A stretch of DNA of 64,000 nt from positions 454 through 64,453 of the forward strand of contig DAOUOW010000002.1 in the NCBI GenBank assembly GCA_030626475.1, read 5' to 3'. Made by a program: the position numbers and the translations under genes. The notes below the pieces were generated by a model. It searched no databases. It was given only the letters and a program-made list of their open reading frames with translations, and was not told the origin of the DNA. Shown here piece by piece: positions 1 to 64,000 of the stretch (positions within the stretch are counted from its first letter, which is position 1; each line of letters starts with the position of its first letter). This DNA comes from Chloroflexota bacterium. GTDB taxonomy: Bacteria > Chloroflexota > Dehalococcoidia > E44-bin15.

Positions 1-1
1 T

Positions 2-850
2 TTGGATATATGGAACTGTGGTGAGGGAACCTTAGAATGGAGTGTGAGCGATGATGCTGCCTGGCTCTCCCTCAGCCCTCTAACAGGCTCCTCCACCGGG
101 GAGATGGACAAGGTGATCCTTTCGGTGGATATTACCGGGATGGGCCCCGGAGGCTATAGCGCCACCATCACCATCCAAGGCCCGGGGGCAACCAATAGCC
201 CTCAGACAGCCTCGGTGAGCCTTACCATATCGATGGAGGGATATGAGCCAGGTGGTTCGACCGAGCCGCCGTGCCGATTCTATGGTACTGTCCAGGTGGA
301 CGGGGCCTATGTGCCGGACGGAACACCGATCACGGCCACGGTAGATGGTGCAGGCACGTGGACGACTGTAAACTTCACGTATACAGGGTCACCGGCGGAA
401 TCAGTATATGTTTTGGATGTACCTGGAGATGATCCGCTGACTCCCGAGAAGGACGGCGGCGTCGAAGGTGACGCGGTAACCTTCACGATTATACATGGCA
501 GTACAGATTTGGCCGCCGGAAGCGGCATCTGGCACAAGGGGATTCCGCAGGAAGTCAATTTGCATGCAACAACACACATCGGAGGCGGTGGAGGAGGCGG
601 AGGGGGCGGCGGAGCACCCACACCGACTCCACCTGCAGAACCAGCAGTAGAAGAACCCGAAGAGCCGGTGACACCTCCCGAGCCGGCACCATCCCCCGAG
701 CCGACACCACCCGCTCCTGAGGAACTCGCAGATGAAGGACCTTCAGGCTTGGCTCCTGGCGCTTGGGCGGGAATAGGCATAGGGTCGGCTTTGCTGCTCG
801 CATTGGTGGCATGGCTGATACTGCGCCGCTGGGTTTGGACAGGTAGCTGA
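2..850 (+). CDS. Cell-surface/secreted protein, 5'-truncated by window edge, C-terminal membrane anchor
   Basis: ORF is open to the window start. It has a run of 11 Gly (nt 581-613) and a Pro/Thr/Glu-rich linker APTPTPPAEP...PEPTPPAPEE. This is followed by the hydrophobic helix WAGIGIGSALLLALVAWLIL and a basic RRW tail. No catalytic motif recognised. Confidence 0.7.
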   Translation: MDIWNCGEGTLEWSVSDDAAWLSLSPLTGSSTGEMDKVILSVDITGMGPGGYSATITIQGPGATNSPQTASVSLTISMEGYEPGGSTEPPCRFYGTVQVDGAYVPDGTPITATVDGAGTWTTVNFTYTGSPAESVYVLDVPGDDPLTPEKDGGVEGDAVTFTIIHGSTDLAAGSGIWHKGIPQEVNLHATTHIGGGGGGGGGGGAPTPTPPAEPAVEEPEEPVTPPEPAPSPEPTPPAPEELADEGPSGLAPGAWAGIGIGSALLLALVAWLILRRWVWTGS

Positions 851-901
851 TAATGTAAACACGTCCGGGCGTACCCCGGGCAAGGGGGGAGTTGAGCGAA
901 A

Positions 902-1105
902 TTGACGGCTAGAGGAGCGTTGCAGATAGACGGCCAATCCTATCTCACAGCCATGGAAGCGGCTAAACGGCTCGGGGTATGTGAAGAGACGATTCGGCGC
1001 TGGGCTAGGCTTGGTAGGCTGCCCGCAAGGAAGCTGGGCTTCCAGTACTTCATCCTAGAAAAGGATGTATTGGAGTGCGTGCAGGCTATGGGTAAGAGTC
1101 CTTGA
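902..1105 (+). CDS. Excisionase-family (MerR-like) helix-turn-helix DNA-binding protein
   Basis: The segment YLTAMEAAKRLGVCEETIRRWARLGRLPARKLG...ILEKDV matches the xis-type HTH pattern (L-T-x-x-E-A-A-x-x-L-G-V-S...I-x-R-W). Non-ATG (TTG) start, so the start is uncertain. Confidence 0.6.
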   Translation: MTARGALQIDGQSYLTAMEAAKRLGVCEETIRRWARLGRLPARKLGFQYFILEKDVLECVQAMGKSP

Positions 1106-1265
1106 TAGAAAAAAGGGGAGCTGGTGTGCCAACCGCTCCGCTTAATAACAGACAACCCTGCTTCACCTGCTAGCACAACCTCCCCTTAGAACCTTGCAAT
1201 TACTTTAGGGAGATGTAATTACTTCACCTGGATCGTTCTGCACACGTGAGGGTGAGAGGTGTAGG

Positions 1266-3269
1266 ATGGCGGGGGCGAAGGCGAGAAGTGAAGTTCAATT
1301 GATAGTGGAACGGGACAGGCTGAGGGCCATCCTCTCCAGCCTCGGGGAGGGCGTGGACATCGTCAGCCCTGACTACAGGGTCTATTTTCAAAACAAATTA
1401 TTGCTCGACAGGTTTGGGGACTTAAGAGGCAAACTTTGCTATGAGGGATTTATGGAGCGGAGCGAGCCCTGCGAATCGTGCCCCATGGTAAAGGCGATAC
1501 AAACCAATACAACGCACTCTGCGGAGCTGCTCGTTGCTGACGGCAGGCACTACGAGGTAACCTCCACGCCCTTCCTTGACACCAACGGTGAGACAAGAGC
1601 CATCCAGGTGATAAGAGATATCACTGAGCGCAAGCGGGCCGAAGAGGCGCTTTTGCGTTACGCCAAACATGAGGAGGCGCTTCATGCCGTTGCCGCCACG
1701 GTGAGTCAGACCCTAGACCTCCAACAGATGCTAGACGGCGTCTTGGACAAGATGCTTGCGATAATGGAAGTAGATGTCGCTAACATATACATTATAGATG
1801 AGCCAGCGGGGGAACTAATTCTCAAGGCTTATAGAGGGCTATCCGAGAAGTATATTGCCAGCTTCAGCAGACTGAAGTTAGATCGAGATGAAGTTGAGAG
1901 GGCGATGGAGTGGAAAGAGCCCTCTGTCGGAATGGAGAAGCTGTTGAACCGGGCCAAAATCTCCAAGCTAATGGCGATATTAGAAAAGGAAGGCGTGCAA
2001 TCACATATGATTGTGCCGCTCAGGTCAAAAGGTGTCATTTTGGGCGCGGTAGTGGCTGCCTGCCGCCATTGTCGTGAGTATACCCAGGAAGACCTTGAGT
2101 TGCTTCAGGCTATCGCCAATCAGGTGGTGGTAGGCATAGAGAACGCTCAGCTACTTGAGAAGACGAGACGGCTATCGATTACTGATGAACTAACGGGGCT
2201 CTACAATTACCGCCATTTTAAGGAACGGCTTGCGCAGGAAATAGCACGCGTCGACCGCTATAGCGGAGACTGCTCCGTGATTATGCTCGACCTGGACTAT
2301 TTCAAAATATACAATGACCTTTTCGGGCATGTGGCCGGTGATGAGGTCCTGAAGCGAATAGGTAAGACGCTCCGCGATTGCACCCGGCAGGTGGATATCG
2401 CCTGCCGCTACGGTGGGGAGGAGTTTGCCATCATCCTGCCTCAGACAGGTCCGGCTGGTGCCTATGAGGTAGCGGAACGCCTTCGCCAGGCCATGCAACG
2501 CGCCTTATCGCTGGAAGGCAGAACTGCGAGAACCCCACTTACCATCAGCCTAGGCACAGCTTCCTATCCTAGCGATGGGCTATCACGAGAGGATTTAATC
2601 CTCCATGCTGACCAAGCCCTGCGTCTGGCTAAAGACAGGGGGAGAAACCAGACATGTTTAGCCTCTGATGCGCTAGACGCTGCCCAGACAAGTGGGGTGA
2701 GGCGGAAGGTCGCACAGCGTCTGGAATCGGTAAGCCTGAACACCATCTATGCCCTGGCAGCGACAGCGGATGCCAAGGATCATTATACCTACGGGCACTC
2801 CCAAAACGTATCCAAGTATGCAGTGGCTATCGGCACAGCCCTTCGCCTGCCGAAGAGGCGAATAGAGCGGCTACGCATCTCTGCCCTATTGCACGATATT
2901 GGCAAGATCGGGCTCCCCGACAGCGTAATCAGGAAGCCAGGCCTGCTGAATGACGAGGAGCGAGAGATCGTGAGGAAACACTCAGAGCTGGGGGCCGACT
3001 TAATCAGCCACAACTCTGAGTTGGCCGATTGTGCCTCGGCCATACGCCATCATCATGAGTGGTGGGATGGCAGTGGATACCCCGCCGGCCTCAAAGGGGA
3101 GGCCATTCCTCTCGAGGCGCGTATCATCGCCATCGCTGAGGCCTATGATACTATGACCACACCACGTTCCTATCGCCAGACGATACCGCCCCAAGAAGCA
3201 ATTCAAGAGCTAAAGCGATGCGCTAGTATCCAGTTTGACCCATACCTGGTGGAGAAATTCTCGCTGTAA
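1266..3269 (+). CDS. PAS-GAF-GGDEF-HD-GYP multidomain c-di-GMP turnover protein
   Basis: The PAS end motif RDITERKRAEEAL is followed by a GAF-like segment. The GGDEF domain has an intact GGEEF and an I-site RQVD five residues upstream. The HD-GYP domain has HDIGK and HHEWWDGSGYP. Confidence 0.9.
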   Translation: MAGAKARSEVQLIVERDRLRAILSSLGEGVDIVSPDYRVYFQNKLLLDRFGDLRGKLCYEGFMERSEPCESCPMVKAIQTNTTHSAELLVADGRHYEVTSTPFLDTNGETRAIQVIRDITERKRAEEALLRYAKHEEALHAVAATVSQTLDLQQMLDGVLDKMLAIMEVDVANIYIIDEPAGELILKAYRGLSEKYIASFSRLKLDRDEVERAMEWKEPSVGMEKLLNRAKISKLMAILEKEGVQSHMIVPLRSKGVILGAVVAACRHCREYTQEDLELLQAIANQVVVGIENAQLLEKTRRLSITDELTGLYNYRHFKERLAQEIARVDRYSGDCSVIMLDLDYFKIYNDLFGHVAGDEVLKRIGKTLRDCTRQVDIACRYGGEEFAIILPQTGPAGAYEVAERLRQAMQRALSLEGRTARTPLTISLGTASYPSDGLSREDLILHADQALRLAKDRGRNQTCLASDALDAAQTSGVRRKVAQRLESVSLNTIYALAATADAKDHYTYGHSQNVSKYAVAIGTALRLPKRRIERLRISALLHDIGKIGLPDSVIRKPGLLNDEEREIVRKHSELGADLISHNSELADCASAIRHHHEWWDGSGYPAGLKGEAIPLEARIIAIAEAYDTMTTPRSYRQTIPPQEAIQELKRCASIQFDPYLVEKFSL

Positions 3270-3314
3270 ACGGATTTGGCGCTCTGCGGGACTGAATAAG
3301 CCGATGGGGCTTTG

Positions 3315-3821
3315 CTAATGCTCTCTATCAACCTCCCCACAATCATAGTCTGGTAGTGGTATTAATTCTATGCGCAACTCTTCGAACGCCTTTTGCTGTA
3401 GCTTTCGTAGTAATTGCTTAAACTGCTCCAGTTCCTCTGTTGACAAGGGCGACATGAGTTCTGCAATCAAAGTCCTAGCCTTCTCTAATCCAGCGCGGCA
3501 GAGTTCCTCTCCCTTGTCAGTTATTTTAACCTCTGTAAATGGGTGCCCCCTCTGCTTCGGCACTCTCTTCACCAAGCCATCCCTTTCCATTCGAGCGAGC
3601 AATCCAGCAATCGTTTGACTTTCCCGGAAGAGCAAACGAGATAGCTCAGCAGGCGTCACCAGGCCGCGATAGTCCCTGCAAAGCCACAAGGCGTGAACCT
3701 GCTCAGCCGTCAAGTGCATCTCATTGAGGTGACGATCCGCTATCCTGTGTATTGCATAGCTAGTTCGCCGAAGAAGCATCCAAGCTGTGACAGCATCATC
3801 CGAAAACTGGTAATCGTACAC
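3315..3821 (-). CDS. MarR-family transcriptional regulator
   Basis: 168 aa with a winged-HTH core LTAEQVHALWLC...LSRLLFRESQTIAGLLARMERDGLVKRV. GTG start preceded by GAGGAGGA. Confidence 0.85.
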   Translation of the reverse strand: MYDYQFSDDAVTAWMLLRRTSYAIHRIADRHLNEMHLTAEQVHALWLCRDYRGLVTPAELSRLLFRESQTIAGLLARMERDGLVKRVPKQRGHPFTEVKITDKGEELCRAGLEKARTLIAELMSPLSTEELEQFKQLLRKLQQKAFEELRIELIPLPDYDCGEVDREH

Positions 3822-3970
3822 TTAATCCTCCTCTTATGTTGCCTTATGCTCGCATATCATAATATCAAAAAAGCGGGTGCAAAACAACCTCTATGGATGG
3901 GCACGAGGCAAACGCCGGGTGAACAAAAATTTGGAATTAGCTAGTCTGCTGCGCTAGAAGCCAAGCAGTA

Positions 3971-4300
3971 TTGGATACGAAGGCGCTCTACACTAAGAGA
4001 TCCTGCACACGTCATCATCTTGATGTGGACACACTGCTGATAGGTAGAGCTGAGGAGACGAGGCATGAGTTGATACTGGAGCCAAGAGCTAGTGACACCG
4101 TCACCTTTGCTGTGACGAGGGACGAGGCCGGTACCTACAGTATGGAAATTGATGGGCTGACAGGTGAGTTTACTGTGCAGGCGCACCCATACCGCTGGGC
4201 GCTGGTTAGCAGCATCATAGGTAGTGTTTTAGGCCTCTTAGCAGTGGTGGCAATAACAGTGTACTTGGTCGTTTTCCGAAGAAGGAGGGCAGCAGCTTAA
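3971..4300 (+). CDS. Small tail-anchored protein; possible 3' remnant of a surface-protein gene
   Basis: 109 aa with no N-terminal signal peptide. It ends with an Ig-like last-strand pattern TVTFAVTRDEAGTYSMEIDGLTGEFTV, then the TM helix WALVSSIIGSVLGLLAVVAITVYLVV and RRRR. The frame opens only at nt 3941, after a TAG. Confidence 0.4.
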   Translation: MDTKALYTKRSCTRHHLDVDTLLIGRAEETRHELILEPRASDTVTFAVTRDEAGTYSMEIDGLTGEFTVQAHPYRWALVSSIIGSVLGLLAVVAITVYLVVFRRRRAAA

Positions 4301-4377
4301 TGGGGATGGTCATTCCAAGTCGCACCCCCGGAACCATGTAACAAAAGTCCATTTGGTGCAGCCACGAGTAAACAAAA

Positions 4378-4407
4378 GGGGGAAGCGGATTCGAATCCGC
4401 TTCCCCC
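4378..4407. terminator. Bidirectional intrinsic terminator between convergent genes
   Basis: Perfect 12-bp stem GGGGGAAGCGGA / TCCGCTTCCCCC with loop TTCGAA. On the minus strand it is followed by TTTTGTTTAC, and on the plus strand by TTAATATTT. Confidence 0.7.
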
Positions 4408-4428
4408 TTAATATTTGGCAGATAGAGC

Positions 4429-5034
4429 CTATATCTGCAAGGTTATCTGGTGGGGATAAGGATCAACGCCCGTCGCCTCCACCGTGCCAGGGTTTTGCCC
4501 CCAGCCATAGGCGCAAAACACACAGTTCTTGAAGGCTTCCTTATCCCCAGCCTCATAGCGCTCGACCAGATAGCGCCAGCCAGGGCAAAGCCGGCCGTTC
4601 ACCTTTGCTCTCTCCTCTTTTGCCCGGCACTCCAGGCGCAGATATGCCACCTTCCCTTTGCCCCCCTCTGTCCAGCCCTTGCCCTTGGGAGCCTCCATCA
4701 CCTGCTCCTTTGGCCTGTTGGGGCACAGATGATACTCATACTGGCTGAGGCGGACATGCCCGCAATAAGGGCAGGGGAACACCTCACGCTCCTCGACCTC
4801 GCCCTGCCTGCACTCGGCACAGGCGTTCTCGGTCACCAACTCCAGATTCCCATCACCGCACCAGGGGCATAGTTCAGGGATCGGATCCCCCAACTGGGAG
4901 AGGGTCGCCCCTTCCCCGCACTCGGGGCAGCCGTAGGCCGGCTCAGTGGGAGGGTCGAAGGTTCGGCAGACGGGGCAAATCCTGCGCCGCTCGGTGAGCA
5001 GGCTGAGCTGCTTGGCTCGCTCTTGCCACCACAC
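4429..5034 (-). CDS. Multi-zinc-ribbon protein of the integrative element, C-terminus QITLQI
   Basis: Repeated CxxC pairs: CPVC...CPEC, CPWC...CAEC, CPYC...H-x-C and CVFC. GTG start after GGAGGTGA. The extreme C-terminus HQITLQI resembles the hexapeptide beta-clamp-binding pattern QLxLxL. Confidence 0.6.
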   Translation of the reverse strand: MWWQERAKQLSLLTERRRICPVCRTFDPPTEPAYGCPECGEGATLSQLGDPIPELCPWCGDGNLELVTENACAECRQGEVEEREVFPCPYCGHVRLSQYEYHLCPNRPKEQVMEAPKGKGWTEGGKGKVAYLRLECRAKEERAKVNGRLCPGWRYLVERYEAGDKEAFKNCVFCAYGWGQNPGTVEATGVDPYPHQITLQI

Positions 5035-5088
5035 GGTCTCACCTCCCTTCTATTCAGTTATTGGCATAGGCCGGGGATTAACTCCCCG

Positions 5089-5268
5089 CTACTCGATCTT
5101 CTCTGCGTCGAGGATCACCTCATTGAGCTGGTCAATGATGGGGATAAGCCTCTCTTCCAGCTCAGGATGCACCTTTACCACCGCCTCCAGGTGGTCTCTG
5201 GCGTAGATGATGGAGAAGAGGGGGTCGTATCCCTCGGCGATCTCCCGACAGGTCTGCCCGTGACCCAC
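5089..5268 (-). CDS. Small hypothetical protein (59 aa), absent from the supplied ORF track
   Basis: Hand translation gives V(M)GHGQTCREIAEGYDPLFSIIYARDHLEAVVKVHPELEERLIPIIDQLNEVILDAEKIE. GTG start 6 nt after a strong SD, GGAAAGGAGGTGAAC. It lies just upstream of, and co-oriented with, the Zn-ribbon gene. Confidence 0.45.
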   Translation of the reverse strand: MGHGQTCREIAEGYDPLFSIIYARDHLEAVVKVHPELEERLIPIIDQLNEVILDAEKIE

Positions 5269-5296
5269 CGTTCACCTCCTTTCCAGGCCACAAGAA

Positions 5297-5334
5297 AGGG
5301 GTTGAACCCCCACGCTTCGGGGGGCGCAACCCCT
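5297..5334 (-). other. GC-rich extended stem-loop between the terminator and the small-ORF RBS
   Basis: The outer stem AGGGGTTG / CAACCCCT encloses CCCCC...GGGGG with a CTTCG-type loop. On the minus strand it is followed by TTCTTGT and, 28 nt later, by the GTG of the 59-aa ORF. Confidence 0.4.
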
Positions 5335-5344
5335 CTAAAAAAGC

Positions 5345-5372
5345 AAAAAAGCGGGGCTACCCCCGCCTTTTT
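5345..5372. terminator. Intrinsic terminator downstream of the DnaN-like gene
   Basis: Stem GCGGGG-CTAC-CCCCGC, flanked by AAAAAA on one side and CTTTTT on the other, so there is a U-tract on either strand. It lies 38 nt after the clamp gene stop. Confidence 0.65.
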
Positions 5373-5409
5373 GCGTGGCTTCTGTTTTGGGCTAAACGCT
5401 CGGTTATGC

Positions 5410-6588
5410 TTAGACTGCTACAGGTTCTTTTGCCTTGCGACTGCGCCTGGGCTTGTCCTCGGTAGGAGCTTTGACCTCAGCGACTGGCTCGCTAGGCGCT
5501 TCCGCCTCAGTGGGCGCTTCAGGCTCATCCCCCCACTGAACGAACATCGGCATCAGCACCAGCCGATAACCGTCAACGGTAAACAGTATCGGGTCTTTTG
5601 TGCCATTGACCTTTAGCTCTGCCATTCCCCCCAGGGCTTTGAGCACCTGGGAAAGGTATCTGGCACTAATAGCGGTCTTTGCCTCGCCCTGGGTCTGAGC
5701 CTCGATGGTAGCCTCCCCCGCTCCATCGCTGGAGGATAGCCTTATTCGGCCGTCCTCGATGTAGAGCCTGATAGTAGCATCCTTCGCTACACCAAGAGAG
5801 GCAACCGCCATCCCCGCTCTCATAAGCTCCCTTGTGTCGAACCTCGCCTCGGTCTGGGCTTCGGCGGGGATTAACTTCTCATAGTCGGGATAGCTCCCCC
5901 CTTCGCTTGCCCACCGATACCGTATTGCCTCGGTTTCAATCACAAGGTTATTGTGGTCGGCGATACCGTTTGGCTCAAAGGCCAGCCGAACCCTTTTCGC
6001 CCTTTTGAGCGCCGATATAAGCCCCTTAATCTCATCGGCGGGGATAAGGGCGTCGCCCTCCCCATCCTCAAAGTCAAGGGCTACATCGGCAAGACGATAG
6101 CCATCGGCGCTTGCCAGGGTCAGCTTCCCCTCTTTTTGGGCAAAGCGGACACACTGCAACACTGGTCTCTCATCCTTTTTGCCCGCAGCAAAGGGGATAA
6201 CCCTTGCCAGGGCTTCGGCAAGCTCTATCCCGCCAAGATTGGGGATAACCGAGGTATTAGGGGATACCCGAACCTCACAGGTATCGGCTATCGCCATCTT
6301 CTTTGTAATCCACGCTCCATCTTCAAGGTAGCTCGTGTTAGCCCCGCAGACTACTCTCAAGCCTTTACCTGTGGCCTGCGCTTCGCTAGCACCACCGTTT
6401 GAGGGGGTTATCTTGACCATTCCCCCCTGAAGTAGCCTGATATAGCCCAGGAAGCCCTTGCGCCCAAGCTCTATATCGTTAATCCGAATCTTGGGCGCTT
6501 GCGCCCTGGAAAGAGCGCTCACAAGCCTTGCCCTGTGGCAGACAAAGCCTTCACCTGAGCGCTTGCCCTCAATATTAAGTTGTTCCAA
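5410..6588 (-). CDS. DNA polymerase III beta-subunit (DnaN)-like sliding clamp, element-encoded, with an extra charged C-terminal tail
   Basis: DnaN hallmarks: RPVLQCVRFAQKEGKLTLASADGYRLA (cf. L-x-L-V-A-T-D-G-H-R-L-A), YPDYEKLIP (cf. FPDY..VIP), ISARYLSQVLKAL and YRLVLMPMFV (cf. ..VVMPMR). A ~45-aa tail follows: WGDEPEAPTEAEAP...KPRRSRKAKEPVAV. TTG start. Confidence 0.75.
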   Translation of the reverse strand: MEQLNIEGKRSGEGFVCHRARLVSALSRAQAPKIRINDIELGRKGFLGYIRLLQGGMVKITPSNGGASEAQATGKGLRVVCGANTSYLEDGAWITKKMAIADTCEVRVSPNTSVIPNLGGIELAEALARVIPFAAGKKDERPVLQCVRFAQKEGKLTLASADGYRLADVALDFEDGEGDALIPADEIKGLISALKRAKRVRLAFEPNGIADHNNLVIETEAIRYRWASEGGSYPDYEKLIPAEAQTEARFDTRELMRAGMAVASLGVAKDATIRLYIEDGRIRLSSSDGAGEATIEAQTQGEAKTAISARYLSQVLKALGGMAELKVNGTKDPILFTVDGYRLVLMPMFVQWGDEPEAPTEAEAPSEPVAEVKAPTEDKPRRSRKAKEPVAV

Positions 6589-6730
6589 GCCCTACCCCCC
6601 TTTGGGCTTTGGGGAAAGGCGGGCAATTCCTCTCCCGTGCCCTAGTAGTGAACGCTAGCGGCGCTGCGCTTCGCTAGCCGCCGCTTGCGCTCCCACTTAT
6701 ATAATGAATTTGGGGGGTCAAAATGCGACA

Positions 6731-7186
6731 TCACAAGAGGCAAAGCTGGTGCTTTTGACGGTATCGTTCGAGATACTTTTGGTCGGTTTTGGTGAGCGCT
6801 ATCCCGCTAACCTTCTTGTGGGCGATCTCCACAAGCCTCTTTGGGCAACCGAGAAGCCAAACCCTTGCGTCAAGCCAAGCCTCCAGGTCTATGGCGTTAT
6901 CGTCGGCGATGGTGTCTATCAGCTCTATGGTGTCGCCTTCGCCATCGCCTATCTCGGTATTGAGGCTTATCAGTCTCCCGTTGCGCTTCTCGGTATGCCA
7001 ATACTCCATCACAACATAGCTGGCTACCCTTACCATAGCTCCCTCGGTAAAGGGCTTGTGCCCGTTCCTCTGGGCAACCTCTGCCATCCTCATTATGATG
7101 TTATGCCTCAAATCTTCCCTATCATCAAACCTGGCCTTGTATTGAAATCTATCGGCTACTTCGCTATACTTTTCCCAGTCTAGCAT
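6731..7186 (-). CDS. Minimal sigma-70-family/ECF-like (or RinA/ArpU-like) transcription factor ending in QLCLL
   Basis: Region-2-like DREDLRHNIIMRMAE...MVRVASYVVMEYWHTEKR and region-4-like LLGCPKRLVEIAHKKVSGIALTKTDQKYLERYRQK. I place the start at the ATG at 7186 (MLDWEKY...), which sits 8 nt after AAGGAG, rather than at the TTG at 7210 used in the ORF track. The C-terminus is ...KHQLCLL. Confidence 0.6.
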   Translation of the reverse strand: MLDWEKYSEVADRFQYKARFDDREDLRHNIIMRMAEVAQRNGHKPFTEGAMVRVASYVVMEYWHTEKRNGRLISLNTEIGDGEGDTIELIDTIADDNAIDLEAWLDARVWLLGCPKRLVEIAHKKVSGIALTKTDQKYLERYRQKHQLCLL

Positions 7187-7220
7187 CCGACTTGCTCCTT
7201 TCCAGGGCAAGGCTAGACTT

Positions 7221-7254
7221 CCCCAGCTAGGTAGCGCTAGCTGGGGCTTTTTAT
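7221..7254. promoter_or_regulatory. 10-bp perfect inverted repeat in the leader of the sigma-like gene; reads as a terminator on the plus strand
   Basis: CCCCAGCTAG-gtagcg-CTAGCTGGGG followed by CTTTTTAT on the plus strand. It lies 35-60 nt upstream of the minus-strand ATG at 7186. Confidence 0.4.
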
Positions 7255-7410
7255 GCCTTGCCCTGATACAAGAGGCAAGCGGTCAAGGCTTTGGCTCTAT
7301 TCAATTGTTAAGGTGCTTTTGATTTGCCAGCTTCAGGATTGCACAAAATGTGCTTTGGTTCGATAAGTGGAACTAATATGTTCAACTCCCCTCCCTCTAG
7401 GAGCCCTTAT

Positions 7411-7442
7411 CGAGGAAAAAGAAAGAGCCCATGCTAGGCTCT
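7411..7442 (-). terminator. Candidate intrinsic terminator after the 208-aa gene
   Basis: Stem AGAGCC / GGCTCT with a 7-nt loop, followed on the minus strand by TTCTTTTTCC. It is flanked by two copies of CTCTAGGAG (7395-7403 and 7439-7447). Confidence 0.5.
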
Positions 7443-7569
7443 AGGAGAACCTTCTTTCCGCCGATGGCCTTGAGAATTCGGCTCAGGGCGCTGAAATTGG
7501 CGATTTTTGGCGGTTGTGTGCGGAATCGAGGGTTTGGCTACCTCTCAACGCCAATCATGTTTTGGGGAT

Positions 7570-8196
7570 TTAGGTTCGTTCATTAGCGAGCTTTGGTCTT
7601 CGCCCGGCGGGGCATGCTGCCGGGGCGGGCAAGCTTCCTCTCTGCCTTTTTCGGGCTCCGCTGCGAGCGAGGGTAGTTGTACAATGCCTGAAGCGGATCC
7701 CGCCACCTTCGATGGGTGCCTGTTTGCCTTTAGCAGTGAGGCAATAGAAACGCCTGGGCTGAGGTACCTCGACCATAGTGGTGCCCTGAGATGTCTTCTC
7801 CACCCTGGCCCCAGGCGATCCACCTATGAGCGAACCTTCCTCTTCACCGGTGGCCTCCACCCAGCCCAGCATCTTGAGGTGGTGGAAGTACCTGTAGAAG
7901 CTATGGCTTCGGATCTTGGTCAGCCGGTGAGGAATGCGCCTCAGGGCCTCCTCAACGGAGAGCTCGATCCCCTTCTCCATGGCGAGGGCCACCATGTCCT
8001 CGGCGTGTTCTCGCAGAAGGGCATTTTTGTACGAGGACCTGATGTCCTCGGTAGGAGCGCCACGCTTGGGATCGCTGACGCAGGCACCGTAGGTGTCATC
8101 GCCTGATAGGTAGGCACGGATGAACTCACCCAGGCCGAATGGTCTGAGGAAGCCGCCACGGGTTGGCCTGAGGCGCGTTTCATCTCCGGTCACCAC
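7570..8196 (-). CDS. Hypothetical protein with a winged-helix-like segment
   Basis: 208 aa, GTG start after GGAGGTGA. The segment SFYRYFHHLKMLGWVEATGEEE...RFYCLTAKGK resembles the recognition helix plus wing of PadR/MarR-type wHTH proteins. No other motif recognised. Confidence 0.5.
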   Translation of the reverse strand: MVTGDETRLRPTRGGFLRPFGLGEFIRAYLSGDDTYGACVSDPKRGAPTEDIRSSYKNALLREHAEDMVALAMEKGIELSVEEALRRIPHRLTKIRSHSFYRYFHHLKMLGWVEATGEEEGSLIGGSPGARVEKTSQGTTMVEVPQPRRFYCLTAKGKQAPIEGGGIRFRHCTTTLARSGARKRQRGSLPAPAACPAGRRPKLANERT

Positions 8197-8283
8197 TCAC
8201 CTCCGCTTATCCTCACTTTGTCCACCTTCAGCATTGGCCACACCCTACTCTGAGGGGCTGTCTCCAAGCCCGGCGCCCGTAGG

Positions 8284-8946
8284 CTATGTCCCCGCCTTCT
8301 TGGTCATGGGTGGCTGGATAGACTTCGCCACCTCCAGCACCATCCTATTCCAGCTAGCAGCAGGGCACGCATTGCAGAGCACCCAAGGGAAAGTGTTGAT
8401 GAACCAGGAGACCGTCTTCATCTCGTTCTGCCACTTCTTCATTTCTTCCTCTAGGGCGGCCTTTCGCCGTTCCATGATGGATACTTCAAACTTTGCCCTC
8501 CTCAGCCGTCCTTCCTCCTCCTTGACTTCCTGCCGAATCTTATCGAGGGCGATCTCGTAGTGGGTGAACTCCATCTTCCTGAGTTGCTTCTCATTCTGAT
8601 ACCAGGCCTCCAAATCTCTGCGGCGGCGAGCCCTCTCCTTTTGGATAGGAACTTCCAGTTGTTTGCGGCGCTCTTCAATGAGGTGTTCCAGGCTAAGCAG
8701 CTGCTGCTTCAGGTTGTCTCGCCTGCCAGCAAGCTCCTTTACCCTGGCGTTGACCCGGGCCTCCTCTTGGTCAAGGGCTGCCGTGAGGAATTCGCTCTGG
8801 GACTGCCCTGTAGCCCGAATGTGATCCTTGAAGCGCTGGTACACGTCGCGTTTCACCCGAAAGCTTAAGGTGGGATTAGACTCCTCGTACCTGGACCTAC
8901 TGGGCTTTTTCTTCTTTGCCGGTTTCTTACTAGCCACGTTTACCAC
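8284..8946 (-). CDS. Ribbon-helix-helix (CopG/Arc-like) N-terminal domain protein with a long coiled coil
   Basis: N-terminal PTLSFRVKRDVYQRFKDHIRATGQSQSEFLTAALDQ fits a beta-strand plus two helices RHH pattern. It is followed by ~120 aa of heptad-like, charged sequence. The start is ambiguous (GTG at 8946 or GTG at 8937), and both lie inside an iteron copy. Confidence 0.6.
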   Translation of the reverse strand: MVNVASKKPAKKKKPSRSRYEESNPTLSFRVKRDVYQRFKDHIRATGQSQSEFLTAALDQEEARVNARVKELAGRRDNLKQQLLSLEHLIEERRKQLEVPIQKERARRRRDLEAWYQNEKQLRKMEFTHYEIALDKIRQEVKEEEGRLRRAKFEVSIMERRKAALEEEMKKWQNEMKTVSWFINTFPWVLCNACPAASWNRMVLEVAKSIQPPMTKKAGT

Positions 8947-8999
8947 CTCCTGCTGAAATCGTTTGCCACCCCGTTTACCACCCCGTATGCCACCGGTGG
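8938..8999. repeat. Four 12-bp direct repeats (iterons) ending in a 10-bp palindrome
   Basis: GTTTACCACCTC (8938-8949), an 11-nt gap, then tandem GTTTGCCACCCC (8961-8972), GTTTACCACCCC (8973-8984) and GTATGCCACCGG (8985-8996). The last copy runs into the palindrome CCACCGGTGG (8990-8999). Confidence 0.75.
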
Positions 9000-9099
9000 A
9001 TTACCCCCCCATGGAAACCGCACTACAAACATGTATCCTATATGCATGGGGGTGACCCTCCCTCGGTGTATGTCGTAGACATGACCAGTGTGTCGGTGA

Positions 9100-9345
9100 T
9101 CACTGTCGGCCGGAGCGCGGGTCGCAAGCTCTATGCCCTGTGGCCTCCCCTGGTGAACTGCCTTCTGAATGCCCGCCCTCAAGCATTCGGATGAGGGCAG
9201 CCCGGGGTACAAGCAGGCGCCGTCCCACTGAGATGGCGGGAAGTTGGCCGCGCTTAATGGCTTGATAGGCCAAAGTCCGGGAGATTCCGAGCAGCCTGGC
9301 TGCTTCCACAACTGGTACGGTCAAGCGTTCATCGTTCGTGCTCAT
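9100..9345 (-). CDS. Excisionase-family HTH protein (xis-like) of the element
   Basis: LTVPVVEAARLLGISRTLAYQAIKRGQLPAISVGRRLLVPRAALIRML is a typical xis/MerR-type HTH. It is divergent from the integrase operon. Confidence 0.7.
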   Translation of the reverse strand: MSTNDERLTVPVVEAARLLGISRTLAYQAIKRGQLPAISVGRRLLVPRAALIRMLEGGHSEGSSPGEATGHRACDPRSGRQ

Positions 9346-9408
9346 CCCACTTCTCCATTTCCTTCCTTGGTCGCACGGTCATTTGGAGGCTTAGCTCCAA
9401 TGCCCTTC

Positions 9409-9437
9409 TTGACAAATCCACTGGCATGTGGTATATG
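9409..9437 (+). promoter_or_regulatory. Rightward sigma-70-type promoter toward the 142-aa ORF and integrase
   Basis: TTGACA (9409-9414), a 17-nt spacer ending in TGG (extended -10), then TATATG (9432-9437). Confidence 0.5.
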
Positions 9438-9473
9438 TGTGGCAATGACAGGGATAAACTGCACCTTAGTGTT

Positions 9474-9502
9474 ATTATACTTTAGTTACTTCCCTATGTC
9501 AA
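9474..9502 (-). promoter_or_regulatory. Leftward consensus sigma-70 promoter toward the xis-like gene and the rest of the element
   Basis: The minus strand reads TTGACA-TAGGGAAGTAACTAAAG-TATAAT, which is a perfect -35, a 17-nt spacer and a perfect -10. Confidence 0.65.
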
Positions 9503-9556
9503 TATCATGCGAGATAATATAGTATACTAACCGCATCATTAACGCAGGAGGTCAAA

Positions 9557-9985
9557 GTGCGACGGGGATACAGCCAAGATGTAAGAGCTGAGGCTATTAC
9601 GAGACGCTATCACGGAATGGAATGGAAACAAATTCAAGTTGGAATCCAAGAGAAATTTCATGTCAAGCCCAGCATAAGGCAGATGCAGAAATGGTTTGAG
9701 GATTATCAGGGGACTGGGGAGGACCCCACCGGGGTCAAGTTCATGGCAACGGCGATAAAGGAGGCTGCTGAGAGAGCTAGGCCCCTAGCCTACAGCGAGG
9801 TAATGGAGGGCCTTCCTGCCCTCAGGAGCTTCATCGAACTGGGGGCTGACCTGGAGGATGCTGGGTGGATGTTTGTTCTTCTTGCGCTGGAGCGGCAGGT
9901 TGGGCGAGACAATTTTGACCGCATAGTCGCCAAGTATGTGCAGCTACGTGACAGACTGAACGAAGAAAAAGGAGGACAGAGATGA
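9557..9985 (+). CDS. Hypothetical protein (possible N-terminal HTH), translationally coupled to the integrase
   Basis: GTG start 5 nt after AGGAGG. The N-terminus YSQDVRAEAITRRYHGMEWKQIQ is HTH-like. The stop overlaps the integrase start (ATGA at 9982). Confidence 0.55.
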   Translation: MRRGYSQDVRAEAITRRYHGMEWKQIQVGIQEKFHVKPSIRQMQKWFEDYQGTGEDPTGVKFMATAIKEAAERARPLAYSEVMEGLPALRSFIELGADLEDAGWMFVLLALERQVGRDNFDRIVAKYVQLRDRLNEEKGGQR

Positions 9986-11160
9986 AGGGTCACATCCGAC
10001 AGCGTTCTAAGGGTTCGTGGTCCATCGTGATCGATGTGGGGCGAGACGCCGAGACGGGAAAACGGTGTCAACACTGGCATACCGTGAAGGGCACAAAGCG
10101 GGACGCAGAGAAGAGGTTAACGGAGTTGCTGCACTCGCTGAACAGGGGGAGCTACGTGAAGCCCACTCGCCTCACGGTCGCAGAATACCTGGAGCAGTGG
10201 CTAGATGGCTATGTGGCCACTAACACCGCACCTAGAACCCGTGAGCGTTATGAGGAGATCGTGCGGCTTCATCTCATTCCTGCCTTGGGCTCTCTTTTGT
10301 TGCTGGCTTTACATCCGCAACACATCCAGAAATACTATGCTACTGCCTTGGAATCGGGTCGGCGAGATGGCAAGGGTGGGCTATCGGCACGTACAGTCCA
10401 CAAGCATCACAGGGTGCTCTATGAGGCCCTGAAGCACGGCGTAAGGCAAGGCATTATTGTTCGCAACGTGGCCGAGGCCGTTGACCCGCCTCGGCCTCAG
10501 AGCAAGGAGATATCAATGGTGGGGCCAGGCCATGTGCGCTTGCTTCTCGATGCTGCGAAGCCGACACCCTACTATGTCGCTTTCTTCACTGCCGTCTATA
10601 CTGGTCTGCGCCGGGGTGAATTGCTTGGCCTACGGTGGTGCGATATTGACCTGGATCTGGCAACGCTCTCGGTGATTCAGGCGTTACAGCAGCTCCGTGG
10701 CGGGCAGTACATTTTCAGGGAACCCAAGAGCAGGCGGGGCCGTCGCCAGATAGCGTTGTCACCATCATTGGCGATCCTATTTCGGGAGCACCGGACAAAG
10801 CAGGAGAATGACCGAAGGCTACTTTGTAGGCCTCTAGTTCCAACTGACTTAGTATTCTCACACCCTGATGGCAGACCGCTTCGACCTACAAGCGTAACAA
10901 GGGCGTTTAGGGCAATAGCCCATTCGCTTGGACTAGAGGGCGTTCGGCTCCATGACCTGCGGCACGCTCACGCTACGCTTATGCTACAGCAGGGTATTCA
11001 CCCAAAGATCGTCTCAGAGCGGCTAGGTCATAGCTCCGTGGCAATAACATTGGATATCTATTCCCACGTCCTGCCCGGGTTACAAGAGGCTGCGGCACGT
11101 CGTTTTGAGGAGGTACTGCAGGACATTTCGGTTGACGCGCCAGCGATCGGGATTCGTTAG
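9982..11160 (+). CDS. Tyrosine recombinase / phage-type integrase
   Basis: N-terminal SAM-like core-binding domain (AEYLEQWL...RTRERYEEIVRLHLIPALG). The catalytic motifs are GLRRGELLGLRW, HDLRHAHATLML and LGHSSVAITLDIYSHV. Confidence 0.92.
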   Translation: MKGHIRQRSKGSWSIVIDVGRDAETGKRCQHWHTVKGTKRDAEKRLTELLHSLNRGSYVKPTRLTVAEYLEQWLDGYVATNTAPRTRERYEEIVRLHLIPALGSLLLLALHPQHIQKYYATALESGRRDGKGGLSARTVHKHHRVLYEALKHGVRQGIIVRNVAEAVDPPRPQSKEISMVGPGHVRLLLDAAKPTPYYVAFFTAVYTGLRRGELLGLRWCDIDLDLATLSVIQALQQLRGGQYIFREPKSRRGRRQIALSPSLAILFREHRTKQENDRRLLCRPLVPTDLVFSHPDGRPLRPTSVTRAFRAIAHSLGLEGVRLHDLRHAHATLMLQQGIHPKIVSERLGHSSVAITLDIYSHVLPGLQEAAARRFEEVLQDISVDAPAIGIR

Positions 11161-11177
11161 CAAAATGTTTGCAATTT

Positions 11178-11206
11178 TGCCTTTGTGGCAGGTTTTCGTG
11201 TATAAT
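11178..11206 (+). promoter_or_regulatory. Candidate promoter of tRNA-Ser
   Basis: TTGCCT (11178-11183), a 17-nt spacer, then TATAAT (11201-11206). The tRNA begins 10 nt after the -10 element. Confidence 0.5.
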
Positions 11207-11215
11207 CTGAAGCCA

Positions 11216-11301
11216 GGAGAGGTGTCCGAGTGGTTTAAGGAACCGCTCTCGAAAAGCGGTGTCCCGAAATGGGACCGTGGGTTCGAATCCCACCCTCTCC
11301 G
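11216..11301 (+). tRNA. tRNA-Ser (anticodon CGA), class II with long variable arm
   Basis: Hand-folded. Acceptor GGAGAGG/CCTCTCC, D-arm TCC-GAGTGGTTTAA-GGA, anticodon arm CCGCT-CTCGAAA-AGCGG, variable arm GTCCC-GAAAT-GGGAC, T-arm GTGGG-TTCGAAT-CCCAC, discriminator G. CCA is not encoded. Confidence 0.93.
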
Positions 11302-11356
11302 CTTTTTTCCGTTCTTCGGGCCATCTTTGAAGAAGGCTCGATCTTTTGAAAAGGGA

Positions 11357-11385
11357 TTGCCTTATTTCAGTCATTGTGTTAAAAT
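11357..11385 (+). promoter_or_regulatory. Candidate promoter of the B12-radical SAM gene
   Basis: TTGCCT (11357-11362), a 17-nt spacer ending in TGT, then TAAAAT (11380-11385). Confidence 0.5.
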
Positions 11386-11423
11386 CGGCAAATTAACTCG
11401 GCTCGAGTCGCAGGAGGTTCAAT

Positions 11424-12752
11424 ATGAAAATTTCACTGGTGGAGCCCAAGACCCCTTCCTATAATGTGTATACTGCCTTTATTAAGCACCTCCCTTTGCT
11501 GGGGCCCATCTATCTGGGTTCAATACTGAAAAACGATGGCCATGAGGTTACTATCTATAACGAAAATATCGAGGAAATCGACTACTCCAGGATCAAGGAC
11601 TCCGACGTCTTGGGCATCTCCATTATGACATCCACCGCTCCGCGGGGTTATGAGATCGCCGAGAATTTCAGAGCGCTTAACCCCAAGGGGAGGATCATCA
11701 TCGGCGGGGTGCACGCCACCTTCCTGCCTGAGGAAGCGGCACAGTACGCCGATCACGTGGTAAAGGGGGAGGGGGAGCTGGTGATCTCCGATCTGGTTAA
11801 GTATGGGGGAGAGAAAATCATACAATGCAATCCGGTGCAGAATCTCGATGACCTGCCCTTCCCCGATTTCTCGCTGATCGATGGCTTAGGAAAACGGCTG
11901 TCGATGACGCCGGTCTCTACCTCAAGGGGTTGTCCCTATGACTGCACCTTCTGCTCTGTTACCGCGATGTTTGGCAGAAAATACCGCTTTCGCTCTCCTG
12001 AGAGCGTTATCGAAGAGTTGTCCCGCTTTAAGCACAAAAGTATTTTCTTTTACGATGATAATTTTGGTGCCAATAGAGCGAGGACCAAGGAACTGCTAAA
12101 TCTGATGATTGAGCGTAAGATCACCCCCGGGTGGATAACGCAGGTTAGAGCTGACATAGCTAAAGACGAAGAGCTGGTAAGTTTGATGGCGGAAGCAAAT
12201 TGTAGACGATTGTGTATTGGGTTCGAGTCGGTAGACCCGGAGGTGCTGAAGAGCTACAACAAAAGGCAAACCCCGGAAGATGTTACCAACTGCATTCGGG
12301 TGCTTCACAAGTATGGCATCAGAATACACGGGATGTTCATATCCGAGGGATATTCAGATGTCTATGATAAACTGGGAATAGACAGCCTCCAGCTGAGCAT
12401 TCTGATTCCAGTTATTGGCAGCAAGCTGTACACCAGTGTACAGTCTGCCCGTAAATTCATCACCGAAAAGTTCCCCACCGACTGGAAACTGTATGATGGC
12501 GGCCATGTGGTTCACTGGCCGGATAATATGTCACCTTATGAGATGCAAAAACAGACCCTTAAAGCGCTGAAAGACTTTTACTCCCGCTATAACATGGTTA
12601 AGTTTTTGCTTACAGGTAAAATCAGGGATTTTGCCACCAGGCAGATGGGCCATAGCATCATCAAGAAATGGGAGGCACAGAACAGGGATTACCTGGCAAG
12701 GCTGAGACGATTCCAAATTTCTACTACGGCATCGGCGGAACCGACTTCGTAA
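11424..12752 (+). CDS. B12-binding-domain radical SAM protein
   Basis: N-terminal cobalamin-binding-like domain (DVLGISIMTSTAPRGYEIA...IIIGGVHATF), then the radical SAM cluster motif TSRGCPYDCTFCSV. RBS is GCAGGAGG. Confidence 0.85.
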   Translation: MKISLVEPKTPSYNVYTAFIKHLPLLGPIYLGSILKNDGHEVTIYNENIEEIDYSRIKDSDVLGISIMTSTAPRGYEIAENFRALNPKGRIIIGGVHATFLPEEAAQYADHVVKGEGELVISDLVKYGGEKIIQCNPVQNLDDLPFPDFSLIDGLGKRLSMTPVSTSRGCPYDCTFCSVTAMFGRKYRFRSPESVIEELSRFKHKSIFFYDDNFGANRARTKELLNLMIERKITPGWITQVRADIAKDEELVSLMAEANCRRLCIGFESVDPEVLKSYNKRQTPEDVTNCIRVLHKYGIRIHGMFISEGYSDVYDKLGIDSLQLSILIPVIGSKLYTSVQSARKFITEKFPTDWKLYDGGHVVHWPDNMSPYEMQKQTLKALKDFYSRYNMVKFLLTGKIRDFATRQMGHSIIKKWEAQNRDYLARLRRFQISTTASAEPTS

Positions 12753-12867
12753 AATATTTAACCCCTTTTCTCCAGCGATAACGCGCCCCTGAACTGGCGG
12801 CAGTTTCCCAGGGTTGCCCCCTTCGCCTTCACCAATGTCGCTTAGACAGCCACTCAGCAGCGAGTGA

Positions 12868-12897
12868 TTGTCTTATCTTGTCCACTTATGCTAGAAT
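12868..12897 (+). promoter_or_regulatory. Candidate dprA promoter
   Basis: TTGTCT, an 18-nt spacer ending in TGC, then TAGAAT (12892-12897). Confidence 0.35.
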
Positions 12898-12918
12898 GAT
12901 TCAACTTCGGGGATAGAG

Positions 12919-14034
12919 ATGAGCGATACCAAGTACTGGGTTGGATTCACCCTGATACCGGGCGTAGGGCGAGCCAGGTTCTCCCAATTGGAGCAACACT
13001 TCGGTGACATGGAGAGGGCATGGCAGGCCAGCGCTGCCGAGTTGGGGGAAGCCGGGCTTGATAAGCGCACTGTGCAGGCCATCATGGCACGGCGGCTCAA
13101 GATCTCCCTTGATGCCGAGATGGAGAGGCTGGAGCGCTATAAGGTTACCGTGCTCACCTGGAAGGACAAAGCCTATCCCTCGAGACTGAAGGAGATATAT
13201 GACCTCCCCCCTGTGCTCTATGTAAGGGGAGGTTTTGCTGCCCAGGATGAATGGTCCCTGGCCGTGGTTGGCACTCGCCGCCCCACTTACTATGGGAGGG
13301 AAGTCACCGAGCAGATTGCCGGTGACCTGGCTCGGAATGGGGTCACCATCGTTAGCGGACTGGCAAGAGGGATCGATGCCACCGCTCATCGCGCCGCCCT
13401 GGATGCCGGGGGGCGGACCATCGCCGTCTTCGGCTGTGGCCTGGATGTTGTTTATCCCAGCGAGCATGCAAAGCTTGCTCGCGAGATCATGCAAAGAGGT
13501 GCTCTGGTGAGCGAGTTTCCTCTGGGGACTCGCCCCAAAGCGGAGAACTTCCCCCGACGCAACCGCATCATGAGCGGGCTGAGCCTGGGGGTTCTTGTTG
13601 TCGAGGCGGGACAGGGGAGCGGGGCCCTGATAACCGCAGGACTCGCCCTGGAGCAGAACCGGGAGGTGTTCGCTGTTCCTGGCAGCGTGCTCTCCCACCA
13701 GAGCGGGGGCACTAATCGCCTGATCCAGGAGGGGGCAAAGCTTGTGCTGGGCTGCTACGATATCCTTGAGGAGTTCAATCTGACCATGGCAGCACAGCAA
13801 TTAGAGATGAAGGAAATTCTTCCCGCTACCGACACAGAATCCGTGCTCCTGAGTTGCCTCTCCCCGGAGCCAACCCACATCGATGAGGTGGGGCGAAAGT
13901 GCGGTCTGCCCATATCCCTTGTGAGCAGCACCCTGGCCATGATGGAGCTCAAGGGGGCGGTAAAGCAGGTTGGGGGTATGAATTATATCCTCGCCCGGGA
14001 GGCAAGAGAAGAATATCGGATCAGGGTGGAGTAG
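12919..14034 (+). CDS. dprA: DNA-processing protein DprA
   Basis: Rossmann-like core VVGTRRPTYYGREV...IVSGLARGIDATAHRAAL...FPRRNRIMSGLS and a C-terminal wHTH. Confidence 0.9.
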   Translation: MSDTKYWVGFTLIPGVGRARFSQLEQHFGDMERAWQASAAELGEAGLDKRTVQAIMARRLKISLDAEMERLERYKVTVLTWKDKAYPSRLKEIYDLPPVLYVRGGFAAQDEWSLAVVGTRRPTYYGREVTEQIAGDLARNGVTIVSGLARGIDATAHRAALDAGGRTIAVFGCGLDVVYPSEHAKLAREIMQRGALVSEFPLGTRPKAENFPRRNRIMSGLSLGVLVVEAGQGSGALITAGLALEQNREVFAVPGSVLSHQSGGTNRLIQEGAKLVLGCYDILEEFNLTMAAQQLEMKEILPATDTESVLLSCLSPEPTHIDEVGRKCGLPISLVSSTLAMMELKGAVKQVGGMNYILAREAREEYRIRVE

Positions 14035-14042
14035 AGGCTTCA

Positions 14043-16151
14043 ATGAGCAAGAGTCTGGTCATTGTCGAGTCGCCGGCCAAGGCAAAAACGGTGAGCCGGA
14101 TAGTGGGCAACCGCTATAGCGTCAAAGCCTCCCTCGGGCATGTGCGGGACCTGCCCAAAAGCAAGCTGGGGGTGGATGTGGAAAATGGCTTCACCCCCCA
14201 ATATTTGGTTCCCAAGGCGAAGAGGGCAGTAGTGCAGCAGATAGCGGAGGCAGCAAAGAAGGCCTCCTCAGTATACCTCGCCACCGACCCCGATCGTGAG
14301 GGCGAGGCCATCTCCTGGCATCTGGTTCAGGCAGCACAACTGGGTGACTTGCCGCTAAGGCGGGTGGTTTTTCATGAGATCACAAAGGAGGCAGTGGCTG
14401 ATGCCTTCCGCCATCCCCGGGGGATCGATATGGACCTGGTCAACGCCCAGCAGGCGCGGCGCATCCTGGATCGGCTGGTGGGTTATAAGCTAAGCCCTCT
14501 TCTTTGGCGCAAGGTGAGGCGCGGTCTTTCCGCCGGCAGGGTGCAATCGGTGACCCTGAGGATGGTCGTTGACCGCGAGCGGGAGATAGAGGGTTTCATC
14601 CCTCGGGAATATTGGTCCATCGATGCCGAGCTGAAAAAGATAGCGGGGAAAGAGAGTTTCAGGGCTAGTCTTATTGGCCTCATCGATGGCAGGAAAATTG
14701 AGATCCAGAGCGAAAAAGAGGCGCAGAGGATTGCCGCTGAGCTTGAGCGGGCGAGCTATGCTGTTGCCCAGGTGCGAAAGAAGGAGGTATCCCGCCAGTC
14801 GGCACCACCCTTCATCACCAGCACCCTGCAACAGGAGGGATGGCGAAAATTGCGCTTCAGCGCCAAGCATACCATGGCCATCGCCCAGCAACTCTACGAG
14901 GGCCTGACTATAGGCAAAGAAGGAACTGTGGGTCTCATTACCTACATGCGCACCGATTCCACCAGGGTTGCCCCTTCAGCCTTGAACGAAGCCCGCGCTT
15001 ACATCAAAGAGAAATATGGAGCCGATTTCATGCCTCCTCGACCCCGCATTTTCGCCAAGAAGGCGAAGGCAGCCCAGGAGGCTCACGAGGCCATCCGACC
15101 GACATCGGTGAGGCGGGAGCCTGACATCATAAAGCGTTATCTCAATAGGGATCAATTCAGACTGTATGAGCTCATCTGGAAGCGGATGGTCGCCAGCCAG
15201 ATGTCCCCCGCTCTGCTGGATACCACCTCGGTGGATATAGAGGCCAAGGATGCAAAGCGCTATCTCTTGAGGGCCACCAGTTCGGTTATCAAGTTTCCTG
15301 GCTTCACCATCCTATATAGCGAGGGAAGAGATGACGCCCAGGAGGAGAGAATGGTTACCCTTCCTCCCTTGGTGAAGGATGAGAAACTTCAGCTTCTGGC
15401 TCTCTTCCCCGAGCAGCATTTCACCCAGCCTCCACCGCGCTACACTGAGGCAACCCTGGTCAAGGCGCTGGAGGAGAGAGGGATTGGACGCCCCTCAACC
15501 TATGCCCCCATTCTGTCCACCATTCAGGAGAGGGGCTATGTGGAAAAGGCAGATGGGCGATTTCATCCCCTGGAACTCGGCTTGGTGGTGAGCGACCTCT
15601 TAAGCCAGCATTTCCCCGATATTGTCGATCCGGGGTTCACTGCCCAGATGGAGGATGGGCTGGATCAGATTGCGCGCGGGGAGCGCCAATGGGTCCCCTT
15701 CCTTCAGGATGTTTACCTTCCCTTTGAAAAGAGCCTGGAGATGGCGGAAGAGCGAATGGAGAAGGTCAAGGTAGTCGACGAGCCTACGGATGAGACCTGC
15801 GAGCAGTGCGGCAGACCGATGGTGATTAAGCTGGGGCGCTATGGCAAGTTTCTCGCCTGCTCCGGCTATCCAGAATGCAAAAACACAAGGCCGCTTCTGG
15901 TCAAAATTGGCGTTAAGTGTCCTAAATGCGGCGGCGACTTGGTGCAGAGGCAGACCAAGAAGAGGCGCACCTTTTACGGTTGTGCCAGTTATCCTGCTTG
16001 TGACTTCGCCACCAGCGTTAAACCCATCCCTCAGCCCTGCCCTCATTGCGGTGGGCTCATGGCGATGCGGGGCAAGAAAATGGCGAGATGCCTGAAATGC
16101 GAATTCAGCACCAGCGTGGCCAAGCTGGAGAGGGAGGCTGTGGAAGTATGA
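14043..16151 (+). CDS. topA: DNA topoisomerase I
   Basis: Toprim start MSKSLVIVESPAKAKT...GHVRDLP, DPDREGEAISWH, and C-terminal CxxC zinc ribbons (CEQCG...CPKCGG...CPHCGG). I chose the ATG at 14043 rather than the upstream in-frame extension starting at 13899. Confidence 0.95.
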   Translation: MSKSLVIVESPAKAKTVSRIVGNRYSVKASLGHVRDLPKSKLGVDVENGFTPQYLVPKAKRAVVQQIAEAAKKASSVYLATDPDREGEAISWHLVQAAQLGDLPLRRVVFHEITKEAVADAFRHPRGIDMDLVNAQQARRILDRLVGYKLSPLLWRKVRRGLSAGRVQSVTLRMVVDREREIEGFIPREYWSIDAELKKIAGKESFRASLIGLIDGRKIEIQSEKEAQRIAAELERASYAVAQVRKKEVSRQSAPPFITSTLQQEGWRKLRFSAKHTMAIAQQLYEGLTIGKEGTVGLITYMRTDSTRVAPSALNEARAYIKEKYGADFMPPRPRIFAKKAKAAQEAHEAIRPTSVRREPDIIKRYLNRDQFRLYELIWKRMVASQMSPALLDTTSVDIEAKDAKRYLLRATSSVIKFPGFTILYSEGRDDAQEERMVTLPPLVKDEKLQLLALFPEQHFTQPPPRYTEATLVKALEERGIGRPSTYAPILSTIQERGYVEKADGRFHPLELGLVVSDLLSQHFPDIVDPGFTAQMEDGLDQIARGERQWVPFLQDVYLPFEKSLEMAEERMEKVKVVDEPTDETCEQCGRPMVIKLGRYGKFLACSGYPECKNTRPLLVKIGVKCPKCGGDLVQRQTKKRRTFYGCASYPACDFATSVKPIPQPCPHCGGLMAMRGKKMARCLKCEFSTSVAKLEREAVEV

Positions 16152-17083
16152 CCCCGGCTCAGAGCACAAAAGGGACGGCAAGGCTTCTCCAGGGTTATGT
16201 CAGATACTTGACGGCGGAGCGCCACGCCTCGTCCTATACCGTGCGCAACTATACCCATGACCTGCGCCACTTCCTCGACTTCCTAAACCAGGAAAATGTC
16301 ATCAGCCTTAGAGACGTGGACCGCTTCTTGCTCCGTCATTATATTAAATCTCTTCTGGAGCAGGGATTTGACAAGGCAAGCGTGGCTGGCAAATTGAGTG
16401 CCCTGCGCTCCTTCTATCGCTATCTGATGCAGGAGAACATCGTATCCTCAAATCCGTTAGTCACTGTCTCGTCCCCCAAGCTGGATAGGCGTCTTCCCTC
16501 CTTTCTCTCCGCAGACGAGGTAAAGCTGCTTCTGGACAGGGTTGATAACTCCACCCCACTGGGGCAGAGGGATAAGGCGATGCTTGAGCTTCTCTATGCT
16601 GCCGGGCTGAGGGTGAGCGAAATGGTGGCGCTGGATGTGGGTAGTGTCAATCTTGAAACCAGGGAGATTCGTGTCTGGGGCAAGGGCTCCAAGGAGCGAG
16701 TGGCGCTCATGGGAGAGCCAGCAGCGGCAGCCCTCGACCGCTACCTCGGAGATGGCCGGAGGCAGCTTGTTGACAATTCAAGGACTGAAGCCCTGTTTGT
16801 CAATCGATACGGCAAGAGGCTTTCCGAGCGCGCCGTCCAGACGGCAATTAGAAGATATGCCATCGAGGCCGGGCTTGATAAGAAGGTTCATCCTCATATG
16901 CTGCGTCATAGCTTTGCTACCCATCTTCTGGACGGTGGCGCTGACCTGAGGGTGGTTCAAGAGCTCCTCGGCCACGCCAACCTCTCCACTACCCAGATCT
17001 ATACCCATGTCACCCAGGCTCAGGCGCGGAAGGTTTATCTCGCAGCGCATCCCAGGGCGAAGAAAGAGGAGAAGGACTCATGA
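16148..17083 (+). CDS. xerC: Tyrosine recombinase XerC/XerD family
   Basis: LRVSEMVAL, HMLRHSFATHLL and LLGHANLSTTQIYTHV. The ATG at 16148 overlaps the topA stop (ATGA). Confidence 0.85.
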   Translation: MTPAQSTKGTARLLQGYVRYLTAERHASSYTVRNYTHDLRHFLDFLNQENVISLRDVDRFLLRHYIKSLLEQGFDKASVAGKLSALRSFYRYLMQENIVSSNPLVTVSSPKLDRRLPSFLSADEVKLLLDRVDNSTPLGQRDKAMLELLYAAGLRVSEMVALDVGSVNLETREIRVWGKGSKERVALMGEPAAAALDRYLGDGRRQLVDNSRTEALFVNRYGKRLSERAVQTAIRRYAIEAGLDKKVHPHMLRHSFATHLLDGGADLRVVQELLGHANLSTTQIYTHVTQAQARKVYLAAHPRAKKEEKDS

Positions 17084-17511
17084 AAATACTGGTTATCCAC
17101 GGACCAAATCTGAACATGCTGGGCAAGAGGGAGCCGGAACTCTACGGGGATAAAACCCTGGTTGAGATCGACACCTTGGTCGAAAAAAGGGCCCGGGAAC
17201 TGGAGGTTGAAGTGCTTTGCTTCCAGTCTAACAGCGAGGGGGCGCTCATCGACTTCATTCAGGCCCAGGCGCCCAAGGCCGATGCTATCATCATTAACCC
17301 CGGAGCTTTCACTCACTATAGCCTGTCGCTCAGGGATGCCCTCATAGTTAGCGACCTGCCTGTGATTGAGGTTCATCTGTCGAACATTTATGCCCGGGAG
17401 GAGTGGCGTCATAAATCGGTGATTGCCCCCATTGCCCGGGGTCAGATAAGCGGCCTTGGCTGGAGGGGGTATATCGCTGCACTGGAGATACTGGCTGCGG
17501 AAAAGGCATGA
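17080..17511 (+). CDS. aroQ: Type II 3-dehydroquinate dehydratase
   Basis: MKILVIHGPNLNMLGKREPELYG...NPGAFTHYS...EVHLSNI. ATGA overlap with xerC. Confidence 0.92.
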   Translation: MKILVIHGPNLNMLGKREPELYGDKTLVEIDTLVEKRARELEVEVLCFQSNSEGALIDFIQAQAPKADAIIINPGAFTHYSLSLRDALIVSDLPVIEVHLSNIYAREEWRHKSVIAPIARGQISGLGWRGYIAALEILAAEKA

Positions 17512-18572
17512 TAATCAAGGGTCGTATTGAGAAGCTGCGCCATAAGCTAGCTGAAGCTGGGCTTGATGCCATCCTTGTCTCCCAGGGCGAGAACCGCCGC
17601 TATCTTTCTGGATTCACCGGCTCGGCCGGGTTTCTCCTGATATCGGAGGGGAAGGCTATCCAGGCTACCGATTTCCGTTATGTGGAGCAGGCGCAGGGCC
17701 AGGCGCCAGATTTCGAAATCTTTCAAATCCAGGGTGAGCTACCAGTCTGGTTGCCCGACCTAGCATCCTCGCTCAACGTGAAAAGGATTGGCTTTGAAGC
17801 CGGCAACATCTCTTTTTCCACCTACCGACGGCTAGCGGCTACAATGGATGAAAAAAGGCTTGTGCCCACTGAGGAGATGGTGGAGTCCCTGCGCGCGGTA
17901 AAGGATGAGCGGGAGCTGGAGCTTATCACCAGGGCGGTGGAACTCACCGATGACGCCTTTGAAGCAATCGCCCCCAGGATCAGCCCCGGAATGAAAGAAA
18001 AAGAGGTGGCGTGGGAGATCGAGAAATTGCTTCGGGAAAAAGGGAGCGAGAGCCTCCCCTTCCCCTCTATCGTGGCCTCTGGGCCCAATGCTGCCCTGCC
18101 CCATGCCACGCCTTCAGAGCGCCCCATCCTTGACGGTGAGCCGGTGGTCATCGATATCGGGGCTCGGATTGAGGGCTACTGCAGCGACCTCTCCCGAACC
18201 ATCTGCCCTGGCAATAAGGATAAAACTTTTGCTAAAGTATATGATCTTGTTCTCGGCGCCCAGCTTACCGCCATCGCCACCATCGAGGCCGGGATGAGCG
18301 GTGAGCAGGCTGATGCCCTTGCCCGGACGGTTATCGAACAGGGGGGCTATGGGGAAGCCTTCGGGCATGGGCTGGGGCATGGTGTCGGGCTTGCCCCCCA
18401 TGAGCAGCCGCGGCTGGGGAGGGGCTCATCTACGGTGCTGAGCGATGGCATGGTTTTCACCATCGAGCCAGGTATTTATGTCAAGGGCTGGGGTGGGGTC
18501 AGGATCGAGGATTTGGCGGTCATGGAGAAGGGGAAGGTCAGGGTGCTCTCCAAGGCGAAGAAGATCGACTGA
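17508..18572 (+). CDS. M24-family Xaa-Pro aminopeptidase/dipeptidase
   Basis: Pita-bread metal ligands: VVIDIGARIEGYCSDLSRT, HGLGHGVGLAPHE, FTIEPGIY and VRIEDLAV. Confidence 0.85.
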   Translation: MIIKGRIEKLRHKLAEAGLDAILVSQGENRRYLSGFTGSAGFLLISEGKAIQATDFRYVEQAQGQAPDFEIFQIQGELPVWLPDLASSLNVKRIGFEAGNISFSTYRRLAATMDEKRLVPTEEMVESLRAVKDERELELITRAVELTDDAFEAIAPRISPGMKEKEVAWEIEKLLREKGSESLPFPSIVASGPNAALPHATPSERPILDGEPVVIDIGARIEGYCSDLSRTICPGNKDKTFAKVYDLVLGAQLTAIATIEAGMSGEQADALARTVIEQGGYGEAFGHGLGHGVGLAPHEQPRLGRGSSTVLSDGMVFTIEPGIYVKGWGGVRIEDLAVMEKGKVRVLSKAKKID

Positions 18573-18636
18573 TGTGCTGAAGAGGCTATGGTAGCCATAT
18601 AACATTACAACAAAATCTAAGGAGTAGTTCGAAAAA

Positions 18637-19197
18637 ATGATCGGCACTGGCGATTTGAAGAAGGGGATCACCATCGAGCTTGAGGGCGAGCTTTACACTA
18701 TCGTTGACTGGCAGCATATCAAGATGGGGCGAGGCAGCGCTCAGGTCAGGCTGAAGCTGCGCGGTGTCCGAAGAGGGCACACTATTGAGCGCACCTTCCA
18801 GGCGGGGGAAAAATTCACCCGAGCCAGGTTAGACCGCCGAGCGGTGCAATTCCTCTACTCAGAGGGTAATCTATACTATTTCATGGATTCGGAAACCTTT
18901 GAACAGAGCCCACTCGATGCCGAGCTGGTAGGTGACGCCCTCAATTACCTCAAGGAAGGTATGGCCCTCGAGATTCTCAGCTACGGAGATGAGCCTATCA
19001 ATGTCGAGCTTCCCAACTCGGTGGAGCTTGAGGTGGTGGATACCGGCCCCGGTTTCAAAGGGGACACGGCGACAGCGGGAAACAAGCCAGCCAAGCTGGA
19101 GACAGGGATCACCATCCAGGTTCCCCTTTTTGTAAGCAATGGAGATATTGTTCGTGTTGATACTCGAACTGGAGAATACCTGGAGAGGGTGAGTTAG
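18637..19197 (+). CDS. efp: Translation elongation factor P
   Basis: DLKKGITIELEGELYTIVDWQHIKMGRGSAQVRLKLR aligns to the EF-P domain I loop. Arg32 sits at the position of the modified Lys in E. coli-type EF-P. Confidence 0.95.
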   Translation: MIGTGDLKKGITIELEGELYTIVDWQHIKMGRGSAQVRLKLRGVRRGHTIERTFQAGEKFTRARLDRRAVQFLYSEGNLYYFMDSETFEQSPLDAELVGDALNYLKEGMALEILSYGDEPINVELPNSVELEVVDTGPGFKGDTATAGNKPAKLETGITIQVPLFVSNGDIVRVDTRTGEYLERVS

Positions 19198-20426
19198 TGA
19201 GGATCTATTCTGTAGATGAGGTGACTGGCTATCTAAGGGAGCTCCTGGAAGGCGATAGCCTGCTCACTGACCTGTGGATCAGCGGCGAGGTCTCCAACCT
19301 CTCCCAGTCAGCGGCGGGGCACCTCTACTTCACCCTCAAGGACGAGGCCAGTCAGCTAAGGTGCGTGCTCTTTCGCGGGGAGAGGCTCGACCTCACCCTG
19401 GAAAATGGCGCTGCTGTGGTGGCGCATGGCCACATTTCCGTTTATGAAGTAACAGGCAGCCTTCAGTTCTATGTTGACCTGGTGCAACCCGAGGGGGTGG
19501 GCATTCTCCACCTTGAGTTTGAGCGCCTCAAGGCAGAACTGGAGGCGGAGGGGCTCTTTGAGGTTGCCCGCAAGAGGGAGACGCCTCCCTTCCCGCGGCG
19601 TATCGGCGTGGTCACCTCACCCGGCAGTGCCGTGTTGCACGATATTACCAATATCATAAGCAGGCGCTATCCCTTGGTGGAGCTAGTTCTTGCCCCGACC
19701 CCGGTGCAGGGCGATGGCGCCGCAGAGGGGATCGTTGGGGCGATAGAGGCCCTCAATGAGATGGAGGGCATCGACGTTGTCATCGTGGCTCGCGGTGGTG
19801 GCTCCCTTGAGGAGCTTTGGGCGTTCAACGAGGAAAAGGTTGCCCGCGCCATCGCTTCAAGCAAGGCGCCGGTGATCAGCGGGGTGGGACACGATACCGA
19901 CTTCACCATTGCCGATTTCGTTGCCGACCTCCGCGCCCCGACACCATCGGCAGCAGCAGAACTGGCGGTGCCCCATCGCTCTGAGCTGGAAAGTCGTATC
20001 CAGTCGCAGCAAAGGGCACTGGTGGCTGCCCTCGGGGGCGAAATCTCCCAGCGAGGCACCGAGCTCGTTCACTTGACAAATCGCCTTAGATACCTCTCCC
20101 CTGACATCGCTCGCTATCGGCAGCGCATTGACGAGCTGACCAAGGTGACATCGATACGTGTTGCCAGCTTGCTCACCATCGACCGGGAGCAGCTGCGCAG
20201 CCAGGAGCTGGAGCTCGGTGCCCTGAGTCCTATAGCTACACTGAGTCGAGGATATGCCCAGGTGCAGCATTCCGCCACCGGGGAGGTGGTATCGCGGGTG
20301 GGTCAGATTCATCGCGGCGATGCCATCGATGTTCGGGTGAGCGACGGCATGTTTAAGGGCAGGGTCACGACATTGAAGAAGGGGTTACAGGCATGGCTGA
20401 AGAACTTTCCTTCGAAGAAGGGCTGA
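19197..20426 (+). CDS. xseA: Exodeoxyribonuclease VII large subunit
   Basis: OB-fold N-terminus (LWISGEVSNLSQSAAGHLYFTLKD), IGVVTSPGSAVLHD, ARGGGSLEELWAFNEE and VISGVGHDTDFTIADFVADLRAPTPSAAAE. Confidence 0.9.
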   Translation: MRIYSVDEVTGYLRELLEGDSLLTDLWISGEVSNLSQSAAGHLYFTLKDEASQLRCVLFRGERLDLTLENGAAVVAHGHISVYEVTGSLQFYVDLVQPEGVGILHLEFERLKAELEAEGLFEVARKRETPPFPRRIGVVTSPGSAVLHDITNIISRRYPLVELVLAPTPVQGDGAAEGIVGAIEALNEMEGIDVVIVARGGGSLEELWAFNEEKVARAIASSKAPVISGVGHDTDFTIADFVADLRAPTPSAAAELAVPHRSELESRIQSQQRALVAALGGEISQRGTELVHLTNRLRYLSPDIARYRQRIDELTKVTSIRVASLLTIDREQLRSQELELGALSPIATLSRGYAQVQHSATGEVVSRVGQIHRGDAIDVRVSDGMFKGRVTTLKKGLQAWLKNFPSKKG

Positions 20427-20620
20427 ATCGGCTGGAGAAGATTGTTCAGACCCTGGAGGCAGGAGGGTTGAGCCTGGAAGAGGCGATTTCCCTCTTCGAG
20501 GAAGGGATGCAACTGGCAAAGATATGCAACCAGCGGCTGGATGCCGCAGAGCTCAAGATCAGCCAGCTTCAAACCGCCTTTGACCAAGAGATACATAACA
20601 AGGGTGAAGCCCCTTGCTAA
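20393..20620 (+). CDS. xseB: Exodeoxyribonuclease VII small subunit
   Basis: SFEEGLNRLEKIVQTLEAGGLSLEEAISLFEEGMQLAKIC is the typical XseB helix pair. It overlaps the xseA 3' end. Confidence 0.85.
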   Translation: MAEELSFEEGLNRLEKIVQTLEAGGLSLEEAISLFEEGMQLAKICNQRLDAAELKISQLQTAFDQEIHNKGEAPC

Positions 20621-21267
20621 AAGCTGACCTTCACATCCATACCTCCTACTCGCCGGACTCGAATACTTCCTTGCAGCAAGTGATTGCTCGCTGTAAACAA
20701 GCCGAGATCGATTGTGTTGCAGTAACCGATCACAATACCATTCTCGGTGCCCTGAAGCTGAGAGAGCTTGCTCCCTTCACCGTGATTGTTGGCGAGGAGA
20801 TCAATACTCGCTCCGGTGAGATCATCGGCTATTTCCTCACTGCGGAGATTCCGGCTAAGCTTCCCGCCGAGGAGACCGTGCGCCGCATTAAGGCGCAAGG
20901 GGGGCTGGTATGCATACCCCATCCCTTTGTTCGGCTCCGCACCTCCGTCCTTCATCGTAAAACACTGGAGGCACTGGTGCCTGAAATCGATATCATCGAA
21001 GTATTCAACTCGCGAGTTCTGCTATCTCGCCACAACCTCAGCGCTAGGCTTTTCGCCCAAGAGCACGGGCTTCTTGCCAGCGCTGGGAGCGATGCCCACA
21101 TCCCTAGTGAAATCGGTGGTGCCTATGTCGTGATGCCTGAGTTCAACGACCCGGAGGAGTTTCGCCTCGCTCTGGCCAAAGGGGTGCTTTGTTGCCGCAA
21201 GGCCAGCCTCTGGGTTCATGCGCAGAGCACATGGGCCAGGGTGGGGAGACGCCTGAAACAGCCATAG
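20614..21267 (+). CDS. PHP-domain metal-dependent phosphoesterase
   Basis: ADLHIHTSYSPDS, AVTDHNT and SAGSDAH. TTG start overlapping the xseB stop. Confidence 0.75.
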   Translation: MLKADLHIHTSYSPDSNTSLQQVIARCKQAEIDCVAVTDHNTILGALKLRELAPFTVIVGEEINTRSGEIIGYFLTAEIPAKLPAEETVRRIKAQGGLVCIPHPFVRLRTSVLHRKTLEALVPEIDIIEVFNSRVLLSRHNLSARLFAQEHGLLASAGSDAHIPSEIGGAYVVMPEFNDPEEFRLALAKGVLCCRKASLWVHAQSTWARVGRRLKQP

Positions 21268-21331
21268 GAAGACAGCCTTGAGACTGCCTGCGGAGGGTGC
21301 TATTCTATAGCCAGAGGCCAAGGTCGAAGAA

Positions 21332-22114
21332 ATGTACAAGATTGGGTGGTTTTCCACAGGCAGAGACACCGCAGCACAGCAGCTTCTGCGCACGGTATGG
21401 CGCAGCATAAAAAGGGGCGAAATAAAGGCGGAAATCCTCTTCGTCTTTAGCAACCGGGAGCCGGGAGAGGCAAAAGAGAGCGACTCCTTTTTCAAGCTTG
21501 TCCGCAGTTACCGAATACCACTTATCTGCTTATCATCCAACAAATTCAAACAAAGGCTCGAAAGAAGATGGCGAACCCGGTTCGAAAAGGAGGCGATGAG
21601 AAAGCTTGAGGGCTTCCACCCTGACCTGTGCCTTCTTGCCGGATATATGCTCATCGTCGGCGAGGAGATGTGCCGCCACTATCCCATGATCAATCTCCAC
21701 CCCGCCGCCCCTGGCGGCCCCAAGGGAACGTGGCAGGAGGTGATATGGAAGCTGATGGAGGAGGCGGCGGTGGAGACCGGGGTGATGATGCACCTGGTAA
21801 CCCCGGAGCTGGATGAGGGGCCTCCAGTCGCCTATTGCGCCTTTTCCCTGAGGGGCAGGTCCTTCGCCAGATATTGGAACGAGATCGAGGGGCTTTCTAT
21901 AGATGAACTGAAGGCCAGGCAAGGAGAGAGAAATCTGCTTTTCACGCAGATCCGAAAACATGGCCTGGCCCGCGAGTTCCCGCTGATCATCGCCACCCTC
22001 AAAGCCTTCACCGAAGGCATGGTGAGGATAGAGGGAGGAAAAGTGGTTGACAGCGCGGGAGAGCCTATTGAGGGATACAACATCACGGAGGAGATAGAAC
22101 GAAAAAAGAGATAG
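21332..22114 (+). CDS. Formyltransferase-family (PurN-like) protein
   Basis: LLAGYMLIVGEEMCRHYPMINLHPAAPGGPKG resembles the PurN/Fmt N-terminal-domain motif (..NIHPSLLP..G). The remainder is divergent. Confidence 0.55.
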   Translation: MYKIGWFSTGRDTAAQQLLRTVWRSIKRGEIKAEILFVFSNREPGEAKESDSFFKLVRSYRIPLICLSSNKFKQRLERRWRTRFEKEAMRKLEGFHPDLCLLAGYMLIVGEEMCRHYPMINLHPAAPGGPKGTWQEVIWKLMEEAAVETGVMMHLVTPELDEGPPVAYCAFSLRGRSFARYWNEIEGLSIDELKARQGERNLLFTQIRKHGLAREFPLIIATLKAFTEGMVRIEGGKVVDSAGEPIEGYNITEEIERKKR

Positions 22115-22166
22115 AACGGAGCAAGGCGGCTTCCGGCAGCCACGAAAGCCATTAAAGGTAACAAAT

Positions 22167-23165
22167 ATGACCGTGGGCTTAGAACGAAAAAATATCCTTT
22201 TTGACCTTGAGGGGCCGCTTTCTTCTCAGGACAATGCCTATGAACTGATGAAGCTCTTTCCCCTGGGGGATCGCATCTTCGAGGTCATCAGCCGCTACGA
22301 CGACCTGCTCGCCCTGGAAGGGAGGGAGGATTATGAGCCGGGGGATACCCTGGCCCTTGTCGTCCCGTTTCTCATTTGCCATCACATTTCGGAGGAGGAC
22401 ATCACCGGGCTGGCGCAGAGGGCAACGCTGGTTGATGGCGCTGCTGAGCTTATCGCCGACCTCTCCTCCTCAGATTGGAAGGTATTCTGCATCAGCACCA
22501 GTTATGAACAGTATGCCCTCCGTATTGCGCACAGGGTGGGCATTTCTTCGGACAATCTCGCCTGCACCAGATTTTCGCTGGGCCGCTATCTGAGCCAGGC
22601 AAAAGAAGAGGACCTCACAAAGGTGGAGGAGATAGAGCAAGAAATCTTGGCAATGAAGCCCGGGGACGATGAAAGTATGAAAAAGCGCCTTGACCGTTTC
22701 TTCTGGAAGGAGTTGCCCAAGACCAGCCTTGGCATCGCCCTCAGGGAGGTGAAGCCGATGGGGGGACGAAGGAAGGTGGAGGCGCTCAACGGGTTCGCCC
22801 GGGCTTACGGCCAATCCCTGGAGCGGGTGGTCGTTGTCGGGGACAGCATCACCGATGCCAGGATGCTGGAGGCGGTCGACGCTGTCGGGGGGCTAGCCGT
22901 CGCCTTCAACGCCAATGAGTATGCCCTACCCTACGCTACCATCGGACTGGCCTCGACAAATCTTGGCGATCTGAAATTGGCCCTCGAGGCTTGGGCGGAA
23001 GGAGGCAGGGATGCTGTGAAGAGGGTGGTCAGGGGAAGGGCTGGCGGTGGCCCAGATAGGGAGAACTTTCACTGGCTCGCCGGTGGAAGCGACCTGGAGG
23101 AGCCGCTGAAGATTCACAAGAGGATTCGCCGCCTGGTGCGGGAAGAGGCAGGCAAACTGGGCTAG
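22167..23165 (+). CDS. HAD-superfamily-like hydrolase with a large cap
   Basis: Motif-I-like FDLEGPL (Glu in place of the second Asp) and motif-IV-like VVVGDSITDARML. Confidence 0.5.
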   Translation: MTVGLERKNILFDLEGPLSSQDNAYELMKLFPLGDRIFEVISRYDDLLALEGREDYEPGDTLALVVPFLICHHISEEDITGLAQRATLVDGAAELIADLSSSDWKVFCISTSYEQYALRIAHRVGISSDNLACTRFSLGRYLSQAKEEDLTKVEEIEQEILAMKPGDDESMKKRLDRFFWKELPKTSLGIALREVKPMGGRRKVEALNGFARAYGQSLERVVVVGDSITDARMLEAVDAVGGLAVAFNANEYALPYATIGLASTNLGDLKLALEAWAEGGRDAVKRVVRGRAGGGPDRENFHWLAGGSDLEEPLKIHKRIRRLVREEAGKLG

Positions 23166-23174
23166 GAGGATGAA

Positions 23175-24137
23175 GTGAACGCCATCGAGGTAATAGGGCT
23201 GGGGGCGATGAATATGGACCACATCTACGGGGTAGAGCGCATCCTGGGCGATGGCGAAACCACTGCAGTAGAGTTCAGGCTATCTCCTGGAGGCTCAGCA
23301 GCGAATACAATCTACGCTCTGGCCAAGCTGGGTATTAGCACTGGCTTCATTGGTGCCGTGGGCGATGATGGAGAGGGCGAGATGCTGGTGAAAGATTTGG
23401 CAAGCGTAGGTGTGGACGGGAGTCAGATCAAGGCCAAGAAGGGGGCAAAGACGGGCTCGGTGCTATGTCTCAGCGATAAGCGGGGAAGGCGAGCCCTCTA
23501 TGTGTTGCCTGGCGCCAATAGCCTGCTGACTGGCGGTGACGTAGACCTCGCCTACCTCAGCCAGGCCAAGATGCTTCATCTCTCCTCATTCGCTGATGAA
23601 CAGCAGTTGGCGATTCAGCAGGAGTTAATGGCGAAGATATCCCCCTCGCTCAAGGTTAGTTTCGCCCCGGGGTCAATCTACACTGCCAAAGGGATGAGCG
23701 CCCTGGAGCCGATAATAAGAAGGGCTGACATTCTTTTCCTCAACCGAGAGGAAGCCGAGGAGCTGACCGGCGTAGATTTTCAAACGGGGGCACAAAGGCT
23801 CAGGAGGCTAGGGTGCCAGAGCGTTGCTGTTACCCTGGGGCAAGGGATAAGGAGGGGAAAGAGTATCGCCACCTGCTATGTTGCTAGCGGCGAAGGCGAG
23901 CACATGATTGAAACCAGGAGAACGAAGAGGACCGATGGGGACACCATCGGCGCTGGCGACGCCTTTGCTGCCGGATTTATCTACGGCTTGTTGCATGGGA
24001 AGGAGCTAAAGGAATGCGGGCATTTGGGCGATGTGCTCGCCCGCTTCTCCATCACCAAAATCGGGGCCAGGGCTGGCCTTCCTTCTCTCCCCGAGCTGAG
24101 CCAGCACTACCAAAGGGAGCGCGGCCTCCCGCTATAA
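23175..24137 (+). CDS. PfkB-family carbohydrate/nucleoside kinase
   Basis: N-terminal GGSAANT and C-terminal DTIGAGDAFAAGFIYGLL signatures. Confidence 0.8.
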   Translation: MNAIEVIGLGAMNMDHIYGVERILGDGETTAVEFRLSPGGSAANTIYALAKLGISTGFIGAVGDDGEGEMLVKDLASVGVDGSQIKAKKGAKTGSVLCLSDKRGRRALYVLPGANSLLTGGDVDLAYLSQAKMLHLSSFADEQQLAIQQELMAKISPSLKVSFAPGSIYTAKGMSALEPIIRRADILFLNREEAEELTGVDFQTGAQRLRRLGCQSVAVTLGQGIRRGKSIATCYVASGEGEHMIETRRTKRTDGDTIGAGDAFAAGFIYGLLHGKELKECGHLGDVLARFSITKIGARAGLPSLPELSQHYQRERGLPL

Positions 24138-24140
24138 CCT

Positions 24141-24926
24141 CTACCTGGCCTTATACTCTGGCTTTCTCTTTTGGACAAAGGCCAGAGGCCCCTCCTTGGC
24201 GTCCTCAGTCTGGTGAAGGTTCTGGGACAATGCTTTCTCCAGATGCAGCGCATCCTCCAGGGGCATGCGAACACCCCTATAGACAGCCTCCTTTATTGTC
24301 CTCACCGCCAGGGGACCGTTTTCATTGATCCTGCGCGCCAGGGCTTCTGCTGCGGGCATGAGCTCAGCGGCAGGAACCACCTTGTTCACCAGCCCAATAC
24401 GGTAAGCCTCCTCAGCACTGATGAAGTCTCCGGTCATGAGGATCTCCAGGGCGATGCCAAAAGGGATAAAGCGGGGCAACCTCTGAGTGCCACCCCAACC
24501 GGGCATGATTGCCCGGAGCACCTCGGGCTGGCCGAGGCGGGCGTGCTCGGCGGCAATCCTGATGTCACAGGCAAGGGCTATCTCCAGGCCACCGCCAGCG
24601 GCAATGCCATTGATAGCGGCGATGAAGGGCTTATATACCTCCAGGCCACGCGTGGGGATGAGCGGCGGGTATATGTCCTGAGGAGGCTCCCCCCCCTCTA
24701 TCGTACTCCGGCGCATGGCCATCTCCTTAAGGTCAGCCCCTGCGGAGAAGGCCCGATCCCCGGTCCCCGTTATGATCGCGACCCAAACATCGGGATCGTC
24801 CCTGACCTTGATCCAGGCCTCGGTCAGGGCGTATACGGTCTCCTGATTGATGGCATTGAGTACTTCGGGGCGATTGAGGGTGATATAAGCGATGCGATCC
24901 TTCTTCTCATAGAGCACTACAGGCAT
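24141..24926 (-). CDS. Enoyl-CoA hydratase/isomerase (crotonase) family protein
   Basis: ITLNRPEVLNAI...FSAGADLKEM...KPFIAAINGIAAGGGLEIALACDIRIA. Confidence 0.88.
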   Translation of the reverse strand: MPVVLYEKKDRIAYITLNRPEVLNAINQETVYALTEAWIKVRDDPDVWVAIITGTGDRAFSAGADLKEMAMRRSTIEGGEPPQDIYPPLIPTRGLEVYKPFIAAINGIAAGGGLEIALACDIRIAAEHARLGQPEVLRAIMPGWGGTQRLPRFIPFGIALEILMTGDFISAEEAYRIGLVNKVVPAAELMPAAEALARRINENGPLAVRTIKEAVYRGVRMPLEDALHLEKALSQNLHQTEDAKEGPLAFVQKRKPEYKAR

Positions 24927-24944
24927 AACTCCCCCTTGTTAATA

Positions 24945-24978
24945 AGACTAAAAACGAACCAATCCCTCCGTTGAGGGA
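24945..24978 (-). terminator. Candidate intrinsic terminator after clpP
   Basis: Stem TCCCTC-cgtt-GAGGGA, followed on the minus strand by TTGGTTCGTTTTTA. Confidence 0.5.
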
Positions 24979-25026
24979 CTGGCTGCTCTCACTCCATGCT
25001 AGCGCCTATTGCTTTACTAAGCGCCG

Positions 25027-25635
25027 TTAGGTCTTACCCTCTGTCTTGCCCAAGATTTCGTCCACCAGCCCGTATTCCACCGCATCCTCGGCGCTGAGGT
25101 AGAAATCGCGATCGGTGTCGTGGGTGATCTTCTCCAGAGGTTGGCTGGTGTGCTCGGCGATGATGGCGCGGAGCTTCTGCTGCATGCGTATAATCTCGCG
25201 GGCAGCGATCTCTATGTCTGCCGCCTGTCCCTGAGCACCGCCTACGGGCTGATGCATGTGGATGGTTGAGTTGGGCAGGGCATAGCGCTTGCCCTTGGCC
25301 CCAGAGCAGAGAAGCAGGGTGCCCATGCTGGCGGCCAAGCCGACGCAGATAGTGGAGACATCGCAGCGGATGAGCTGCATGGTGTCGTAGATGGCAAGAC
25401 CAGCGCTGATTATCCCCCCAGGGCAGTGAATGTAAAGGCTAATATCTTTGTCTGGCTCCTCCCGCTCCAGATATAGGAGCTGGGCCACGACAAGGTTCGC
25501 CATCTGGTCGCTGATGGGCAGACCGAGAAAGACTATCCGCTCCCTGAGAAGCAGGGAATATATATCGAAGGCACGCTCCCCCCTAGGACCAGTCTCGATC
25601 ACCATCGGTATTATGCCCTTAGGTAAACCTTCCAT
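25027..25635 (-). CDS. clpP: ATP-dependent Clp protease proteolytic subunit
   Basis: [19 protein letters not shown]...[14 protein letters not shown]...IHMHQP (Ser-His-Asp triad context). Confidence 0.95.
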
Positions 25636-25647
25636 CGCCTCCTCCTT

Positions 25648-26940
25648 TCACTCTTTAGTAGATTCAGCAGTAGGTTCAGCTTCGCCCCCTTGGGCGATCT
25701 CCGCTAGCTGTTTGATTGTCTTTCTAGTAAGCAGTGCATCCTCCAAGGACTGGCGAGCGGCCGCAGAGCTGAAGAGCCTTTTCAGCTCCTCCCCCTTTTC
25801 CCCTGCGCCCTGCGCCATGGTCTCCACCTCTTCTTCAACCTCGGCCTCGGTTACCTCGATCTTCTCCTCCTCAGCCACCTTGCCCAAAATAAGGGCGCGA
25901 GTGATCCTGTTTACCGCTAGAGGGCGAAGCTCCTCTCTCAGCTCCTCCTCGCTTTTGCCCTTGTCCTTGATCTGCTCCTCCAAGCTGCTCTTCCTCTCCC
26001 TGGTGAGGCGATCAATCTCACGCTCGACCAAAACGGGAGGGAAATCCGCCTTGGAAAGCTCAACCAGAGCCTCTATCGCCTTCTCCTCAAGGCGTCTTCT
26101 TGCCCTCTCCTCGGCCATTGCCTTTAGATTTGAAGCTGCACGCTGGCGCAGCGATTCCAGGGTTTCAAAGCCCTGGCCCAGGCTCTTGGCGAATTCATCA
26201 TCAAGCTCAGGCAGGTTCTTCTCCTTGATCTCGCTGACCAGCACCTTAAACCGATATTCCTTGCCTTCAAATTGGCCCGGCTCATGATCGTCAGGCAAAG
26301 AAATGGAAAACTCCTTCTCCTGCCCCTTCTCCAGTCCCTCCAGTTGCTCCCAAAATCCGGGAACAGGAAAGGGCGAGCCTTTGAGCACCTGGTACTGAAG
26401 CTCCCTTCTATCCCAAGCAGGCTTATCGTCTACGCTTCCCTCTACTTCTATGGTCACCAGATCGCCGAACTGGACTGGGCGCTCCGCTGGCTGCCATGGA
26501 GCGTGCTGGTGGCGAATCTGCTCCACAACCTTATCCACCTCCTCCTCATCGAACTCCACTGGCTCGGGGTCAACTCTAATCTGGCGATAATCCCCCAGTT
26601 CCACCGTGGGACGGACAGGGACGGTGGCCTTAAAAATCAGGGGGTCTTTTTGAGTGATCTCAATTTCAGGCTCAGCGATGGCATCGATCCCTTGCTCCTC
26701 AAGGGCGCGAGAATAAAGCTGGGAAGCGAGATGCTGCGCCGCCTCATCAAGGAGCACCTCTTTGCCAACATAGCGCTCCAGCATTGCCCGGGGCGCCTTC
26801 CCCCTTCTAAAGCCGGGAATATCGGTCGTCTTCACCAAATAATGGTATGCCTCGTCTAGGGCGGACTCGACCTCCTCAGACTCGGCTTCAATATTCAGGA
26901 CAACTTGGCTATTTTCAATTTTCTCCGAAGTTAGCTTCAC
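25648..26940 (-). CDS. tig: Trigger factor
   Basis: The N-terminal ribosome-binding signature GFRRGKAPR, a central PPIase-like region and an acidic C-terminal arm domain. Located directly upstream of clpP. Confidence 0.93.
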   Translation of the reverse strand: MKLTSEKIENSQVVLNIEAESEEVESALDEAYHYLVKTTDIPGFRRGKAPRAMLERYVGKEVLLDEAAQHLASQLYSRALEEQGIDAIAEPEIEITQKDPLIFKATVPVRPTVELGDYRQIRVDPEPVEFDEEEVDKVVEQIRHQHAPWQPAERPVQFGDLVTIEVEGSVDDKPAWDRRELQYQVLKGSPFPVPGFWEQLEGLEKGQEKEFSISLPDDHEPGQFEGKEYRFKVLVSEIKEKNLPELDDEFAKSLGQGFETLESLRQRAASNLKAMAEERARRRLEEKAIEALVELSKADFPPVLVEREIDRLTRERKSSLEEQIKDKGKSEEELREELRPLAVNRITRALILGKVAEEEKIEVTEAEVEEEVETMAQGAGEKGEELKRLFSSAAARQSLEDALLTRKTIKQLAEIAQGGEAEPTAESTKE

Positions 26941-26995
26941 CTTTCCTCCGCTAGATTATAGCACGAAAATGAGCCCTGTCCAACCAGACTGTCCA

Positions 26996-28564
26996 TTATT
27001 TGACCCATATTTCCTTTAGATAAGGGATGACCATAGGTGCAGCGAAGAAGCCCTCGATATAGGGCTTAACCAGAAGATAGTCCTGGCTGAAGAAAAGAGG
27101 CAGGCAGGGGGCGTCATCGACGATGATCGGTTCCACCTGCTGGTATATGGCGAGCCGGGCATCAAAATTGTTTTCCGTCCTCGCTGCCTCCAGCAGCCGA
27201 TCGACATCGGGATTGCTATAGGCAGTATGGTTCTCCCTGCTCTGGCTGTGGAAAAGGACGTCGAGGAAGTTCTCTGGGTCTGGATAGTCGGCGATCCAGC
27301 CAGTTGCAAAGACCTGAAGCCTTTGCTCCCTCATTTCATCAAGAAAGTCTCCCCATTCCAGCGTTTCGATCTCCACATCCACCCCCAGGTTTTCCTGCCA
27401 CATCCATGCTATCGCTATATTTAACGAAGATGCCGCACCACCACTGCCGGCTACAGTGAAGACGATAGGCGGCAACTGGGAGACATCGCCGTAGCTCGAC
27501 TCCGCGATGAGCTGTTGTGCCCGTTCCACATCGTAGCCTAGACCCTCCAGATTTTCATTATATCCCGGCATTCCAGGGGGAAGGATGCCAGCAGCGGGTG
27601 AGACAAGGTCTTTGAGCAATATCTCGATGATGTTATCCTTGTCCACAGCATGGCAGAAGGCCTGGCGCACCTTAACGTCATCGAAGGGTGGAACTGAACT
27701 ATTAAAGCCGATATACCAGGTGGAAAGCTGAGGTGCGATGACCAGCTCATCATGCAATGGGTTGTAGGGGTCAAGTACCCTTTCGATGTTCCCAGTTCCT
27801 ACTGAAGTTATGTCAATCTCACCATCCTCGTACATCATCATTGAGTTGCCGATAAGGTGGAAGGTCACCCTCTCCAGCTTGGCCATGCCGCGGTAGAAGA
27901 GGTCAGTCCGCTCGAGGACGATCCTCTGCCCCTCGCTCCACTCTGTGAGGTTGAAGGGGCCGGTTCCATTGGGATTTTTCGTCCAGTCGGCTCCGGATTC
28001 CACATTTTCGCGGTCGACAACAAAGGCGGTAGAATGCGTTAGTTTGGAAAGGAAATAGGCTTTGGGGGCATCGATGGTGATCTCTAGGGTCTCATCGTCG
28101 ATCACCCTGACCCCGCTGATCTCTTGTGCCTCGCCTCTGAGCTTCTCCTTGACCCCCACAATGTCGCCGAGATAAGTTTCCGCTATGGGGGACCCGGTCT
28201 GTGGGTCGGCGGCACGCTCTAAGGAATACTTGAAATCGTTGGCTGTTACCTCCCTGCCATTGTGGAACATGACATCGTGGCGGAGGTGGAAAGTATAGGT
28301 CTTGCCATCGGGGCTGATGTCCCAGCTCTTGGCAATATCAGGAACGACCTCTAGGTCATGATTCAGGGTCACCAGGCCGCTGAAGATCTCCACAATGTAG
28401 CTCCCTGAGGTGGCATCACCACAGAGGGCAGGGTCCAGGGTGGTGGGTTCAGTGCGAGATAGGTTTAAGTCCCTGCCGCCGGGTTCTATCAGACAACCTG
28501 GGGCTAGGGTGGTTAAAGCGAAAACAAAGACCATCGCCACCAGGGCGATGGCAATTTTTCTCAT
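26996..28564 (-). CDS. ABC transporter substrate-binding lipoprotein, family 5 (peptide/nickel type)
   Basis: Signal peptide plus lipobox MRKIAIALVAMVFVFALTTLAPGC. The family-5 core is AKSWDISPDGKTYTFHLRHDVMFHNGREVTANDFKYSLER. I chose the ATG at 28564 (RBS GAGGAAAG) over the upstream start at 28615. No permease or ATPase gene lies nearby. Confidence 0.85.
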   Translation of the reverse strand: MRKIAIALVAMVFVFALTTLAPGCLIEPGGRDLNLSRTEPTTLDPALCGDATSGSYIVEIFSGLVTLNHDLEVVPDIAKSWDISPDGKTYTFHLRHDVMFHNGREVTANDFKYSLERAADPQTGSPIAETYLGDIVGVKEKLRGEAQEISGVRVIDDETLEITIDAPKAYFLSKLTHSTAFVVDRENVESGADWTKNPNGTGPFNLTEWSEGQRIVLERTDLFYRGMAKLERVTFHLIGNSMMMYEDGEIDITSVGTGNIERVLDPYNPLHDELVIAPQLSTWYIGFNSSVPPFDDVKVRQAFCHAVDKDNIIEILLKDLVSPAAGILPPGMPGYNENLEGLGYDVERAQQLIAESSYGDVSQLPPIVFTVAGSGGAASSLNIAIAWMWQENLGVDVEIETLEWGDFLDEMREQRLQVFATGWIADYPDPENFLDVLFHSQSRENHTAYSNPDVDRLLEAARTENNFDARLAIYQQVEPIIVDDAPCLPLFFSQDYLLVKPYIEGFFAAPMVIPYLKEIWVK

Positions 28565-28628
28565 CGGCGTCTTTCCTCTACGGCGATTCATCATACCCCT
28601 GGCCTTCCGCCGCATCTGTAGAGAGCCT

Positions 28629-30398
28629 TCATTCGCGCCTCAGCCTGAGATGCAACTCCCTGAGCTGTTCCTCCGATACCGGAGAGGGGGCATCGAACAT
28701 CACATCCATGGCGCTCTGGTTCTTGGGGAAGGGGATCACATCCCTGATGGTCTCCTCTCCAGCGAGGAGCATTACCACGCGATCGATTCCAGGGGCGATG
28801 CCGCCGTGGGGTGGGGCACCATATTCAAAGGCTTCAAGTAGGTGCCCGAACCTCTGATTCACCTCCTCCTTCCCATATCCCAATAGGCTAAATACCTTCT
28901 CCTGTAGCTCACGGTTGTGGATCCTGATGCTGCCGCTGGAGAGCTCACAGCCATTGCACACCAGGTCGTAATGCTTGGCATGTACCCTCTCTGGGGCGGT
29001 ATCCAGCAGCGGGATATCCTCATCCCTTGGTGCAGTGAAGGGGTGATGCATCGGCTCCCACCTTCCCTCCTCCTCGCTCCACTCGAAGAGGGGATAATCG
29101 AGGATGAAGCAGAAGACGAGGAGGTTGGGGTCGGCAAGTTCGAGGCGTTGGGCAACTTCCAGGCGCAGGGCACTAAGTGCCCCTTCCACCACACTGGGTT
29201 TGCCGGCAACGATAAGGAGGAGGTCGCCTTCCTTGGCCTCAAACCTGGCTGCCATCTCCTTGACCTGCTCTGGAGTCAGGAATCTGGCAGCAACGGACTT
29301 CGCCTGTTCCTTCTCTGGGGCAAGGGGCAAGGTAATCAGCCCCTGGGCGCCGCGGGCCTGAACAAACTCAGTCAGCTCCTCAAGCTGGCGCCGCGAGTAA
29401 TGGGCGCAACCGGGGGCACATATCCCCTTCACCTTCCCCCCATCCTCGAGGGCGGAGCGAAAGACGGCGAAATCGCATCGGGCTGCGATGTCCGATAAAT
29501 CCCTGATCTCGACGCTGAAGCGGAGGTCGGGCTTATCTATGCCATAGCGCTCCATGGCATCAAGATAGGAAAGGCGGGGGAAAGGCTTCATCACCTTCAT
29601 GCCCGGCTTCACATTCTCCACCAGGGCGGTGAAAAGCTCCTCCATCAAGCTGAGGATGTCCTCTTCATCGACAAAGCTCATCTCGAGGTCAAGCTGGGTG
29701 AATTCTGGCTGGCGGTCGGCGCGCAGGTCTTCGTCGCGGAAGCACCTTGCTATCTGGAAGTATTTCTCAAAGCCGGCCACCATGAGGAGCTGCTTTAGCT
29801 GCTGCGGGGACTGGGGCAGGGCATAGAACCTCCCGGGATGGAGCCGGCTCGGCACCAGATAGTCTCTTGCCCCTTCAGGGGTGCTCTTGATCAAAATCGG
29901 GGTCTCAATCTCGATGAAGCCCTTGGCATCCAGAAAATCACGGATAAACTTTACCACGCGGTAGCGCAGGATCATGTTGTCCCTCATCCGCTCGCGGCGC
30001 AGGTCGAGATAGCGGTACTTGAGGCGAAGGTTCTCATCGACCTCTACATCCTCACTCACGTCAAAGGGAGGGGTCCTGGAGGGATTGAGGATTTCTGCAT
30101 CCTCAGCGATAACCTCCACCTCGCCTGTGGCCAGCTTCGGGTTCTCCGTTCCCGGGGGGCGCTTCGCCACTTCACCGGAAACCTTCACCACGTATTCATG
30201 GCGCAACTTGGTGGCTACCTCACGCCCTTCCTTGGACACCTCAGGATTGAACACCACCTGCACCAGCCCCTCTCGATCCCGCAAATCGATGAACACCAAG
30301 CCCCCGTGATCCCTCCTCCGATGCACCCAGCCGGCAAGGGTCACCTTCTGCCCCACATTGTTTCTGGTTAGCTCTCCACAACTATTGGTCTTGAGCAT
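28629..30398 (-). CDS. aspS: Aspartyl-tRNA synthetase
   Basis: OB-fold N-terminus (VTLAGWVHRRRDHGGLVFIDLRD). Class II motifs FRDEDLRADRQPEFTQLD, GSIRIH and GGIAPGIDRVVMLL. Confidence 0.95.
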   Translation of the reverse strand: MLKTNSCGELTRNNVGQKVTLAGWVHRRRDHGGLVFIDLRDREGLVQVVFNPEVSKEGREVATKLRHEYVVKVSGEVAKRPPGTENPKLATGEVEVIAEDAEILNPSRTPPFDVSEDVEVDENLRLKYRYLDLRRERMRDNMILRYRVVKFIRDFLDAKGFIEIETPILIKSTPEGARDYLVPSRLHPGRFYALPQSPQQLKQLLMVAGFEKYFQIARCFRDEDLRADRQPEFTQLDLEMSFVDEEDILSLMEELFTALVENVKPGMKVMKPFPRLSYLDAMERYGIDKPDLRFSVEIRDLSDIAARCDFAVFRSALEDGGKVKGICAPGCAHYSRRQLEELTEFVQARGAQGLITLPLAPEKEQAKSVAARFLTPEQVKEMAARFEAKEGDLLLIVAGKPSVVEGALSALRLEVAQRLELADPNLLVFCFILDYPLFEWSEEEGRWEPMHHPFTAPRDEDIPLLDTAPERVHAKHYDLVCNGCELSSGSIRIHNRELQEKVFSLLGYGKEEVNQRFGHLLEAFEYGAPPHGGIAPGIDRVVMLLAGEETIRDVIPFPKNQSAMDVMFDAPSPVSEEQLRELHLRLRRE

Positions 30399-30468
30399 AA
30401 AGCCTCCCTAATTAACAGATGGATTATAGCTTATAAGCGGGTGCTTTTTCAATCAACATAGCTAGCCT

Positions 30469-30497
30469 TTGAAGCGTCTCGTAAAAGGGGGTATAAT
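30469..30497 (+). promoter_or_regulatory. Candidate hypF promoter
   Basis: TTGAAG (30469-30474), a 17-nt spacer, then TATAAT (30492-30497). The implied leader is short. Confidence 0.45.
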
Positions 30498-30512
30498 AGT
30501 AATAGGGATGGA

Positions 30513-32810
30513 ATGACGAGGACAAAGGCCACAGAGCTACTTCAAATAAGCGTCCGCGGCGTAGTTCAGGGGGTTGGCTTCAGACCCTTCGTTTATCAGC
30601 TAGCTACGAAACATGACCTGAAGGGCTGGGTATTAAACACCTCGGGCGATGTCAAGATCGAGGTCGAGGGCGGGAAGGATGCGCTAGACCACTTCATTGT
30701 TGAACTGCAAACGATGGCACCACCATTAGCCCGCATCGAGGGCATCACCGCCACTGAGGCCCCGGCTAAAGGTTACACCCAATTTGAAATACGCCACAGC
30801 CTTGCCGAAGAGGGCAAGTACCAGTTGGTCTCCCCCGACATCGCTACTTGCGAAGCCTGTAAAGGGGAGCTCCTGTCGCCTGAAGATCGGCGCTATCGCT
30901 ACCCTTTCACTAACTGTACCAACTGCGGACCGCGCTTCACCATCATCGAAGACATACCCTACGACCGTCCCAAGACCACGATGCGCCACTTCAGGATGTG
31001 TCCCGATTGCCAGCAGGAATATGATGACCCCCTGGATCGTCGCTTCCATGCCCAGCCTAACGCCTGCCCCAGATGCGGCCCCTCTCTCGAACTGACCGAC
31101 AGCGATGGTAGAACTATCGCTGTGGAAGATGTTATTGCCTCTGCCAGTAAATTGCTAAGGGAGGGAAAGATTCTGGCTATCAAGGGGCTGGGAGGCTTTC
31201 ACCTTGCCTGCGATGCCACCAATGGGGAGGCGATTCAAACTTTAAGGGACAGAAAAAGGCGCCCCTATAAGCCACTGGCGATAATGTTGGCCACCCTGGA
31301 ACAGGTCAAAGAGCACTGCTTCGTTTCCGTGGAAGAGGAGAAGCTGCTCACCTCCACTGAGTGCCCTATCCTGCTGCTGAGGTGGAAAGATGACTCCTCT
31401 GTTTCGCGCAGGGTGGCGCCCGAACTCAAGTACCTGGGGGTGATGCTCCCTTATACCCCGTTGCATCACGTGCTGCTCAGGGAGACGGGTCTCCCTCTGG
31501 TGATGACCAGCGGCAATATCAGCGAGGAACCAATCGCTAAGGACAATGATGAGGCGCTGCGGAGACTCAAGGGCATCGCTGACTTTTTCGTTGTTCACAA
31601 TCGGGACATCCATGCCCGCTATGACGACACCGTAGCCTTTGTCGAGAGGGGCAAGATGCAACTGGTGCGGCGGGCACGGGGCTATGCCCCCTATCCCATC
31701 CACCTCCCCTTTAAGGCAAAGGAGGTTCTTGCCTGCGGCGCGGAGCTCAAGAATACCGTCTGTGTCACCAGGGAGGATCATGCCTTCATCAGCCAGCATA
31801 TTGGCGATATGGAGAATGTGGAAACTCTGGAGCACTTTGCCAATACCATCGAGCTTTATCAGAAGCTTTTCCGCATCAAGCCTCAGATTCTGGCCTACGA
31901 CCTGCACCCCGAATATCTGGCCACTAAGTATGCAAAGGAGCAGGGGAGCAAGTTCGCTCTCGTTCCCGTGCAGCATCATCATGCCCACATCGTCAGTTGC
32001 ATGGTGGAAAATGGGGTTCAGGAGCCTGTTATCGGGGTTGCCTTCGATGGCACGGGATATGGCAGCGATGGCACCATCTGGGGAGGGGAGTTTCTGATAG
32101 CTGACTTCAAAGGCTTTGAGCGGGTGGGGCATCTGGAGTATGTGCCCCTGCCTGGCGGCGCCGCTGCCATAGAACGACCCTACCGCATGGCTTTTTCGCA
32201 CCTTTTCACCCTCCTGGGAGAAAGCGCGCTCGACAGGGAGCTGCCCTTCTTGAGAGACATCGACCCGTATGAAAAAGAGGTTTTGAAACGGCAGCTCGAA
32301 AAAAAGATCAATTGCCCCATGACCTCCAGTTGCGGCCGCCTCTTCGACGGGGTATCGGCGCTCATCGGCATCAGGGCGAGGGTGGACTACGAGGCTCAGG
32401 CAGCCATCGAGCTCGAGATGGCAGCCCCCGATGATTTCCAGAGCACTGACTCCTATCCCTTCTCCATAGCGGAACAGGACGGAGTGAAGATTGTCAAATT
32501 GAGCGAATTATTCCAAGCAATAATCCACGATCTGGAGAATGGCCTTCCTGTAAGCACAATTTCAGCCAGGTTTCACCACACCATGGCAAGGATGGTGGCT
32601 GATATATGTCATCGCATCGCCGCCGAAAGGGGGATAAGAACGGTTGCCCTGAGCGGTGGCGTGTTTCAGAATCGCCTGCTGCTGAGGCTTGCCGCCGACC
32701 TTCTGGAGAGGGAGGGATTTGTGGTGCTCACCCATAGCCTAGTGCCCACCAACGATGGCGGCATCTCATTGGGGCAGGCGACGATTGCCAATTTCGTTTT
32801 TTCGAACTGA
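30513..32810 (+). CDS. hypF: [NiFe]-hydrogenase maturation carbamoyltransferase HypF
   Basis: Acylphosphatase domain (VRGVVQGVGFRPFVY), two Zn-finger pairs (CEACKGEL..NCTNCGPRF; CPDCQQEY..CPRCGP), a YrdC-like domain and a Kae1-like domain. Confidence 0.95.
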   Translation: MTRTKATELLQISVRGVVQGVGFRPFVYQLATKHDLKGWVLNTSGDVKIEVEGGKDALDHFIVELQTMAPPLARIEGITATEAPAKGYTQFEIRHSLAEEGKYQLVSPDIATCEACKGELLSPEDRRYRYPFTNCTNCGPRFTIIEDIPYDRPKTTMRHFRMCPDCQQEYDDPLDRRFHAQPNACPRCGPSLELTDSDGRTIAVEDVIASASKLLREGKILAIKGLGGFHLACDATNGEAIQTLRDRKRRPYKPLAIMLATLEQVKEHCFVSVEEEKLLTSTECPILLLRWKDDSSVSRRVAPELKYLGVMLPYTPLHHVLLRETGLPLVMTSGNISEEPIAKDNDEALRRLKGIADFFVVHNRDIHARYDDTVAFVERGKMQLVRRARGYAPYPIHLPFKAKEVLACGAELKNTVCVTREDHAFISQHIGDMENVETLEHFANTIELYQKLFRIKPQILAYDLHPEYLATKYAKEQGSKFALVPVQHHHAHIVSCMVENGVQEPVIGVAFDGTGYGSDGTIWGGEFLIADFKGFERVGHLEYVPLPGGAAAIERPYRMAFSHLFTLLGESALDRELPFLRDIDPYEKEVLKRQLEKKINCPMTSSCGRLFDGVSALIGIRARVDYEAQAAIELEMAAPDDFQSTDSYPFSIAEQDGVKIVKLSELFQAIIHDLENGLPVSTISARFHHTMARMVADICHRIAAERGIRTVALSGGVFQNRLLLRLAADLLEREGFVVLTHSLVPTNDGGISLGQATIANFVFSN

Positions 32811-32893
32811 TATAGGCGGGCAGTTAGAGTAATCTATAAATAGTAGAAGTGACCTCAATAAAATGAGAGGATTGTAAAGGGGCGAAAAGAAAA

Positions 32894-33127
32894 ATGTGTC
32901 TTGCCATACCGGCGCTGGTTAAATCCATAGATGGAAATGAGGCTGAGGCGGAGCTGGGCGGCATAAGCCGAAGGATAAGCATCCTCCTCACCCCTGAGGC
33001 TAAGGTGGGCGATTACGTGCTGCTGCACACCGGTTATGCCATCAATGTCATTGATGAGGAGGAGGCTAAGGAGACCCTGAAACTGCTTGCCGAAATGGCA
33101 TCACTTGAGGAGGAATTAGAAGAATAG
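32894..33127 (+). CDS. hypC: Hydrogenase assembly chaperone HypC/HupF
   Basis: The invariant N-terminus MCLAIPA, 77 aa. Confidence 0.9.
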   Translation: MCLAIPALVKSIDGNEAEAELGGISRRISILLTPEAKVGDYVLLHTGYAINVIDEEEAKETLKLLAEMASLEEELEE

Positions 33128-33195
33128 ACCACGAGCCAAGAACTCATCCTGGGTGTAGCCTAACTTTCGGGAAACAGGCCCAGTTCGAAAAGAAA

Positions 33196-34281
33196 ATGAA
33201 GTTCATTGATGAGTTTCGAGATACTGAGCTAGCTAAGGTTGTGATCAACAGAATCCACCGCAATTCGAAGCGGCACATCAGGCTCATGGAGTTCTGCGGA
33301 GGTCACACCGTTACCATCATGAAGCATGGCATCCGCCAGCTCCTGCCTGAAACGGTGGAGATGCTATCCGGTCCTGGATGCCCTGTCTGTGTTACCGCCC
33401 ATAAGGACCTGGATAAAGCTATTGCTCTTGCTCGAGACCCGGAGGTGATTCTCACCAGCTTCGGCGATATGCTTAAGGTCCCGGGCAGCTATTCCAGCCT
33501 GCAAAAGGTGAGGGCTGATGGCGCCGACGTAAGGATTGTCTATTCCACCCTCGATGCCCTCCAGATAGCGCGGGAAAATCGGGATAAATCTGTCGTTTTT
33601 ATCGGCATTGGCTTTGAGACCACAGCCCCTACCATCGCCGCCTCGGTGATGCAGGCCGAGGAGGAGGGGATAGAGAATTACTATGTTCTTTCGCTGCATA
33701 AGCTTTGCCCCCCGGTGATCAAGGCTCTTCTCGATTCTGGGGAGGTGAGACTGGACGGCCTCATCTGTCCCGGTCATGTGAGCGCTGTTATCGGCTCCCG
33801 CCCGTGGGATTTTGCCGCCCGTGATTATGGGATCGCATGTGTGGTATCAGGCTTTGAGCCTTTAGATGTTCTTCAATCCGTTGCAATGCTGGCTGAGCAG
33901 CTCGAAAAGGGGGAGCCCAAGGTGGAGATCGCCTATCGCCGTGGGGTGCGCCGTGAAGGGAATTTGAGGGCACAGGAGCTGATGAACACCGTCTTTGAGC
34001 CTTCGCCAGCACATTGGCGGGGGATGGGGGAGGTGCCGGAAAGCGGGCTAAGGCTGCGCAAGGAATACCAAGCATTTGATGCCGAGCTCTGCTTTGACTT
34101 CGACCCCGGGCCAACCCGCGAGCCCAAGGGCTGCATCTGCGGCGATATTCTCCGCGGAGTGAAGACCCCTCTCGATTGTAAACTTTTCCGAGGCGCTTGC
34201 ACCCCGGAGCACCCCGTGGGACCGTGCATGGTCTCCTCCGAGGGCAGCTGCGCCAGCTATTATCATTATGGGAACCTTTGA
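33196..34281 (+). CDS. hypD: Hydrogenase expression/formation protein HypD
   Basis: FCGGHT, GPGCPVCV and CPGHVS motifs, plus a C-terminal Cys cluster. Confidence 0.95.
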   Translation: MKFIDEFRDTELAKVVINRIHRNSKRHIRLMEFCGGHTVTIMKHGIRQLLPETVEMLSGPGCPVCVTAHKDLDKAIALARDPEVILTSFGDMLKVPGSYSSLQKVRADGADVRIVYSTLDALQIARENRDKSVVFIGIGFETTAPTIAASVMQAEEEGIENYYVLSLHKLCPPVIKALLDSGEVRLDGLICPGHVSAVIGSRPWDFAARDYGIACVVSGFEPLDVLQSVAMLAEQLEKGEPKVEIAYRRGVRREGNLRAQELMNTVFEPSPAHWRGMGEVPESGLRLRKEYQAFDAELCFDFDPGPTREPKGCICGDILRGVKTPLDCKLFRGACTPEHPVGPCMVSSEGSCASYYHYGNL

Positions 34282-35284
34282 CGAGGACAAGATCCTTCTC
34301 GCCCACGGCAGTGGAGGCAAACTGGGCCACGACCTGGTGGAAAAGGGCTTTTTGCCCGCATTCGATAATCCGCTGCTTTCAAAGCTGGATGACTCAGCGG
34401 TCTTCGAGGCCAGGGGACGACTGGCTTTCACCACCGATAGCTATACCGTGACCCCTATCTTCTTCCCCGGCGGCGACATCGGAAAGCTGTCGGTCTGCGG
34501 CACGGTGAACGACCTAGCGATGAGCGGCGCTGTGCCTTTGTATTTGAGCCTGTCGTTCATCATCGAGGAAGGTTTCCCCTTAAGCGACCTGGGGAAGATT
34601 GTGAACTCGATAAAGGATGCCGCCGAAGAGGCAGAGGTTAAGGTCATCACCGGAGATACCAAGGTGGTAAATAAGGGCAGCGTGGATAAGCTGTTCATCA
34701 ACACCGCCGGGGTGGGCGTTGTTCCTCACGGGATCGAAATCTCGGGCTCCAATGCCAGGCCAGGAGATAAGCTCATCTTGAGTGGACCCGTGGGCCATCA
34801 TGGCATCGCCGTGATGAGCGAGCGGGAAGGGCTGAGGTTCGCCACCCAGGTGAAGAGTGATTGCGCCCCGCTAAATAGGCTGGTGGCGGAGATGCTAGAG
34901 GCATCGGATGAGATTCACTGCCTGCGCGACCCGACCAGAGGTGGGCTGGCCACCACTCTCAACGAGTTTGCCACCCAATCTGGGGTTGGCATCCTCATTT
35001 ACGAAGATTGGATACCGGTGACAGATGAGGTAGAGGCTGCCTGCGAGATGCTGGGTTTTGACCCCTTTCATGTCGCCAACGAAGGAAGGCTGGTGGCTGC
35101 TGTTGCCCCCGATGATGCCGAGAAGGTTCTCAAGCAGATGCGGCAAAACAAATACGGAACTGAGGCAGCAATCATCGGGGAGGTCAGAGAGGAGCATTCA
35201 GGTAAGGTGGTGATGAGGACTTCATTAGGGGCATCTCGCATCGTTGATATGCTGGTCGGGGAACTGCTGCCCCGTATATGCTAA
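34268..35284 (+). CDS. hypE: Hydrogenase maturation protein HypE
   Basis: PurM-like fold motifs (TDSYTV, LRDPTRGGLATTLNE) and the C-terminal PRIC carrying the cyanated Cys. Confidence 0.95.
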   Translation: MGTFDEDKILLAHGSGGKLGHDLVEKGFLPAFDNPLLSKLDDSAVFEARGRLAFTTDSYTVTPIFFPGGDIGKLSVCGTVNDLAMSGAVPLYLSLSFIIEEGFPLSDLGKIVNSIKDAAEEAEVKVITGDTKVVNKGSVDKLFINTAGVGVVPHGIEISGSNARPGDKLILSGPVGHHGIAVMSEREGLRFATQVKSDCAPLNRLVAEMLEASDEIHCLRDPTRGGLATTLNEFATQSGVGILIYEDWIPVTDEVEAACEMLGFDPFHVANEGRLVAAVAPDDAEKVLKQMRQNKYGTEAAIIGEVREEHSGKVVMRTSLGASRIVDMLVGELLPRIC

Positions 35285-35739
35285 TGGCTCTCCACTTCCT
35301 CAGCCACCATCTCCACTGCCTTGGGGATCGCCTGCTCCACCTCGGGGGTGCACTTTTCGCCGAAGTTGATTACATCCTGTACCTCAATGGCGAAGATGAC
35401 AATCTCCTTGGGCATCTCAAGCCCTAATCTCTTCCCCAGCTCGAGGGCGGTGGCAAGGCTGACATCATGGGGGGAGACGGCATGCCGTGGAGTGACAAAA
35501 TCATCAGGCCCCAGCCGATAAACCTGGCCCACCTTTCCCGCTACGGTCTGGATAGAATCGACGATGATCACCCTGTCGTAGCCCACGAGGAGGTCGAGCA
35601 GGCTGAGCCCGGCGAGGTCGCTTTCCATCACCGTCACCTGTTCTTCATCGAAGCGACCCTTGAGCGCCTGGACAACGTGAAAGCCCACGCTATCATCGCT
35701 AAGGATCGGATTGCCTAACCCCAAGACCAGGTTCTTCAA
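35281..35739 (-). CDS. Hydrogenase maturation endopeptidase (HyaD/FrhD family)
   Basis: LVLGLGNPILSDDSVGFHV...IIVDS...SPHD, 152 aa. It is the last gene of the hydrogenase operon. Confidence 0.85.
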   Translation of the reverse strand: MKNLVLGLGNPILSDDSVGFHVVQALKGRFDEEQVTVMESDLAGLSLLDLLVGYDRVIIVDSIQTVAGKVGQVYRLGPDDFVTPRHAVSPHDVSLATALELGKRLGLEMPKEIVIFAIEVQDVINFGEKCTPEVEQAIPKAVEMVAEEVESH

Positions 35740-35856
35740 CTTTTTCGACCTATGGCAAGGAATTTTGGCTTAGGTGATTGGCTATCGGCGGCAGCTTTCA
35801 ATTGGAAAGATGATAAACGGAGACAAGAATCCAGATAGCCTTTCATTCACCACAGC

Positions 35857-37335
35857 CTATAGTTCGAAAGAGAGGTTTCGGCTCAGCCGATGCACAATGT
35901 TGCCTTCGGCGTCGCGGATTATCACTTCCAGCGGCATCTGTCCCGGCAGGGTATGGGTGGCACAGGCAAGACAGGGGTCGTAGGCTCGGAAGGCCATCTC
36001 CACCATATTCAGCAGCCCTTCACTGGCCACCTTTCCTGCGGTGATCAGTTTTTGCGCTGCCTTCTTGATCGACATATTCATCGCCGGGTTGTTCTGAACA
36101 GTGGCCACGATGAGGTTGACCTTCTCCACCATGCCATTCTCATCCGTCTTATAGTGATGATAGAGGGTGCCCCGGGGTGCCTCCACCACCCCTACCCCCT
36201 CATCGGGGGTGGCGGTGGGGATGGTGCGAACATTGGGGTCGATGACCTCCTTGTCCTGGCACAGCTCCAAAAGCCTCTCCGCGGCATACAAAATCTCGAC
36301 AAGTCTTGCCCAGTGAAATGCCAGGGTGGCATGAACCGGCTTCCCCCCCAGGGTGCTATACATCTTCTCATAAGCCTCCTGGGCTAGAGGGGTTGCCATG
36401 CCATCGGCGACATTTAGCCGAGCCAGTGGGGCTACCCGATAGACCCCACTATCCTTGCCCTCAACAAGCCCCTTCCAGCCGACCTTCTTCAGGAAGGGGA
36501 ACTTGAGGTATGACCAGGGCTCGGTGTGCTCCCCGATGTAGTCCACATAGTCAGCGGCCTTGAACTTGGCGACCTCCTTCCCCTCAGGGTCAACCACCCT
36601 GATGTCGCCCTCATAGAAGTTCACCTTGTTATTGGCATCTACCATGCCCATGTAGTAGCTCTCCATGGTATAAATAGGGCCGGTGATGATGTCCACATAC
36701 TCCTTGTTGCCTAGGACGACGTCATCGAACAGTTTGAGGCCGAACTTGCCGAACTCCACCATGGACTTGGCCTTCTCCTCAAAGTCGGCCCTCTCCTCTT
36801 CGGTGATGGCTCTGCTCATGCCTCCGGGGAGACCGCAGACGGAATGGGTTGCCTTGCCCCCGATGACCGCCTGGATGTCTTGAGCGTAGGCGCGGTGCTT
36901 GATCACCTCGCCGCCAACCTCAAGCCCCACCTTGGCAATAACCCCCAGGATATTTCTCTCAGCGGGGTCGGCAGTGGGCCCCACCACAAAGTCAGGGGCA
37001 GCAAGAACATAGAAGTGAGCGATGTGGGAATGGCACATGTGGGCACAGTAGTATAGCTCTCTTAACTTCTTTGCCGCCTGAGGGGGGTCGACATGATAGA
37101 CGGCATCGGTGGCCTTGGTGGAAGCCATGTGGTGAGCTGAGGGGCAGACGCCACAGATTCTGGGAGTGATACGGGGCAGCTCCTCCACCGGCCTTCCCTC
37201 GCAGAACTTCTCAAAGCCGCGAAACTCAGGCACCTGAAGGTAGGCATTGGCCACATTTCCCTCATCATCGAGGAAAATTTCTATCCTGCCGTGCCCCTCC
37301 AGCCTGGTTATGGGATCAACCGTTATCTTCTTCAT
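35857..37335 (-). CDS. mvhA: [NiFe] hydrogenase large subunit, group 3 (MvhA/VhuA-like)
   Basis: N-terminal RLEGHG and RICGVCPSAHH. C-terminal DPCLACATH is followed by a 31-aa extension of the kind removed by the endopeptidase. Confidence 0.9.
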   Translation of the reverse strand: MKKITVDPITRLEGHGRIEIFLDDEGNVANAYLQVPEFRGFEKFCEGRPVEELPRITPRICGVCPSAHHMASTKATDAVYHVDPPQAAKKLRELYYCAHMCHSHIAHFYVLAAPDFVVGPTADPAERNILGVIAKVGLEVGGEVIKHRAYAQDIQAVIGGKATHSVCGLPGGMSRAITEEERADFEEKAKSMVEFGKFGLKLFDDVVLGNKEYVDIITGPIYTMESYYMGMVDANNKVNFYEGDIRVVDPEGKEVAKFKAADYVDYIGEHTEPWSYLKFPFLKKVGWKGLVEGKDSGVYRVAPLARLNVADGMATPLAQEAYEKMYSTLGGKPVHATLAFHWARLVEILYAAERLLELCQDKEVIDPNVRTIPTATPDEGVGVVEAPRGTLYHHYKTDENGMVEKVNLIVATVQNNPAMNMSIKKAAQKLITAGKVASEGLLNMVEMAFRAYDPCLACATHTLPGQMPLEVIIRDAEGNIVHRLSRNLSFEL

Positions 37336-37344
37336 GGCATTCCT

Positions 37345-38298
37345 CTATATTCTCTTTCTTTTCATCATCGAGGTGGACATCCCGAAGCGGTAGAAGGTGC
37401 CTGCCGGGTCTTTGACCTCGTCGACCATCCTGGCAATCTCGGCCTCATCCTTGACATCATAGATGGAGGCCAGAGCGCTGAGCATCTTGGCTCCCTGATC
37501 ATGAACCCCAGCCGGCGGCCCGAAGCAGCCGCGGCAGGGCATGTTGGCCTCGATGCATCTGGCTCCACATCCACCCCTGGTGGCAGGCCCCATGCATATC
37601 AGTCCCTGCTCTAGGAGGCATTTCTCCGGTTCGGGGATGATCTCATGGGGGCGATAAATCTTGGTGATCTTCTTTTCCTCCTTAGTTCGAGGACACTCAT
37701 CGCAAAGGGTCTTTTCCAAGGCAATTACCGAGCCTGGGGGAGGCAGCGAACTGGTGGCCAGGGCGTCCACCACCTTGAGGATGAGGTCCACAGGTGGGGG
37801 ACAGCCAGGCATATAGTATTCCACGGCCACCACCTGGTCTAATGCCGATACCGTGTCATAAAACTCGGGAAGCTCGAGCTCCCCCTCCTCGACTTGGGTC
37901 GAGGTTTGGGGGAAGACCCTTTCGGTGTTAGCATTGGTGGGCGCCTCAACATAGGCGCGCTCAAAAGCGAGGTCTCGGTTGAAAAAGTTGGCCAGCGCCG
38001 GGATGCCGCCAAAGCAGGCGCAGGAACCGAAGGCGACCATAACCTTGGACTTTTGACGAAGCAGCTTGGCGATCTTCTCTTGCTCCGTATTTCTTACCGA
38101 GCCGTTGAACAGGCAGACATCGATGCTCCCATCATCCATGGCCTCAATATGGTGGTACTTAAAATCCATGGCGATAGGCCAGAGGACGATGTCTGCCAGC
38201 TCAGCGAGATCGAGGATCTTCTCATTGATGTCCAGCACGGCGACATCGCAGCCGCCGCAGCTAGCTGCCCAGTAGAGAGCCATTTTCAGCTTTGGCAT
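37345..38298 (-). CDS. mvhG: [NiFe] hydrogenase small subunit, group 3 (MvhG/VhuG-like)
   Basis: Starts WAASCGGCDVA with no Tat signal. Other motifs are GSCACFGG, PGCPP and a distal cluster region CMGPATRGGCGARC...CRGCFGP. Confidence 0.88.
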   Translation of the reverse strand: MPKLKMALYWAASCGGCDVAVLDINEKILDLAELADIVLWPIAMDFKYHHIEAMDDGSIDVCLFNGSVRNTEQEKIAKLLRQKSKVMVAFGSCACFGGIPALANFFNRDLAFERAYVEAPTNANTERVFPQTSTQVEEGELELPEFYDTVSALDQVVAVEYYMPGCPPPVDLILKVVDALATSSLPPPGSVIALEKTLCDECPRTKEEKKITKIYRPHEIIPEPEKCLLEQGLICMGPATRGGCGARCIEANMPCRGCFGPPAGVHDQGAKMLSALASIYDVKDEAEIARMVDEVKDPAGTFYRFGMSTSMMKRKRI

Positions 38299-38299
38299 G

Positions 38300-38722
38300 C
38301 TATCCCCCTCCGTTGGCGCGGAATGGCCCCAGTTCCTTTACCTTGGCCGTCATCTCATTGACGATGGAGGCAAAGCGAGCCCCCTCAGCGGCAGAGACCC
38401 AGTCCAAGCGCACTCGCTCGTCCTCGATCCCCAACTGCTCCAGCATCTTCTTCAACAGGGGGATACGCCGCGCCGTTTTGTAGTTTCCTTCAACATAGTG
38501 GCAATCGCCGGGGTGGCAGCCCAGGATCAATACTCCGTCTGCCCCTTGCTGGAAGGCCTTGAGGACAAAGACGGGGTCCACCCTCCCGCTACACATCACC
38601 CGCACAATCCTCACATTGGGAGCGCTCTTTACCCTCGCTGTGCCTGCCATGTCTGCGCCCCGGTAAGAACACCAGTTGCAACAGAAGCCTACAATCTTTG
38701 GTTCGAAGTCAGAATTGCTCAT
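38300..38722 (-). CDS. mvhD: MvhD/VhuD-like hydrogenase iron-sulfur subunit
   Basis: [19 protein letters not shown]...[11 protein letters not shown]...[18 protein letters not shown] prefer the ATG at 38722 (5 nt after AAGGTGAGGG) over the GTG at 38731. Confidence 0.85.
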
Positions 38723-38750
38723 TTCCCTCACCTTGTTGTATTGCGTGCGT

Positions 38751-38779
38751 ATTATAATATGCTGATTTCATCTGCGCAA
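38751..38779 (-). promoter_or_regulatory. Candidate promoter of the hydrogenase operon
   Basis: The minus strand reads TTGCGC, a 17-nt spacer, then TATAAT (-10 at 38756..38751). Confidence 0.5.
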
Positions 38780-39276
38780 AAAAAGGGCGACCGACCCAAT
38801 CAGGTCAGCTACCCTTAAATATGCCTACAAAAATCTGCGAAACGCCAATCTGCCAATCAACCCTTTTGCTTTTTCTCCCTATTTCATTTTACCGTTCATC
38901 ATAATCCCCTGTCAATAGCCAGCTTGCAACCTAAGATTCCCCTTTTGGAGATTCCTTCTCGCTTCCTTCGCCGGGCGCCTGCCTCGTTCTTTCCTCGAAG
39001 CCTCTCTGGGATGGATGATACTGCCCCGCTTTTTGCCCCTCTAGCAGGGGGGATGTTAAGCCAAACCACCCTGCTTTGCCGCTAACGCCATCACGCCTCG
39101 GCTTAGAACCCTTTGGGTCATAAATGATGACCAATTCGTCCTCCTGAATTGGGACCGTTTGCGGCTTTTAGCAAGCGAAAAACAAAGGCATAATGTTGAA
39201 GAATACTTCGCAAGGAAGCGATGGCCGTATCGAAGCCGGCCAGTCCATTCTTGTGCGATCGAGTTGGAGGTGAGAC

Positions 39277-40125
39277 ATGGGAAAAGTGAAAAAGATAGGC
39301 TCCAGTAAGAAAGCCTTAGCCGGTCTGGCAACAGCCTTTTTGGTGCTTGTTCTGGTTGTTATCGGTTTCGCAAGCCAAGGGACTGGTGTCAGCCCTGCCT
39401 TGGGCCAGTGGGGCTACGGCTATGGCTATGGCTATGGAGGGGGAGGGGGAGGCTTTGTTGATACTACGGCGCCCGGGATCTCGGATGCATCTATATCGGC
39501 CTCCGCTATCACCGACACCAGTGCCACCATAGCCTGGACCACGAATGAGCCGAGCACGAGCCAGGTGGAATACTGGCCCGGTTCCTTCTCGGCACTGGAT
39601 AGCACCCTGGTCACCAGCCACAGCGTCACTCTGGCCGACTTGACTCCAGGAACTACCTATCACTACACGTGCAGGTCAACCGACGCTGCAGGCAATTTGG
39701 TGGTATCTGATGAGCATACCTTCACCACCTCGGGTGTTTCGCCTGATACCACGCCTCCTGTGATATCAGCGGTATCAGCCTCAGATGTCTCCGACGATAG
39801 GGCGGTCATAGCCTGGACCACGGATGAGCCGAGCACGAGCGAGGTGGAATACTGGGTCACCACCACCTCTCTGTGGTCTCGGGACACAACCCGGGTCACC
39901 AGCCACAGCGTGACTCTGACCGATCTAGACTCAGAGACCACCTATAACTTCAGTGTCAGGTCAAGCGACGCCGCAGGCAACCTGGCCATATCCGACGAGT
40001 ACACCTTCACTACCTCGGCTGCAGTTGCTGCCGCCGCTAACTGGGCGCTCATCGGAGGCATTATAGGTGGTGTGGTGGTTGCTGGCGGGCTAGCGTGGTA
40101 TCTGTGGTGGAGGAGAAGGGGATAG
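39277..40125 (+). CDS. Anchored surface protein with two tandem FN3-like domains
   Basis: N-terminal signal/anchor (LAGLATAFLVLVLVVIGFA), a GYGYGYGYGGGGGG tract and two ~93-aa repeats of the form (A/V)IAWTT(N/D)EPSTS.VEYW...TSHSVTL.DL...TY......DAAGNL..SDE.TFTTS. The C-terminus is the TM helix WALIGGIIGGVVVAGGLAWYLWW followed by RRRG. Confidence 0.8.
   Translation: MGKVKKIGSSKKALAGLATAFLVLVLVVIGFASQGTGVSPALGQWGYGYGYGYGGGGGGFVDTTAPGISDASISASAITDTSATIAWTTNEPSTSQVEYWPGSFSALDSTLVTSHSVTLADLTPGTTYHYTCRSTDAAGNLVVSDEHTFTTSGVSPDTTPPVISAVSASDVSDDRAVIAWTTDEPSTSEVEYWVTTTSLWSRDTTRVTSHSVTLTDLDSETTYNFSVRSSDAAGNLAISDEYTFTTSAAVAAAANWALIGGIIGGVVVAGGLAWYLWWRRRG
39412..39453 (+). repeat. In-frame hexanucleotide (GGCTAY)x4 plus (GGR)x6 microsatellite
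   Basis: ggctac ggctat ggctat ggctat gga ggg gga ggg gga ggc, encoding (GY)4 followed by G6. Confidence 0.85.
39460..40020 (+). repeat. Tandem duplication of the FN3-like module (39460-39744 and 39745-40020)
   Basis: Long near-identical nucleotide runs between the units. For example, catagcctggaccacgAatgagccgagcacgagcCaggtggaatactgg matches catagcctggaccacgGatgagccgagcacgagcGaggtggaatactgg. Confidence 0.85.
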
Positions 40126-40258
40126 TACTTGGGTTAGTGATATACCCGTTAGTTCTGCGCTAATAGAGCTGAGGCAGGGTCTGCGCTCTGCCCCAGCTCG
40201 TTGGCAAATAAAGCCCCTGGCTGTGATCAAAGCATGGAGCAGAATTAAGGTGAGGACA

Positions 40259-41524
40259 ATGCTAGCTAGAGTAAGCCTGATCGGGGAAAGGCTAAAGAGC
40301 GATGAAATGGCTAGGCATGGAAGCATGATGGTCGCTTTTGTATTTCTTGGGGGGCTTTTCGGCTACCTGTACCAGCTCTCCATGGGCAGGATGCTGGCAC
40401 CAGCGGAATATGGAACGCTCATTAGCCTGCTATCCTTGTTCCTGATCATCTCAGTATTCTCCCAGACCATCCAGGCCTCGGTATCCCGATTTACTTCTAA
40501 GTACAGGGTCGATAACAAGTGGGGAAGGATAAACTACCTGTGGAAATACTCCCTAAGACGGACCTTCCTACTGGGAGTGGGGTTGTTTCTCATCTTGTTT
40601 ATGCTCAGCCCCCTGGTTTCAAGGTTTCTCAACATTGATAACAATTGGTATTGGGTCATCTTTGCCTCCTCTTTCCTGTTGGCTTTTATGGTTGCAGTGA
40701 ACTGGGGAATCCTACAGGGGCTGCAGAGATTTTCGCCTTTGGGTTTTAGCACTGCTCTCATGGGGCTATTGAGACTTGGCCTGGGCCTCCTTTTGGTCTA
40801 TCTAGGGATGGGGCTTTACGGCGGCTTGCTCTGCCTCCCCCTTGCCATCGTAGTAGTTCTGGTGGTAACCCACTCCTCACTCAAGGACATGGCCAAGGCA
40901 GGTAATGAGACGGTTGAGATCAGAGGGCTTTTTTCGTATGCCGGGTTAGCCCTCTTGGCTCTGGCTGCTTTTGCTGTGTTAACCAATATGGATGTTATTC
41001 TGGCTAAGCACTTTCTAAGCCCTGAGAGTGCTGGCAATTATTCAGCTATCTCGGTCTTGGGGAGGATAGTCCTCGTCGCCCCCATGGGGATCGCTATGGC
41101 TATGTTTCCCAAGACCTCCGAGCTTTTTGAGACCGGGGGGAGACATCGCCCGGTGCTGGTGAAAGCAACGCTGCTCACCATTCTTCTCGGCGGGGGCGTG
41201 GTACTGGTCTATTGGCTCTTTCCTGATTTCATCATTAATTCCCTCTTCGCCGACGAGTATTCCCTGGTCGCTTCTCACCTCTTTAAGTATGGGCTGGCGA
41301 TGGCATTTTGGGCAATCTCGTTTCTGTTGATGCAATATTTACTGTCATTGAATCGAACCAGAGTAGCCTATTCCCTGCTCGGGGCTATGGTGCTTCAGGT
41401 GGGTCTAATAATCGGTTTTCACTCCAGCATTGGCCAGATCGTTGATATCATGCTTATCTCCAGCATAGTCTGCTTGGCCCTGGTGTGCCCCTTCTATTTC
41501 AATGTGAGAAGGAGACATTTATGA
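40259..41524 (+). CDS. MOP/Wzx-family polysaccharide flippase
   Basis: About 12-14 predicted TM helices with a typical Wzx-length polytopic pattern. I chose the ATG at 40259 (after AAGGTGAGGA) rather than the start at 40223. Confidence 0.75.
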   Translation: MLARVSLIGERLKSDEMARHGSMMVAFVFLGGLFGYLYQLSMGRMLAPAEYGTLISLLSLFLIISVFSQTIQASVSRFTSKYRVDNKWGRINYLWKYSLRRTFLLGVGLFLILFMLSPLVSRFLNIDNNWYWVIFASSFLLAFMVAVNWGILQGLQRFSPLGFSTALMGLLRLGLGLLLVYLGMGLYGGLLCLPLAIVVVLVVTHSSLKDMAKAGNETVEIRGLFSYAGLALLALAAFAVLTNMDVILAKHFLSPESAGNYSAISVLGRIVLVAPMGIAMAMFPKTSELFETGGRHRPVLVKATLLTILLGGGVVLVYWLFPDFIINSLFADEYSLVASHLFKYGLAMAFWAISFLLMQYLLSLNRTRVAYSLLGAMVLQVGLIIGFHSSIGQIVDIMLISSIVCLALVCPFYFNVRRRHL

Positions 41525-42087
41525 ACAGGGCTGTTTTCATAGATCGGGATGGGACGATCGCAAAGGATGTCCCTTATTGCAGTCGTCCTCAGGATTTTCA
41601 ACTATTGCCCCGGGCTGGCAATGGGATAAGGCTATTGAACAACAACGGGTTCAAGGTGCTCATGATCACCAATCAATCCGGGGTCGCTCGGGGTTATTTT
41701 ACCCGGGAAATGCTGGGCAGAATCCACCGCAAGATGAGGAGAGATCTAGCTGAGTATGGGGCTCATATTGATGCCATCTATTATTGCCCCCATTACCCCG
41801 ATGAGCACTGCGATTGCAGAAAGCCAAAGCCAGCGTTGGTCTATCGGGCGGCAAGGAAGCATGACATCGAATTGAGCAAATCCTTCTTCATTGGGGATCA
41901 ATGGCATGATGTGGAGGCGGGGCATTCTGCTGGCTGTAGGACGTGTTTGGTCTCGCCCAATGGCACACCAGAAACACCGCCAAGCCGGAATAATATGCCA
42001 GAGCTGGACTTTGTCGCCCGCGATTTCCTGGAAGCTTGCACATGGATTCTAAAACTCATAGTACCTGAAGTAGTTAGGGGGAAGTGA
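41521..42087 (+). CDS. gmhB: D-glycero-D-manno-heptose 1,7-bisphosphate phosphatase (HAD-IIIA)
   Basis: FIDRDGTI, ITNQSGVARGYF, the Zn-loop CPHYPDEHCDCRKPKP and FIGDQWHDVEAG. The ATG overlaps the flippase stop (ATGA). Confidence 0.85.
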   Translation: MNRAVFIDRDGTIAKDVPYCSRPQDFQLLPRAGNGIRLLNNNGFKVLMITNQSGVARGYFTREMLGRIHRKMRRDLAEYGAHIDAIYYCPHYPDEHCDCRKPKPALVYRAARKHDIELSKSFFIGDQWHDVEAGHSAGCRTCLVSPNGTPETPPSRNNMPELDFVARDFLEACTWILKLIVPEVVRGK

Positions 42088-43205
42088 TGCTGAAAGTGCT
42101 TGTTTTTGGTGGGGCTGGTTTTATCGGCTCTCACACTGTTGATTTACTTCTAAACAAAGGGTACGAAGTTAGGATTCTCGATTCGCTCGAGTCGCCGGTG
42201 CATCAGGATGGCGCCATTCCTTCATATATCCCGAAGGAGGTTGAGTTTATCTCCGCAGATGTTCGAGACCGCCAGGCGGTAGCGCGAGCGCTGGAGGGCG
42301 TAGATATCGTATTCCAACTTGCCGCATACCAGGATTACCTCCCCGACTTCAGCAAGTTCTTCCATGTCAACTCAGTTGGCACTGCGCTCATTTATGAGCT
42401 CATCGTGGAGAAGAGATACAAGGTGCAAAAGGTGATCTTGGGCAGCTCGCAGGCAGTCTACGGTGAGGGGAAGTATAAATGTCCGTTTCATGGCATTCAA
42501 TATCCTGGGCAAAGGCCGATGGCTCAATTACTTGAACGCGATTGGGAGTTCAGGTGTTCGGTTTGCGGCGGAGAAATGTCTCTCCTGCCCACGGATGAGG
42601 CGGTGGTGAATCCTCACAACCCCTATGCCATAAGCAAGTATAGCCAGGAGATGATCGCCCTCAATCTGGGAAAGCGCTATGGAATACCAACTGTGTGCTT
42701 ACGCTACAGCATTACCCAGGGCCCTCGCCAGAGCTTCAGCAATGCTTATAGCGGTATCTGCCGTAACTTCACCACCCGGCTGTTAACCAATAAGCGCCCT
42801 ATCGTATATGAAGATGGGAAGCAATTACGAGATTATGTCTATGTGGCAGATGTAGCGTTGGCAAATATATTGGCGCTGGAAGAGCCTAGAGCGGATTATG
42901 AAGTATTCAATGTCGGTGGGGACAATATCATTAGCGTTTTGGAATACGCTTATTTGATTGCCGAGAAGATGGGTAAAAGTATCGAGCCCCTGGTCCCAGG
43001 AGCATTCCGCTTTGGTGATACGCGGCACGTTGTTTCAGACGCAGGCCGAATCCAGACCCTGGGTTGGAAAGCGACAACGCCTCTGGAGAAGATCGTGGAG
43101 GATTACATCGCCTGGGTCAGTGAGCAACCAGATATAAAGGACTATTATGCCGAAGCAGAGAAGGTGATGGAACGAGTGGGGATCATCGTGAAGGTCCCCA
43201 AATAA
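42087..43205 (+). CDS. NAD-dependent sugar epimerase/dehydratase (extended SDR) with a Cys/His insertion
   Basis: GGAGFIGSH and a YxxxK motif (PYAISKY). A ~40-aa insert, KCPFHG...RCSVCGG, lies between them. Confidence 0.8.
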   Translation: MLKVLVFGGAGFIGSHTVDLLLNKGYEVRILDSLESPVHQDGAIPSYIPKEVEFISADVRDRQAVARALEGVDIVFQLAAYQDYLPDFSKFFHVNSVGTALIYELIVEKRYKVQKVILGSSQAVYGEGKYKCPFHGIQYPGQRPMAQLLERDWEFRCSVCGGEMSLLPTDEAVVNPHNPYAISKYSQEMIALNLGKRYGIPTVCLRYSITQGPRQSFSNAYSGICRNFTTRLLTNKRPIVYEDGKQLRDYVYVADVALANILALEEPRADYEVFNVGGDNIISVLEYAYLIAEKMGKSIEPLVPGAFRFGDTRHVVSDAGRIQTLGWKATTPLEKIVEDYIAWVSEQPDIKDYYAEAEKVMERVGIIVKVPK

Positions 43206-43220
43206 GGTGGGGGGGTCACT

Positions 43221-44204
43221 ATGATAATAACCCAGACCCCGCTGAGGATAAGCTTTGTTGGCGGTGGCACCGATTTGCCCTCCTTCTACCGCCTTGAGGG
43301 CGGCGCTGTGGTTAGCACCACCATCGATAAATATGTTTATGTCATAGCCAAGGAAAGGTTTGATGACCAGATTCGAGTGGGTTACACCCAGACCGAGATC
43401 ACGGGCTCTATCGATGAAGTCAAGCATGACCTGGTGCGCGAGGCATTGCGAAAGACAGGGGTCAATGATGGTCTGGAGATTGTCACTGTTGGTGATATCC
43501 CATCTGAGGGCACAGGGCTTGGCTCGTCAAGCTCGGTAACCGTCGGTCTTTTAAATGCCCTCTATCAGTATCGGGGAGAGCCCAAGGAGCCAAGGACGCT
43601 AGCTGAGCTGGCTTGTGACATCGAAATCAAAGTCCTGGGCAAGCCCATTGGCAAGCAGGACCAGTATATTGCCGCCCTGGGGGGATTGAGGAAAACCGTG
43701 TTTCATCCTGATGAGGAGGTATCAAGCGAGCCGATTAATATCCCTGAAAAAACGCTCCGCGCCCTCAGCCGCAGCCTGCTCCTGTTCTACACCGGCGTCA
43801 CCCGTAGTGCTGACCCCATCCTCAAAGAGCAGCAGGCAAATACCTCCCGCAGGATGGAAACGCTGCGTCGGATGAAGGAGATGGCAAATGAACTGGAGCA
43901 GGAGCTGATAAACGGAAATATCGAAGCACTGGGCGAGATGCTGCATCGCGGCTGGTGTTATAAGAGGGAACTTGCCAGCGGTATCACCAACCCTACTATA
44001 GACGAGGTTTATGAGGCGGCACGCAGAGGAGGGGCGATGGGAGGCAAAATCACCGGCGCCGGAGGTGGGGGATTCCTGCTCCTCTATGCTCCGGTCGATC
44101 TTCAAGAGAGGGTGAGGAGAGCCATTGATGGGCTTCGCGAAGTGCCCTTCAGCCTGGAGCGGGATGGAACCAAGACATTGCTCAATGCTCGACGGCCAGT
44201 GTAG
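43221..44204 (+). CDS. hddA: GHMP-family kinase, D-glycero-alpha-D-manno-heptose 7-phosphate kinase-like
   Basis: The N-terminus MIITQTPLRISFVGGGTDLPSFY is characteristic of HddA-type kinases. The GHMP motif is PSEGTGLGSSSSVTVG. It is flanked by gmhB and gmhA. Confidence 0.75.
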   Translation: MIITQTPLRISFVGGGTDLPSFYRLEGGAVVSTTIDKYVYVIAKERFDDQIRVGYTQTEITGSIDEVKHDLVREALRKTGVNDGLEIVTVGDIPSEGTGLGSSSSVTVGLLNALYQYRGEPKEPRTLAELACDIEIKVLGKPIGKQDQYIAALGGLRKTVFHPDEEVSSEPINIPEKTLRALSRSLLLFYTGVTRSADPILKEQQANTSRRMETLRRMKEMANELEQELINGNIEALGEMLHRGWCYKRELASGITNPTIDEVYEAARRGGAMGGKITGAGGGGFLLLYAPVDLQERVRRAIDGLREVPFSLERDGTKTLLNARRPV

Positions 44205-44219
44205 GGGTTAGGAGGGGAG

Positions 44220-44840
44220 ATGAACAGTTTCATAGGGTATATCGACCATGTCGCTGTTCTCCTCGGAGAGCTTAAGCGGCAGGAGGGGATTGTGCTCCAG
44301 CTTGTGGATGAAATAGTGAGCAGAGCCACTCAGAGCAAGCAGGTTATTGTCTTCGGCAATGGGGGCAGCGCCGCCACTGCTAGCCACTTCGTCTGCGACA
44401 TAGCTAAAGGAACCATCACCCCAGGCTGTCCCAGGGTAAGGGCACTTTGCCTAACTGATAATACCTCATTAGTTACCGCCTGGGCCAACGATGAGTCCTA
44501 TGATTCCATCTTCGCTGAGCAGCTCAAGGGCTGCCTTGATCACGATGACCTTGTGGTGGCGATAAGTGGCAGCGGGAACTCTCCCAATGTGCTCCGGGCG
44601 GTTGAAGCGGCAAAGGAGGGCGGAGCTACCTGTTTCGGCCTATGTGGCTTTGATGGCGGGCAGCTTGCCCGACTGGCTCACTATGCCGTTGTCATCCCGG
44701 CGGAGAATATCCAGCAAGTGGAAGATATCCACCTTCTTATCCTTCACTCGGTCTCCCTTTTGGTTAAGGAGAGACTTGAGGAGTGGCAGAAGGCGAAGGT
44801 CTTGGTCATGGCTTCTGTAAATAGCAGAGGGAGAAGATGA
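44220..44840 (+). CDS. gmhA: Sedoheptulose-7-phosphate isomerase (SIS domain)
   Basis: VFGNGGSAATASHFVCD...VVAISGSGNSPNVLRAVEAAKEGG...EDIHLLILH. Confidence 0.85.
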   Translation: MNSFIGYIDHVAVLLGELKRQEGIVLQLVDEIVSRATQSKQVIVFGNGGSAATASHFVCDIAKGTITPGCPRVRALCLTDNTSLVTAWANDESYDSIFAEQLKGCLDHDDLVVAISGSGNSPNVLRAVEAAKEGGATCFGLCGFDGGQLARLAHYAVVIPAENIQQVEDIHLLILHSVSLLVKERLEEWQKAKVLVMASVNSRGRR

Positions 44841-45577
44841 AGTCGCGGGGAAAGGTTCTGATCGCCGTTCCAACCTATAACGAGGCAGATGTTATCGAAG
44901 ATAACATCAAAAGGCTGAGAGAGTTCTTGATCTCAAATCTGGATCATGACTATGAGATCGTGGTCGCCGATAATGCCTCTGCCGATAACACCGTTGCCAA
45001 GGTGATGACGCTGTCTGAAACATATAGCGAGGTCAAATGGATCCACTTAGACCAGAAAGGGAAAGGTGGCGCGATAAAGAAGGTTTGGTCTGAGAATGAT
45101 GCTGATATAGTCGTCCTGGTAGATGCTGATCTATCGCCAGATGTGAGTGCCTTTCCCCAATTAATCGCCGCCCTTGACGATGGCTATGATGTCGCTATCG
45201 GCTCCCGTTTCTTGAAGGGAAGTCAGGTGAAAAGGTCTTTCAAGCGCACGTTCCTGTCAAGGGGTTACAATCTTTTGCTCCGGCTTTTGTTCCGAGCACG
45301 GTTTTCAGATGCGCAATGTGGATTTAAGGCGATGAAGAAGAGAGCATTTTTGGAGCTTTTGCCTGCGATCAAGAACAATGAATGGTTTTTTGATACCGAG
45401 TTACTGATACGCTCCCAGAGGAGGGGGTTAAAGATTAAAGAGATACCCATTAACTGGGTGGAGCGCAGGGAAAGCAAAGAACAGCCACTGAAGGCGGTGT
45501 TCAATTATATCGTGCTCCTGCGCAGATTATACTTTGAGTTCAGGTTAAACGATCACCATGAAGGTGCTGGTAATTAG
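44837..45577 (+). CDS. GT2 glycosyltransferase, Dpm1/GtrB/CsbB-like polyprenyl-phosphate sugar synthase
   Basis: VLIAVPTYNEADVI, ADNASADNT, VLVDADLS and DAQCGFKAM. 246 aa, soluble-type. Confidence 0.8.
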   Translation: MKSRGKVLIAVPTYNEADVIEDNIKRLREFLISNLDHDYEIVVADNASADNTVAKVMTLSETYSEVKWIHLDQKGKGGAIKKVWSENDADIVVLVDADLSPDVSAFPQLIAALDDGYDVAIGSRFLKGSQVKRSFKRTFLSRGYNLLLRLLFRARFSDAQCGFKAMKKRAFLELLPAIKNNEWFFDTELLIRSQRRGLKIKEIPINWVERRESKEQPLKAVFNYIVLLRRLYFEFRLNDHHEGAGN

Positions 45578-46685
45578 CTGGCGGGATATAAACCATCCTG
45601 AGGCCGGTGGAGCCGAACTTTATCTCCATGAACTGACTAAGGGGCTCTGTAGTTCGGGACATGAGATTACATTATTAACCTCCCGATATAAGGGCTCTGC
45701 CGGGCAGGAGATAATCGACGGGGTTAAGGTGATCCGAAAGGGGAGCAAGTATATCTTCAATCTGGCTGTTTTTTGGACCTACTTAAGGGAGTTGCGAAGC
45801 AATGGCTATCAGATTGTGGTTGAGGATGTTTATTTGTTCCCATTGTTTACCCCCATTTTTGTTCATAAACCAAGAACGGTAGTAATAACCAATCACCTCT
45901 ATATGGGCAATTTTCTCGGGCAGGTGCCTTTGCCCTTTATACCCGTCGTTTGGCTTGGGGAGAAGGCTCTCCGACTTTACCACAAGCCACCGATGATAAC
46001 GCTGTCGGTAAGCACAAAAAAGGATCTCGTCGATATGGGCATACCTGAAGAGAACATAACAATCATAAATCCGGGCTTAGATTGCGAACTCTATAGACCG
46101 AATACACCACTAAAAACCAGATACCCATCGGTGGTTTATCTGGGCATGATCAAGAAAAAGAAAAACATAGACCATCTCATCAAGGCGATGGTCAGAGTAA
46201 AGGAAGTATTACCTGAGGCCAGGCTATTTATAGCAGGAAGAGGCTCACCCAGATTATACCGCAATCTCAAAGCACTGGCTGATAGGCTGAATCTGGACTC
46301 TTCGGTTGAATTTTATGGGGAAGTGACAGTGGAAGAGAAAATAAGGTTATTTCAGAGTGCCTGGGTCTCAGCACATCCTTCAGCCAAAGAGGGATGGGGA
46401 ATACCGGTGATCGAAGCCAATGCCTGTGGCACTCCCGCTGTCGCCTATGATGTCCCGGGGCACAGAGATTCAATAAGCAATGGAGAGACGGGCTTGCTCG
46501 TATCTTATGGTGATATCGGAGCGCTGGGCAGCGGAATGGTCAAGCTCCTGACAGATACAGAGTTGAGAGAAAAGCTGAGCCAGAATGCCGTGGCATGGGC
46601 TTCCAAATTCCGCTGGGATAAGAGCGCTGCCGACTTCTCGGCAATTCTACAGGGAGCAGGAGTCGAAGATGGGCCTAAAGAATAA
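45558..46685 (+). CDS. GT4 (GT-B) glycosyltransferase
   Basis: C-terminal EGWGIPVIEANACGTPAVAYDVPGHRDSI...GETGLLV (E-x7-E context). Confidence 0.85.
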   Translation: MKVLVISWRDINHPEAGGAELYLHELTKGLCSSGHEITLLTSRYKGSAGQEIIDGVKVIRKGSKYIFNLAVFWTYLRELRSNGYQIVVEDVYLFPLFTPIFVHKPRTVVITNHLYMGNFLGQVPLPFIPVVWLGEKALRLYHKPPMITLSVSTKKDLVDMGIPEENITIINPGLDCELYRPNTPLKTRYPSVVYLGMIKKKKNIDHLIKAMVRVKEVLPEARLFIAGRGSPRLYRNLKALADRLNLDSSVEFYGEVTVEEKIRLFQSAWVSAHPSAKEGWGIPVIEANACGTPAVAYDVPGHRDSISNGETGLLVSYGDIGALGSGMVKLLTDTELREKLSQNAVAWASKFRWDKSAADFSAILQGAGVEDGPKE

Positions 46686-47904
46686 AAACGTCCTCATAAC
46701 TGGGATAACCGGCTTTGTCGGTCCGTACCTGACGAGAGCGCTTCTAGCCAGGGGGGCGAACGTATTTGGCCTTGTCAGGAGGAGATCAGACGGCTCTAGG
46801 CCAAGAAACCTGGTGGATCGGGGGGTCTATGACGAGGTGAGGTTAATCGAGGGTGACATCACAGATATCGCCAGCATCGGGCTATGCTTGAGCCGATCCA
46901 AACCGGATGTAATCTTTCACCTCGCAGCCCAGTCTTTTGTTCCCGACTCTTTCCTCAACCCGCTGGAAGCCTTGGTGACCAACGCCACCGGGACGGCAAA
47001 CCTGCTTGAGGTAATCCGGTTACAGGGGCTCGACCCGGTGGTGGTCTTTGCCGGCTCTAGTGAGGAATATGGTTTAGCCTTCGCCTCGGAAAAGCACCAA
47101 CAGCAGGCGATGAAGAGGTATGGAGAGATTTTCCCCGAACCCGAGAGGATGCCGGAGCTGCCAATAAATGAGCACAATCCACTGCGCCCCATCTCTCCTT
47201 ATGCTGTGAGCAAAGTGCATGCCGACTATCTAATGAGAAGCTATCACTCGGTCTATGGACTGAAGACCATTGTCTCTCGGGCTTTCAATCACGAAGGTGC
47301 AGGCAGAGGCATAATCTTTGTCACCGCTGCAATCACCAGCCAGGTGATGAAATTGAAGCTCAGCGAGGGCGATAAAATCGTGGTCGGCAATGTGAACACC
47401 TTCAGAGACTGGTCCCACGTGACCGACATTGTGGAGGGGTATTGCCTCCTGGCGGAGAAGGGGAGGTATGGGGATATCTACGTGCTCGGCTCTACGAGGA
47501 CAAACTCGGTGCTGAGTTACATCCTGCTCAGCCTCGAGAATGCCGGCTGGGAGATAAAAGGGATTGAAAGCATGAAAAATGGCAAGAGGGTGGAGAACCC
47601 AACGGAAAAGGATGACTCCCCGATGTTCGGAATAAACTTCGAAAAAACCAAGGTCGACCGGGCAATGCTGGAGAAGGGGCTGGAATTCAATTTAGAGGAT
47701 AAGGGCATCTGGGTAGATACCGATCGAGGCCGGGTCCCCATAGTATTCGATCAGAATAGATACCGAAGAGCGGATGTTCCCATACTGCTCAGCGATCCGA
47801 CCAAGGTCAAAGGGATAGGGTTCGAGGTATCACATACCCTAGAAGACATAATCGGTGATCAGCTGAACTATTTCTTGAGCAGGGAAAATAGGAGCCTTAG
47901 TTGA
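46669..47904 (+). CDS. GDP-sugar 4,6-dehydratase-like extended SDR
   Basis: VLITGITGFVGPYL, HLAAQSFVPDSF and SPYAVSKVHADYL (YxxxK) resemble Gmd. There is an extra ~70-aa insertion near the C-terminus. I chose the ATG at 46669. Confidence 0.75.
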   Translation: MGLKNKNVLITGITGFVGPYLTRALLARGANVFGLVRRRSDGSRPRNLVDRGVYDEVRLIEGDITDIASIGLCLSRSKPDVIFHLAAQSFVPDSFLNPLEALVTNATGTANLLEVIRLQGLDPVVVFAGSSEEYGLAFASEKHQQQAMKRYGEIFPEPERMPELPINEHNPLRPISPYAVSKVHADYLMRSYHSVYGLKTIVSRAFNHEGAGRGIIFVTAAITSQVMKLKLSEGDKIVVGNVNTFRDWSHVTDIVEGYCLLAEKGRYGDIYVLGSTRTNSVLSYILLSLENAGWEIKGIESMKNGKRVENPTEKDDSPMFGINFEKTKVDRAMLEKGLEFNLEDKGIWVDTDRGRVPIVFDQNRYRRADVPILLSDPTKVKGIGFEVSHTLEDIIGDQLNYFLSRENRSLS

Positions 47905-47935
47905 AAGGGAAGTCACTCGATAGGGGAGGGTCTTT

Positions 47936-49177
47936 ATGCTGAGACGACTTATCCCAGGCAGTTTTGCTGTCTCTGAAAGGATACTTGGTAAGAGAACGCT
48001 ATTTGCCATGCTACTCAAAATGGCATGGGCTTATAAAAGGACTTTAATATATTCGCTGAAAAAGGGGAGGATTAAAGCTGCCATTAACTTTCTTTATATC
48101 AAAACTTTTGTTCCTGTTGGGGAAGGAGGAGGAGCAGCCGCGTTCTTCATCATAGGGCCATTGATTAAACGGTTTCCCCGTCTTGCCCCCTACCCACGTA
48201 ATATCGAAATCGAGGTTACCACAGTGTGCAATCGGAAATGCATAATATGTGAACACACTTATTGGAAGGAAAAAAGCAGACACCTTTCTCTTGAAGAGTT
48301 TAAACACATTGCTGATCAATTCCCTCGCTTGAGATGGGCCAACCTTACAGGCGAAGGTTCCGCTTTCCTCAATAAGGACTACCTAAGCATGATCAAATAC
48401 TTAAAGGCAAAAAGTATCCCGCTATTCCTTGTTGACCATTTTGATTCCATGGACGAGAAAATTGCCAAAGAACTAATACAAATTGGCGTAGATGGAATTT
48501 ATATATCAATGGATGGGGCCACTAAAGAAACCTATGAGAAAATACAGGTTGGCTGCGATTTTGATAGAGTGGTGAAGAATATCAAGAACTTCGTTGCGCT
48601 GAAGGAGGAGATGAAGTCTCCCATTCCTGAGCTTTGTTTTCGTTTTATAGTTACAACACTAAACGTTCATGAGATGCCCCAATTCGTGGAGCTGGTGAGT
48701 TCCTTTGGCGATAGAGATTCACTCGGTGATGGAAGCCATGTGGACTTCGCCGGTCTGCTGGAGTTTGCTGAAATTGCGCACCTAAAAGTGCCAGAGGTGC
48801 CAGAGGAAATCCTGCGAGACACGGTGACAGCAGGGGGAAAACACGGTGTCCTATTAACCTTTGCCCATACTCAACTACAGGAACTTCCCCCCTTGGAATC
48901 CTGTTTGGCCTGGATGGAGCCTTATATCATGATGGGGGGCTATGTGTTGCCTTGTTGTGCTGTGCTTATGTCCAATAAGCGTGAGTGGCTAAGGCAACAT
49001 AGCTTTGGAAATGTATTCGAGAAATCTTTTGAGGAAATCTGGTACTCCGAAAGGTATACAAGATTCAGGCAGATGGTGAACAAACCTCACGGCAAGGTGC
49101 CTTTGTTTTGCAAAGGGTGCAGAGGTTATAACACAGTTGAGAGGGAGCAGAGTTATGGGGTGGATATGGAATTATAG
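47936..49177 (+). CDS. Radical SAM protein with a Cys-rich (SPASM/twitch-like) C-terminal region
   Basis: CNRKCIICEH (CX3CX2C). C-terminal cysteines are LPCCAVLMS...CKGCRGY. Confidence 0.8.
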   Translation: MLRRLIPGSFAVSERILGKRTLFAMLLKMAWAYKRTLIYSLKKGRIKAAINFLYIKTFVPVGEGGGAAAFFIIGPLIKRFPRLAPYPRNIEIEVTTVCNRKCIICEHTYWKEKSRHLSLEEFKHIADQFPRLRWANLTGEGSAFLNKDYLSMIKYLKAKSIPLFLVDHFDSMDEKIAKELIQIGVDGIYISMDGATKETYEKIQVGCDFDRVVKNIKNFVALKEEMKSPIPELCFRFIVTTLNVHEMPQFVELVSSFGDRDSLGDGSHVDFAGLLEFAEIAHLKVPEVPEEILRDTVTAGGKHGVLLTFAHTQLQELPPLESCLAWMEPYIMMGGYVLPCCAVLMSNKREWLRQHSFGNVFEKSFEEIWYSERYTRFRQMVNKPHGKVPLFCKGCRGYNTVEREQSYGVDMEL

Positions 49178-49179
49178 AT

Positions 49180-49860
49180 ATGGGGGCAAAGGTGAAAAAT
49201 AGGCCCAGATTTTGTCCTCAAAGGAGCAGCTATCCTGAATGGTACGGTTATGTAAGCACTTTTTACTCCAGGAATGCCGTGGTCAAATATGCCCTGGTCA
49301 AGAGACTGGAAATAGCGCTGGAGCTCACTGATGAGTACCTCAGGGAGTCTGAAAGCATCTTAGACGTAGGTGCAGGGCCAGGTTTTTACTTCCCGGCAAT
49401 AGCTGAAAGATCTGCAGCACAGGTTGTCGATCTGGAGCTGCCACATTTGAAGGCAGTAAAACAAATGTGCCTGGGGGAGGACATTGACCATAGGTTCCAG
49501 TTAATACGGGGGGATGTCGGACATCTACCGTTTAAAGATGAAACCTTTGATTTGCTCTATTGTTTTAGCGTTTTTGAGCACATCCCTTTTCTCAGCGATG
49601 GATTGAAAGAACTGGGTAGAGTTCTGAAGCAATCCGGGGTTTTGCTCATCGGGATGCCCATCGAGACCTTGATGAGCAAGGCGGGAAGAAAGGTACTGGG
49701 GGTCGGCGGTCACAGAAAGGGTGAGGTGGTAAATTCTCATAGAGACATGGGGCAGGCTTTGACCGATTATTTCACCATTGAAAAATTTAGAAAGGTACCA
49801 GGCAATATAATGCCTGACTTTGTTTCCCTTTATGTGCTGTTTTTGTGTCGCAAAAAGTAG
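49180..49860 (+). CDS. Class I SAM-dependent methyltransferase
   Basis: Motif I ILDVGAGPGFY, followed by FDLLYCFSVFEHI and LKQSGVLLIG. Confidence 0.75.
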   Translation: MGAKVKNRPRFCPQRSSYPEWYGYVSTFYSRNAVVKYALVKRLEIALELTDEYLRESESILDVGAGPGFYFPAIAERSAAQVVDLELPHLKAVKQMCLGEDIDHRFQLIRGDVGHLPFKDETFDLLYCFSVFEHIPFLSDGLKELGRVLKQSGVLLIGMPIETLMSKAGRKVLGVGGHRKGEVVNSHRDMGQALTDYFTIEKFRKVPGNIMPDFVSLYVLFLCRKK

Positions 49861-49898
49861 TGTTCACAACATTGACGATATTACAAGGGGAGTGGAGC

Positions 49899-50933
49899 AT
49901 GGAATTGCCTTTAGTGAGCGTTGGCATCCCTACCTATAATGAGGAACGCACTATAGAGAGGTGCCTGGAGAGCATCTTCTCCCAGGACTATCCCCAGGAC
50001 AAGCTGGAAGTGATCATCATCGATGATGGCTCTTCAGATAGAACCCTGGAGATTTGTGCTCGCTATCCCGTCCGCATCATCTACCAAAATGGTTCAGAGG
50101 GAGCAATACAACGGCTTAAGGGGGCTAGCGGGGGCCCGGAGTCGGGTCGAAGGATAGGGGTGGAGATGGCTAATGGCGAATTTGTGGTGCTCTTCAGTGC
50201 TGACAATGAGCTGGCACAACGGGATTGGCTGTCTCAAATGGTAAAGCCGGTGCTGGAAGACCGGGAAATCGTAGGAGCACATGCTCCTGTTCTCGCTCCT
50301 AGAGAGGATTACGCAATTAATCGATACCTGGCCCTACTGCAAACGACGCCTTTGGAGTTCTACCTCATGTGGTGGCTGCGGCGACCCAAGGAGGTCATAG
50401 CTAAAGAGGGATATTCGCTGCAAGTATTCCAGGAGGATTCATTTTTGGCTATTGGAGGCAACGGCACCCTTTTCCGAAGGGACGCTGTTTTGAAGGTAGG
50501 CAATGTGCCTGCTAATGGGTCTGATATCGACCTTGTCTGCCGCCTGGTGAGGGATGGCTTCACCCAATATGCCTATGTCCCTGAAGCTAGGGTATATCAC
50601 TATTATGTTCGAAGCTATTGGGGCTTTATCCGAAAGTTGCGAGCAAAGGTGAGGTGGTTTTTGAAATATTCCCGAGAGTATCCCTGGCTGCCGCGCCGAA
50701 GAGGGGAATTATTTGAAATGCTGAAATGGCTCCTTTTCTGCTCCACCTTCATCGGCCCTCTAATCCATGCCTTTCGCCTCAGGAAGAAAGGGGACCCGGC
50801 CTGGCTTTACCATCCCCTTGCCTGCTTTACCGCGGTGGTGGTCTATGGGGCTTATTTCCTGACATCCAAGGAGGGGCTCAGTTCAGTGCTGAGAATGGTT
50901 CTGTCTATGAGCAAAGGTTACAAAGGAGGATGA
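49899..50933 (+). CDS. GT2 glycosyltransferase with C-terminal membrane segments
   Basis: VSVGIPTYNEERTI, IIIDDGSSDRT and hydrophobic C-terminal helices. I chose the ATG at 49899. Confidence 0.8.
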   Translation: MELPLVSVGIPTYNEERTIERCLESIFSQDYPQDKLEVIIIDDGSSDRTLEICARYPVRIIYQNGSEGAIQRLKGASGGPESGRRIGVEMANGEFVVLFSADNELAQRDWLSQMVKPVLEDREIVGAHAPVLAPREDYAINRYLALLQTTPLEFYLMWWLRRPKEVIAKEGYSLQVFQEDSFLAIGGNGTLFRRDAVLKVGNVPANGSDIDLVCRLVRDGFTQYAYVPEARVYHYYVRSYWGFIRKLRAKVRWFLKYSREYPWLPRRRGELFEMLKWLLFCSTFIGPLIHAFRLRKKGDPAWLYHPLACFTAVVVYGAYFLTSKEGLSSVLRMVLSMSKGYKGG

Positions 50934-51044
50934 GAGCAGAGCTGTGAAATCTGGGATATATTGCAAATTACCTTTCAACCAGGGTGATCTGAAAGTTCGT
51001 GCTTGTGGAACGCTGGAAAAGAAATAGATTAGAGGCCAGCCAAA

Positions 51045-51737
51045 ATGAGACGCCTTTTCTCAAGGGTGTTCGACATCTCAGACGGGCTGAATAGGAGCAA
51101 TTTTATTCATCTGCTGGAATATGACCCTTCAGCAAGATTGCTCGATTTGGGCTGTGGCGCGGGTGAATTCACTGCTAGATGTGCCCTGACAATAGGTACA
51201 AAGAACGTGTATGGCGTTGAGCTCGATGATGAATGTATAGGCAAAGCCGAAAGCAGGGGAATCAAATGTATAAGGGCTGATTTGAATGAAAGGCTGCCCA
51301 TAGATAGCAGTTGTTTCGATGTCATCATTTCGAATCAAGTGATAGAACATTTACTTAACTGCGATACTTTCATCGAGGAGATCCAGAGGATTTTGAAACC
51401 AGGTGGCTATGCAGTCATTTCCACCGAAAATATGTCTAGCTGGCACAACATCTTCGCTCTGGTGTTGGGATATCGCCCCTTTTCCCAGTTTTACAGCACT
51501 AAATTCTTCGGGAATCCACTATCCACTCATGATAAGGAAGAGGAATCTGAGCTTGGGACCCATATAAGGGTGTTCGCCTATAGACCGTTTAAGGATTTTT
51601 TTGAGCTTTATCGGTTTAAGGTGGAATCGCTATTAGGGGCGGGGTATTATCCCATGCCATCGAAGCCCCTGATGAGGCTAATGTCCAAGATGGACCCAAG
51701 GCATGCACATTTCATGACAATCAAGGTGAGAAAATGA
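51045..51737 (+). CDS. Class I SAM-dependent methyltransferase
   Basis: LLDLGCGAGEF, DVIISNQVIEHL and LKPGGYAVIST. Confidence 0.75.
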   Translation: MRRLFSRVFDISDGLNRSNFIHLLEYDPSARLLDLGCGAGEFTARCALTIGTKNVYGVELDDECIGKAESRGIKCIRADLNERLPIDSSCFDVIISNQVIEHLLNCDTFIEEIQRILKPGGYAVISTENMSSWHNIFALVLGYRPFSQFYSTKFFGNPLSTHDKEEESELGTHIRVFAYRPFKDFFELYRFKVESLLGAGYYPMPSKPLMRLMSKMDPRHAHFMTIKVRK

Positions 51738-54700
51738 ATCCTCAGCGCAGCCCGGTTACCAATTTTCTCATCAGAGCGCTCCCCTTTTTGATAATCTCGA
51801 CCGTCTCATTAATAGCCCTGCACCGTGTGCTGTTCACCCCGGGCCTGATATTGTATGGCGACTTCGTCTCCACCTTTGATGTCAAGCTGAGCTTGGTTAA
51901 TTCTTATCCCCTATGGAATAGTTACGGTAGTTACCCGGTACCTGCTGATAATGCACTCTGGTTCTTCGGTCCCGCTGCTGCCATCGCCTCAGCCCTGCAA
52001 ATCCCGGCAGAATGGTTTTACAAATTGCTTATCCTCGGCATCATGCTCCTCACCGGCTTATCGATGTATTATGCTGCCAATATCTTGATCAAACAGGTGG
52101 TCAAAGGCTGGTGGATTGCGTTTACCGGTGCTATCATTGCTGCCCTAGTTTACATGTTTAATCCCTGGGTGCTGCCTCACATAACTCATATTCCGCTGTG
52201 GGTAGGCTATGCCCTTTCTCCTTTGGTCTTAATCTGCTTTATGAAAGCATTGAAAAGTGGAAGGTTTATTTATGTCATCGCCACCGCTTTCCTATGGTCT
52301 GTTGCCTCTGTCGATCCCCGTTACATTGTTTTTTCCGGGATCCTGATATTAAGCTGGTTGGCATTTTCCCTTCTCGGCCAGTTCAAGGCAGGCGATAAAT
52401 CAACTGCGCTAAGCTATATCAAGATAACAGCGCTAGTAGTAGCGCTTTACATACCATTCAACGCCTTTTGGATTCTCCCCCATGCAGCCACTGGGCAGAT
52501 AACCCCTCTCTACCAAATATCAACTGAGGATATCATCGACATCAGCAGAAATAGCAGTTTAATCAATGTAATCAGATTTATGGGGTTCTGGGGGCCCTGG
52601 GGGACAGGGGCAAAATTCTATGAGCCTGCTTCCCAGTCACTATATTACCCCTGGCTAGCAAGTAGTTTTATCGTTCCGCTGTTCGCCTTCGCCTCCCTGA
52701 TATTTAGGCCCAACAATAACGGTGGGTTGAAGTATGCTTCATACTTCTCGCTAATGTGTATCCCGCTCATATTCTTAGGCATGGGAACCCAGAGCCCCTT
52801 CCCCTCAGTTTACAACTGGTTGGTCTTCGATATCCCCTTTTTCTCCGAGAGACTTGGCTGGATATTTCGCGAACCCGACAAATGGGTAGGTTTATTAGCC
52901 CTGATGCTCTGTTTCTTAATCGCGTTGACCATTGCCGGGATATTTAGTAACGGATGGAAAATCTCAAACCCAGCTTCGGGGGCACTTCGGAGGGGACGAA
53001 AAAAACTGAGCTCAATATTGGTGAAAGGGACACTCATAGCAATGACATTGCTTTTCGTCTTGTCATTTGCCCTGTTTGTCGCCCCGGCGGATAGCCATTT
53101 CTTCGCTGGTTTTCTCGTTCCCCACAAGGTGCCACAGGAGTATTATGACACAAATGACTGGTTAGCGAGTCAAGATGGCGACTTTAAGGTAATGTACCTG
53201 CCTCAAATTCCAGGGCCTACTGAATGGGGCCCTCAAGACCTGAGTCGAATGTTTCTCCCTTGGTCGATCACTGCTAAGACGACCATCGTAGGCGATCCTT
53301 TTACTGCACCTTCTGTGGATTATTTCTATAACTACATCTATTACGACTCCTTGTTAGAAAACGAGACGGTCAATTTCGGTAAGTATCTCGCCCCCCTTAA
53401 TAAGCGCTATCTAATAATCCACGATGATACCACTTGGTCTTGGGAAAAGGAAAAGGTGGATACTGCTATCGACAAACTTAAGAATCAAAATGACCTGTCA
53501 TTCTTGGGGCAGAACGGCTTTGTCTATATATTTGAGAATGAAAATTATGCACCATATATCTTTGTACCCTCCCAGAACTTCCTCGTTTCCGGTGGTGTAG
53601 ACATGATGACTCCACTTAATGCCATCGAGGCATTCGATCCCAATACCACCGGGCTACTTTACTTGGACCACGCATTCTCCGACGGCTATCCCAACGCTGA
53701 TGGGGTAGTTCTCAGCCGAATAAACGGTATGAATGATGTTGCCCTGTCTCAAGTAGCTGACCGGTATCTCATAGTCCCGTTTGGATACACAGATCGTTTT
53801 CTCCCCAGCTATGTTTGGTCTAAGGTACGCCTGGTTAATTGGCATTGGTTTTGGGGAAGACAGCCTATTGCATCTGAGTCCTGGGACCTTGAATACGGAA
53901 AAGGGTTTGTAACCAATGTTGACCTTAGACCCACTACAGAACCGGTTCCCCCCCGCCACATAGAGACAGGCGACGCTGGAGAGTGGCGTACGGTGACTTC
54001 CAGCCCAAACGACCACGTCAATATAAGCTCAGACGGTGAAAGTTTGATCCTAGATTACACCTTCGACAATGAAGACTCGCTTTGCATCTATGCCATGACT
54101 GAATTTGAGAAAGAAAACTGGGAGTCTTACGATACTCGCTCCATGTGGGTCTATGGCGATGGCAGTGGGAATCGGCTCGGTTTGTGGTATCGGCAGACGC
54201 ATCCCGATGGCACCACCAAGTGGTATGGCACAGGAGAATGCATCCTAGATTGGGTGGGGTGGAAGGAAGTCTCTGACACCATCCCTGAGGTGCTAAGGGT
54301 CAGGGCCAGTGGTTTTCAGATAGCCCTGTCCTGGGACATAAACAAGTCTCAAGCTGGCCTGGGCTCACATAGAATTATGGTTAAGGATATAGTTTTGAAA
54401 GATGAAAGGGATGTCGGGTCATCGTCCCGGCGCAGGCTTGACATCCCGGTGGAGATCGAAGAGAGCGGCCCATATCGGTTATACGCTCGGGTGCTGGAGA
54501 GCGCTTACGGTGGGGAACTCTCGATATTGCTGGAAGGGCAAAAGATAGCCAGCGTGAACACCAAGGCGAGGGAAAGCAATTTTGTCTGGAAGGACCTGGG
54601 CGTAGGTATTTTGAACAAGGGCACCGTTCACCTAACCCTGGAAAATTCCCTAGGCCTTAACGCGGTCAATGTCTTGGCACTCATTCCCGAGGACGTGGCA

Positions 54701-56020
54701 CAGGGGTATTTTGATAGCGCGTATCAATTTCTGGAGGGGAAAAGAACCATCCACATCTGGGAAGGTAAGCTTGTCGCTCCTCGAATAATAGAAACGGGCG
54801 AGATTGCAGGGCAAGTATCTCCTCGCTCGATAGCGACAGGCGGCATTGGGTCCTGGCAAACAACGCACAACACTGAGAATGAGGACATCAATATAAGCTC
54901 AGACGGTCAGAGCCTGGTGATAGATTACTCCTTCGCCAATGAAAGCTCGCTTTCTGCCTATGCCCGAGCTGAATTTGAGCCAGAGGATTGGACAAATTAC
55001 AACACTCTCTCTCTTTCGGTCTATGGCGATGGCAGTGGGAATTACCTCAATTTCTGGTATTACCAGGTGAACCCTGATGGTTCCCGCACGTGGAAGGCCA
55101 TTGGATACCGCACTTTGAATTGGACGGGATGGAAGGAACTCTCCTTCAGCTTGCCTCAACTGCCCAGAGACAAGGTCGAGCATTTTATGATAGCCCTGTC
55201 CTGGGACATAAATAAATCTCAAGCTGGCCTCGGCTCTCATCAGATCAAGGTTAAGGATATCGTAATTTCACTCTGGCCTCCAGAGGCGGCAACCACCAGC
55301 ATCGATATATTGAAAGACTCCCACTATAGAATTGGGGTTCTGGCTCCGATGGGTCCGGCCTCGCAGCCGATAACATTAAGAGTAAATGACCAAGAGGTTG
55401 AGATAGACCTAGCCAGTGATGAGGAAGGGCTGAAATGGGCCTATTCGGAGCCGATATTCCTTTACACAGGGGAGCATGAGCTGGAGGTATACAAGGGTGA
55501 TGCGGCGATCGACAGGCTCATAATTTTCTCCACCAACAGCGAAGAGACACTGGACGATATTTTCCAGGCAGGCAACAGCCCGGCCACCGTCGCCTCCTGG
55601 GAGGAAATAAGTGCAACAAAATATGTTGTCCATGTCGATGCTCAGAGCCCGTTTATGCTGGCCTTTGCTGAGGCCCATAACTCCCACTGGGTGGCAAAGG
55701 TAAACGGGAAGGAATACAAAAGCCAGCCGCTTTACGCAGTGATAAATGGGTTCTGGATAGATGAGACCGGGGAGCTGGAGATAACCATAGAGTACAAACC
55801 CCAGCGGTGGTTCGACTATGGGGCTATCATCTCGATGGTTTCATTGCTCGGCGCATTTGCTTTTGTGGTATGGGATTGGAGGTTGAAGAGGGATCAAAGA
55901 ATGCGATCTAGGTTCCGGAGGTGGTTCAGCTACGGCGCTACCAACACTGTGGCCATCATGCGCGGCGCATCGGCTCTTGTAGCAAGGTATTGGAGGCGGA
56001 GGAAAGGTGAAGGTATGTAG
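51734..56020 (+). CDS. Giant polytopic GT-C-like glycosyltransferase candidate (AftD/YfhO-like architecture) with a duplicated extracytoplasmic beta-sandwich module
   Basis: 1428 aa. It has ~13 N-terminal TM helices with an acidic first loop (LYGDFVSTFD), a large soluble region containing two ~290-aa repeat units, and a terminal TM helix. The N- and C-terminal parts are paralogous to ORF 59497..61590. Confidence 0.7.
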   Translation: MNPQRSPVTNFLIRALPFLIISTVSLIALHRVLFTPGLILYGDFVSTFDVKLSLVNSYPLWNSYGSYPVPADNALWFFGPAAAIASALQIPAEWFYKLLILGIMLLTGLSMYYAANILIKQVVKGWWIAFTGAIIAALVYMFNPWVLPHITHIPLWVGYALSPLVLICFMKALKSGRFIYVIATAFLWSVASVDPRYIVFSGILILSWLAFSLLGQFKAGDKSTALSYIKITALVVALYIPFNAFWILPHAATGQITPLYQISTEDIIDISRNSSLINVIRFMGFWGPWGTGAKFYEPASQSLYYPWLASSFIVPLFAFASLIFRPNNNGGLKYASYFSLMCIPLIFLGMGTQSPFPSVYNWLVFDIPFFSERLGWIFREPDKWVGLLALMLCFLIALTIAGIFSNGWKISNPASGALRRGRKKLSSILVKGTLIAMTLLFVLSFALFVAPADSHFFAGFLVPHKVPQEYYDTNDWLASQDGDFKVMYLPQIPGPTEWGPQDLSRMFLPWSITAKTTIVGDPFTAPSVDYFYNYIYYDSLLENETVNFGKYLAPLNKRYLIIHDDTTWSWEKEKVDTAIDKLKNQNDLSFLGQNGFVYIFENENYAPYIFVPSQNFLVSGGVDMMTPLNAIEAFDPNTTGLLYLDHAFSDGYPNADGVVLSRINGMNDVALSQVADRYLIVPFGYTDRFLPSYVWSKVRLVNWHWFWGRQPIASESWDLEYGKGFVTNVDLRPTTEPVPPRHIETGDAGEWRTVTSSPNDHVNISSDGESLILDYTFDNEDSLCIYAMTEFEKENWESYDTRSMWVYGDGSGNRLGLWYRQTHPDGTTKWYGTGECILDWVGWKEVSDTIPEVLRVRASGFQIALSWDINKSQAGLGSHRIMVKDIVLKDERDVGSSSRRRLDIPVEIEESGPYRLYARVLESAYGGELSILLEGQKIASVNTKARESNFVWKDLGVGILNKGTVHLTLENSLGLNAVNVLALIPEDVAQGYFDSAYQFLEGKRTIHIWEGKLVAPRIIETGEIAGQVSPRSIATGGIGSWQTTHNTENEDINISSDGQSLVIDYSFANESSLSAYARAEFEPEDWTNYNTLSLSVYGDGSGNYLNFWYYQVNPDGSRTWKAIGYRTLNWTGWKELSFSLPQLPRDKVEHFMIALSWDINKSQAGLGSHQIKVKDIVISLWPPEAATTSIDILKDSHYRIGVLAPMGPASQPITLRVNDQEVEIDLASDEEGLKWAYSEPIFLYTGEHELEVYKGDAAIDRLIIFSTNSEETLDDIFQAGNSPATVASWEEISATKYVVHVDAQSPFMLAFAEAHNSHWVAKVNGKEYKSQPLYAVINGFWIDETGELEITIEYKPQRWFDYGAIISMVSLLGAFAFVVWDWRLKRDQRMRSRFRRWFSYGATNTVAIMRGASALVARYWRRRKGEGM
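53951..55268 (+). repeat. Internal tandem duplication inside the giant GT-C gene (units starting ~53951 and ~54778)
   Basis: Shared blocks INISSDG(E/Q)SL..DY.F and IALSWDINKSQAGLGSH.I.VKDIV. A 24-nt stretch, gatagccctgtcctgggacataaa, is identical in both copies. Confidence 0.8.
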
Positions 56021-56035
56021 TCCTGGGGGTGCGAT

Positions 56036-56329
56036 ATGTCTGTTATAGGGGTGATAGTCTTGGCCGCCTTCGCCATATGTACCATCCTTTTTGCCCTCCT
56101 GCGACTCGATTCGAGGATAATCGCAGGCTCAGTCCTGGTCCTGCTGGTTGTCACGGTGATAGCCGTCGCCATGGGGTGGGAGGATGTGGCACAGGGAGTG
56201 GTACTGTATGCCTATGGCTTACTGATCTCGGCAGTGGTTGTCCTGACAGTCGAATATCTCAGGGGGGAGCCAGAAAAGCGCGTAGAGGGGAGACGCGAGC
56301 AGACTCAAGGGGAGCCCGATCATAAATAA
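56036..56329 (+). CDS. Small membrane protein (about 3 TM helices)
   Basis: 97 aa: hydrophobic helices followed by a charged tail, EPEKRVEGRREQTQGEPDHK. Confidence 0.5.
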   Translation: MSVIGVIVLAAFAICTILFALLRLDSRIIAGSVLVLLVVTVIAVAMGWEDVAQGVVLYAYGLLISAVVVLTVEYLRGEPEKRVEGRREQTQGEPDHK

Positions 56330-56343
56330 AGGAGGTAGAAACA

Positions 56344-57396
56344 ATGAAGGTTTTGATAACAGGAGGCTGTGGGTTTATAGGTTCTCACGTCTGTGAATAT
56401 TACATCGAAAAGGGGGCTGACGTTATCGCCTATGACAATATGACGAAACATGAACTTACGCGCACAGGTTATGCCGCAGATGCTGCCCGGGATTATAATT
56501 GGCAGTTCTTAAAGAAATTGGGAGTTACCCTGATTAATGGGGATGTGCGCGATTTCGATGCGCTGGTCAAAGCTGCCAAGGGTTGTGATTTCATAATTCA
56601 TACCGCAGCCCAGCCAGCTATGACCATCAGCATGGAATCGCCGGGTCTTGATTTCTCAACCAATGTTCTGGGCGGCTTTAATGTCTTGGAGGCGGCAAGA
56701 AAGTTGGAAATACCTGTGGTTAACTGTGCCACCATTCATGTCTATGGAAATAGAATCAATGAGACCCTTGGCGAGGAAGATACCAGATATACCCGTAGCC
56801 CGGTAGCGATTGATGAAAATCATCCCACGGTAGAAGGGACACTTACCCCATTACATGCCTCCAAGAGGGCTGTTGACCTCTATGTGCAAGCTTATATAGA
56901 CACTTATGGGCTACAAGCGGCGAGCTTCCGTCTCACGGGTCTCTATGGAACCCGCCAATTTGGTGGGGAAGACCACGGTTGGGTTGCTAATTTCGTTATT
57001 CGGGCTATCGCAGGGTTGCCGATCACGATTTACGGCACAGGGAAGCAGTTGAGGGATATTTTATATGCCTCTGACGTTGCCCGAGCATTTGACGCCTTCT
57101 ATAAAACAAGGAAGCCAGGCATCTACAACATCGGGGGAGGAGTAGAGCATGCTATTTCCCTTTTGGAATGCATTGAGCTGATAAGGGAGATAACAGGGCA
57201 GGAGCTGGTAGTCAAACATGGTCCCCCTCGGTTGGGAGACCTGCTCTACTTTGTCTGTGATATCGCCAAAGCGAAGCGGGAATTGGGATGGGAGCCCAAA
57301 GTCTCGAATAGGGAAGGCGTATCCCGCTTAATCGAATGGGTGAAAGAGAATGAGGCCATTTTCCGCAGAGCCTCAACTTCGGCGTCTGTGGGGTAG
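56344..57396 (+). CDS. NAD-dependent sugar epimerase (CDP-paratose/tyvelose 2-epimerase-like SDR)
   Basis: MKVLITGGCGFIGSH, IIHTAAQPAMTISMESP and a pre-YxxxK region. The overall N-terminal pattern resembles RfbE-type epimerases. Confidence 0.75.
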   Translation: MKVLITGGCGFIGSHVCEYYIEKGADVIAYDNMTKHELTRTGYAADAARDYNWQFLKKLGVTLINGDVRDFDALVKAAKGCDFIIHTAAQPAMTISMESPGLDFSTNVLGGFNVLEAARKLEIPVVNCATIHVYGNRINETLGEEDTRYTRSPVAIDENHPTVEGTLTPLHASKRAVDLYVQAYIDTYGLQAASFRLTGLYGTRQFGGEDHGWVANFVIRAIAGLPITIYGTGKQLRDILYASDVARAFDAFYKTRKPGIYNIGGGVEHAISLLECIELIREITGQELVVKHGPPRLGDLLYFVCDIAKAKRELGWEPKVSNREGVSRLIEWVKENEAIFRRASTSASVG

Positions 57397-57407
57397 GAGA
57401 ATTAAGC

Positions 57408-58184
57408 ATGAACCGGATCAGGCTCGGGATCATCCCAGCGGCAGGAAAGGCGACAAGGATGGGCTATCTGGGCCAGATTCTGCCCAAATGCCTCTTCCCT
57501 GTCTATGACAAGCCAATCATTCATCATGTTCTGGAGACCATGAGGACGGTTGGCGTGGAACAGGTCTATGTGATTGTAAATTATCACAAGGACAAAATAA
57601 TGGAGTACCTGGGGCAGTTGGAGCACGAAATCGGCGTCGGCATAGAATTTGTAATTCAACCAAGGCTTTCAGGGATAGCCGACGCCATAATGCTGACCAG
57701 CAAGTTCATCGAAGAACCGTTCATGGTGATACTGGGAGACGACTGCACCATGACCCGATCCCTGGCCAGCATCACTCGCTCTTTCTTTGAGCATGATGCT
57801 GTCGTTGTTGAGGGGGTGGTTAGGGAGGATAACATAGACATACTAAGGTCCACCTGCTGCCTGAGGTTGGACAAGGATAAGCGGATCGTGAACATCGAGG
57901 AGAAGCCCCAGGAGCCGCTCTCAAATTTGAGGGGGTGCGGCATTTATGCTTTCCACAGCGACATCTTCAAATATATCGAGAAGACCCCGCCCTCACTGCT
58001 GAGAAAAGAATCCGAGATTACAGAGGCTATCGCCCTGGTGGCCAAGGATGGGAAGGCCTACGGCGAGTTTATCAACGGGGTAAACATCAACATCAATTCC
58101 TATGAAGACCTCCTCCAGGCCTCCCTGCTGGCGAAGAAATTCAGGCTCGGTGTTGTTGAAGACCTGACAGTGAAGGTGGGGTAG
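57408..58184 (+). CDS. Sugar-phosphate nucleotidyltransferase (candidate heptose-1-phosphate guanylyltransferase, HddC-like)
   Basis: GIIPAAGKATRMG (G-x-G-T-R-x signature) and LGDD. The HddC role is assigned by context with gmhA, hddA and gmhB. Confidence 0.75.
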   Translation: MNRIRLGIIPAAGKATRMGYLGQILPKCLFPVYDKPIIHHVLETMRTVGVEQVYVIVNYHKDKIMEYLGQLEHEIGVGIEFVIQPRLSGIADAIMLTSKFIEEPFMVILGDDCTMTRSLASITRSFFEHDAVVVEGVVREDNIDILRSTCCLRLDKDKRIVNIEEKPQEPLSNLRGCGIYAFHSDIFKYIEKTPPSLLRKESEITEAIALVAKDGKAYGEFINGVNININSYEDLLQASLLAKKFRLGVVEDLTVKVG

Positions 58185-58185
58185 G

Positions 58186-59487
58186 GTGAAAATCTGCTAT
58201 GCCACAGATCATCTGCCGGGTTATCATCGCATCTGGGGTGGCGCGGAGCAGGCGTGCTACAGACTGGCTAAACTTTTGACCAGGAATGGTCATGAGCTGG
58301 CTGTGCTGTCAACAAAGCCACTAAAGAAGCCTGAAGAGGACTTCGATTTCTTCCAGATACCGGTGTTTGAAGACCTTCTCCCCCAAAGGGCACGTTACCT
58401 CATAAGACAGATAAAGACCGCCTTTATCCCCTACGACCCCATCTCCCATATCTTCTGCCACCGGCTTCTGAAGCGGATTAAGCCCGATGTTCTGCACCTG
58501 CATAACTTCTATTCCCTATCTCTGGCGCTAGTTTGGAGCGCCCACAGGTTGGGGATCCCGATGGTATGCTCTATCTATGATTATGGGGCTATCTGCCCCA
58601 TGGGGCATTTGTGGCTGCTGAAGGATTACGCCACCTATGAAGGAACCCCTTGCCGAAAATTCCACGGCCCTCACTGCTTCGATTGTCTCAGTTCATACCG
58701 CAAACCGGGGCCTTTTCTCAGGTTCCTCCTCTTCCCTCTCTTATCTTTGAGAAAAAGGGTCTATGACTTCTTCCTTAGGAGGATTGATTGTTTTGCTGTT
58801 TTATCGCCATCCAACGCCACGGTTCTAATGGAGTATGGCATTGAAGAGGAGAAGACCTTCGTTATCCCGATACCGCTATCAGATAAGATCGAGGCTCAGC
58901 CTGTCGAACAGGACTCCATCCTTTATGTGGGGTGGATTCAGCCAAGGAAGGGGCCGCACATTGTTGTCGAGGCCATGCCTCAGATATTGAACCGGATACC
59001 CAATGCTAAGCTATATCTCATCGGGGAGCAAAGGTCAAACAAAGAGTACCAAAGAAGGATGGCAGCCTTGCTAAACCGGCAGGGGTTAGAGGGGCATGTC
59101 TTCCTCCTTGGGCGTAGACCCTATCACGAGGTGAGGGATTTTATGCAAAAAGCTAACGTGGTGGTGATACCAGAACAATGGGAAACCATTCCCCCCAATG
59201 CGCTAACCGAGAGTCTGGTTTTGGGCAAGGCATTGGTGGCATCGAGAATAGGGGGCGTCCTCGATTTCATCAGGGACGGCGAGAATGGTCTCATGGCTGG
59301 CGCCAGTGAGCCAGCCGATTTCGCCGAAAAAATAGTTTCCATATTGGAAGATGAGGCTTTGATGGAGAGATTATGTAAAGGGGCGGCGGCGACAGGGCAC
59401 GACCTCTTTTCTGAAGATAGTGTTTATCGCCGATTATTGAATCTTTATCACTCGGTTCAAGGGGCCAAGAATCCGGCACACATGTAG
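58186..59487 (+). CDS. GT4 (GT-B) glycosyltransferase with a Cys/His-rich insertion
   Basis: C-terminal GT-B motifs (VVIPEQWETIPPNALTESLVLGKALVASRIGG...GENGLM). The insert is CPMGH...CRKFHGPHCFDC. Confidence 0.8.
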   Translation: MKICYATDHLPGYHRIWGGAEQACYRLAKLLTRNGHELAVLSTKPLKKPEEDFDFFQIPVFEDLLPQRARYLIRQIKTAFIPYDPISHIFCHRLLKRIKPDVLHLHNFYSLSLALVWSAHRLGIPMVCSIYDYGAICPMGHLWLLKDYATYEGTPCRKFHGPHCFDCLSSYRKPGPFLRFLLFPLLSLRKRVYDFFLRRIDCFAVLSPSNATVLMEYGIEEEKTFVIPIPLSDKIEAQPVEQDSILYVGWIQPRKGPHIVVEAMPQILNRIPNAKLYLIGEQRSNKEYQRRMAALLNRQGLEGHVFLLGRRPYHEVRDFMQKANVVVIPEQWETIPPNALTESLVLGKALVASRIGGVLDFIRDGENGLMAGASEPADFAEKIVSILEDEALMERLCKGAAATGHDLFSEDSVYRRLLNLYHSVQGAKNPAHM

Positions 59488-59496
59488 AGAGAGGAC

Positions 59497-61590
59497 ATGG
59501 AAAGGGTGAGATGGGGCTGGGTCCCGTATTTAGTTTATTCCTTGCTTTCCCTTTCTATTCTAGGGACTCTGCTTTCGCCGGGCTACATCTTAACCCTGGA
59601 TATGGTCTTCACCCCGCATTTTGACTCCTCCTCTTTTCTCTATGGGCTGGACGAGTGGTGGCCATCAGCCTCAGCTCCTTTCTTTCTCCTGCTGCAGTTC
59701 GGGAGCAAGATTGTTCCTGCCTGGGTGATCGAAAAAGCTATCCTATTTTTGGTTTTCTTCCTCGCCGGGCTGGGGGCGCACCGGCTTTTCCCCTATAGAG
59801 GGGTGGGGGCATACTTCGCTGGTCTGCTGTATATGATAAATCCCTTTACCTACGCTCGCTTCCTGGCAGGACACTGGGGGATGCTCACAGCTTACGCCAT
59901 GTTCCCCTTTGCCATTAAGGCATTTATCGAGTTGCTGGAGAGGCGAGAGAGGAAGGATGCGATAAGAGTGGCGCTGTTTTCAACACTGGTGGGACTCATC
60001 CAGGTTCATGCGTTCTTCATGCTTTTCTTCGCCTTTGGCATCATCTTTGTGGTCAGGGCGATAGCCAAGCGCAGGGAGCCAGCAGTGCTCCACCACGCCT
60101 CTAAATACATGGGGATAAGCGCAGCAATATTCCTCGCTCTCAACCTTTACTGGCTGGTTCCCTATCTCACTGCCAGCGGGACGGTGATGGGAGAGATCGG
60201 CCAAGAAGACCTTCTTTTCTTTGCCCCCAAGGCTACTTCCGATTTTGGGGTGGGCTTCGATGTCGCCTCCATGCACGGGTTCTGGAGAGAAGGCTATCTA
60301 TATACCAAAGACATCCTGTCTTTTTGGTGGCTGATCTTCGTCGTTATGCTCTTTCTTGCAACTTATGGATTTTTGGTCAAATATCGGCATCAGAGATTGG
60401 GGTGGGTGGTGGTGTCCTTTGCTGTGCTGGGGGTGGTTAGCTACCTTCTGGCACTGGGAGCAGCGAGCAATCTCACCCGTCCTCCCTTTGAGTGGGCTTA
60501 CCAGCATGTACCATTATTTCGTGGATTCAGAGATTCGCAGAAATTTGTCGCTTTACTCTGTCTCGCCTATGCTTTCCTAGGTGGCTTGGGGGTGAGGGAG
60601 ATCATCAAGCCTTTAAGGCGACTTAAACGGAAACTGCCCGTGGCAGGGATGATGACGCTGGCGATTATGCTGCTCTTGAGCCCGATCGCCTACTCCTTCT
60701 CCATCTTCGGCTTTCAGGGGCAGCTGGGAACCACAGATTATCCCCAGGAGTGGTATGAGGTGAATGAATACCTGAATCAGGACGATGAAGATTTTCAGGT
60801 TTTATTTTTGCCCTGGCATCTCTATATGGACTTTAGCTGGCTACCGAACAGGGATAAGAGGCTGGGGAACCCGGCATGGCAATTCTTTGATAAGCCAGTT
60901 ATCGCAGGCGATAATATCGAGATTACCGATGTCTATTCTCAGAGTACATATCCCATGAGCGCATATGTGGAGTTTGTGCTGGCCAACAGAGACGATATAG
61001 AAAACCTGGGCGAGCTACTGGCCCCGCTCAATGTGAAGTACATCATTCTGGCACATGAGGTGGACTATGAGGCCTATAATTCCCTCTATCAGCAGGCAGA
61101 TTTAGCTGTGGAACTGGAAAGACAGGGCATAACTTTGTTCAAGAACCTCCACCCCAGGGCTAAGATCTATGGTGTTAATAGCATTGTTCATATCGACAAC
61201 CTGGAGCAGTACCTGGAGCTGAGCAAAACTCAGGACGTGATGGAACATATTTACCTGCTGGGGAGTGGCAGTAGTAGCGGTGAGGCTTCCGCAATGGAAG
61301 TCGTGGGGTTTGAAAAGGAGAGCGCGGTCAAATACCATGTTCAGGGCAGTGAGAGCGAATACCTGGTGTTCACTGTCTCCCATAGAGCGAGCACTGAGCA
61401 CTGGGAGTATGAGGGCCAGCAGGCGATGAAGAACCTGGGATTCATGCCCGCCTTTGAGTCCGAGAGCGATGGTGGTGAGCTGGTGTACACTAGGTTTTAC
61501 CTTGTCCATCTCACGTGCTACATTATCTCTCTGGTAACCCTGGCAGCGGTGGCAGGGGTCTATTTCTTGCCCAAGACTAAAAGACAATGA
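59497..61590 (+). CDS. Polytopic GT-C-like glycosyltransferase candidate (YfhO-like), paralogue of 51734..56020
   Basis: 697 aa. It has ~13 TM helices with an acidic first loop (LTLDMVFTPHFD), a soluble C-terminal domain and a terminal TM helix. Confidence 0.7.
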   Translation: MERVRWGWVPYLVYSLLSLSILGTLLSPGYILTLDMVFTPHFDSSSFLYGLDEWWPSASAPFFLLLQFGSKIVPAWVIEKAILFLVFFLAGLGAHRLFPYRGVGAYFAGLLYMINPFTYARFLAGHWGMLTAYAMFPFAIKAFIELLERRERKDAIRVALFSTLVGLIQVHAFFMLFFAFGIIFVVRAIAKRREPAVLHHASKYMGISAAIFLALNLYWLVPYLTASGTVMGEIGQEDLLFFAPKATSDFGVGFDVASMHGFWREGYLYTKDILSFWWLIFVVMLFLATYGFLVKYRHQRLGWVVVSFAVLGVVSYLLALGAASNLTRPPFEWAYQHVPLFRGFRDSQKFVALLCLAYAFLGGLGVREIIKPLRRLKRKLPVAGMMTLAIMLLLSPIAYSFSIFGFQGQLGTTDYPQEWYEVNEYLNQDDEDFQVLFLPWHLYMDFSWLPNRDKRLGNPAWQFFDKPVIAGDNIEITDVYSQSTYPMSAYVEFVLANRDDIENLGELLAPLNVKYIILAHEVDYEAYNSLYQQADLAVELERQGITLFKNLHPRAKIYGVNSIVHIDNLEQYLELSKTQDVMEHIYLLGSGSSSGEASAMEVVGFEKESAVKYHVQGSESEYLVFTVSHRASTEHWEYEGQQAMKNLGFMPAFESESDGGELVYTRFYLVHLTCYIISLVTLAAVAGVYFLPKTKRQ

Positions 61591-61610
61591 GGCTTCAAAT
61601 GTCTGCGCCA

Positions 61611-62312
61611 TCACGCCTTCATGAGTTGCTTTAACTGAGCAACTGCTAGGGGTAACACCTCTCCTATGCTTTCCTCAAAAAAACGCAGATGAGTGACTCG
61701 GTCGAACGGGGTTTCACCCTGGTTGATGATTACCAGCCGAGCTCCGGACTGGAGGGCCACCCGGGGCATGTCAGCAGCGGGGGTGACAACAAGGCTGGAG
61801 CCAACAACCACGAACAGGTCGCATTTTTGTGAGTGCCAAAAAGAAGCGTCCAAGTCCTTCCGCGGCAAGGACTCGCCGAAGTCAACCACGCTGGAAACCA
61901 GCTTGCCGCCGCAGGAACAAGTATCCAGGCCAGTGGACTTGTCTACCTTCGCCTCGCAGCGAGTGCACCGCAGCATGTCGATGTTGCCGTGCAGTTCGGC
62001 CAGCAAATCGGGGCGGATCCCTGATTTCAGATGGAGGTTGTCCACATTTTGTGAGATAAGGAAGCTCAGCTTGCCTAGTTCTTGTAGCTCAACAATAGCC
62101 ATGTGCCCCACATTAGGCTCGACTGAGGTCCAGTCTCGCATTGGAGTGGGAAGCCCTTTTTCCTTCCGTGTCCAAATGCCGTCCGGTCCCCGGAAGTCAG
62201 GGAGACCTGATTCCGTGCTGATGCCAGCACCGGTGAACACCACCATGTGTTTTGCCTCAAACATCCACTGAGCCAGGGTCTTAATCCGTTGGTCAAAGTC
62301 CGCCGATGCCAT
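61611..62312 (-). CDS. cobB: NAD-dependent protein deacylase, Sir2 family
   Basis: GAGISTESGLPDFRG, QNVDNLH, the Zn ribbon CTRC...CSCGG and VVGSSLVV. I chose the ATG at 62312 (after GGAGGAAG) over the start at 62393. Confidence 0.88.
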   Translation of the reverse strand: MASADFDQRIKTLAQWMFEAKHMVVFTGAGISTESGLPDFRGPDGIWTRKEKGLPTPMRDWTSVEPNVGHMAIVELQELGKLSFLISQNVDNLHLKSGIRPDLLAELHGNIDMLRCTRCEAKVDKSTGLDTCSCGGKLVSSVVDFGESLPRKDLDASFWHSQKCDLFVVVGSSLVVTPAADMPRVALQSGARLVIINQGETPFDRVTHLRFFEESIGEVLPLAVAQLKQLMKA

Positions 62313-62480
62313 GCTTCCTCCTAAGGAAAGGGGATTTGAACTCCCTCGTGGCCTCCATTTTACGCCAGTGGCTATCAAGTGGCAACATACCACGCAGCGA
62401 GGGCAGTGGCAGATTAGGGCTGTTGACTAACAGGCTGCTTTTCGGGAATAATATCCCTGGCATCAACAAAGGAGGTTCCA

Positions 62481-63671
62481 GTGAAGAGATGGTCATCGAT
62501 AGCAGCAATTGCGGTCCTGTGTTTGGCGCTGGTCCTTGGTGCTGCTTGTGGTGGAGGGGAGGAGGAAGTAAAGAAGGTGAAGTTTGGCTTTGCTGCGCCG
62601 TGGGTGGGTATACTTGGAGCCTTTGTTGGCCTTCCGGCAATGCAAGGGATTGAGTTAGCCTCTGAGATGATCGGCGAGTTTACCGTGGCTGGGGAGAGCT
62701 ACCGCTGGAATGTTATTTGCCTGGATAACGGGTACACCATCGGCGGCGGGATGGCGTCAGCTAACAGATTCATCTTTGAGGATAGGGTAAAATTTATGCA
62801 CCAGACTGGTGCCGATGCCGCACTGGCTGCCCAGCCTATATGCGAGGAGAAAGGGGTGCTGCTTTCCATATCGGGCGCTGGCATGGAGGCCTTTGACCCA
62901 GATAAGCGACACACTTTCCAGTTCTCCCCAACCTATATGGTGCACACGCCGGTACTTTTCCAGTGGCTGACCACAGCCCACCCGGAGGTGAAAACTGTGG
63001 CTATAGCCGTGGGGGATGACAGGACCGGCCAGGAGATTAGAGGTGCCGCTGTCATCGCGGCTGAGTATTTCGATCTCGAAGTGGTATATAAAGACCTCCA
63101 CCCCGCGGATACGACGGAGTTTTCCCACCTGGCACACAAGCTGGTGAGAGAGGAGCCAGACCTGTTTATAGGCAATCCTCTGATATTGAAAGCTATGAGG
63201 GAAATAGGCTGGGATGGCCTTGCTGCCTTTCACGGGTGGAGCAGAGTAACGGCCGCGCAAGCAGGGTGGGACAATGTCCAGGGCTTGCTGGTCTATCAAC
63301 CGAACCCGTTCGGAGAAGAGCTGCCGCAGGAGGTGAAGGACTTCGCCGCTGAGTACCAGGCACGGTATGAGGGCCAGGAGTTCACCATGAGCTCATACTA
63401 CTCCGCGACCATACTCTATGTCATGACCGAAGCTCTGAAGAAGGCTGGCACCGTGGATGATGTGGACAAGATCATGGATGTCCTTGAGACCGAGATCTTT
63501 GACACCTGGATTGGGCCCCTAAGATTCGGGGGCCAGGGGCTTATTGACACTGACCATCTGTTAATGTGGCCTGCCCCGATCGCCGAGATCAGTGATCATG
63601 ACTATCATGTAATATTTGATGAGATGTCGGCAGATGAAGCAGAGGCATTAGCAGTGGAGGTCTATAAGTAG
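62481..63671 (+). CDS. ABC transporter substrate-binding lipoprotein, type I (Liv/branched-chain amino-acid-like)
   Basis: Signal peptide plus lipobox LVLGAAC and a periplasmic-binding-protein type I pattern. No adjacent permease genes. Confidence 0.8.
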   Translation: MKRWSSIAAIAVLCLALVLGAACGGGEEEVKKVKFGFAAPWVGILGAFVGLPAMQGIELASEMIGEFTVAGESYRWNVICLDNGYTIGGGMASANRFIFEDRVKFMHQTGADAALAAQPICEEKGVLLSISGAGMEAFDPDKRHTFQFSPTYMVHTPVLFQWLTTAHPEVKTVAIAVGDDRTGQEIRGAAVIAAEYFDLEVVYKDLHPADTTEFSHLAHKLVREEPDLFIGNPLILKAMREIGWDGLAAFHGWSRVTAAQAGWDNVQGLLVYQPNPFGEELPQEVKDFAAEYQARYEGQEFTMSSYYSATILYVMTEALKKAGTVDDVDKIMDVLETEIFDTWIGPLRFGGQGLIDTDHLLMWPAPIAEISDHDYHVIFDEMSADEAEALAVEVYK

Positions 63672-63707
63672 CGGGGGCTTGCTTAAAGAATAACCCCTTA
63701 ACGGAGT

Positions 63708-64000
63708 TCAACCCCTAAATTTCCTTTCCCATTCTACTATGCCGCCCACAGGCATCTCCAGCAGAGGGACGTGCCAGACCATCGCACCTGCGAGTCTCAA
63801 GGGCCAGGTGGCTGCGGCTATCGCCTCGTTGCTCTCCGCTTCACCGATGGTGATAGTTACCCCCATGTTCAGTGGAATGCCAGGAAAGGGGATTCCCTGA
63901 CAGAAGTAGCTAGCCAAGGTCTCTGTCCCTGGAGGGGGGTTGGCCGACAGCTTGTCGGAAATCTGCGCCAACTCCGCTCCCTTAGCCACATCAAAGAGGG
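63708..64000 (-). CDS. Hypothetical protein, 5'-truncated by the window edge
   Basis: The frame stays open from 63989 to the window end (...LFDVAKGAEL...). No motif recognised. Confidence 0.4.
   Translation of the reverse strand, partial: LFDVAKGAELAQISDKLSANPPPGTETLASYFCQGIPFPGIPLNMGVTITIGEAESNEAIAAATWPLRLAGAMVWHVPLLEMPVGGIVEWERKFRG

Follow-up and report, generated by a model that had tools for sequence, protein, structure and literature searches.

A tRNA-associated integrative element of ~7 kb, found in the window (the whole 64,000-nucleotide stretch analysed here, from an uncultured Dehalococcoidia bacterium), encodes a beta-type sliding clamp next to a small sigma-like protein, sigL. The C-terminal tail of sigL and the adjacent clamp gene were shown to co-occur evolutionarily, and sigL, together with at least five unrelated families of element proteins, carries a conserved terminal Q-x-x-L-Phi or Q-x-x-L-x-Phi motif of the clamp-binding type. 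The preferred explanation, to which we give slightly less than an even chance, is that the clamp acts as a hub on the element, with sigL as its core client and gp55-like minimal sigma.

Layout of the element and identity of its clamp

The features of the element and of its border regions are the following:

4376..4409, minus strand: 15-bp terminator hairpin, strong, at the end of the leftward gene set
4429..5034, minus strand: multi-CxxC Zn-ribbon protein, 201 aa, ending EPYPHQITLQI
5089..5268, minus strand: 59-aa ORF with a strong SD
5297-5311, minus strand: second stem-loop after the clamp gene, short
5343-5374, minus strand: strong, intrinsic-terminator-like stem-loop after the clamp gene, with a 14-bp stem and a T-run
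5410..6588, minus strand: beta-type sliding clamp, 392 aa, with three beta-clamp domains (residues 1-350) and a C-terminal extension
6589..6730, minus strand: sigL-clamp spacer, 142 nt, conserved in alignments of 11-32 loci
6731..7186, minus strand: sigL, 151 aa, ATG start and good SD, identical to deposited protein P0001
7187..7300, minus strand: sigL leader, conserved and structured
7570..8196, minus strand: wHTH (PadR-like) protein, with weak PadR matches
8284..8946, minus strand: ribbon-helix-helix (RHH) and coiled-coil protein, regulator or partition-like
9474..9502, minus strand: sigma-70 promoter of perfect consensus (TTGACA-17-TATAAT), heading the leftward operon
9557..11160, plus strand: recombination module, spanning a 142-aa ORF that overlaps the integrase start and the integrase itself
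9982..11160, plus strand: tyrosine integrase, 392 aa, abutting tRNA-Ser
11216..11302, plus strand: tRNA-Ser(CGA), directly 3' of the integrase, marking the right border region of the element

The ORFs, the 142-nt spacer and the two stem-loops that the initial annotation had placed on the minus strand were all confirmed in position. Its view that these genes belong to an element also holds, since the tyrosine integrase abuts tRNA-Ser, an arrangement repeated in loci L006, L018 and L079, and tRNA genes of various kinds adjoin the sister loci. The hairpin at 4376..4409 is the probable left end region. The conserved core of the family is ordered wHTH, sigL and beta-type sliding clamp: the wHTH gene, the conserved upstream partner of sigL, precedes it in 44/58 loci, and its family contains 86 ORFs across 59 loci after family clustering. 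The RHH/coiled-coil gene occurs in 6/51 loci and is not conserved across the family, and the 59-aa ORF was found in 0/33 sister loci, where other small ORFs stand instead. No polymerase, helicase, primase, initiator or clamp loader was detectable in the element family, in line with the earlier statement that the element has neither a polymerase nor a clamp loader of its own. With the PADLOC models of known anti-phage defence systems, coiled-coil noise on the RHH protein was obtained and nothing else. The IME1 elements and viruses of Dehalococcoides measure 21-28 kb and possess a primase-helicase, a pI-like ATPase and a metallophosphoesterase-like large CDS, with no clamp or sigma mentioned; none of the IME1 genes is present in the ~7-kb element, and this identity was therefore rejected.

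The clamp scores over the cut-off for Pfam DNA_pol3_beta_2 and DNA_pol3_beta_3, all three Pfam clamp domains are present in its homologues, and it matches phrog_947 at 5e-33. Its AF2 monomer model (pLDDT 83, pTM 0.77) was matched by Foldseek to bacterial beta clamps over the full length (E~1e-22, 323-415 columns). The partner cleft was mapped by hhalign and phmmer from the E. coli sequence, with R152, L155, G174, R176, L177, P242 and Y323 of E. coli corresponding to R141, L144, G163, R165, L166, P234 and Y311 of the element clamp, respectively, and M362-P363-M364 to M346-P347-M348; most of the mapped residues are invariant, or nearly so, among 62 clamp homologues. As modelled, 5410..6588 encodes a true beta-type clamp of three domains, with an intact domain II-III partner cleft, which agrees with its first description as a beta-type clamp.

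With housekeeping DnaN it shares the three-domain beta fold, the conserved hydrophobic cleft and the penta- or hexapeptide grammar at protein termini. It differs by its diverged N-terminal domain, which holds an invariant NIEGKRSGEGF motif, by a disordered C-terminal extension of ~40 residues, and by its putative clients, which are unannotated element proteins and not replication/repair enzymes. The extension (residues 355-392, positions 5413-5526) is acidic and Pro-rich and ends in a basic patch and KEPVAV (5413-5430), a tail conserved in most of 120 clamp homologues. With TIGR00663, only residues 125-348 were matched, at 80.8 bits vs. an equivalog cut-off of 137.65, which ruled out a housekeeping DnaN orthologue.

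Terminal motifs and their pairing with the clamp gene

Known clients of DnaN carry short motifs such as QLGLF (Pol II), QLVLGL (Pol IV), QLSLPL (at the N-terminus of Hda) and QMSLL (MutS). The two C-termini read as initially reported, i.e. RYRQKHQLCLL before the stop codon for sigL (QLCLL codons at 6734-6748) and YPHQITLQI for the Zn-ribbon protein, where QITLQI (codons 4432-4449) fits the hexapeptide form of the clamp-binding motif. Among 92 diverse representatives of the sigL family, 54 have Qxx[LMIV][FLMIVW] in their last 10 residues (mean of 1.8 and maximum of 7 in 500 shuffles) and 40 terminate exactly on the motif. When Qxx[LIVMF] was sought within the final 12 residues, 79 of the 89 sigL ORFs of the fetched loci were positive (shuffle mean 12.2, maximum 24). 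The tail consensus of the family is R-[FYW]-R-K-K-E-Q-K-x-L-F-COOH, and its commonest tail, QKRLF, has a Lys at motif position 2, which is unusual among beta-clamp ligands. As for the host genes of the window, the terminal motif was found in 0/47.

Concerning the Zn-ribbon protein, [HY]Qxx[LFMI] is kept at the C-terminus of 32 of the 34 full-length homologues, with a family pattern of [HY]Q-x-x-[LFM]-x-[LVM]. Both terminal motifs are conserved in homologues, as the proposed module of a sigma and a Zn-ribbon factor requires. The place of the Zn-ribbon protein in that module is weaker than proposed: its gene is present in 5/33 loci (7 loci in family clustering, with the motif in all) and encodes a putative accessory client rather than a core partner, and elsewhere other tail-bearing families take its place. 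Textbook motifs (KQLALGL, QPSLFDF, RQLKIAF and an N-terminal QLGLF) are also found in at least four further protein families of sister elements, none of them annotated. In the 162-aa, 169-aa, 98-aa and Zn-ribbon families, 83-100% of the members have the motif, and in a 160-aa family, 86% have it at the N-terminus; in the many antisense/other ORF families, it is found in about 0-6%.

The sigma-clamp adjacency does recur elsewhere, as anticipated: the clamp gene lies directly after sigL in 57/62 loci, it adjoins the most distant tail-bearing sigL members in 4/4 cases, and the reverse test of the pairing holds in 3/3. Tail-less relatives of sigL have a clamp in only one of seven loci (L102 being the exception). 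The association between tail and adjacent clamp is significant (Fisher p=1.8e-5), for loci that are phylogenetically related and whose counts overstate their independence. The sigL tail is also retained in rearranged copies without a clamp.

The sigma-like protein and the structured leaders

The 985 homologues of sigL are all unannotated, and the family forms 324 representative clusters (50% identity). In sigL, residues ~8-70 form an N-domain resembling sigma region 2, which is followed by a floppy linker, a C-domain of three helices in the AF2 model (pLDDT 71) and a basic C-terminal tail. The sigma-region-2-like character of the N-domain rests on weak evidence. The window protein has no Pfam match of any kind at E<=0.1, and a Pfam sigma match was found in 0/18 of its close extension-free relatives, while distant family members match Sigma70_r2 in the homologous N-domain (23.4, 19 and 15.6 bits, for a cut-off of 24). 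Against PDB, the top matches of the sigL profile are to sigmaE region 2 (E=0.09, sub-threshold); hhalign of the family to sigma region 2 gave E=8e-4 and a probability of 24%, for region 2 only; and Foldseek of the model gave E>=0.25, roughly two-thirds of the best 50 matches being sigma factors, mostly ECF. These four methods (Pfam, PDB profile, hhalign and Foldseek) agree on one sigma region 2 register, all at a weak or sub-threshold level.

No sigma region 4 was found in sigL by Pfam or hhalign, and the only Sigma70_r4_2 match, at residues 305-336 of P0216, was rejected as sigL region 4, since it lies outside the sigL-homologous domain. Of the sigma region 2/4 folds initially attributed to sigL, the similarity to region 2 is thus retained, at a sub-threshold level, and region 4 is unsupported. 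Of the four outcomes that the initial annotation had named as refuting its idea, none was obtained outright. Because the region 2 similarity comes without evidence for region 4, the architecture of sigL resembles that of T4 gp55. A Mor/MuC homologue was also rejected, the absence of Pfam matches including Mor/MuC. Like the ECF (group 4) sigmas, sigL is small, with an N-domain of three sigma-2-like helices joined by a flexible linker to a helical C-domain, and its best structural/profile matches are sigmaE, SigH, SigW, SigC and CnrH; unlike them, it has neither a significant Sigma70_r2 match nor a sigma-4 match, and no anti-sigma gene was recognised. In the literature searched, no clamp-binding tail was found on any ECF sigma.

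The sigL leader and the sigL-clamp spacer contain, on the minus strand:

7281-7286: TTGACC of the sigL leader
7255-7263: segment 2 of the sigL leader, GGGCAAGGC
7221-7246: sigL leader hairpin, CCCCAGCTAG...CTAGCTGGGG
7205-7213: segment 3 of the sigL leader, GCCTTGCCC
7194-7203: SD of sigL
6716-6721: TTGACC of the promoter-like block in the spacer
6695-6703: TATATAAGT of the same block, after a 12-nt spacer
6650-6692: clamp leader hairpin 1, with inner helix 6658-6684 and apex GCTAGCGAAGCGCAG
6611-6636: clamp leader hairpin 2
6595-6603: SD of the clamp gene

The promoter-like block is conserved across the aligned loci, and its TATATAAGT motif has a single occurrence in the window, with no regulon visible. 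Pairing of the inner helix of hairpin 1 is complete (100%) in 25 sequences; 4/7 pairs are compensatory, and the covariation score is 0.51, vs. 0.18 for shuffles (0/500) and at most 0.17 for slid controls. In the sigL leader, a candidate translational switch, 10 of the 18 predicted pairs show compensatory changes. The G-U pairs and the SD-sequestering covariation suggest that the hairpins of the spacer and leader act in RNA.

Possible functions and known systems

According to the preferred explanation, the element clamp would be loaded onto DNA by the host clamp loader and, once loaded, would serve as a hub ('tool-belt') on which element proteins dock. The universal client of this clamp, sigL, would join the host core RNA polymerase as a gp55-like minimal sigma, and the DNA-tracking clamp would tether or activate it via its C-terminal tail, so that element genes would be transcribed preferentially on clamp-bearing DNA, be it replicating, nicked or freshly excised element DNA. 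The Zn-ribbon protein would belong to a set of accessory clients that can replace one another, and may be a co-activator. Expression could be staged, with the perfect sigma-70 promoter serving an early operon, and sigL and the clamp each placed under their own conserved promoter-like block and structured leader. This logic would be shared with T4 gp45-gp55-gp33 and Mu MuC-beta, and by analogy the module suggests a counterpart, built on a bacterial clamp, of the switch by which phages T4 and Mu couple gene expression to replication. More tentatively, and with a probability well under one half, these loci may represent an unrecognised family of small non-viral Dehalococcoidia integrative elements with a self-contained, host-loaded 'private clamp' platform, which would tether a gp55-like sigma and changing dark-matter effectors and would have its expression controlled by two new structured RNA leaders. 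If true, it would give the first example of a sigma factor coupled to a bacterial beta clamp, and also the first of such a tool-belt on a mobile element.

The tails could instead be aimed at the host housekeeping beta clamp, hijacking it or competing at host forks, with the element clamp as a supplement, a decoy or a buffer against toxic titration. Many client tails are indeed canonical (KQLALGL, QPSLFDF, QLGLF) and should fit any beta clamp, the canonical cleft is kept in the element clamp with no sign of an orthogonal pair, and the rearranged clamp-less copies have not lost the sigL tail; MuC, moreover, has the host clamp as its target and, when overexpressed, is toxic because it titrates that clamp (PMC12867686). 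We consider this reading rather unlikely, as the sigL tail and the adjacent clamp are tightly paired in both directions and most tail-less relatives lost both; the clamp gene is retained in 57/62 loci, and therefore the host clamp alone seems insufficient. It is also improbable, though not negligibly so, that the clamp is a tool-belt for replication/maintenance which recruits host Pol III and repair enzymes to the excised element, sigL being a non-sigma DNA-binding/regulatory protein or an origin/loader adaptor. Clamps are primarily replication factors, the sigma similarity is sub-threshold and confined to one domain, and several clients are wholly unannotated, as are many element genes, so that a cryptic replication function is possible. 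Yet the element family yielded no detectable initiator, primase, helicase or polymerase, and four independent methods agree on the register in which the sigL N-domain aligns with sigma region 2. At the DNA level, the conserved hairpins close to the clamp gene could form origin-like structures, whereas their G-U pairs and SD-sequestering covariation suggest an RNA level.

Finally, the tails might serve as C-terminal degrons, either ssrA-like (...ALA) or resembling the basic-hydrophobic ClpX signals of MuA, or as peptides that dock onto some other partner. One sigL subgroup ends in KKYQIALA or YQLALT, like ssrA-type ends, and the basic run ahead of the sigL motif resembles ClpX C-motif 2. However, the Gln and the Leu three residues on are near-invariant over six unrelated families, the motifs include exact textbook forms (QLSLF, QLGLF, QLxLGL), one of them N-terminal, and their association with the clamp gene is strict, which makes this reading very unlikely.

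Returning to the clamp hub with sigL as minimal sigma, T4 gp45/gp55/gp33 is likewise the case of a mobile element with its own sliding clamp. In T4 gp55, the sigma similarity is confined to region 2 and is combined with a further helical module, a linker and a C-terminal motif for clamp binding, an architecture that sigL, with its weak region 2 similarity, resembles; gp33 is a second small protein with a C-terminal clamp motif, as is the Zn-ribbon protein here. The two systems differ in that the T4 clamp, gp45, is a trimer of the PCNA type and T4 supplies both a loader (gp44/62) and a polymerase, whereas the clamp found here is beta-type (DnaN-like) and comes with neither; T4 is a virulent phage, vs. 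a ~7-kb integrative element. Also, there is no gp33 homologue here, the candidates for a co-activator being the Zn-ribbon protein or other clients, and the accessory clients vary, with at least five client families. A further point of likeness lies in the promoters: that of T4 late genes consists of a -10-like AT-rich element only (PMC7892883), and a conserved TATATAAGT box is found here ahead of the clamp gene.

In phage Mu, MuC/Mor bind the host beta clamp via a terminal Qx[DE][LM]F or QPDLF, either N- or C-terminal; the functional motifs deviate from consensus at position 2, and late transcription is coupled to replication (PNAS 2026, PMC12867686). The likeness would lie in a transcription factor using a beta-type clamp via a terminal motif that is off consensus at position 2. 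Mu, however, relies on the host clamp, sigma-70 and an activator, while the present element has its own clamp and the tail on the sigma-like protein. Transposases are also found among beta-clamp binders (PMC4549789).

The sigL-clamp pair and its carrier element

The invariant pair of the element family is made up of sigL, which encodes a sigma-like protein of 151 aa, and of a gene for a DnaN-like clamp of 392 aa. The ORFs, the spacer, the stem-loops and the two C-termini described in the initial annotation were all located on the minus strand, and are given here with the integrase and tRNA genes:

6731..7186 (-): sigL, ATG start with a good SD; C-terminus ...RYRQKHQLCLL
6589..6730 (-): sigL-clamp spacer, 142 nt
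5410..6588 (-): DnaN-like clamp ORF
5343-5374 and 5297-5311 (-): two terminator-like stem-loops
5089..5268 (-): orf59, an ORF of 59 aa
4429..5034 (-): multi-CxxC Zn-ribbon protein; C-terminus ...YPHQITLQI
9982..11160: tyrosine integrase, directly 5' of tRNA-Ser(CGA)
11216..11302: tRNA-Ser(CGA), Rfam match

A 'hypothetical protein' of 151 aa, deposited from a subsurface metagenome, has exactly the sequence of the sigL product. The locus lies in an integrated element, with a MarR gene and a GGDEF/HD-GYP gene on its left and host genes (radical-SAM, dprA, topA, xerC-like, aroQ, efp, xseA) on its right; given these flanking genes and the integrase/tRNA end, the element measures ~7 kb (roughly 4.3-11.2 kb). 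As for its borders, no significant att direct repeat was found in the window between the tRNA/integrase end and the left element end, nor were att repeats found in 12 sister loci, and no tRNA-fragment repeat was found at the far element end, opposite the tRNA-Ser. The usual position of an integrase is 3' of the tRNA; here, it lies 5' of tRNA-Ser and shares its strand (9982-11302), as is also the case in the sister loci L006, L018 and L079. Across the sister elements, the integrase end is flanked by tRNA genes of differing identity. The tRNA was the sole match of the Rfam scan. A hairpin with a perfect 15-bp palindrome, GGGGGAAGCGGATTCGAATCCGCTTCCCCC (4376-4409), which includes the tRNA T-loop-like TTCGAATCC, sits between orf109 (+) and the Zn-ribbon gene (-) at the left element end and is read as a bidirectional terminator.

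The analysis took in 94 related loci, of which 14 come from genomes and 80 from metagenomes. Genes recurring in these sister elements code for tyrosine recombinases (392 aa, or a form of ~235 aa), a serine recombinase, a coiled-coil protein and unknowns. The small tyrosine recombinase, with a Zn ribbon inserted in its catalytic domain, lies directly upstream of the PadR-like wHTH gene (L004 8456-9169, L010 8434-9135 and ~40 other loci). Many wHTH proteins encoded upstream of sigL end in W-x-[ND]-P-x-x-A-L-Y-G-(R) (e.g. L004 9117-9674 and L010 9119-9628), instead of which the wHTH of the window (7570-8196, -) has a basic tail. At L109/L110 (9017-13278), the sigL-clamp element adjoins a short pAgo (Piwi) and SIR2 pair and a BrxL gene in a defence island, with a SymE-like toxin and a Gp49/HTH pair upstream; a role as a defence system was rejected, this one locus being its sole support. 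The IME1 virus-like elements of Dehalococcoides were likewise rejected as members of the same family, since they differ and are larger.

The clamp and its sigma-like neighbour

Homology and the predicted fold establish the 'DnaN-like' ORF as a clamp of the beta type, as the initial annotation had proposed, and one with an intact partner cleft. Pfam DNA_pol3_beta_2 and _3 are both above cut-off, PHROG 947 ('DNA polymerase processivity factor') is matched at 5e-33, and the AF2 model (62 homologues as input; pLDDT 83, pTM 0.77) displays three beta-alpha-beta domains followed by a disordered tail at residues 355-392. With this model, Foldseek retrieved bacterial beta clamps over the whole length (E~1e-22; 505 matches <1e-3). 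The cleft-lining residues, aligned with solved clamps and with the E. coli beta sequence, are kept and largely invariant in the family, for example ADGYRLA for TDGHRLA, YPDYEKLIP for FPDYRRVLP, Y311 for Y323 and LMPMF for VMPMRL in E. coli beta. Since the DnaN equivalog model gives only 80.8 bits vs. a cut-off of 137.65, the protein is a paralogous clamp rather than the housekeeping DnaN. Two further features set it apart from DnaN, namely a near-invariant N-terminal motif, NIEGKRSGEGF, and an acidic/Pro-rich disordered extension of ~40 residues (5413-5526, -) ending in a basic patch and KEPVAV(A), a tail (5413-5430) conserved in most of 120 clamp homologues. In canonical beta clamps, the chain stops at the cleft-lining MPM strand, so the extra tail could fold back as a pseudo-ligand or dock another partner.

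Concerning sigL, the window protein has no match in Pfam, PHROGs, NCBIfam or PADLOC, and the scans of orf59 against the same databases were also empty. Its family amounts to 985 proteins in one search and to 324 clusters at 50% identity in an exhaustive search, all unannotated and originating from Dehalococcoidia/Chloroflexota MAGs and from sediment or subsurface metagenomes; no relatives were found in IMG/VR viral contigs, sequenced phages or plasmids. In the AF2 model (pLDDT 71), a floppy segment containing a hairpin separates two sets of three helices. Pfam Sigma70_r2 is matched by 6 of 89 diverse family members, and by none of 18 extension-free close members; in all three members where the match was located, it covers the N-terminal ~60 residues of the domain homologous to sigL (P0262, 31-86, 23.4 bits for a cut-off of 24; P0220, 91-149; P0258, 45-102). 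Against PDB sequences, a diverse family profile has E. coli sigmaE region 2 as its best match (E=0.09, colinear over regions 2.1-2.4), and hhalign places sigL 8-70 on sigmaE 31-93 (E=8e-4, probability 24%); a profile of close homologues returned designed helical repeats only. Foldseek gave no significant match for sigL (best E=0.25), with about two-thirds of the top 50 being sigma factors, mostly ECF; superposition on region-2-only structures reaches 2.7-3.9 A across 61-75 residues. Among viral structures, Foldseek had no significant match.

Four methods concur on one register, which weakly suggests homology of sigL to sigma factors, and this assignment is a main uncertainty of the whole reading. 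The 'sigma-like' label stands for a weak resemblance to region 2, and nothing supports region 4, whose single match, Sigma70_r4_2, was rejected because it lies outside the sigL domain, in an unrelated C-terminal extension. Among the sigL-like proteins, a tail-less subfamily (P0211, P0220, P0257, P0261 and P0270) carries C-terminal zinc-ribbon extensions in place of the clamp motif, and a distant relative, P0242, has an Xre-type HTH, yet adjoins a divergent clamp.

Terminal motifs and gene co-occurrence

The sigL family has the C-terminal consensus R-[FYW]-R-K-K-E-Q-K-x-L-F-COOH. The motif Qxx[LMIV]Phi, where Phi is a hydrophobic residue, occurs within the last 10 residues of 54 of 92 representatives (mean of 1.8 and maximum of 7 in shuffles) and is the exact C-terminal end in 40; among sigL ORFs of the fetched loci, 79/89 have Qxx[LIVMF] within the last 12 residues, vs. 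12.2 expected. Variants range from the canonical QLSLF to the longer QKTLANFPTF and QKPLASVTF. Judged from these alignments, the tail is clearly under selection amid variable surroundings. As for the Zn-ribbon family, 32 of the 34 full-length members retain the tail EPY-[PL]-[HY]-Q-x-x-[LFM]-x-[LVM]-COOH, even at identities as low as 47%, so that the beta-clamp-binding-type tails first noticed on the two window proteins are conserved in the homologues of both.

All ORFs around sigL were clustered into 91 families, dozens of antisense ORF families serving as internal controls. Terminal clamp-type motifs are limited to coding-strand families downstream of the clamp: a 162-aa family found in 19 loci (95%; ...KQLALGL, ...KQLKLGV, ...QPSLFDF), a 169-aa family (100%; ...RQLKIAF), a 98-aa family (83%; ...QQNLGL, ...RQPTLSL), the Zn-ribbon family (100%) and a 160-aa family with an N-terminal motif (86%; M..TQLGLFE). 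The control families reach 0-6%, and none of the 47 host genes of the window has a terminal motif. In all, six element protein families bear conserved motifs of predicted clamp-binding type; these putative clients had no Pfam or PHROG match, and their NCBIfam and PADLOC scans were empty as well. Of 33 loci, only 5 have the Zn-ribbon gene itself and none has orf59. The Zn-ribbon protein, initially proposed as a partner in the module, therefore appears, despite its conserved tail, as one of several interchangeable putative clients.

The sigma-clamp adjacency recurs well beyond the window: the clamp lies directly 3' of sigL in 57 of the 62 loci having enough downstream sequence, and starting in reverse from three clamp homologues (54-57% identity), sigL was immediately upstream in 3/3. 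Of the five exceptions, at least four are rearranged and carry an inserted serine-recombinase gene immediately after sigL. The wHTH gene is found upstream of sigL in 44/58 loci. A clamp is found in 4/4 testable loci of the most distant members with a tail, vs. only 1/7 loci (1/5 proteins) for the tail-less distant relatives, where that clamp is very divergent. This association between tail and adjacent clamp (Fisher p=1.8e-5, the loci not being independent) shows the two to be evolutionarily coupled. At L108 (5310-7248), a bare sigL (tail QKRLF) and clamp pair is wedged among host metabolic genes; it is a remnant or, alternatively, a domesticated module of two genes.

Possible clamp-coupled transcription and structured leaders

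Clamp-activated transcription was long considered peculiar to T4. In 2026, use of the host beta clamp was reported for phage Mu, in a study that predicted a wider spread of the strategy (PMC12867686). In the favoured reading, the host clamp loader would put the element clamp on DNA, where it would act as a docking hub for element proteins; sigL would be a gp55-like sigma on host core RNAP, tethered or activated by the clamp. Element transcription would thereby be coupled to DNA that bears clamps, whether replicating or nicked, in the manner of T4 (PMC7892883) and Mu (PMC12867686). T4 gp55 combines a domain homologous to sigma R2 with an HLH, a linker of 21 residues and a clamp-binding motif (PMC7892883), and sigL has a comparable predicted layout, with a core resembling sigma region 2, a further helical module, a linker that is short and basic, and the terminal motif. 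The functional Mu motifs QHDLF and QPDLF depart from the consensus at position 2 (PMC12867686), which makes the QKRLF-type tails plausible clamp ligands by analogy.

Less favoured is that the terminal tails are aimed at the host clamp, in a family where tail and element clamp are coupled, or that they are degrons, the motifs concerned being of clamp type in all six families. The module could also be a replication or maintenance tool-belt in which sigL is not a sigma; this reading, less favoured too, meets the uncertain sigma assignment on one side and, on the other, an element family without a detectable polymerase, primase, helicase, initiator or clamp loader; the lack of polymerase and clamp loader had already been claimed for the window's element.

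Clamp-coupled transcription, if true, would make this an independent third case after T4 and Mu, with a new architecture that combines a beta-type clamp carried by the element with a sigma-like client and several unknown ones, in an environmentally important phylum that is hard to culture. Clamp-coupled transcription and clamp tool-belts are of a known kind; a sigma-like protein with a beta-clamp motif, as predicted here, or such an element, was nowhere described in a full-text literature search. The compact three-gene core, with its short peptides, is open to direct testing and gives a way into the functions of six or more 'hypothetical' protein families, and the clamp-peptide pair might be usable as an orthogonal tethering tool.

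The leftward operon is headed by a perfect sigma-70 promoter, TTGACA-17-TATAAT (9502-9474), and a TTGACC-N12-TAT sequence with a conserved structured leader precedes both sigL and the clamp gene, the promoter-like blocks spanning 7262-7286 and 6695-6721, respectively. A regulon search found the TATATAAGT-type box once in the window, not above chance. With a strong terminator predicted 3' of the clamp gene, orf59 and the Zn-ribbon gene constitute a unit of their own downstream.

Both leaders are candidate new cis-regulatory RNAs. The inner helix of the clamp leader is paired in 100% of 25 distinct sequences, with 4/7 pairs compensatory and a covariation score of 0.51 (shuffles 0.18, 0/500; slid controls <=0.17). 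The sigL leader (7187-7300, -), whose conservation extends over 76 distinct loci, has a predicted structure in which 10/18 pairs show compensatory changes; alternative pairings that would sequester the SD covary between lineages (CTCGCC/GGAGCGAG, CTTCCCC/GGGGGAAG and others). The leader is a candidate new translational switch, without Rfam match.

The apex of the clamp-leader hairpin (6650-6692, -), GCTAGCGAAGCGCAG, is identical to a 15-mer within the clamp CDS (6376-6390, -), on codons of a conserved disordered loop, G-A-S-E-A-Q. This loop is the best CDS match of the apex in most of the 25 loci, with 15/15 identity in three lineages, and GCTAGCG also occurs within the sigL leader hairpin; the shared sequence may serve as operator for a regulator of the element or for an RNA-binding protein. 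Finally, sigL and orf59 have a near-identical translation-initiation context, TG[GC]CCTGGAAAGGAG (repeat D7), at 7195-7209 and 5276-5290 (-), respectively.

Follow-up and report, generated by a model that had tools for sequence, protein, structure and literature searches.

The locus at positions 39277 to 61590 of the window analysed here, a 64,000-nucleotide stretch of contig DAOUOW010000002.1 from a Chloroflexota bacterium, raises the question of which glycan its genes assemble and by what kind of machinery. A first-pass annotation had described it as a one-strand cluster of 21 genes, of which the strand and the coordinates hold, the ORF calls giving 19 plus-strand genes (g1 to g19) that tile about 22 kb in an operon-like manner; the count of 21 is wrong, since no gap is big enough for an extra gene. 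Most intergenic distances are of 1 to 31 nt and two are longer (97 and 111 nt), and the overlapping stop and start codons reported for several genes are present at seven gene pairs (g2/g3, g3/g4, g6/g7, g7/g8, g8/g9, g11/g12 and g13/g14), as ATGA/GTGA-type or longer overlaps. Every ORF except g15 has a Pfam or structural assignment fitting glycan biosynthesis. The cluster sequence is present only in DNA metagenomes, and its gene order recurs, far above chance, in the independent metagenome contigs L003, L004 and L085. It is a genuine gene cluster for a cell-surface glycan, from an uncultured Dehalococcoidia bacterium of the subsurface, and its genes are as follows.

g1, 39277..40125, plus strand: secreted FN3 protein of 282 aa (Pfam fn3 and Pur_ac_phosph_N matches, TM scan)
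g2, 40223..41524, plus strand: MOP-superfamily (Wzx-type) lipid-linked glycan flippase (Pfam, TM scan)
g3, 41485..42087, plus strand: GmhB-type heptose 1,7-bisphosphate 7-phosphatase, HAD-IIIA (NCBIfam)
g4, 42084..43205, plus strand: NAD-dependent sugar epimerase/reductase, extended SDR (Pfam Epimerase, GDP_Man_Dehyd)
g5, 43221..44204, plus strand: HddA/WcbL-type GHMP kinase, D-glycero-D-manno-heptose 7-phosphate kinase (PDB, NCBIfam)
g6, 44220..44840, plus strand: GmhA-type sedoheptulose 7-phosphate isomerase, SIS domain (Pfam SIS_2, NCBIfam)
g7, 44837..45577, plus strand: soluble GT2 of 246 aa, polyprenyl-phosphate glycosyltransferase type, DPMS/ArnC/GtrB/AglJ-like (PDB, NCBIfam)
g8, 45558..46685, plus strand: GT4 glycosyltransferase (Pfam Glycos_transf_1, 135 bits)
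g9, 46585..47904, plus strand: GDP-sugar 4,6-dehydratase/4-reductase-family SDR (Pfam, PDB)
g10, 47936..49177, plus strand: radical SAM enzyme with SPASM domain (Pfam Radical_SAM, SPASM)
g11, 49180..49860, plus strand: class I SAM-dependent methyltransferase (Pfam Methyltransf_11, Methyltransf_25)
g12, 49845..50933, plus strand: GT2 glycosyltransferase (Pfam Glycos_transf_2, 89.5 bits)
g13, 51045..51737, plus strand: class I SAM-dependent methyltransferase, MetW-like (Pfam Methyltransf_11, MetW)
g14, 51734..56020, plus strand: GT-C glycosyltransferase of 1428 aa, AftD-like architecture (AF2, Foldseek, hhalign)
g15, 56036..56329, plus strand: membrane protein of 97 aa with three hydrophobic segments (TM scan)
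g16, 56344..57396, plus strand: RmlB-like NDP-hexose 4,6-dehydratase, SDR (NCBIfam, Pfam Epimerase)
g17, 57408..58184, plus strand: sugar-1-phosphate nucleotidylyltransferase, RmlA/AglF-like (PDB, NCBIfam)
g18, 58186..59487, plus strand: GT4 glycosyltransferase (Pfam Glycos_transf_1, Glyco_transf_4)
g19, 59497..61590, plus strand: GT-C glycosyltransferase of 697 aa, MmpA/AftD-N-terminal type (AF2, Foldseek, Pfam, NCBIfam)

The two large membrane proteins, g14 and g19, had been proposed to be GT-C paralogues, and the Foldseek comparison with the GT-C families finds the GT-C fold in both, their AF2 models matching AftD best and oligosaccharyltransferases next. Their paralogy is seen by BLASTP (E 2e-21) and by hhalign (probability 100%, E 1.4e-41), and a loop-1 Asp together with an FR(D/E)xxK motif is kept in both. 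More precisely, g19 has about 11 TM helices and a periplasmic domain that joins alpha/beta to beta-sandwich, and it ends in a further TM helix; its model (pLDDT 89.6, pTM 0.88) retrieves AftD 6w98 first (E 5e-11), followed by AglB, STT3, PglB, AftA, DPY19 and ArnT. It exceeds the cutoff of Pfam GT-C_AftD (29.1 bits, cutoff 26) and is nearest to MmpA by sequence, its score on the NCBIfam MmpA family being 199.9 bits, under the cutoff of 210. Residue D35 is found in all 43 sequences compared, R345 and K349 are invariant across four phylum-level groups, and the family counts 5,951 representative relatives among 1.84 billion proteins.

In g14, about 9-10 TM helices at the N-terminus and then a periplasmic alpha/beta domain come before two CBM11-like modules and other beta-sandwiches; the C-terminal domain is conserved, and a single TM helix ends the protein. 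The duplication of beta-sandwich modules noticed earlier in this 1428-aa protein is real, residues 738-888 and 1027-1177 being 56% identical. The AF2 model of residues 1-1200 is of moderate confidence (pLDDT 65 overall), with the TM and CBM1 domains well predicted and the second repeat poorly so; its top Foldseek match is again AftD 6w98 (E 5.7e-15, 1199 columns), and the CBM11 structures 1v0a and 6r3m are also retrieved (TMt 0.62-0.64). D43 is invariant in the 14 sequences compared and FR(E/D) is conserved. AftD itself requires K39, D41, E251, K361 and D474, and in AftD, EmbC and GT136 alike the CBMs serve to bind a glycan acceptor. Since the family sequence profiles reach no solved GT-C, the link of g14 and g19 to AftD rests on predicted structure, the 29-bit Pfam match and the MmpA model; on these models, the two proteins are distant relatives of mycobacterial AftD and MmpA. 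The earlier view that no described system matches this combination was overstated, the nearest being these mycobacterial proteins and three-component GT-C systems.

A conserved core made of a g8-type GT4, a g12-type GT2, a methyltransferase, an AftD-like GT-C, an MmpA-like GT-C and a Wzx recurs in Dehalococcoidia, in Methanoperedens and other archaea, in Saccharimonadia and in Actinomycetota, and parallels the mycobacterial aftD–mmpA–GT–mtrP locus. The core machinery, studied so far in mycobacteria alone, also exists in archaea and candidate-phyla bacteria. With partner frequencies counted over 60 related loci and synteny viewed over a 10-kb flank, a g8-like GT4 is found in 32 loci (5/5 Actinomycetota, 11/16 CPR, 9/18 archaeal) and, across phyla, no other partner accompanies the g19-type GT-C as persistently. 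In other lineages, g12 homologues usually lie directly downstream of the g8-type GT4, such adjoining pairs being present in L006, L020 and eight further loci, mostly CPR (L052, L056, L058, L064, L067, L068, L071 and L074). A methyltransferase directly precedes a GT-C in L003, L004, L006, L007, L020 and L080, and the core order is shared by the archaeal Methanoperedens locus L020, which reads GT2-GT4-GT2-GT1-GT4-MT-GT-C-x-GT-C with Wzx alongside.

The cytoplasmic steps would be carried out by g7, g8, g12 and g18. The top PDB match of g7 is the P. furiosus Dol-P-Man synthase 5mlz (E 2e-23, residues 6-231), followed by ArnC and GtrB, so that the Dpm1/CsbB-like GT2 announced for this cluster is present; its best solved relatives are all polyprenyl-phosphate glycosyltransferases, and no TM segment appears in its TM scan. 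From these sequence matches, g7 is a candidate maker of a lipid-phosphate-sugar donor or primer. Two moderately hydrophobic C-terminal helices (residues 289-307 and 321-339) are seen in g12. The predicted flippase is also there, g2 being of the MOP/Wzx type by Pfam (Polysacc_synt 48.4 bits, cutoff 28.2, and also Polysacc_synt_3), with about 11 TM segments (11 hydrophobic segments in the scan); its homologues adjoin those of g19 in Dehalococcoidia, Methanoperedens, Aenigmatarchaeota and CPR. As for g15, its Pfam and NCBIfam searches gave no family match beyond a sub-threshold YhhN, and no flippase family. The equivalent place in L003, L004 and L002 is taken by two homologues, of 97 and 123 aa with 46-47% identity, and by an ORF of 93 aa. 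The giant GT-C always precedes the g15-type gene, which may encode a subunit or a small lipid-sugar flippase.

Regarding the sugar donors, the cluster had been credited with a complete GDP-heptose route. The GmhA, HddA-type kinase and GmhB steps are well supported: g6 scores 102-110 bits on the NCBIfam phosphoheptose isomerase models (under their equivalog cutoffs), the best PDB sequence matches of g5 are the heptose kinases 3k85, 4usm/4usk and 4n3o (E 1.6e-45 to 3.6e-34, the top match spanning the full length; NCBIfam HddA 152.8 bits, under the equivalog cutoff of 600), and g3 reaches 143.9 bits on TIGR01656, over its cutoff, and 172.9 bits on NF006506 (cutoff 178). The likely true start of g3 is the ATG at 41521, overlapping the g2 stop. 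For the HddC step, g17 is the sole candidate in the cluster, and a weak one by sequence, being nearer to RmlA/AglF (PDB: RmlA E 5e-21 versus HddC 5xhw/6jq8 E 2e-8 to 4e-8; NCBIfam: archaeal GlmU-type 134 bits, AglF 129, HddC 48) and adjoining the RmlB-like g16, itself matching dTDP-glucose 4,6-dehydratase TIGR01181 over its full length with 160.6 bits, under the cutoff. Because this assignment is weak, the route is not demonstrably complete. Besides, g9, whose true start is likely at 46669, scores 240.8 bits on Pfam GDP_Man_Dehyd and matches GDP-6-deoxy-4-hexulose reductase 2pk3 (E 2e-44), GDP-mannose dehydratases and GDP-D-glycero-D-manno-heptose 4,6-dehydratase 7us5 (E 5e-34) in the PDB, and g4 has an insertion of some 45 aa rich in Cys and His (KCPFH...CSVCGG), each of its two Pfam matches being split into two stretches. 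The radical SAM enzyme g10 is conserved in L003 (64% identical), L004 and L085, and in L004 the g6 homologue adjoins a transaldolase-like gene. Heptose genes were found in 0 of the 60 related loci; they are strain-specific variable cargo, outside the conserved system.

The envelope of the class Dehalococcoidia is often wall-less and S-layered. Folds, paralogy, conserved residues of catalytic type, gene content and synteny across phyla are what the analysis shows; we infer donors, an acceptor, an order of steps and a product for g2-g19, which would make up a cell-surface glycan locus that moves horizontally, varies between strains and combines variable sugar cargo with conserved machinery. The products of g3-g6, g9 and g4 would yield GDP-linked D-glycero-D-manno-heptose, probably then dehydrated or reduced to a deoxy-heptose, those of g16-g17 an NDP-6-deoxyhexose, and those of g11, g13 and g10 O-methyl or other modifications. 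In the cytoplasm, polyprenyl phosphate would carry a short glycan while g7, g8, g12 and g18 build it, and g7, of the Dpm1/AglJ type, would either prime it or make polyprenyl-P-monosaccharide donors. The Wzx-type g2, possibly helped by g15, would flip this lipid-linked glycan so that it faces outwards. Outside the membrane, g19 and g14 would extend, branch or attach the glycan from lipid-phosphate-linked sugars, the CBM11-like modules of g14 probably holding a polymeric glycan acceptor as in AftD and EmbC. The product would be a surface heteropolysaccharide or glycoconjugate. This two-layer model as a whole is the reading that we favour, with moderate confidence; the two-route scheme of the first-pass annotation, a putative one in which a heptose oligosaccharide is flipped and the GT-C pair decorates outside the membrane, is plausible.

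A non-canonical protein glycosylation, likened to the Dol-P-based Agl pathway of haloarchaea, has a modest chance of being the right explanation. The glycan would be built on polyprenyl phosphate, flipped by Wzx and moved en bloc by an OST-like g19 onto envelope proteins (S-layer or g1), and g14 would then decorate the protein-bound glycan. The oligosaccharyltransferases AglB, STT3 and PglB in the second tier of g19 matches speak for it, as do AglJ as the best NCBIfam match of g7 (70.6 bits, under the cutoff), the fusion of the g7 type to a g8-type GT4 in L003 and L085, a hint that the role of g7 is to prime an oligosaccharide and not to supply a monosaccharide donor, and the frequency of the g19 family in S-layered archaea and Dehalococcoidia. 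However, AftD is clearly a better match of g19 than the OSTs (TMq 0.55 versus about 0.40), a motif search found WWDxG in neither GT-C, and the CBMs of g14 make a glycan acceptor more likely than a peptide one.

In the same line, g1 had been called the obvious substrate. Besides its two FN3 (Pur_ac_phosph_N-like) domains, it has a signal/TM segment, a linker rich in GY/G and a C-terminal TM anchor with an RRRG tail, and its sequence holds one N-x-S/T sequon. Its Ser and Thr content of 27% would fit that role, and so would its orthologues at the locus head: those of L084 (70% identical) and L085 (74%) immediately adjoin Wzx on its upstream side, and that of L086 (70%) lies upstream of a 62-residue Wzx fragment. 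Nevertheless, the gene has the GC content of the flanks (57.7%), keeps its position in L084 and L086 where most glycan genes are deleted, and was found in 0 of the 60 distant related loci, so that g1 is a conserved neighbour at the locus head and not a demonstrated substrate.

Compared with the favoured surface-glycan model, an ordinary Wzx-dependent exopolysaccharide or capsule would dispense with polyprenyl-P-monosaccharide donors, the GT-C-like pair replacing Wzy and the ligase or export partner, and the priming PGT being encoded elsewhere. A Wzx, four cytoplasmic glycosyltransferases and nucleotide-sugar genes are indeed present, Wzx and the g19 type are direct neighbours in many genomes, and low GC with variable content is typical of O-antigen or capsule loci. 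In the profile scan, neither the cluster ORFs nor the 30 larger flanking ORFs of the window matched a Wzy, WaaL, LCP or phosphoglycosyltransferase family, and none is recorded among the called genes of L001-L004, which also speaks for the favoured model; with no Wzy or ligase, some protein must therefore polymerise or attach the glycan on this reading. It is nonetheless unlikely, given that Foldseek returned monosaccharide-transferring GT-Cs and OSTs instead of Wzy-type polymerases or WaaL-type ligases, that the cluster holds the Dpm1/ArnC/GtrB-type g7, and that the priming PGT is missing from the window and from L001-L004.

To our knowledge, no mycolates are made by these organisms, which counts against g19 being a non-enzymatic, MmpA-like scaffold or lipid-delivery factor that assists a transporter or g14 in carrying a glycolipid through or out of the membrane. 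This last explanation, drawn from the score of g19 on the NCBIfam "MmpA family trehalose lipid delivery protein" and from the MmpA paper, in which the Corynebacterineae protein has a transport phenotype and no recognisable catalytic domains and a transport or scaffold role is proposed, is very improbable, since bacterial and archaeal members alike keep the loop-1 Asp, R345 and K349, a pattern that active GT-Cs should show, and since a 2026 preprint notes that MmpA, by Foldseek, may be a glycosyltransferase.

Finally, the locus behaves as an island, because its GC content is low (49.9% for g2-g19 versus 55.7% for the flanks) and close relatives carry deletion derivatives of it (L084, L086), in which fragments of g18 survive. 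Upstream of g1 lies a further feature.

38835..39041, plus strand: remnant of a DedA/VTT-domain membrane protein gene, C-terminal 65 codons (tblastn)

The VTT protein of L084 aligns with the window at 59% identity over its residues 106-170 (tblastn, E 3e-18), and the gene is intact at the equivalent position in the relatives L084 and L086.

The run of glycan genes proposed in the first-pass annotation is real and occupies positions 39277-61590 of the window, although it consists of 19 genes (g1-g19) instead of the 21 that had been counted. This stretch is tiled by 19 ORFs of at least 80 aa, all on the plus strand, with stop and start codons overlapping at seven junctions and intergenic gaps of 1-31 nt, the exceptions being g1/g2 (97 nt) and g12/g13 (111 nt); since every gap is too small for a further gene, the count stays at 19. 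The flanks of the cluster are ordinary bacterial chromosome, with a bacterial-type AspRS carrying a GAD domain, HypF/D/E, HycI, and a NiFe hydrogenase upstream, and Sir2 and a solute-binding protein downstream. In terms of GC content, g2-g19 are at 49.9%, the upstream flank at 55.7%, and g1 at 57.7%. The organism is placed in the Dehalococcoidia/Chloroflexota by the homologues and the loci carrying them, and the cluster sequence was found in DNA metagenome runs only, from subsurface, marine sediment, and vent sites, and in none of the RNA runs. The genes were assigned with Pfam, NCBIfam, and searches against solved structures, as listed below.

Genes of the cluster (window 39277-61590, all plus strand), in order, with internal coordinates where recorded
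g1: secreted, C-terminally anchored protein with two FN3 domains
g2: MOP/Wzx flippase (48.4 bits with Pfam Polysacc_synt, whose cutoff is 28.2)
g3: GmhB (172.9 bits, just under the cutoff of 178)
g4, 42084-43205: SDR with a Cys/His insertion
g5: HddA/WcbL-type heptose kinase of the GHMP type (E 1.6e-45 over its full length against solved heptose kinases)
g6: GmhA-like SIS isomerase (GmhA models at 102-110 bits, under the equivalog cutoffs)
g7: GT2 of 246 aa (closest solved structures: Dol-P-Man synthase, E 2e-23, ArnC, and GtrB)
g8: GT4
g9: SDR of the GDP-sugar 4,6-dehydratase/reductase family (relatives include the GDP-heptose dehydratase 7us5)
g10, 47936-49177: radical SAM/SPASM protein
g11: SAM methyltransferase
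g12: GT2 with two hydrophobic helices at the C-terminus
g13: SAM methyltransferase
g14: large membrane GT-C protein of 1428 aa
g15: 97-aa protein with three TM segments
g16: RmlB-like dehydratase
g17: nucleotidyltransferase, the sole one in the cluster
g18: GT4
g19: large membrane GT-C protein of 697 aa

The central feature of the cluster is the pair of large membrane proteins, g14 and g19, both of which have a GT-C fold according to their predicted structures. The lack of such a fold, named in the first-pass annotation as an observation that would speak against its reading, was not seen: Foldseek searches with the two models both return AftD, the arabinofuranosyltransferase D of Mycobacteriales (PDB 6W98), as the best structural match. 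The AlphaFold2 model of g19, built on a 59-sequence alignment, reaches a pLDDT of 89.6 and a pTM of 0.88, and aligns with AftD over 662 columns (E 5e-11, TMq 0.55), the next ranks among PDB entries being occupied by AglB, STT3, PglB, AftA, DPY19, and ArnT. For g14, only residues 1-1200 of 1428 were modelled, which leaves the second copy of the CBM and the conserved C-terminal domain poorly modelled or outside the model; the pLDDT of this model is a moderate 65, with the membrane domain, the first CBM, and the next beta-sandwich being predicted well, and the match to AftD extends over 1199 columns (E 5.7e-15). The repeated module of g14 is found at residues 738-888 and 1027-1177, the two copies being 56% identical; it matches CBM11 structures (TMt 0.62-0.64), and CBM_11, at threshold on this module, is the sole Pfam match of the protein. 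Pfam thus gives no GT-C match for g14, whose tie to the fold at the sequence level goes through the g19 family, the hhalign probability between the two family profiles being 100% (E 1.4e-41). The two proteins are paralogous across approximately 600 residues (BLASTP 26% identity, E 2e-21), and g19 itself matches the Pfam family GT-C_AftD (PF11847) with 29.1 bits against a cutoff of 26, over residues 371-556 only. Both show nine or ten hydrophobic segments, seen as helices in the g19 model too, followed by a large soluble region, and g14 ends with a single hydrophobic segment at residues 1362-1380.

Residues of catalytic type are conserved in both families. Directly after TM1, an Asp is found in 43 of 43 g19-type sequences from Chloroflexota, archaea, CPR, and Actinomycetota (D35 in g19) and in 14 of 14 g14-type sequences (D43 in g14), a place that would put it in the first extracytoplasmic loop (EL1). 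Furthermore, an FR(D/E)xxK motif is kept in both proteins, R345 and K349 being invariant in g19. In AftD, K39, D41, E251, K361, and D474 are essential, and the acidic residue of loop 1 and a basic residue near 350-380 parallel D41 and K361 by position, unaligned. Single-sequence searches of PDB chains with g14 and g19 produced no meaningful match, and neither the narrow family profile (A1) nor the one built from four phylum-level groups (A4) matched PDB sequences, AftD included; because the profiles do not reach the AftD sequence, these parallels are positional ones.

The likeness of g14 to AftD extends to its overall plan: in approximately 1400 aa, a GT-C membrane domain at the N-terminus is followed by a periplasmic GT-C domain and by several CBM/beta-sandwich modules before the chain returns to the membrane. 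However, sequence likeness is barely detectable, with 12-15% identity in the structural alignment, and whereas AftD ends in TM12 and a four-helix bundle binding the acyl carrier protein, g14 ends in one TM helix. Moreover, the AftD pathway uses decaprenyl-phospho-arabinose (DPA), the genes for which are missing from the cluster (no DprE or UbiA-type gene in a Pfam scan), a Dpm1-type GT2 being present instead. g14 is not AftD proper, since it has neither the bundle binding the acyl carrier protein nor the DPA pathway. To our knowledge, the Chloroflexota host has no arabinogalactan.

The smaller protein, g19, is closer to MmpA (NCgl2761/Rv0226c), a corynebacterial and mycobacterial membrane protein partly homologous to the N-terminal part of AftD. 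It matches the NCBIfam MmpA model (NF053599) with 199.9 bits over residues 12-520, under the cutoff of 210, and all g19-family members tested match this model along almost its entire length at 134-200 bits (134-181 for the relatives), compared to 28 bits for the g14 type. In Mycobacteriales, the tmaT locus contains aftD, mmpA, the predicted glycosyltransferase Cgp_3166 (Rv0225), and the methyltransferase mtrP, and, by protein class, the same company of MmpA-like and AftD-like proteins, SAM methyltransferase, and predicted glycosyltransferase is seen here as in tmaT-mmpA-mtrP-aftD. In Actinomycetota beyond Mycobacteriales, a g8-like GT4 adjoins the g19-type gene in all five loci. Yet the MmpA and CPR-type forms, of approximately 540 aa, lack the additional beta-domain and TM helix found at the C-terminus of g19, and the Pfam scan of the cluster revealed no acyltransferase such as the TmaT acetyltransferase, no MmpL/CmpL-type transporter, and no mycolate pathway. 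Neither its score against the curated cutoff nor its locus context classifies g19 as MmpA. In the loci of Saccharimonadia and other CPR (L044-L079), the g19-type protein has the length of MmpA (approximately 540-555 aa), without the C-terminal beta-domain and the last TM, and approximately 5 kb upstream of its gene there is usually a g8-like GT4 with a g12-like GT2 as the next gene downstream of that GT4.

The g19 family is large, counting 5,951 representatives (E <= 1e-3) in a set of 1.84 billion cluster representatives. In species-representative genomes, it is found in bacteria (Dehalococcoidia, Saccharimonadia and other CPR, Acidimicrobiales and other Actinomycetota) and in archaea (Methanoperedens, Hecatellales, Aenigmatarchaeota, Micrarchaeota, Hadarchaeota, Thermoplasmata). 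Three close metagenome relatives (L003, L004, and L085) show the gene order of the window, including the heptose genes and the radical SAM gene, the succession of methyltransferase, giant GT-C, and small protein, and that of SDR, NTP-transferase, GT4, and GT-C. In two of them, the homologues of g7 and g8 form a single fused gene of 621 aa (L003:3274-5139 and L085:6978-8843), which suggests that both act on the same lipid-linked intermediate, and the third (L004) has an additional transaldolase-like gene adjoining GmhA and GmhB. Among 60 loci in which the g19-type GT-C is flanked by 8 kb or more, the following partners were counted.

g8-like GT4: 32/60 loci, including 5/5 in Actinomycetota
g12-like GT2: 16/60 loci
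second, g14-like GT-C: 15/60 loci
Wzx: 14/60 loci
g13-like methyltransferase: 10/60 loci

Heptose genes were found in none (0/60) of these more distant loci with the same GT-C. A locus of Methanoperedens (L020) illustrates the archaeal arrangement, with the order GT2-GT4-GT2-GT1-GT4-MT-GT-C (693 aa)-x-GT-C (705 aa) and a Wzx gene alongside on the opposite strand. The machinery is kept across domains and the sugars are its cargo, which mirrors the tmaT locus of Mycobacteriales. A 1369-aa homologue of the giant GT-C (P0125), 48% identical over 95% of g14, is filed under a Heimdallarchaeota MAG, reflecting either cross-domain transfer or a binning error.

The cargo of the cluster itself appears to be a modified heptose. 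The genes of GmhB, HddA, and GmhA type (g3, g5, and g6) cluster together, three of the four GDP-heptose steps are well supported as predictions, and the GDP-heptose synthesis that the first-pass annotation had called complete holds for this part. Its fourth step, HddC, is weak: g17 finds its best matches in RmlA (E 5e-21), AglF, and archaeal GlmU-type proteins, HddC being far weaker (E 2e-8), and it scores 48 bits with the HddC model, whose cutoff is 300. As g17 is RmlA-like, the guanylyltransferase step is not clearly encoded and completeness is not demonstrable, although high-identity orthologues of g17 co-occur with the heptose genes in L003 and L004 and a role of g17 as HddC is possible. 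In comparison with the GDP-D-glycero-alpha-D-manno-heptose and 6-deoxy-heptose pathways of the Aneurinibacillus S-layer glycan and of the capsules and O-antigens of Campylobacter, Burkholderia, and Yersinia, the GmhA-like, HddA/WcbL-like, and GmhB-like proteins and the SDR related to 7us5 are all present, whereas a clear gene for the guanylyltransferase step is not, and all equivalog cutoffs are missed.

Two further genes of unusual character accompany this cassette. In g4, a Cys/His-rich insertion of approximately 45 aa (KCPFH...CSVCGG) interrupts the Epimerase domain, which Pfam therefore matches in two pieces; the whole gene has an orthologue in the decayed relative L086 (82% identical) and relatives of approximately 38% identity in the related loci L007 and L066. 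The radical SAM/SPASM protein of g10 type is a conserved member of the glycan cluster (L003:6591-9032; L004:6381-9037). In L003, a gene for a DUF362 Fe-S protein adjoins the radical SAM/SPASM gene, and in L004, it adjoins a B12-binding radical SAM enzyme, the radical SAM/SPASM gene being approximately 7 kb away; both the DUF362 gene and the B12-binding radical SAM partner are absent from the glycan cluster of the window.

Taken together, the cluster combines two paralogous proteins of predicted GT-C fold with conserved catalytic-type residues, a GT2 of Dpm1/ArnC/GtrB type, a Wzx flippase, four cytoplasmic glycosyltransferases, and nucleotide-sugar genes. A short glycan would be built on polyprenyl phosphate in the cytoplasm, where g7 could prime it, as argued from the GT2-GT4 fusion, and the lipid-linked glycan would then be flipped by the Wzx protein g2. 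Outside the membrane, g19 and the CBM-bearing g14 would extend, branch, or attach this glycan with lipid-phosphate sugars, the CBMs of g14 possibly holding a polymeric acceptor, as in AftD and EmbC. The DPMS/ArnC/GtrB-like GT2 of the cluster is the only pointer to a polyprenyl-phosphate sugar donor for g14 and g19. As a whole, this mechanism of assembly, flipping, and external transfer is read from the genes and is considered reasonably probable; by analogy, it comes near to the two-route model of the first-pass annotation, whose interpretation is supported in part, and to the logic of arabinogalactan and LAM synthesis in mycobacteria.

The cluster would work like known GT-C-dependent extracytoplasmic glycosylation. 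With the three-component systems (GtrA/GtrB/Gtr-type, CsbB/GtcA/YfhO, ArnC/ArnEF/ArnT, and the GT136 pentofuranose system), it shares a polyprenyl-phosphate GT2 (g7, whose seven best solved relatives are DPMS, ArnC, and GtrB proteins, E 2e-23 to 6e-8) and GT-C proteins, and a CBM on the GT-C is also known from the GT136 protein ORF12; a small multi-TM protein, g15, lies beside the GT-C. In contrast to the GT2 of these systems, g7 lacks a membrane anchor and, in relatives, forms one protein with a GT4, and the GT-C proteins are two of AftD/MmpA type instead of YfhO, ArnT, or Gtr type, are associated with Wzx, and seem to be part of the core, not an accessory. Although g15 is conserved beside the giant GT-C, Pfam and NCBIfam searches gave no GtrA or SMR match, and a role as GtrA-type flippase finds no support in these family searches. 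Of the three features that define a Gtr-type system, two are recognised in the cluster, namely the GT2 (g7) and the GT-C proteins (g14 and g19).

Among the other readings, protein glycosylation en bloc by an oligosaccharyltransferase-like enzyme comes first. In its favor, haloarchaeal Agl N-glycosylation (AglJ, AglR, AglS, AglB) likewise combines an AglJ-like GT2, soluble glycosyltransferases, a Wzx-like flippase comparable to AglR, and an external GT-C; the g19 family is abundant in archaea, and the best NCBIfam match of g7 is AglJ, with 70.6 bits, far under the cutoff of 325. Nevertheless, the host is a bacterium, and the WWDxG signature of AglB-type oligosaccharyltransferases is absent, no WWD.G match being found in g14 or g19. 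Given this absence and a structural likeness below that to AftD, the two proteins are not AglB/PglB-type oligosaccharyltransferases, and the en-bloc reading is regarded as unlikely. A conventional Wzx pathway, in which the GT-C proteins take the place of polymerase and ligase, is somewhat less likely again. The Wzx protein g2 is present and yet the cluster is not a Wzx/Wzy system: all cluster ORFs and the 30 larger flanking ORFs were without match to Wzy, a chain-length regulator, a priming phosphoglycosyltransferase, WaaL, or LCP families, and none of these families is recorded among the called genes of L001-L004, although Wzy, a chain-length regulator, and a priming phosphoglycosyltransferase could be encoded elsewhere in the genome. 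Finally, that g19 would be a non-catalytic, MmpA-like scaffold is very improbable, the MmpA match being accompanied by the invariant D35, R345, and K349.

Behind the proposed assembly, flipping, and external transfer stands an uncharacterised AftD/MmpA-type GT-C pair that recurs across domains with conserved GT4, GT2, methyltransferase, and Wzx partners, here with a modified-heptose cassette. In a broader and rather doubtful reading, the MmpA-like and AftD-like GT-C proteins with the g8-type GT4, the g12-type GT2, the methyltransferase, and Wzx would represent an ancient envelope-glycan machine common to archaea, Dehalococcoidia, CPR, and Actinomycetota, of which the essential mycobacterial aftD-mmpA-GT-mtrP set would be a specialised descendant. 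If so, wall-less, S-layered hosts would need neither Wzy, WaaL, or LCP nor an AglB/PglB-type oligosaccharyltransferase to build or attach their main surface glycan, and the ancestral, possibly present, role of MmpA would be glycosyl transfer and not the delivery of trehalose lipids. AftD/MmpA-type GT-C proteins are essential in Mycobacteriales, the sole group where they have been studied, and the literature on DUF6541, DUF3367, DUF6311, and S-layer glycosylation in Dehalococcoides yielded nothing on the family outside Mycobacteriales. The locus offers a mycolate-free comparative frame for MmpA-type function, in a family of approximately 6,000 representative clusters, for which Methanoperedens enrichment cultures and heterologous expression are tractable systems, and it hints at a possible route to surface glycans, in wall-less Dehalococcoidia and many archaea, that needs no canonical polymerase, ligase, or oligosaccharyltransferase. 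We know of no non-mycobacterial carrier (archaea, Chloroflexota, CPR, or these Actinomycetota) that makes mycolates or arabinogalactan. Should the locus prove ordinary, it would simply add a modified-heptose example to the known variable surface-polysaccharide loci.

The anchored FN3 protein g1, which heads the cluster, had been put forward as the obvious candidate substrate of the glycan. No mechanistic link to the glycan was found, and g1 is a conserved neighbor with flank-like GC. Full-length orthologues of 70-99% identity exist, and they head the locus in three relatives (L084, L085, and L086), L085 having FN3 and the full cluster; by tblastn, no homologue was found in the 83 loci L001-L083, whose 10-kb flanks seldom reach the cluster head. 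L084 occupies the same chromosomal site, between hydrogenase and Sir2, where all that remains is FN3, Wzx, 43 residues of the g18 GT4, and a g19 orthologue (L084:10001-14784). In L086 (L086:10001-15265), FN3, GmhB, and the g4 SDR remain, Wzx is down to 62 residues and g18 to a fragment, and g19 is split. Internal deletions thus erode the locus, with FN3 and g19 persisting. A 90-aa ORF between Wzx and GT-C in L084, considered as a g15 homologue, overlaps the g18 GT4 remnant instead. At window 38835-39041, the last 65 codons of a gene for a DedA/VTT-domain membrane protein remain (59% identical), and this gene is intact in L084 and L086, between the hydrogenase and the FN3 gene. DedA-family proteins have been linked to polyprenyl-phosphate recycling.

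Elsewhere in the window, positions 30513-38731 encode a [NiFe] hydrogenase resembling Mvh/Vhu, with the large subunit at 35857-37335 and the small subunit at 37345-38298, both on the minus strand, accompanied by the maturation genes HypF, HypD, HypE, and HycI; the ORF at 38300-38731 (minus strand) has an orthologue in L084 that is FlpD-like. A tyrosine integrase (9982-11160) borders tRNA-Ser(cga) (11216-11302) on its upstream side and is preceded by approximately 6 kb of ORFs without Pfam matches and by a weakly DnaN-like ORF (5410-6588), and the region 3315-11302 may be an integrated mobile element. Finally, a PAS-GAF-GGDEF-HD-GYP signaling protein (1266-3269) and a B12-binding radical SAM enzyme (11424-12752) are encoded, both unrelated to the glycan cluster.
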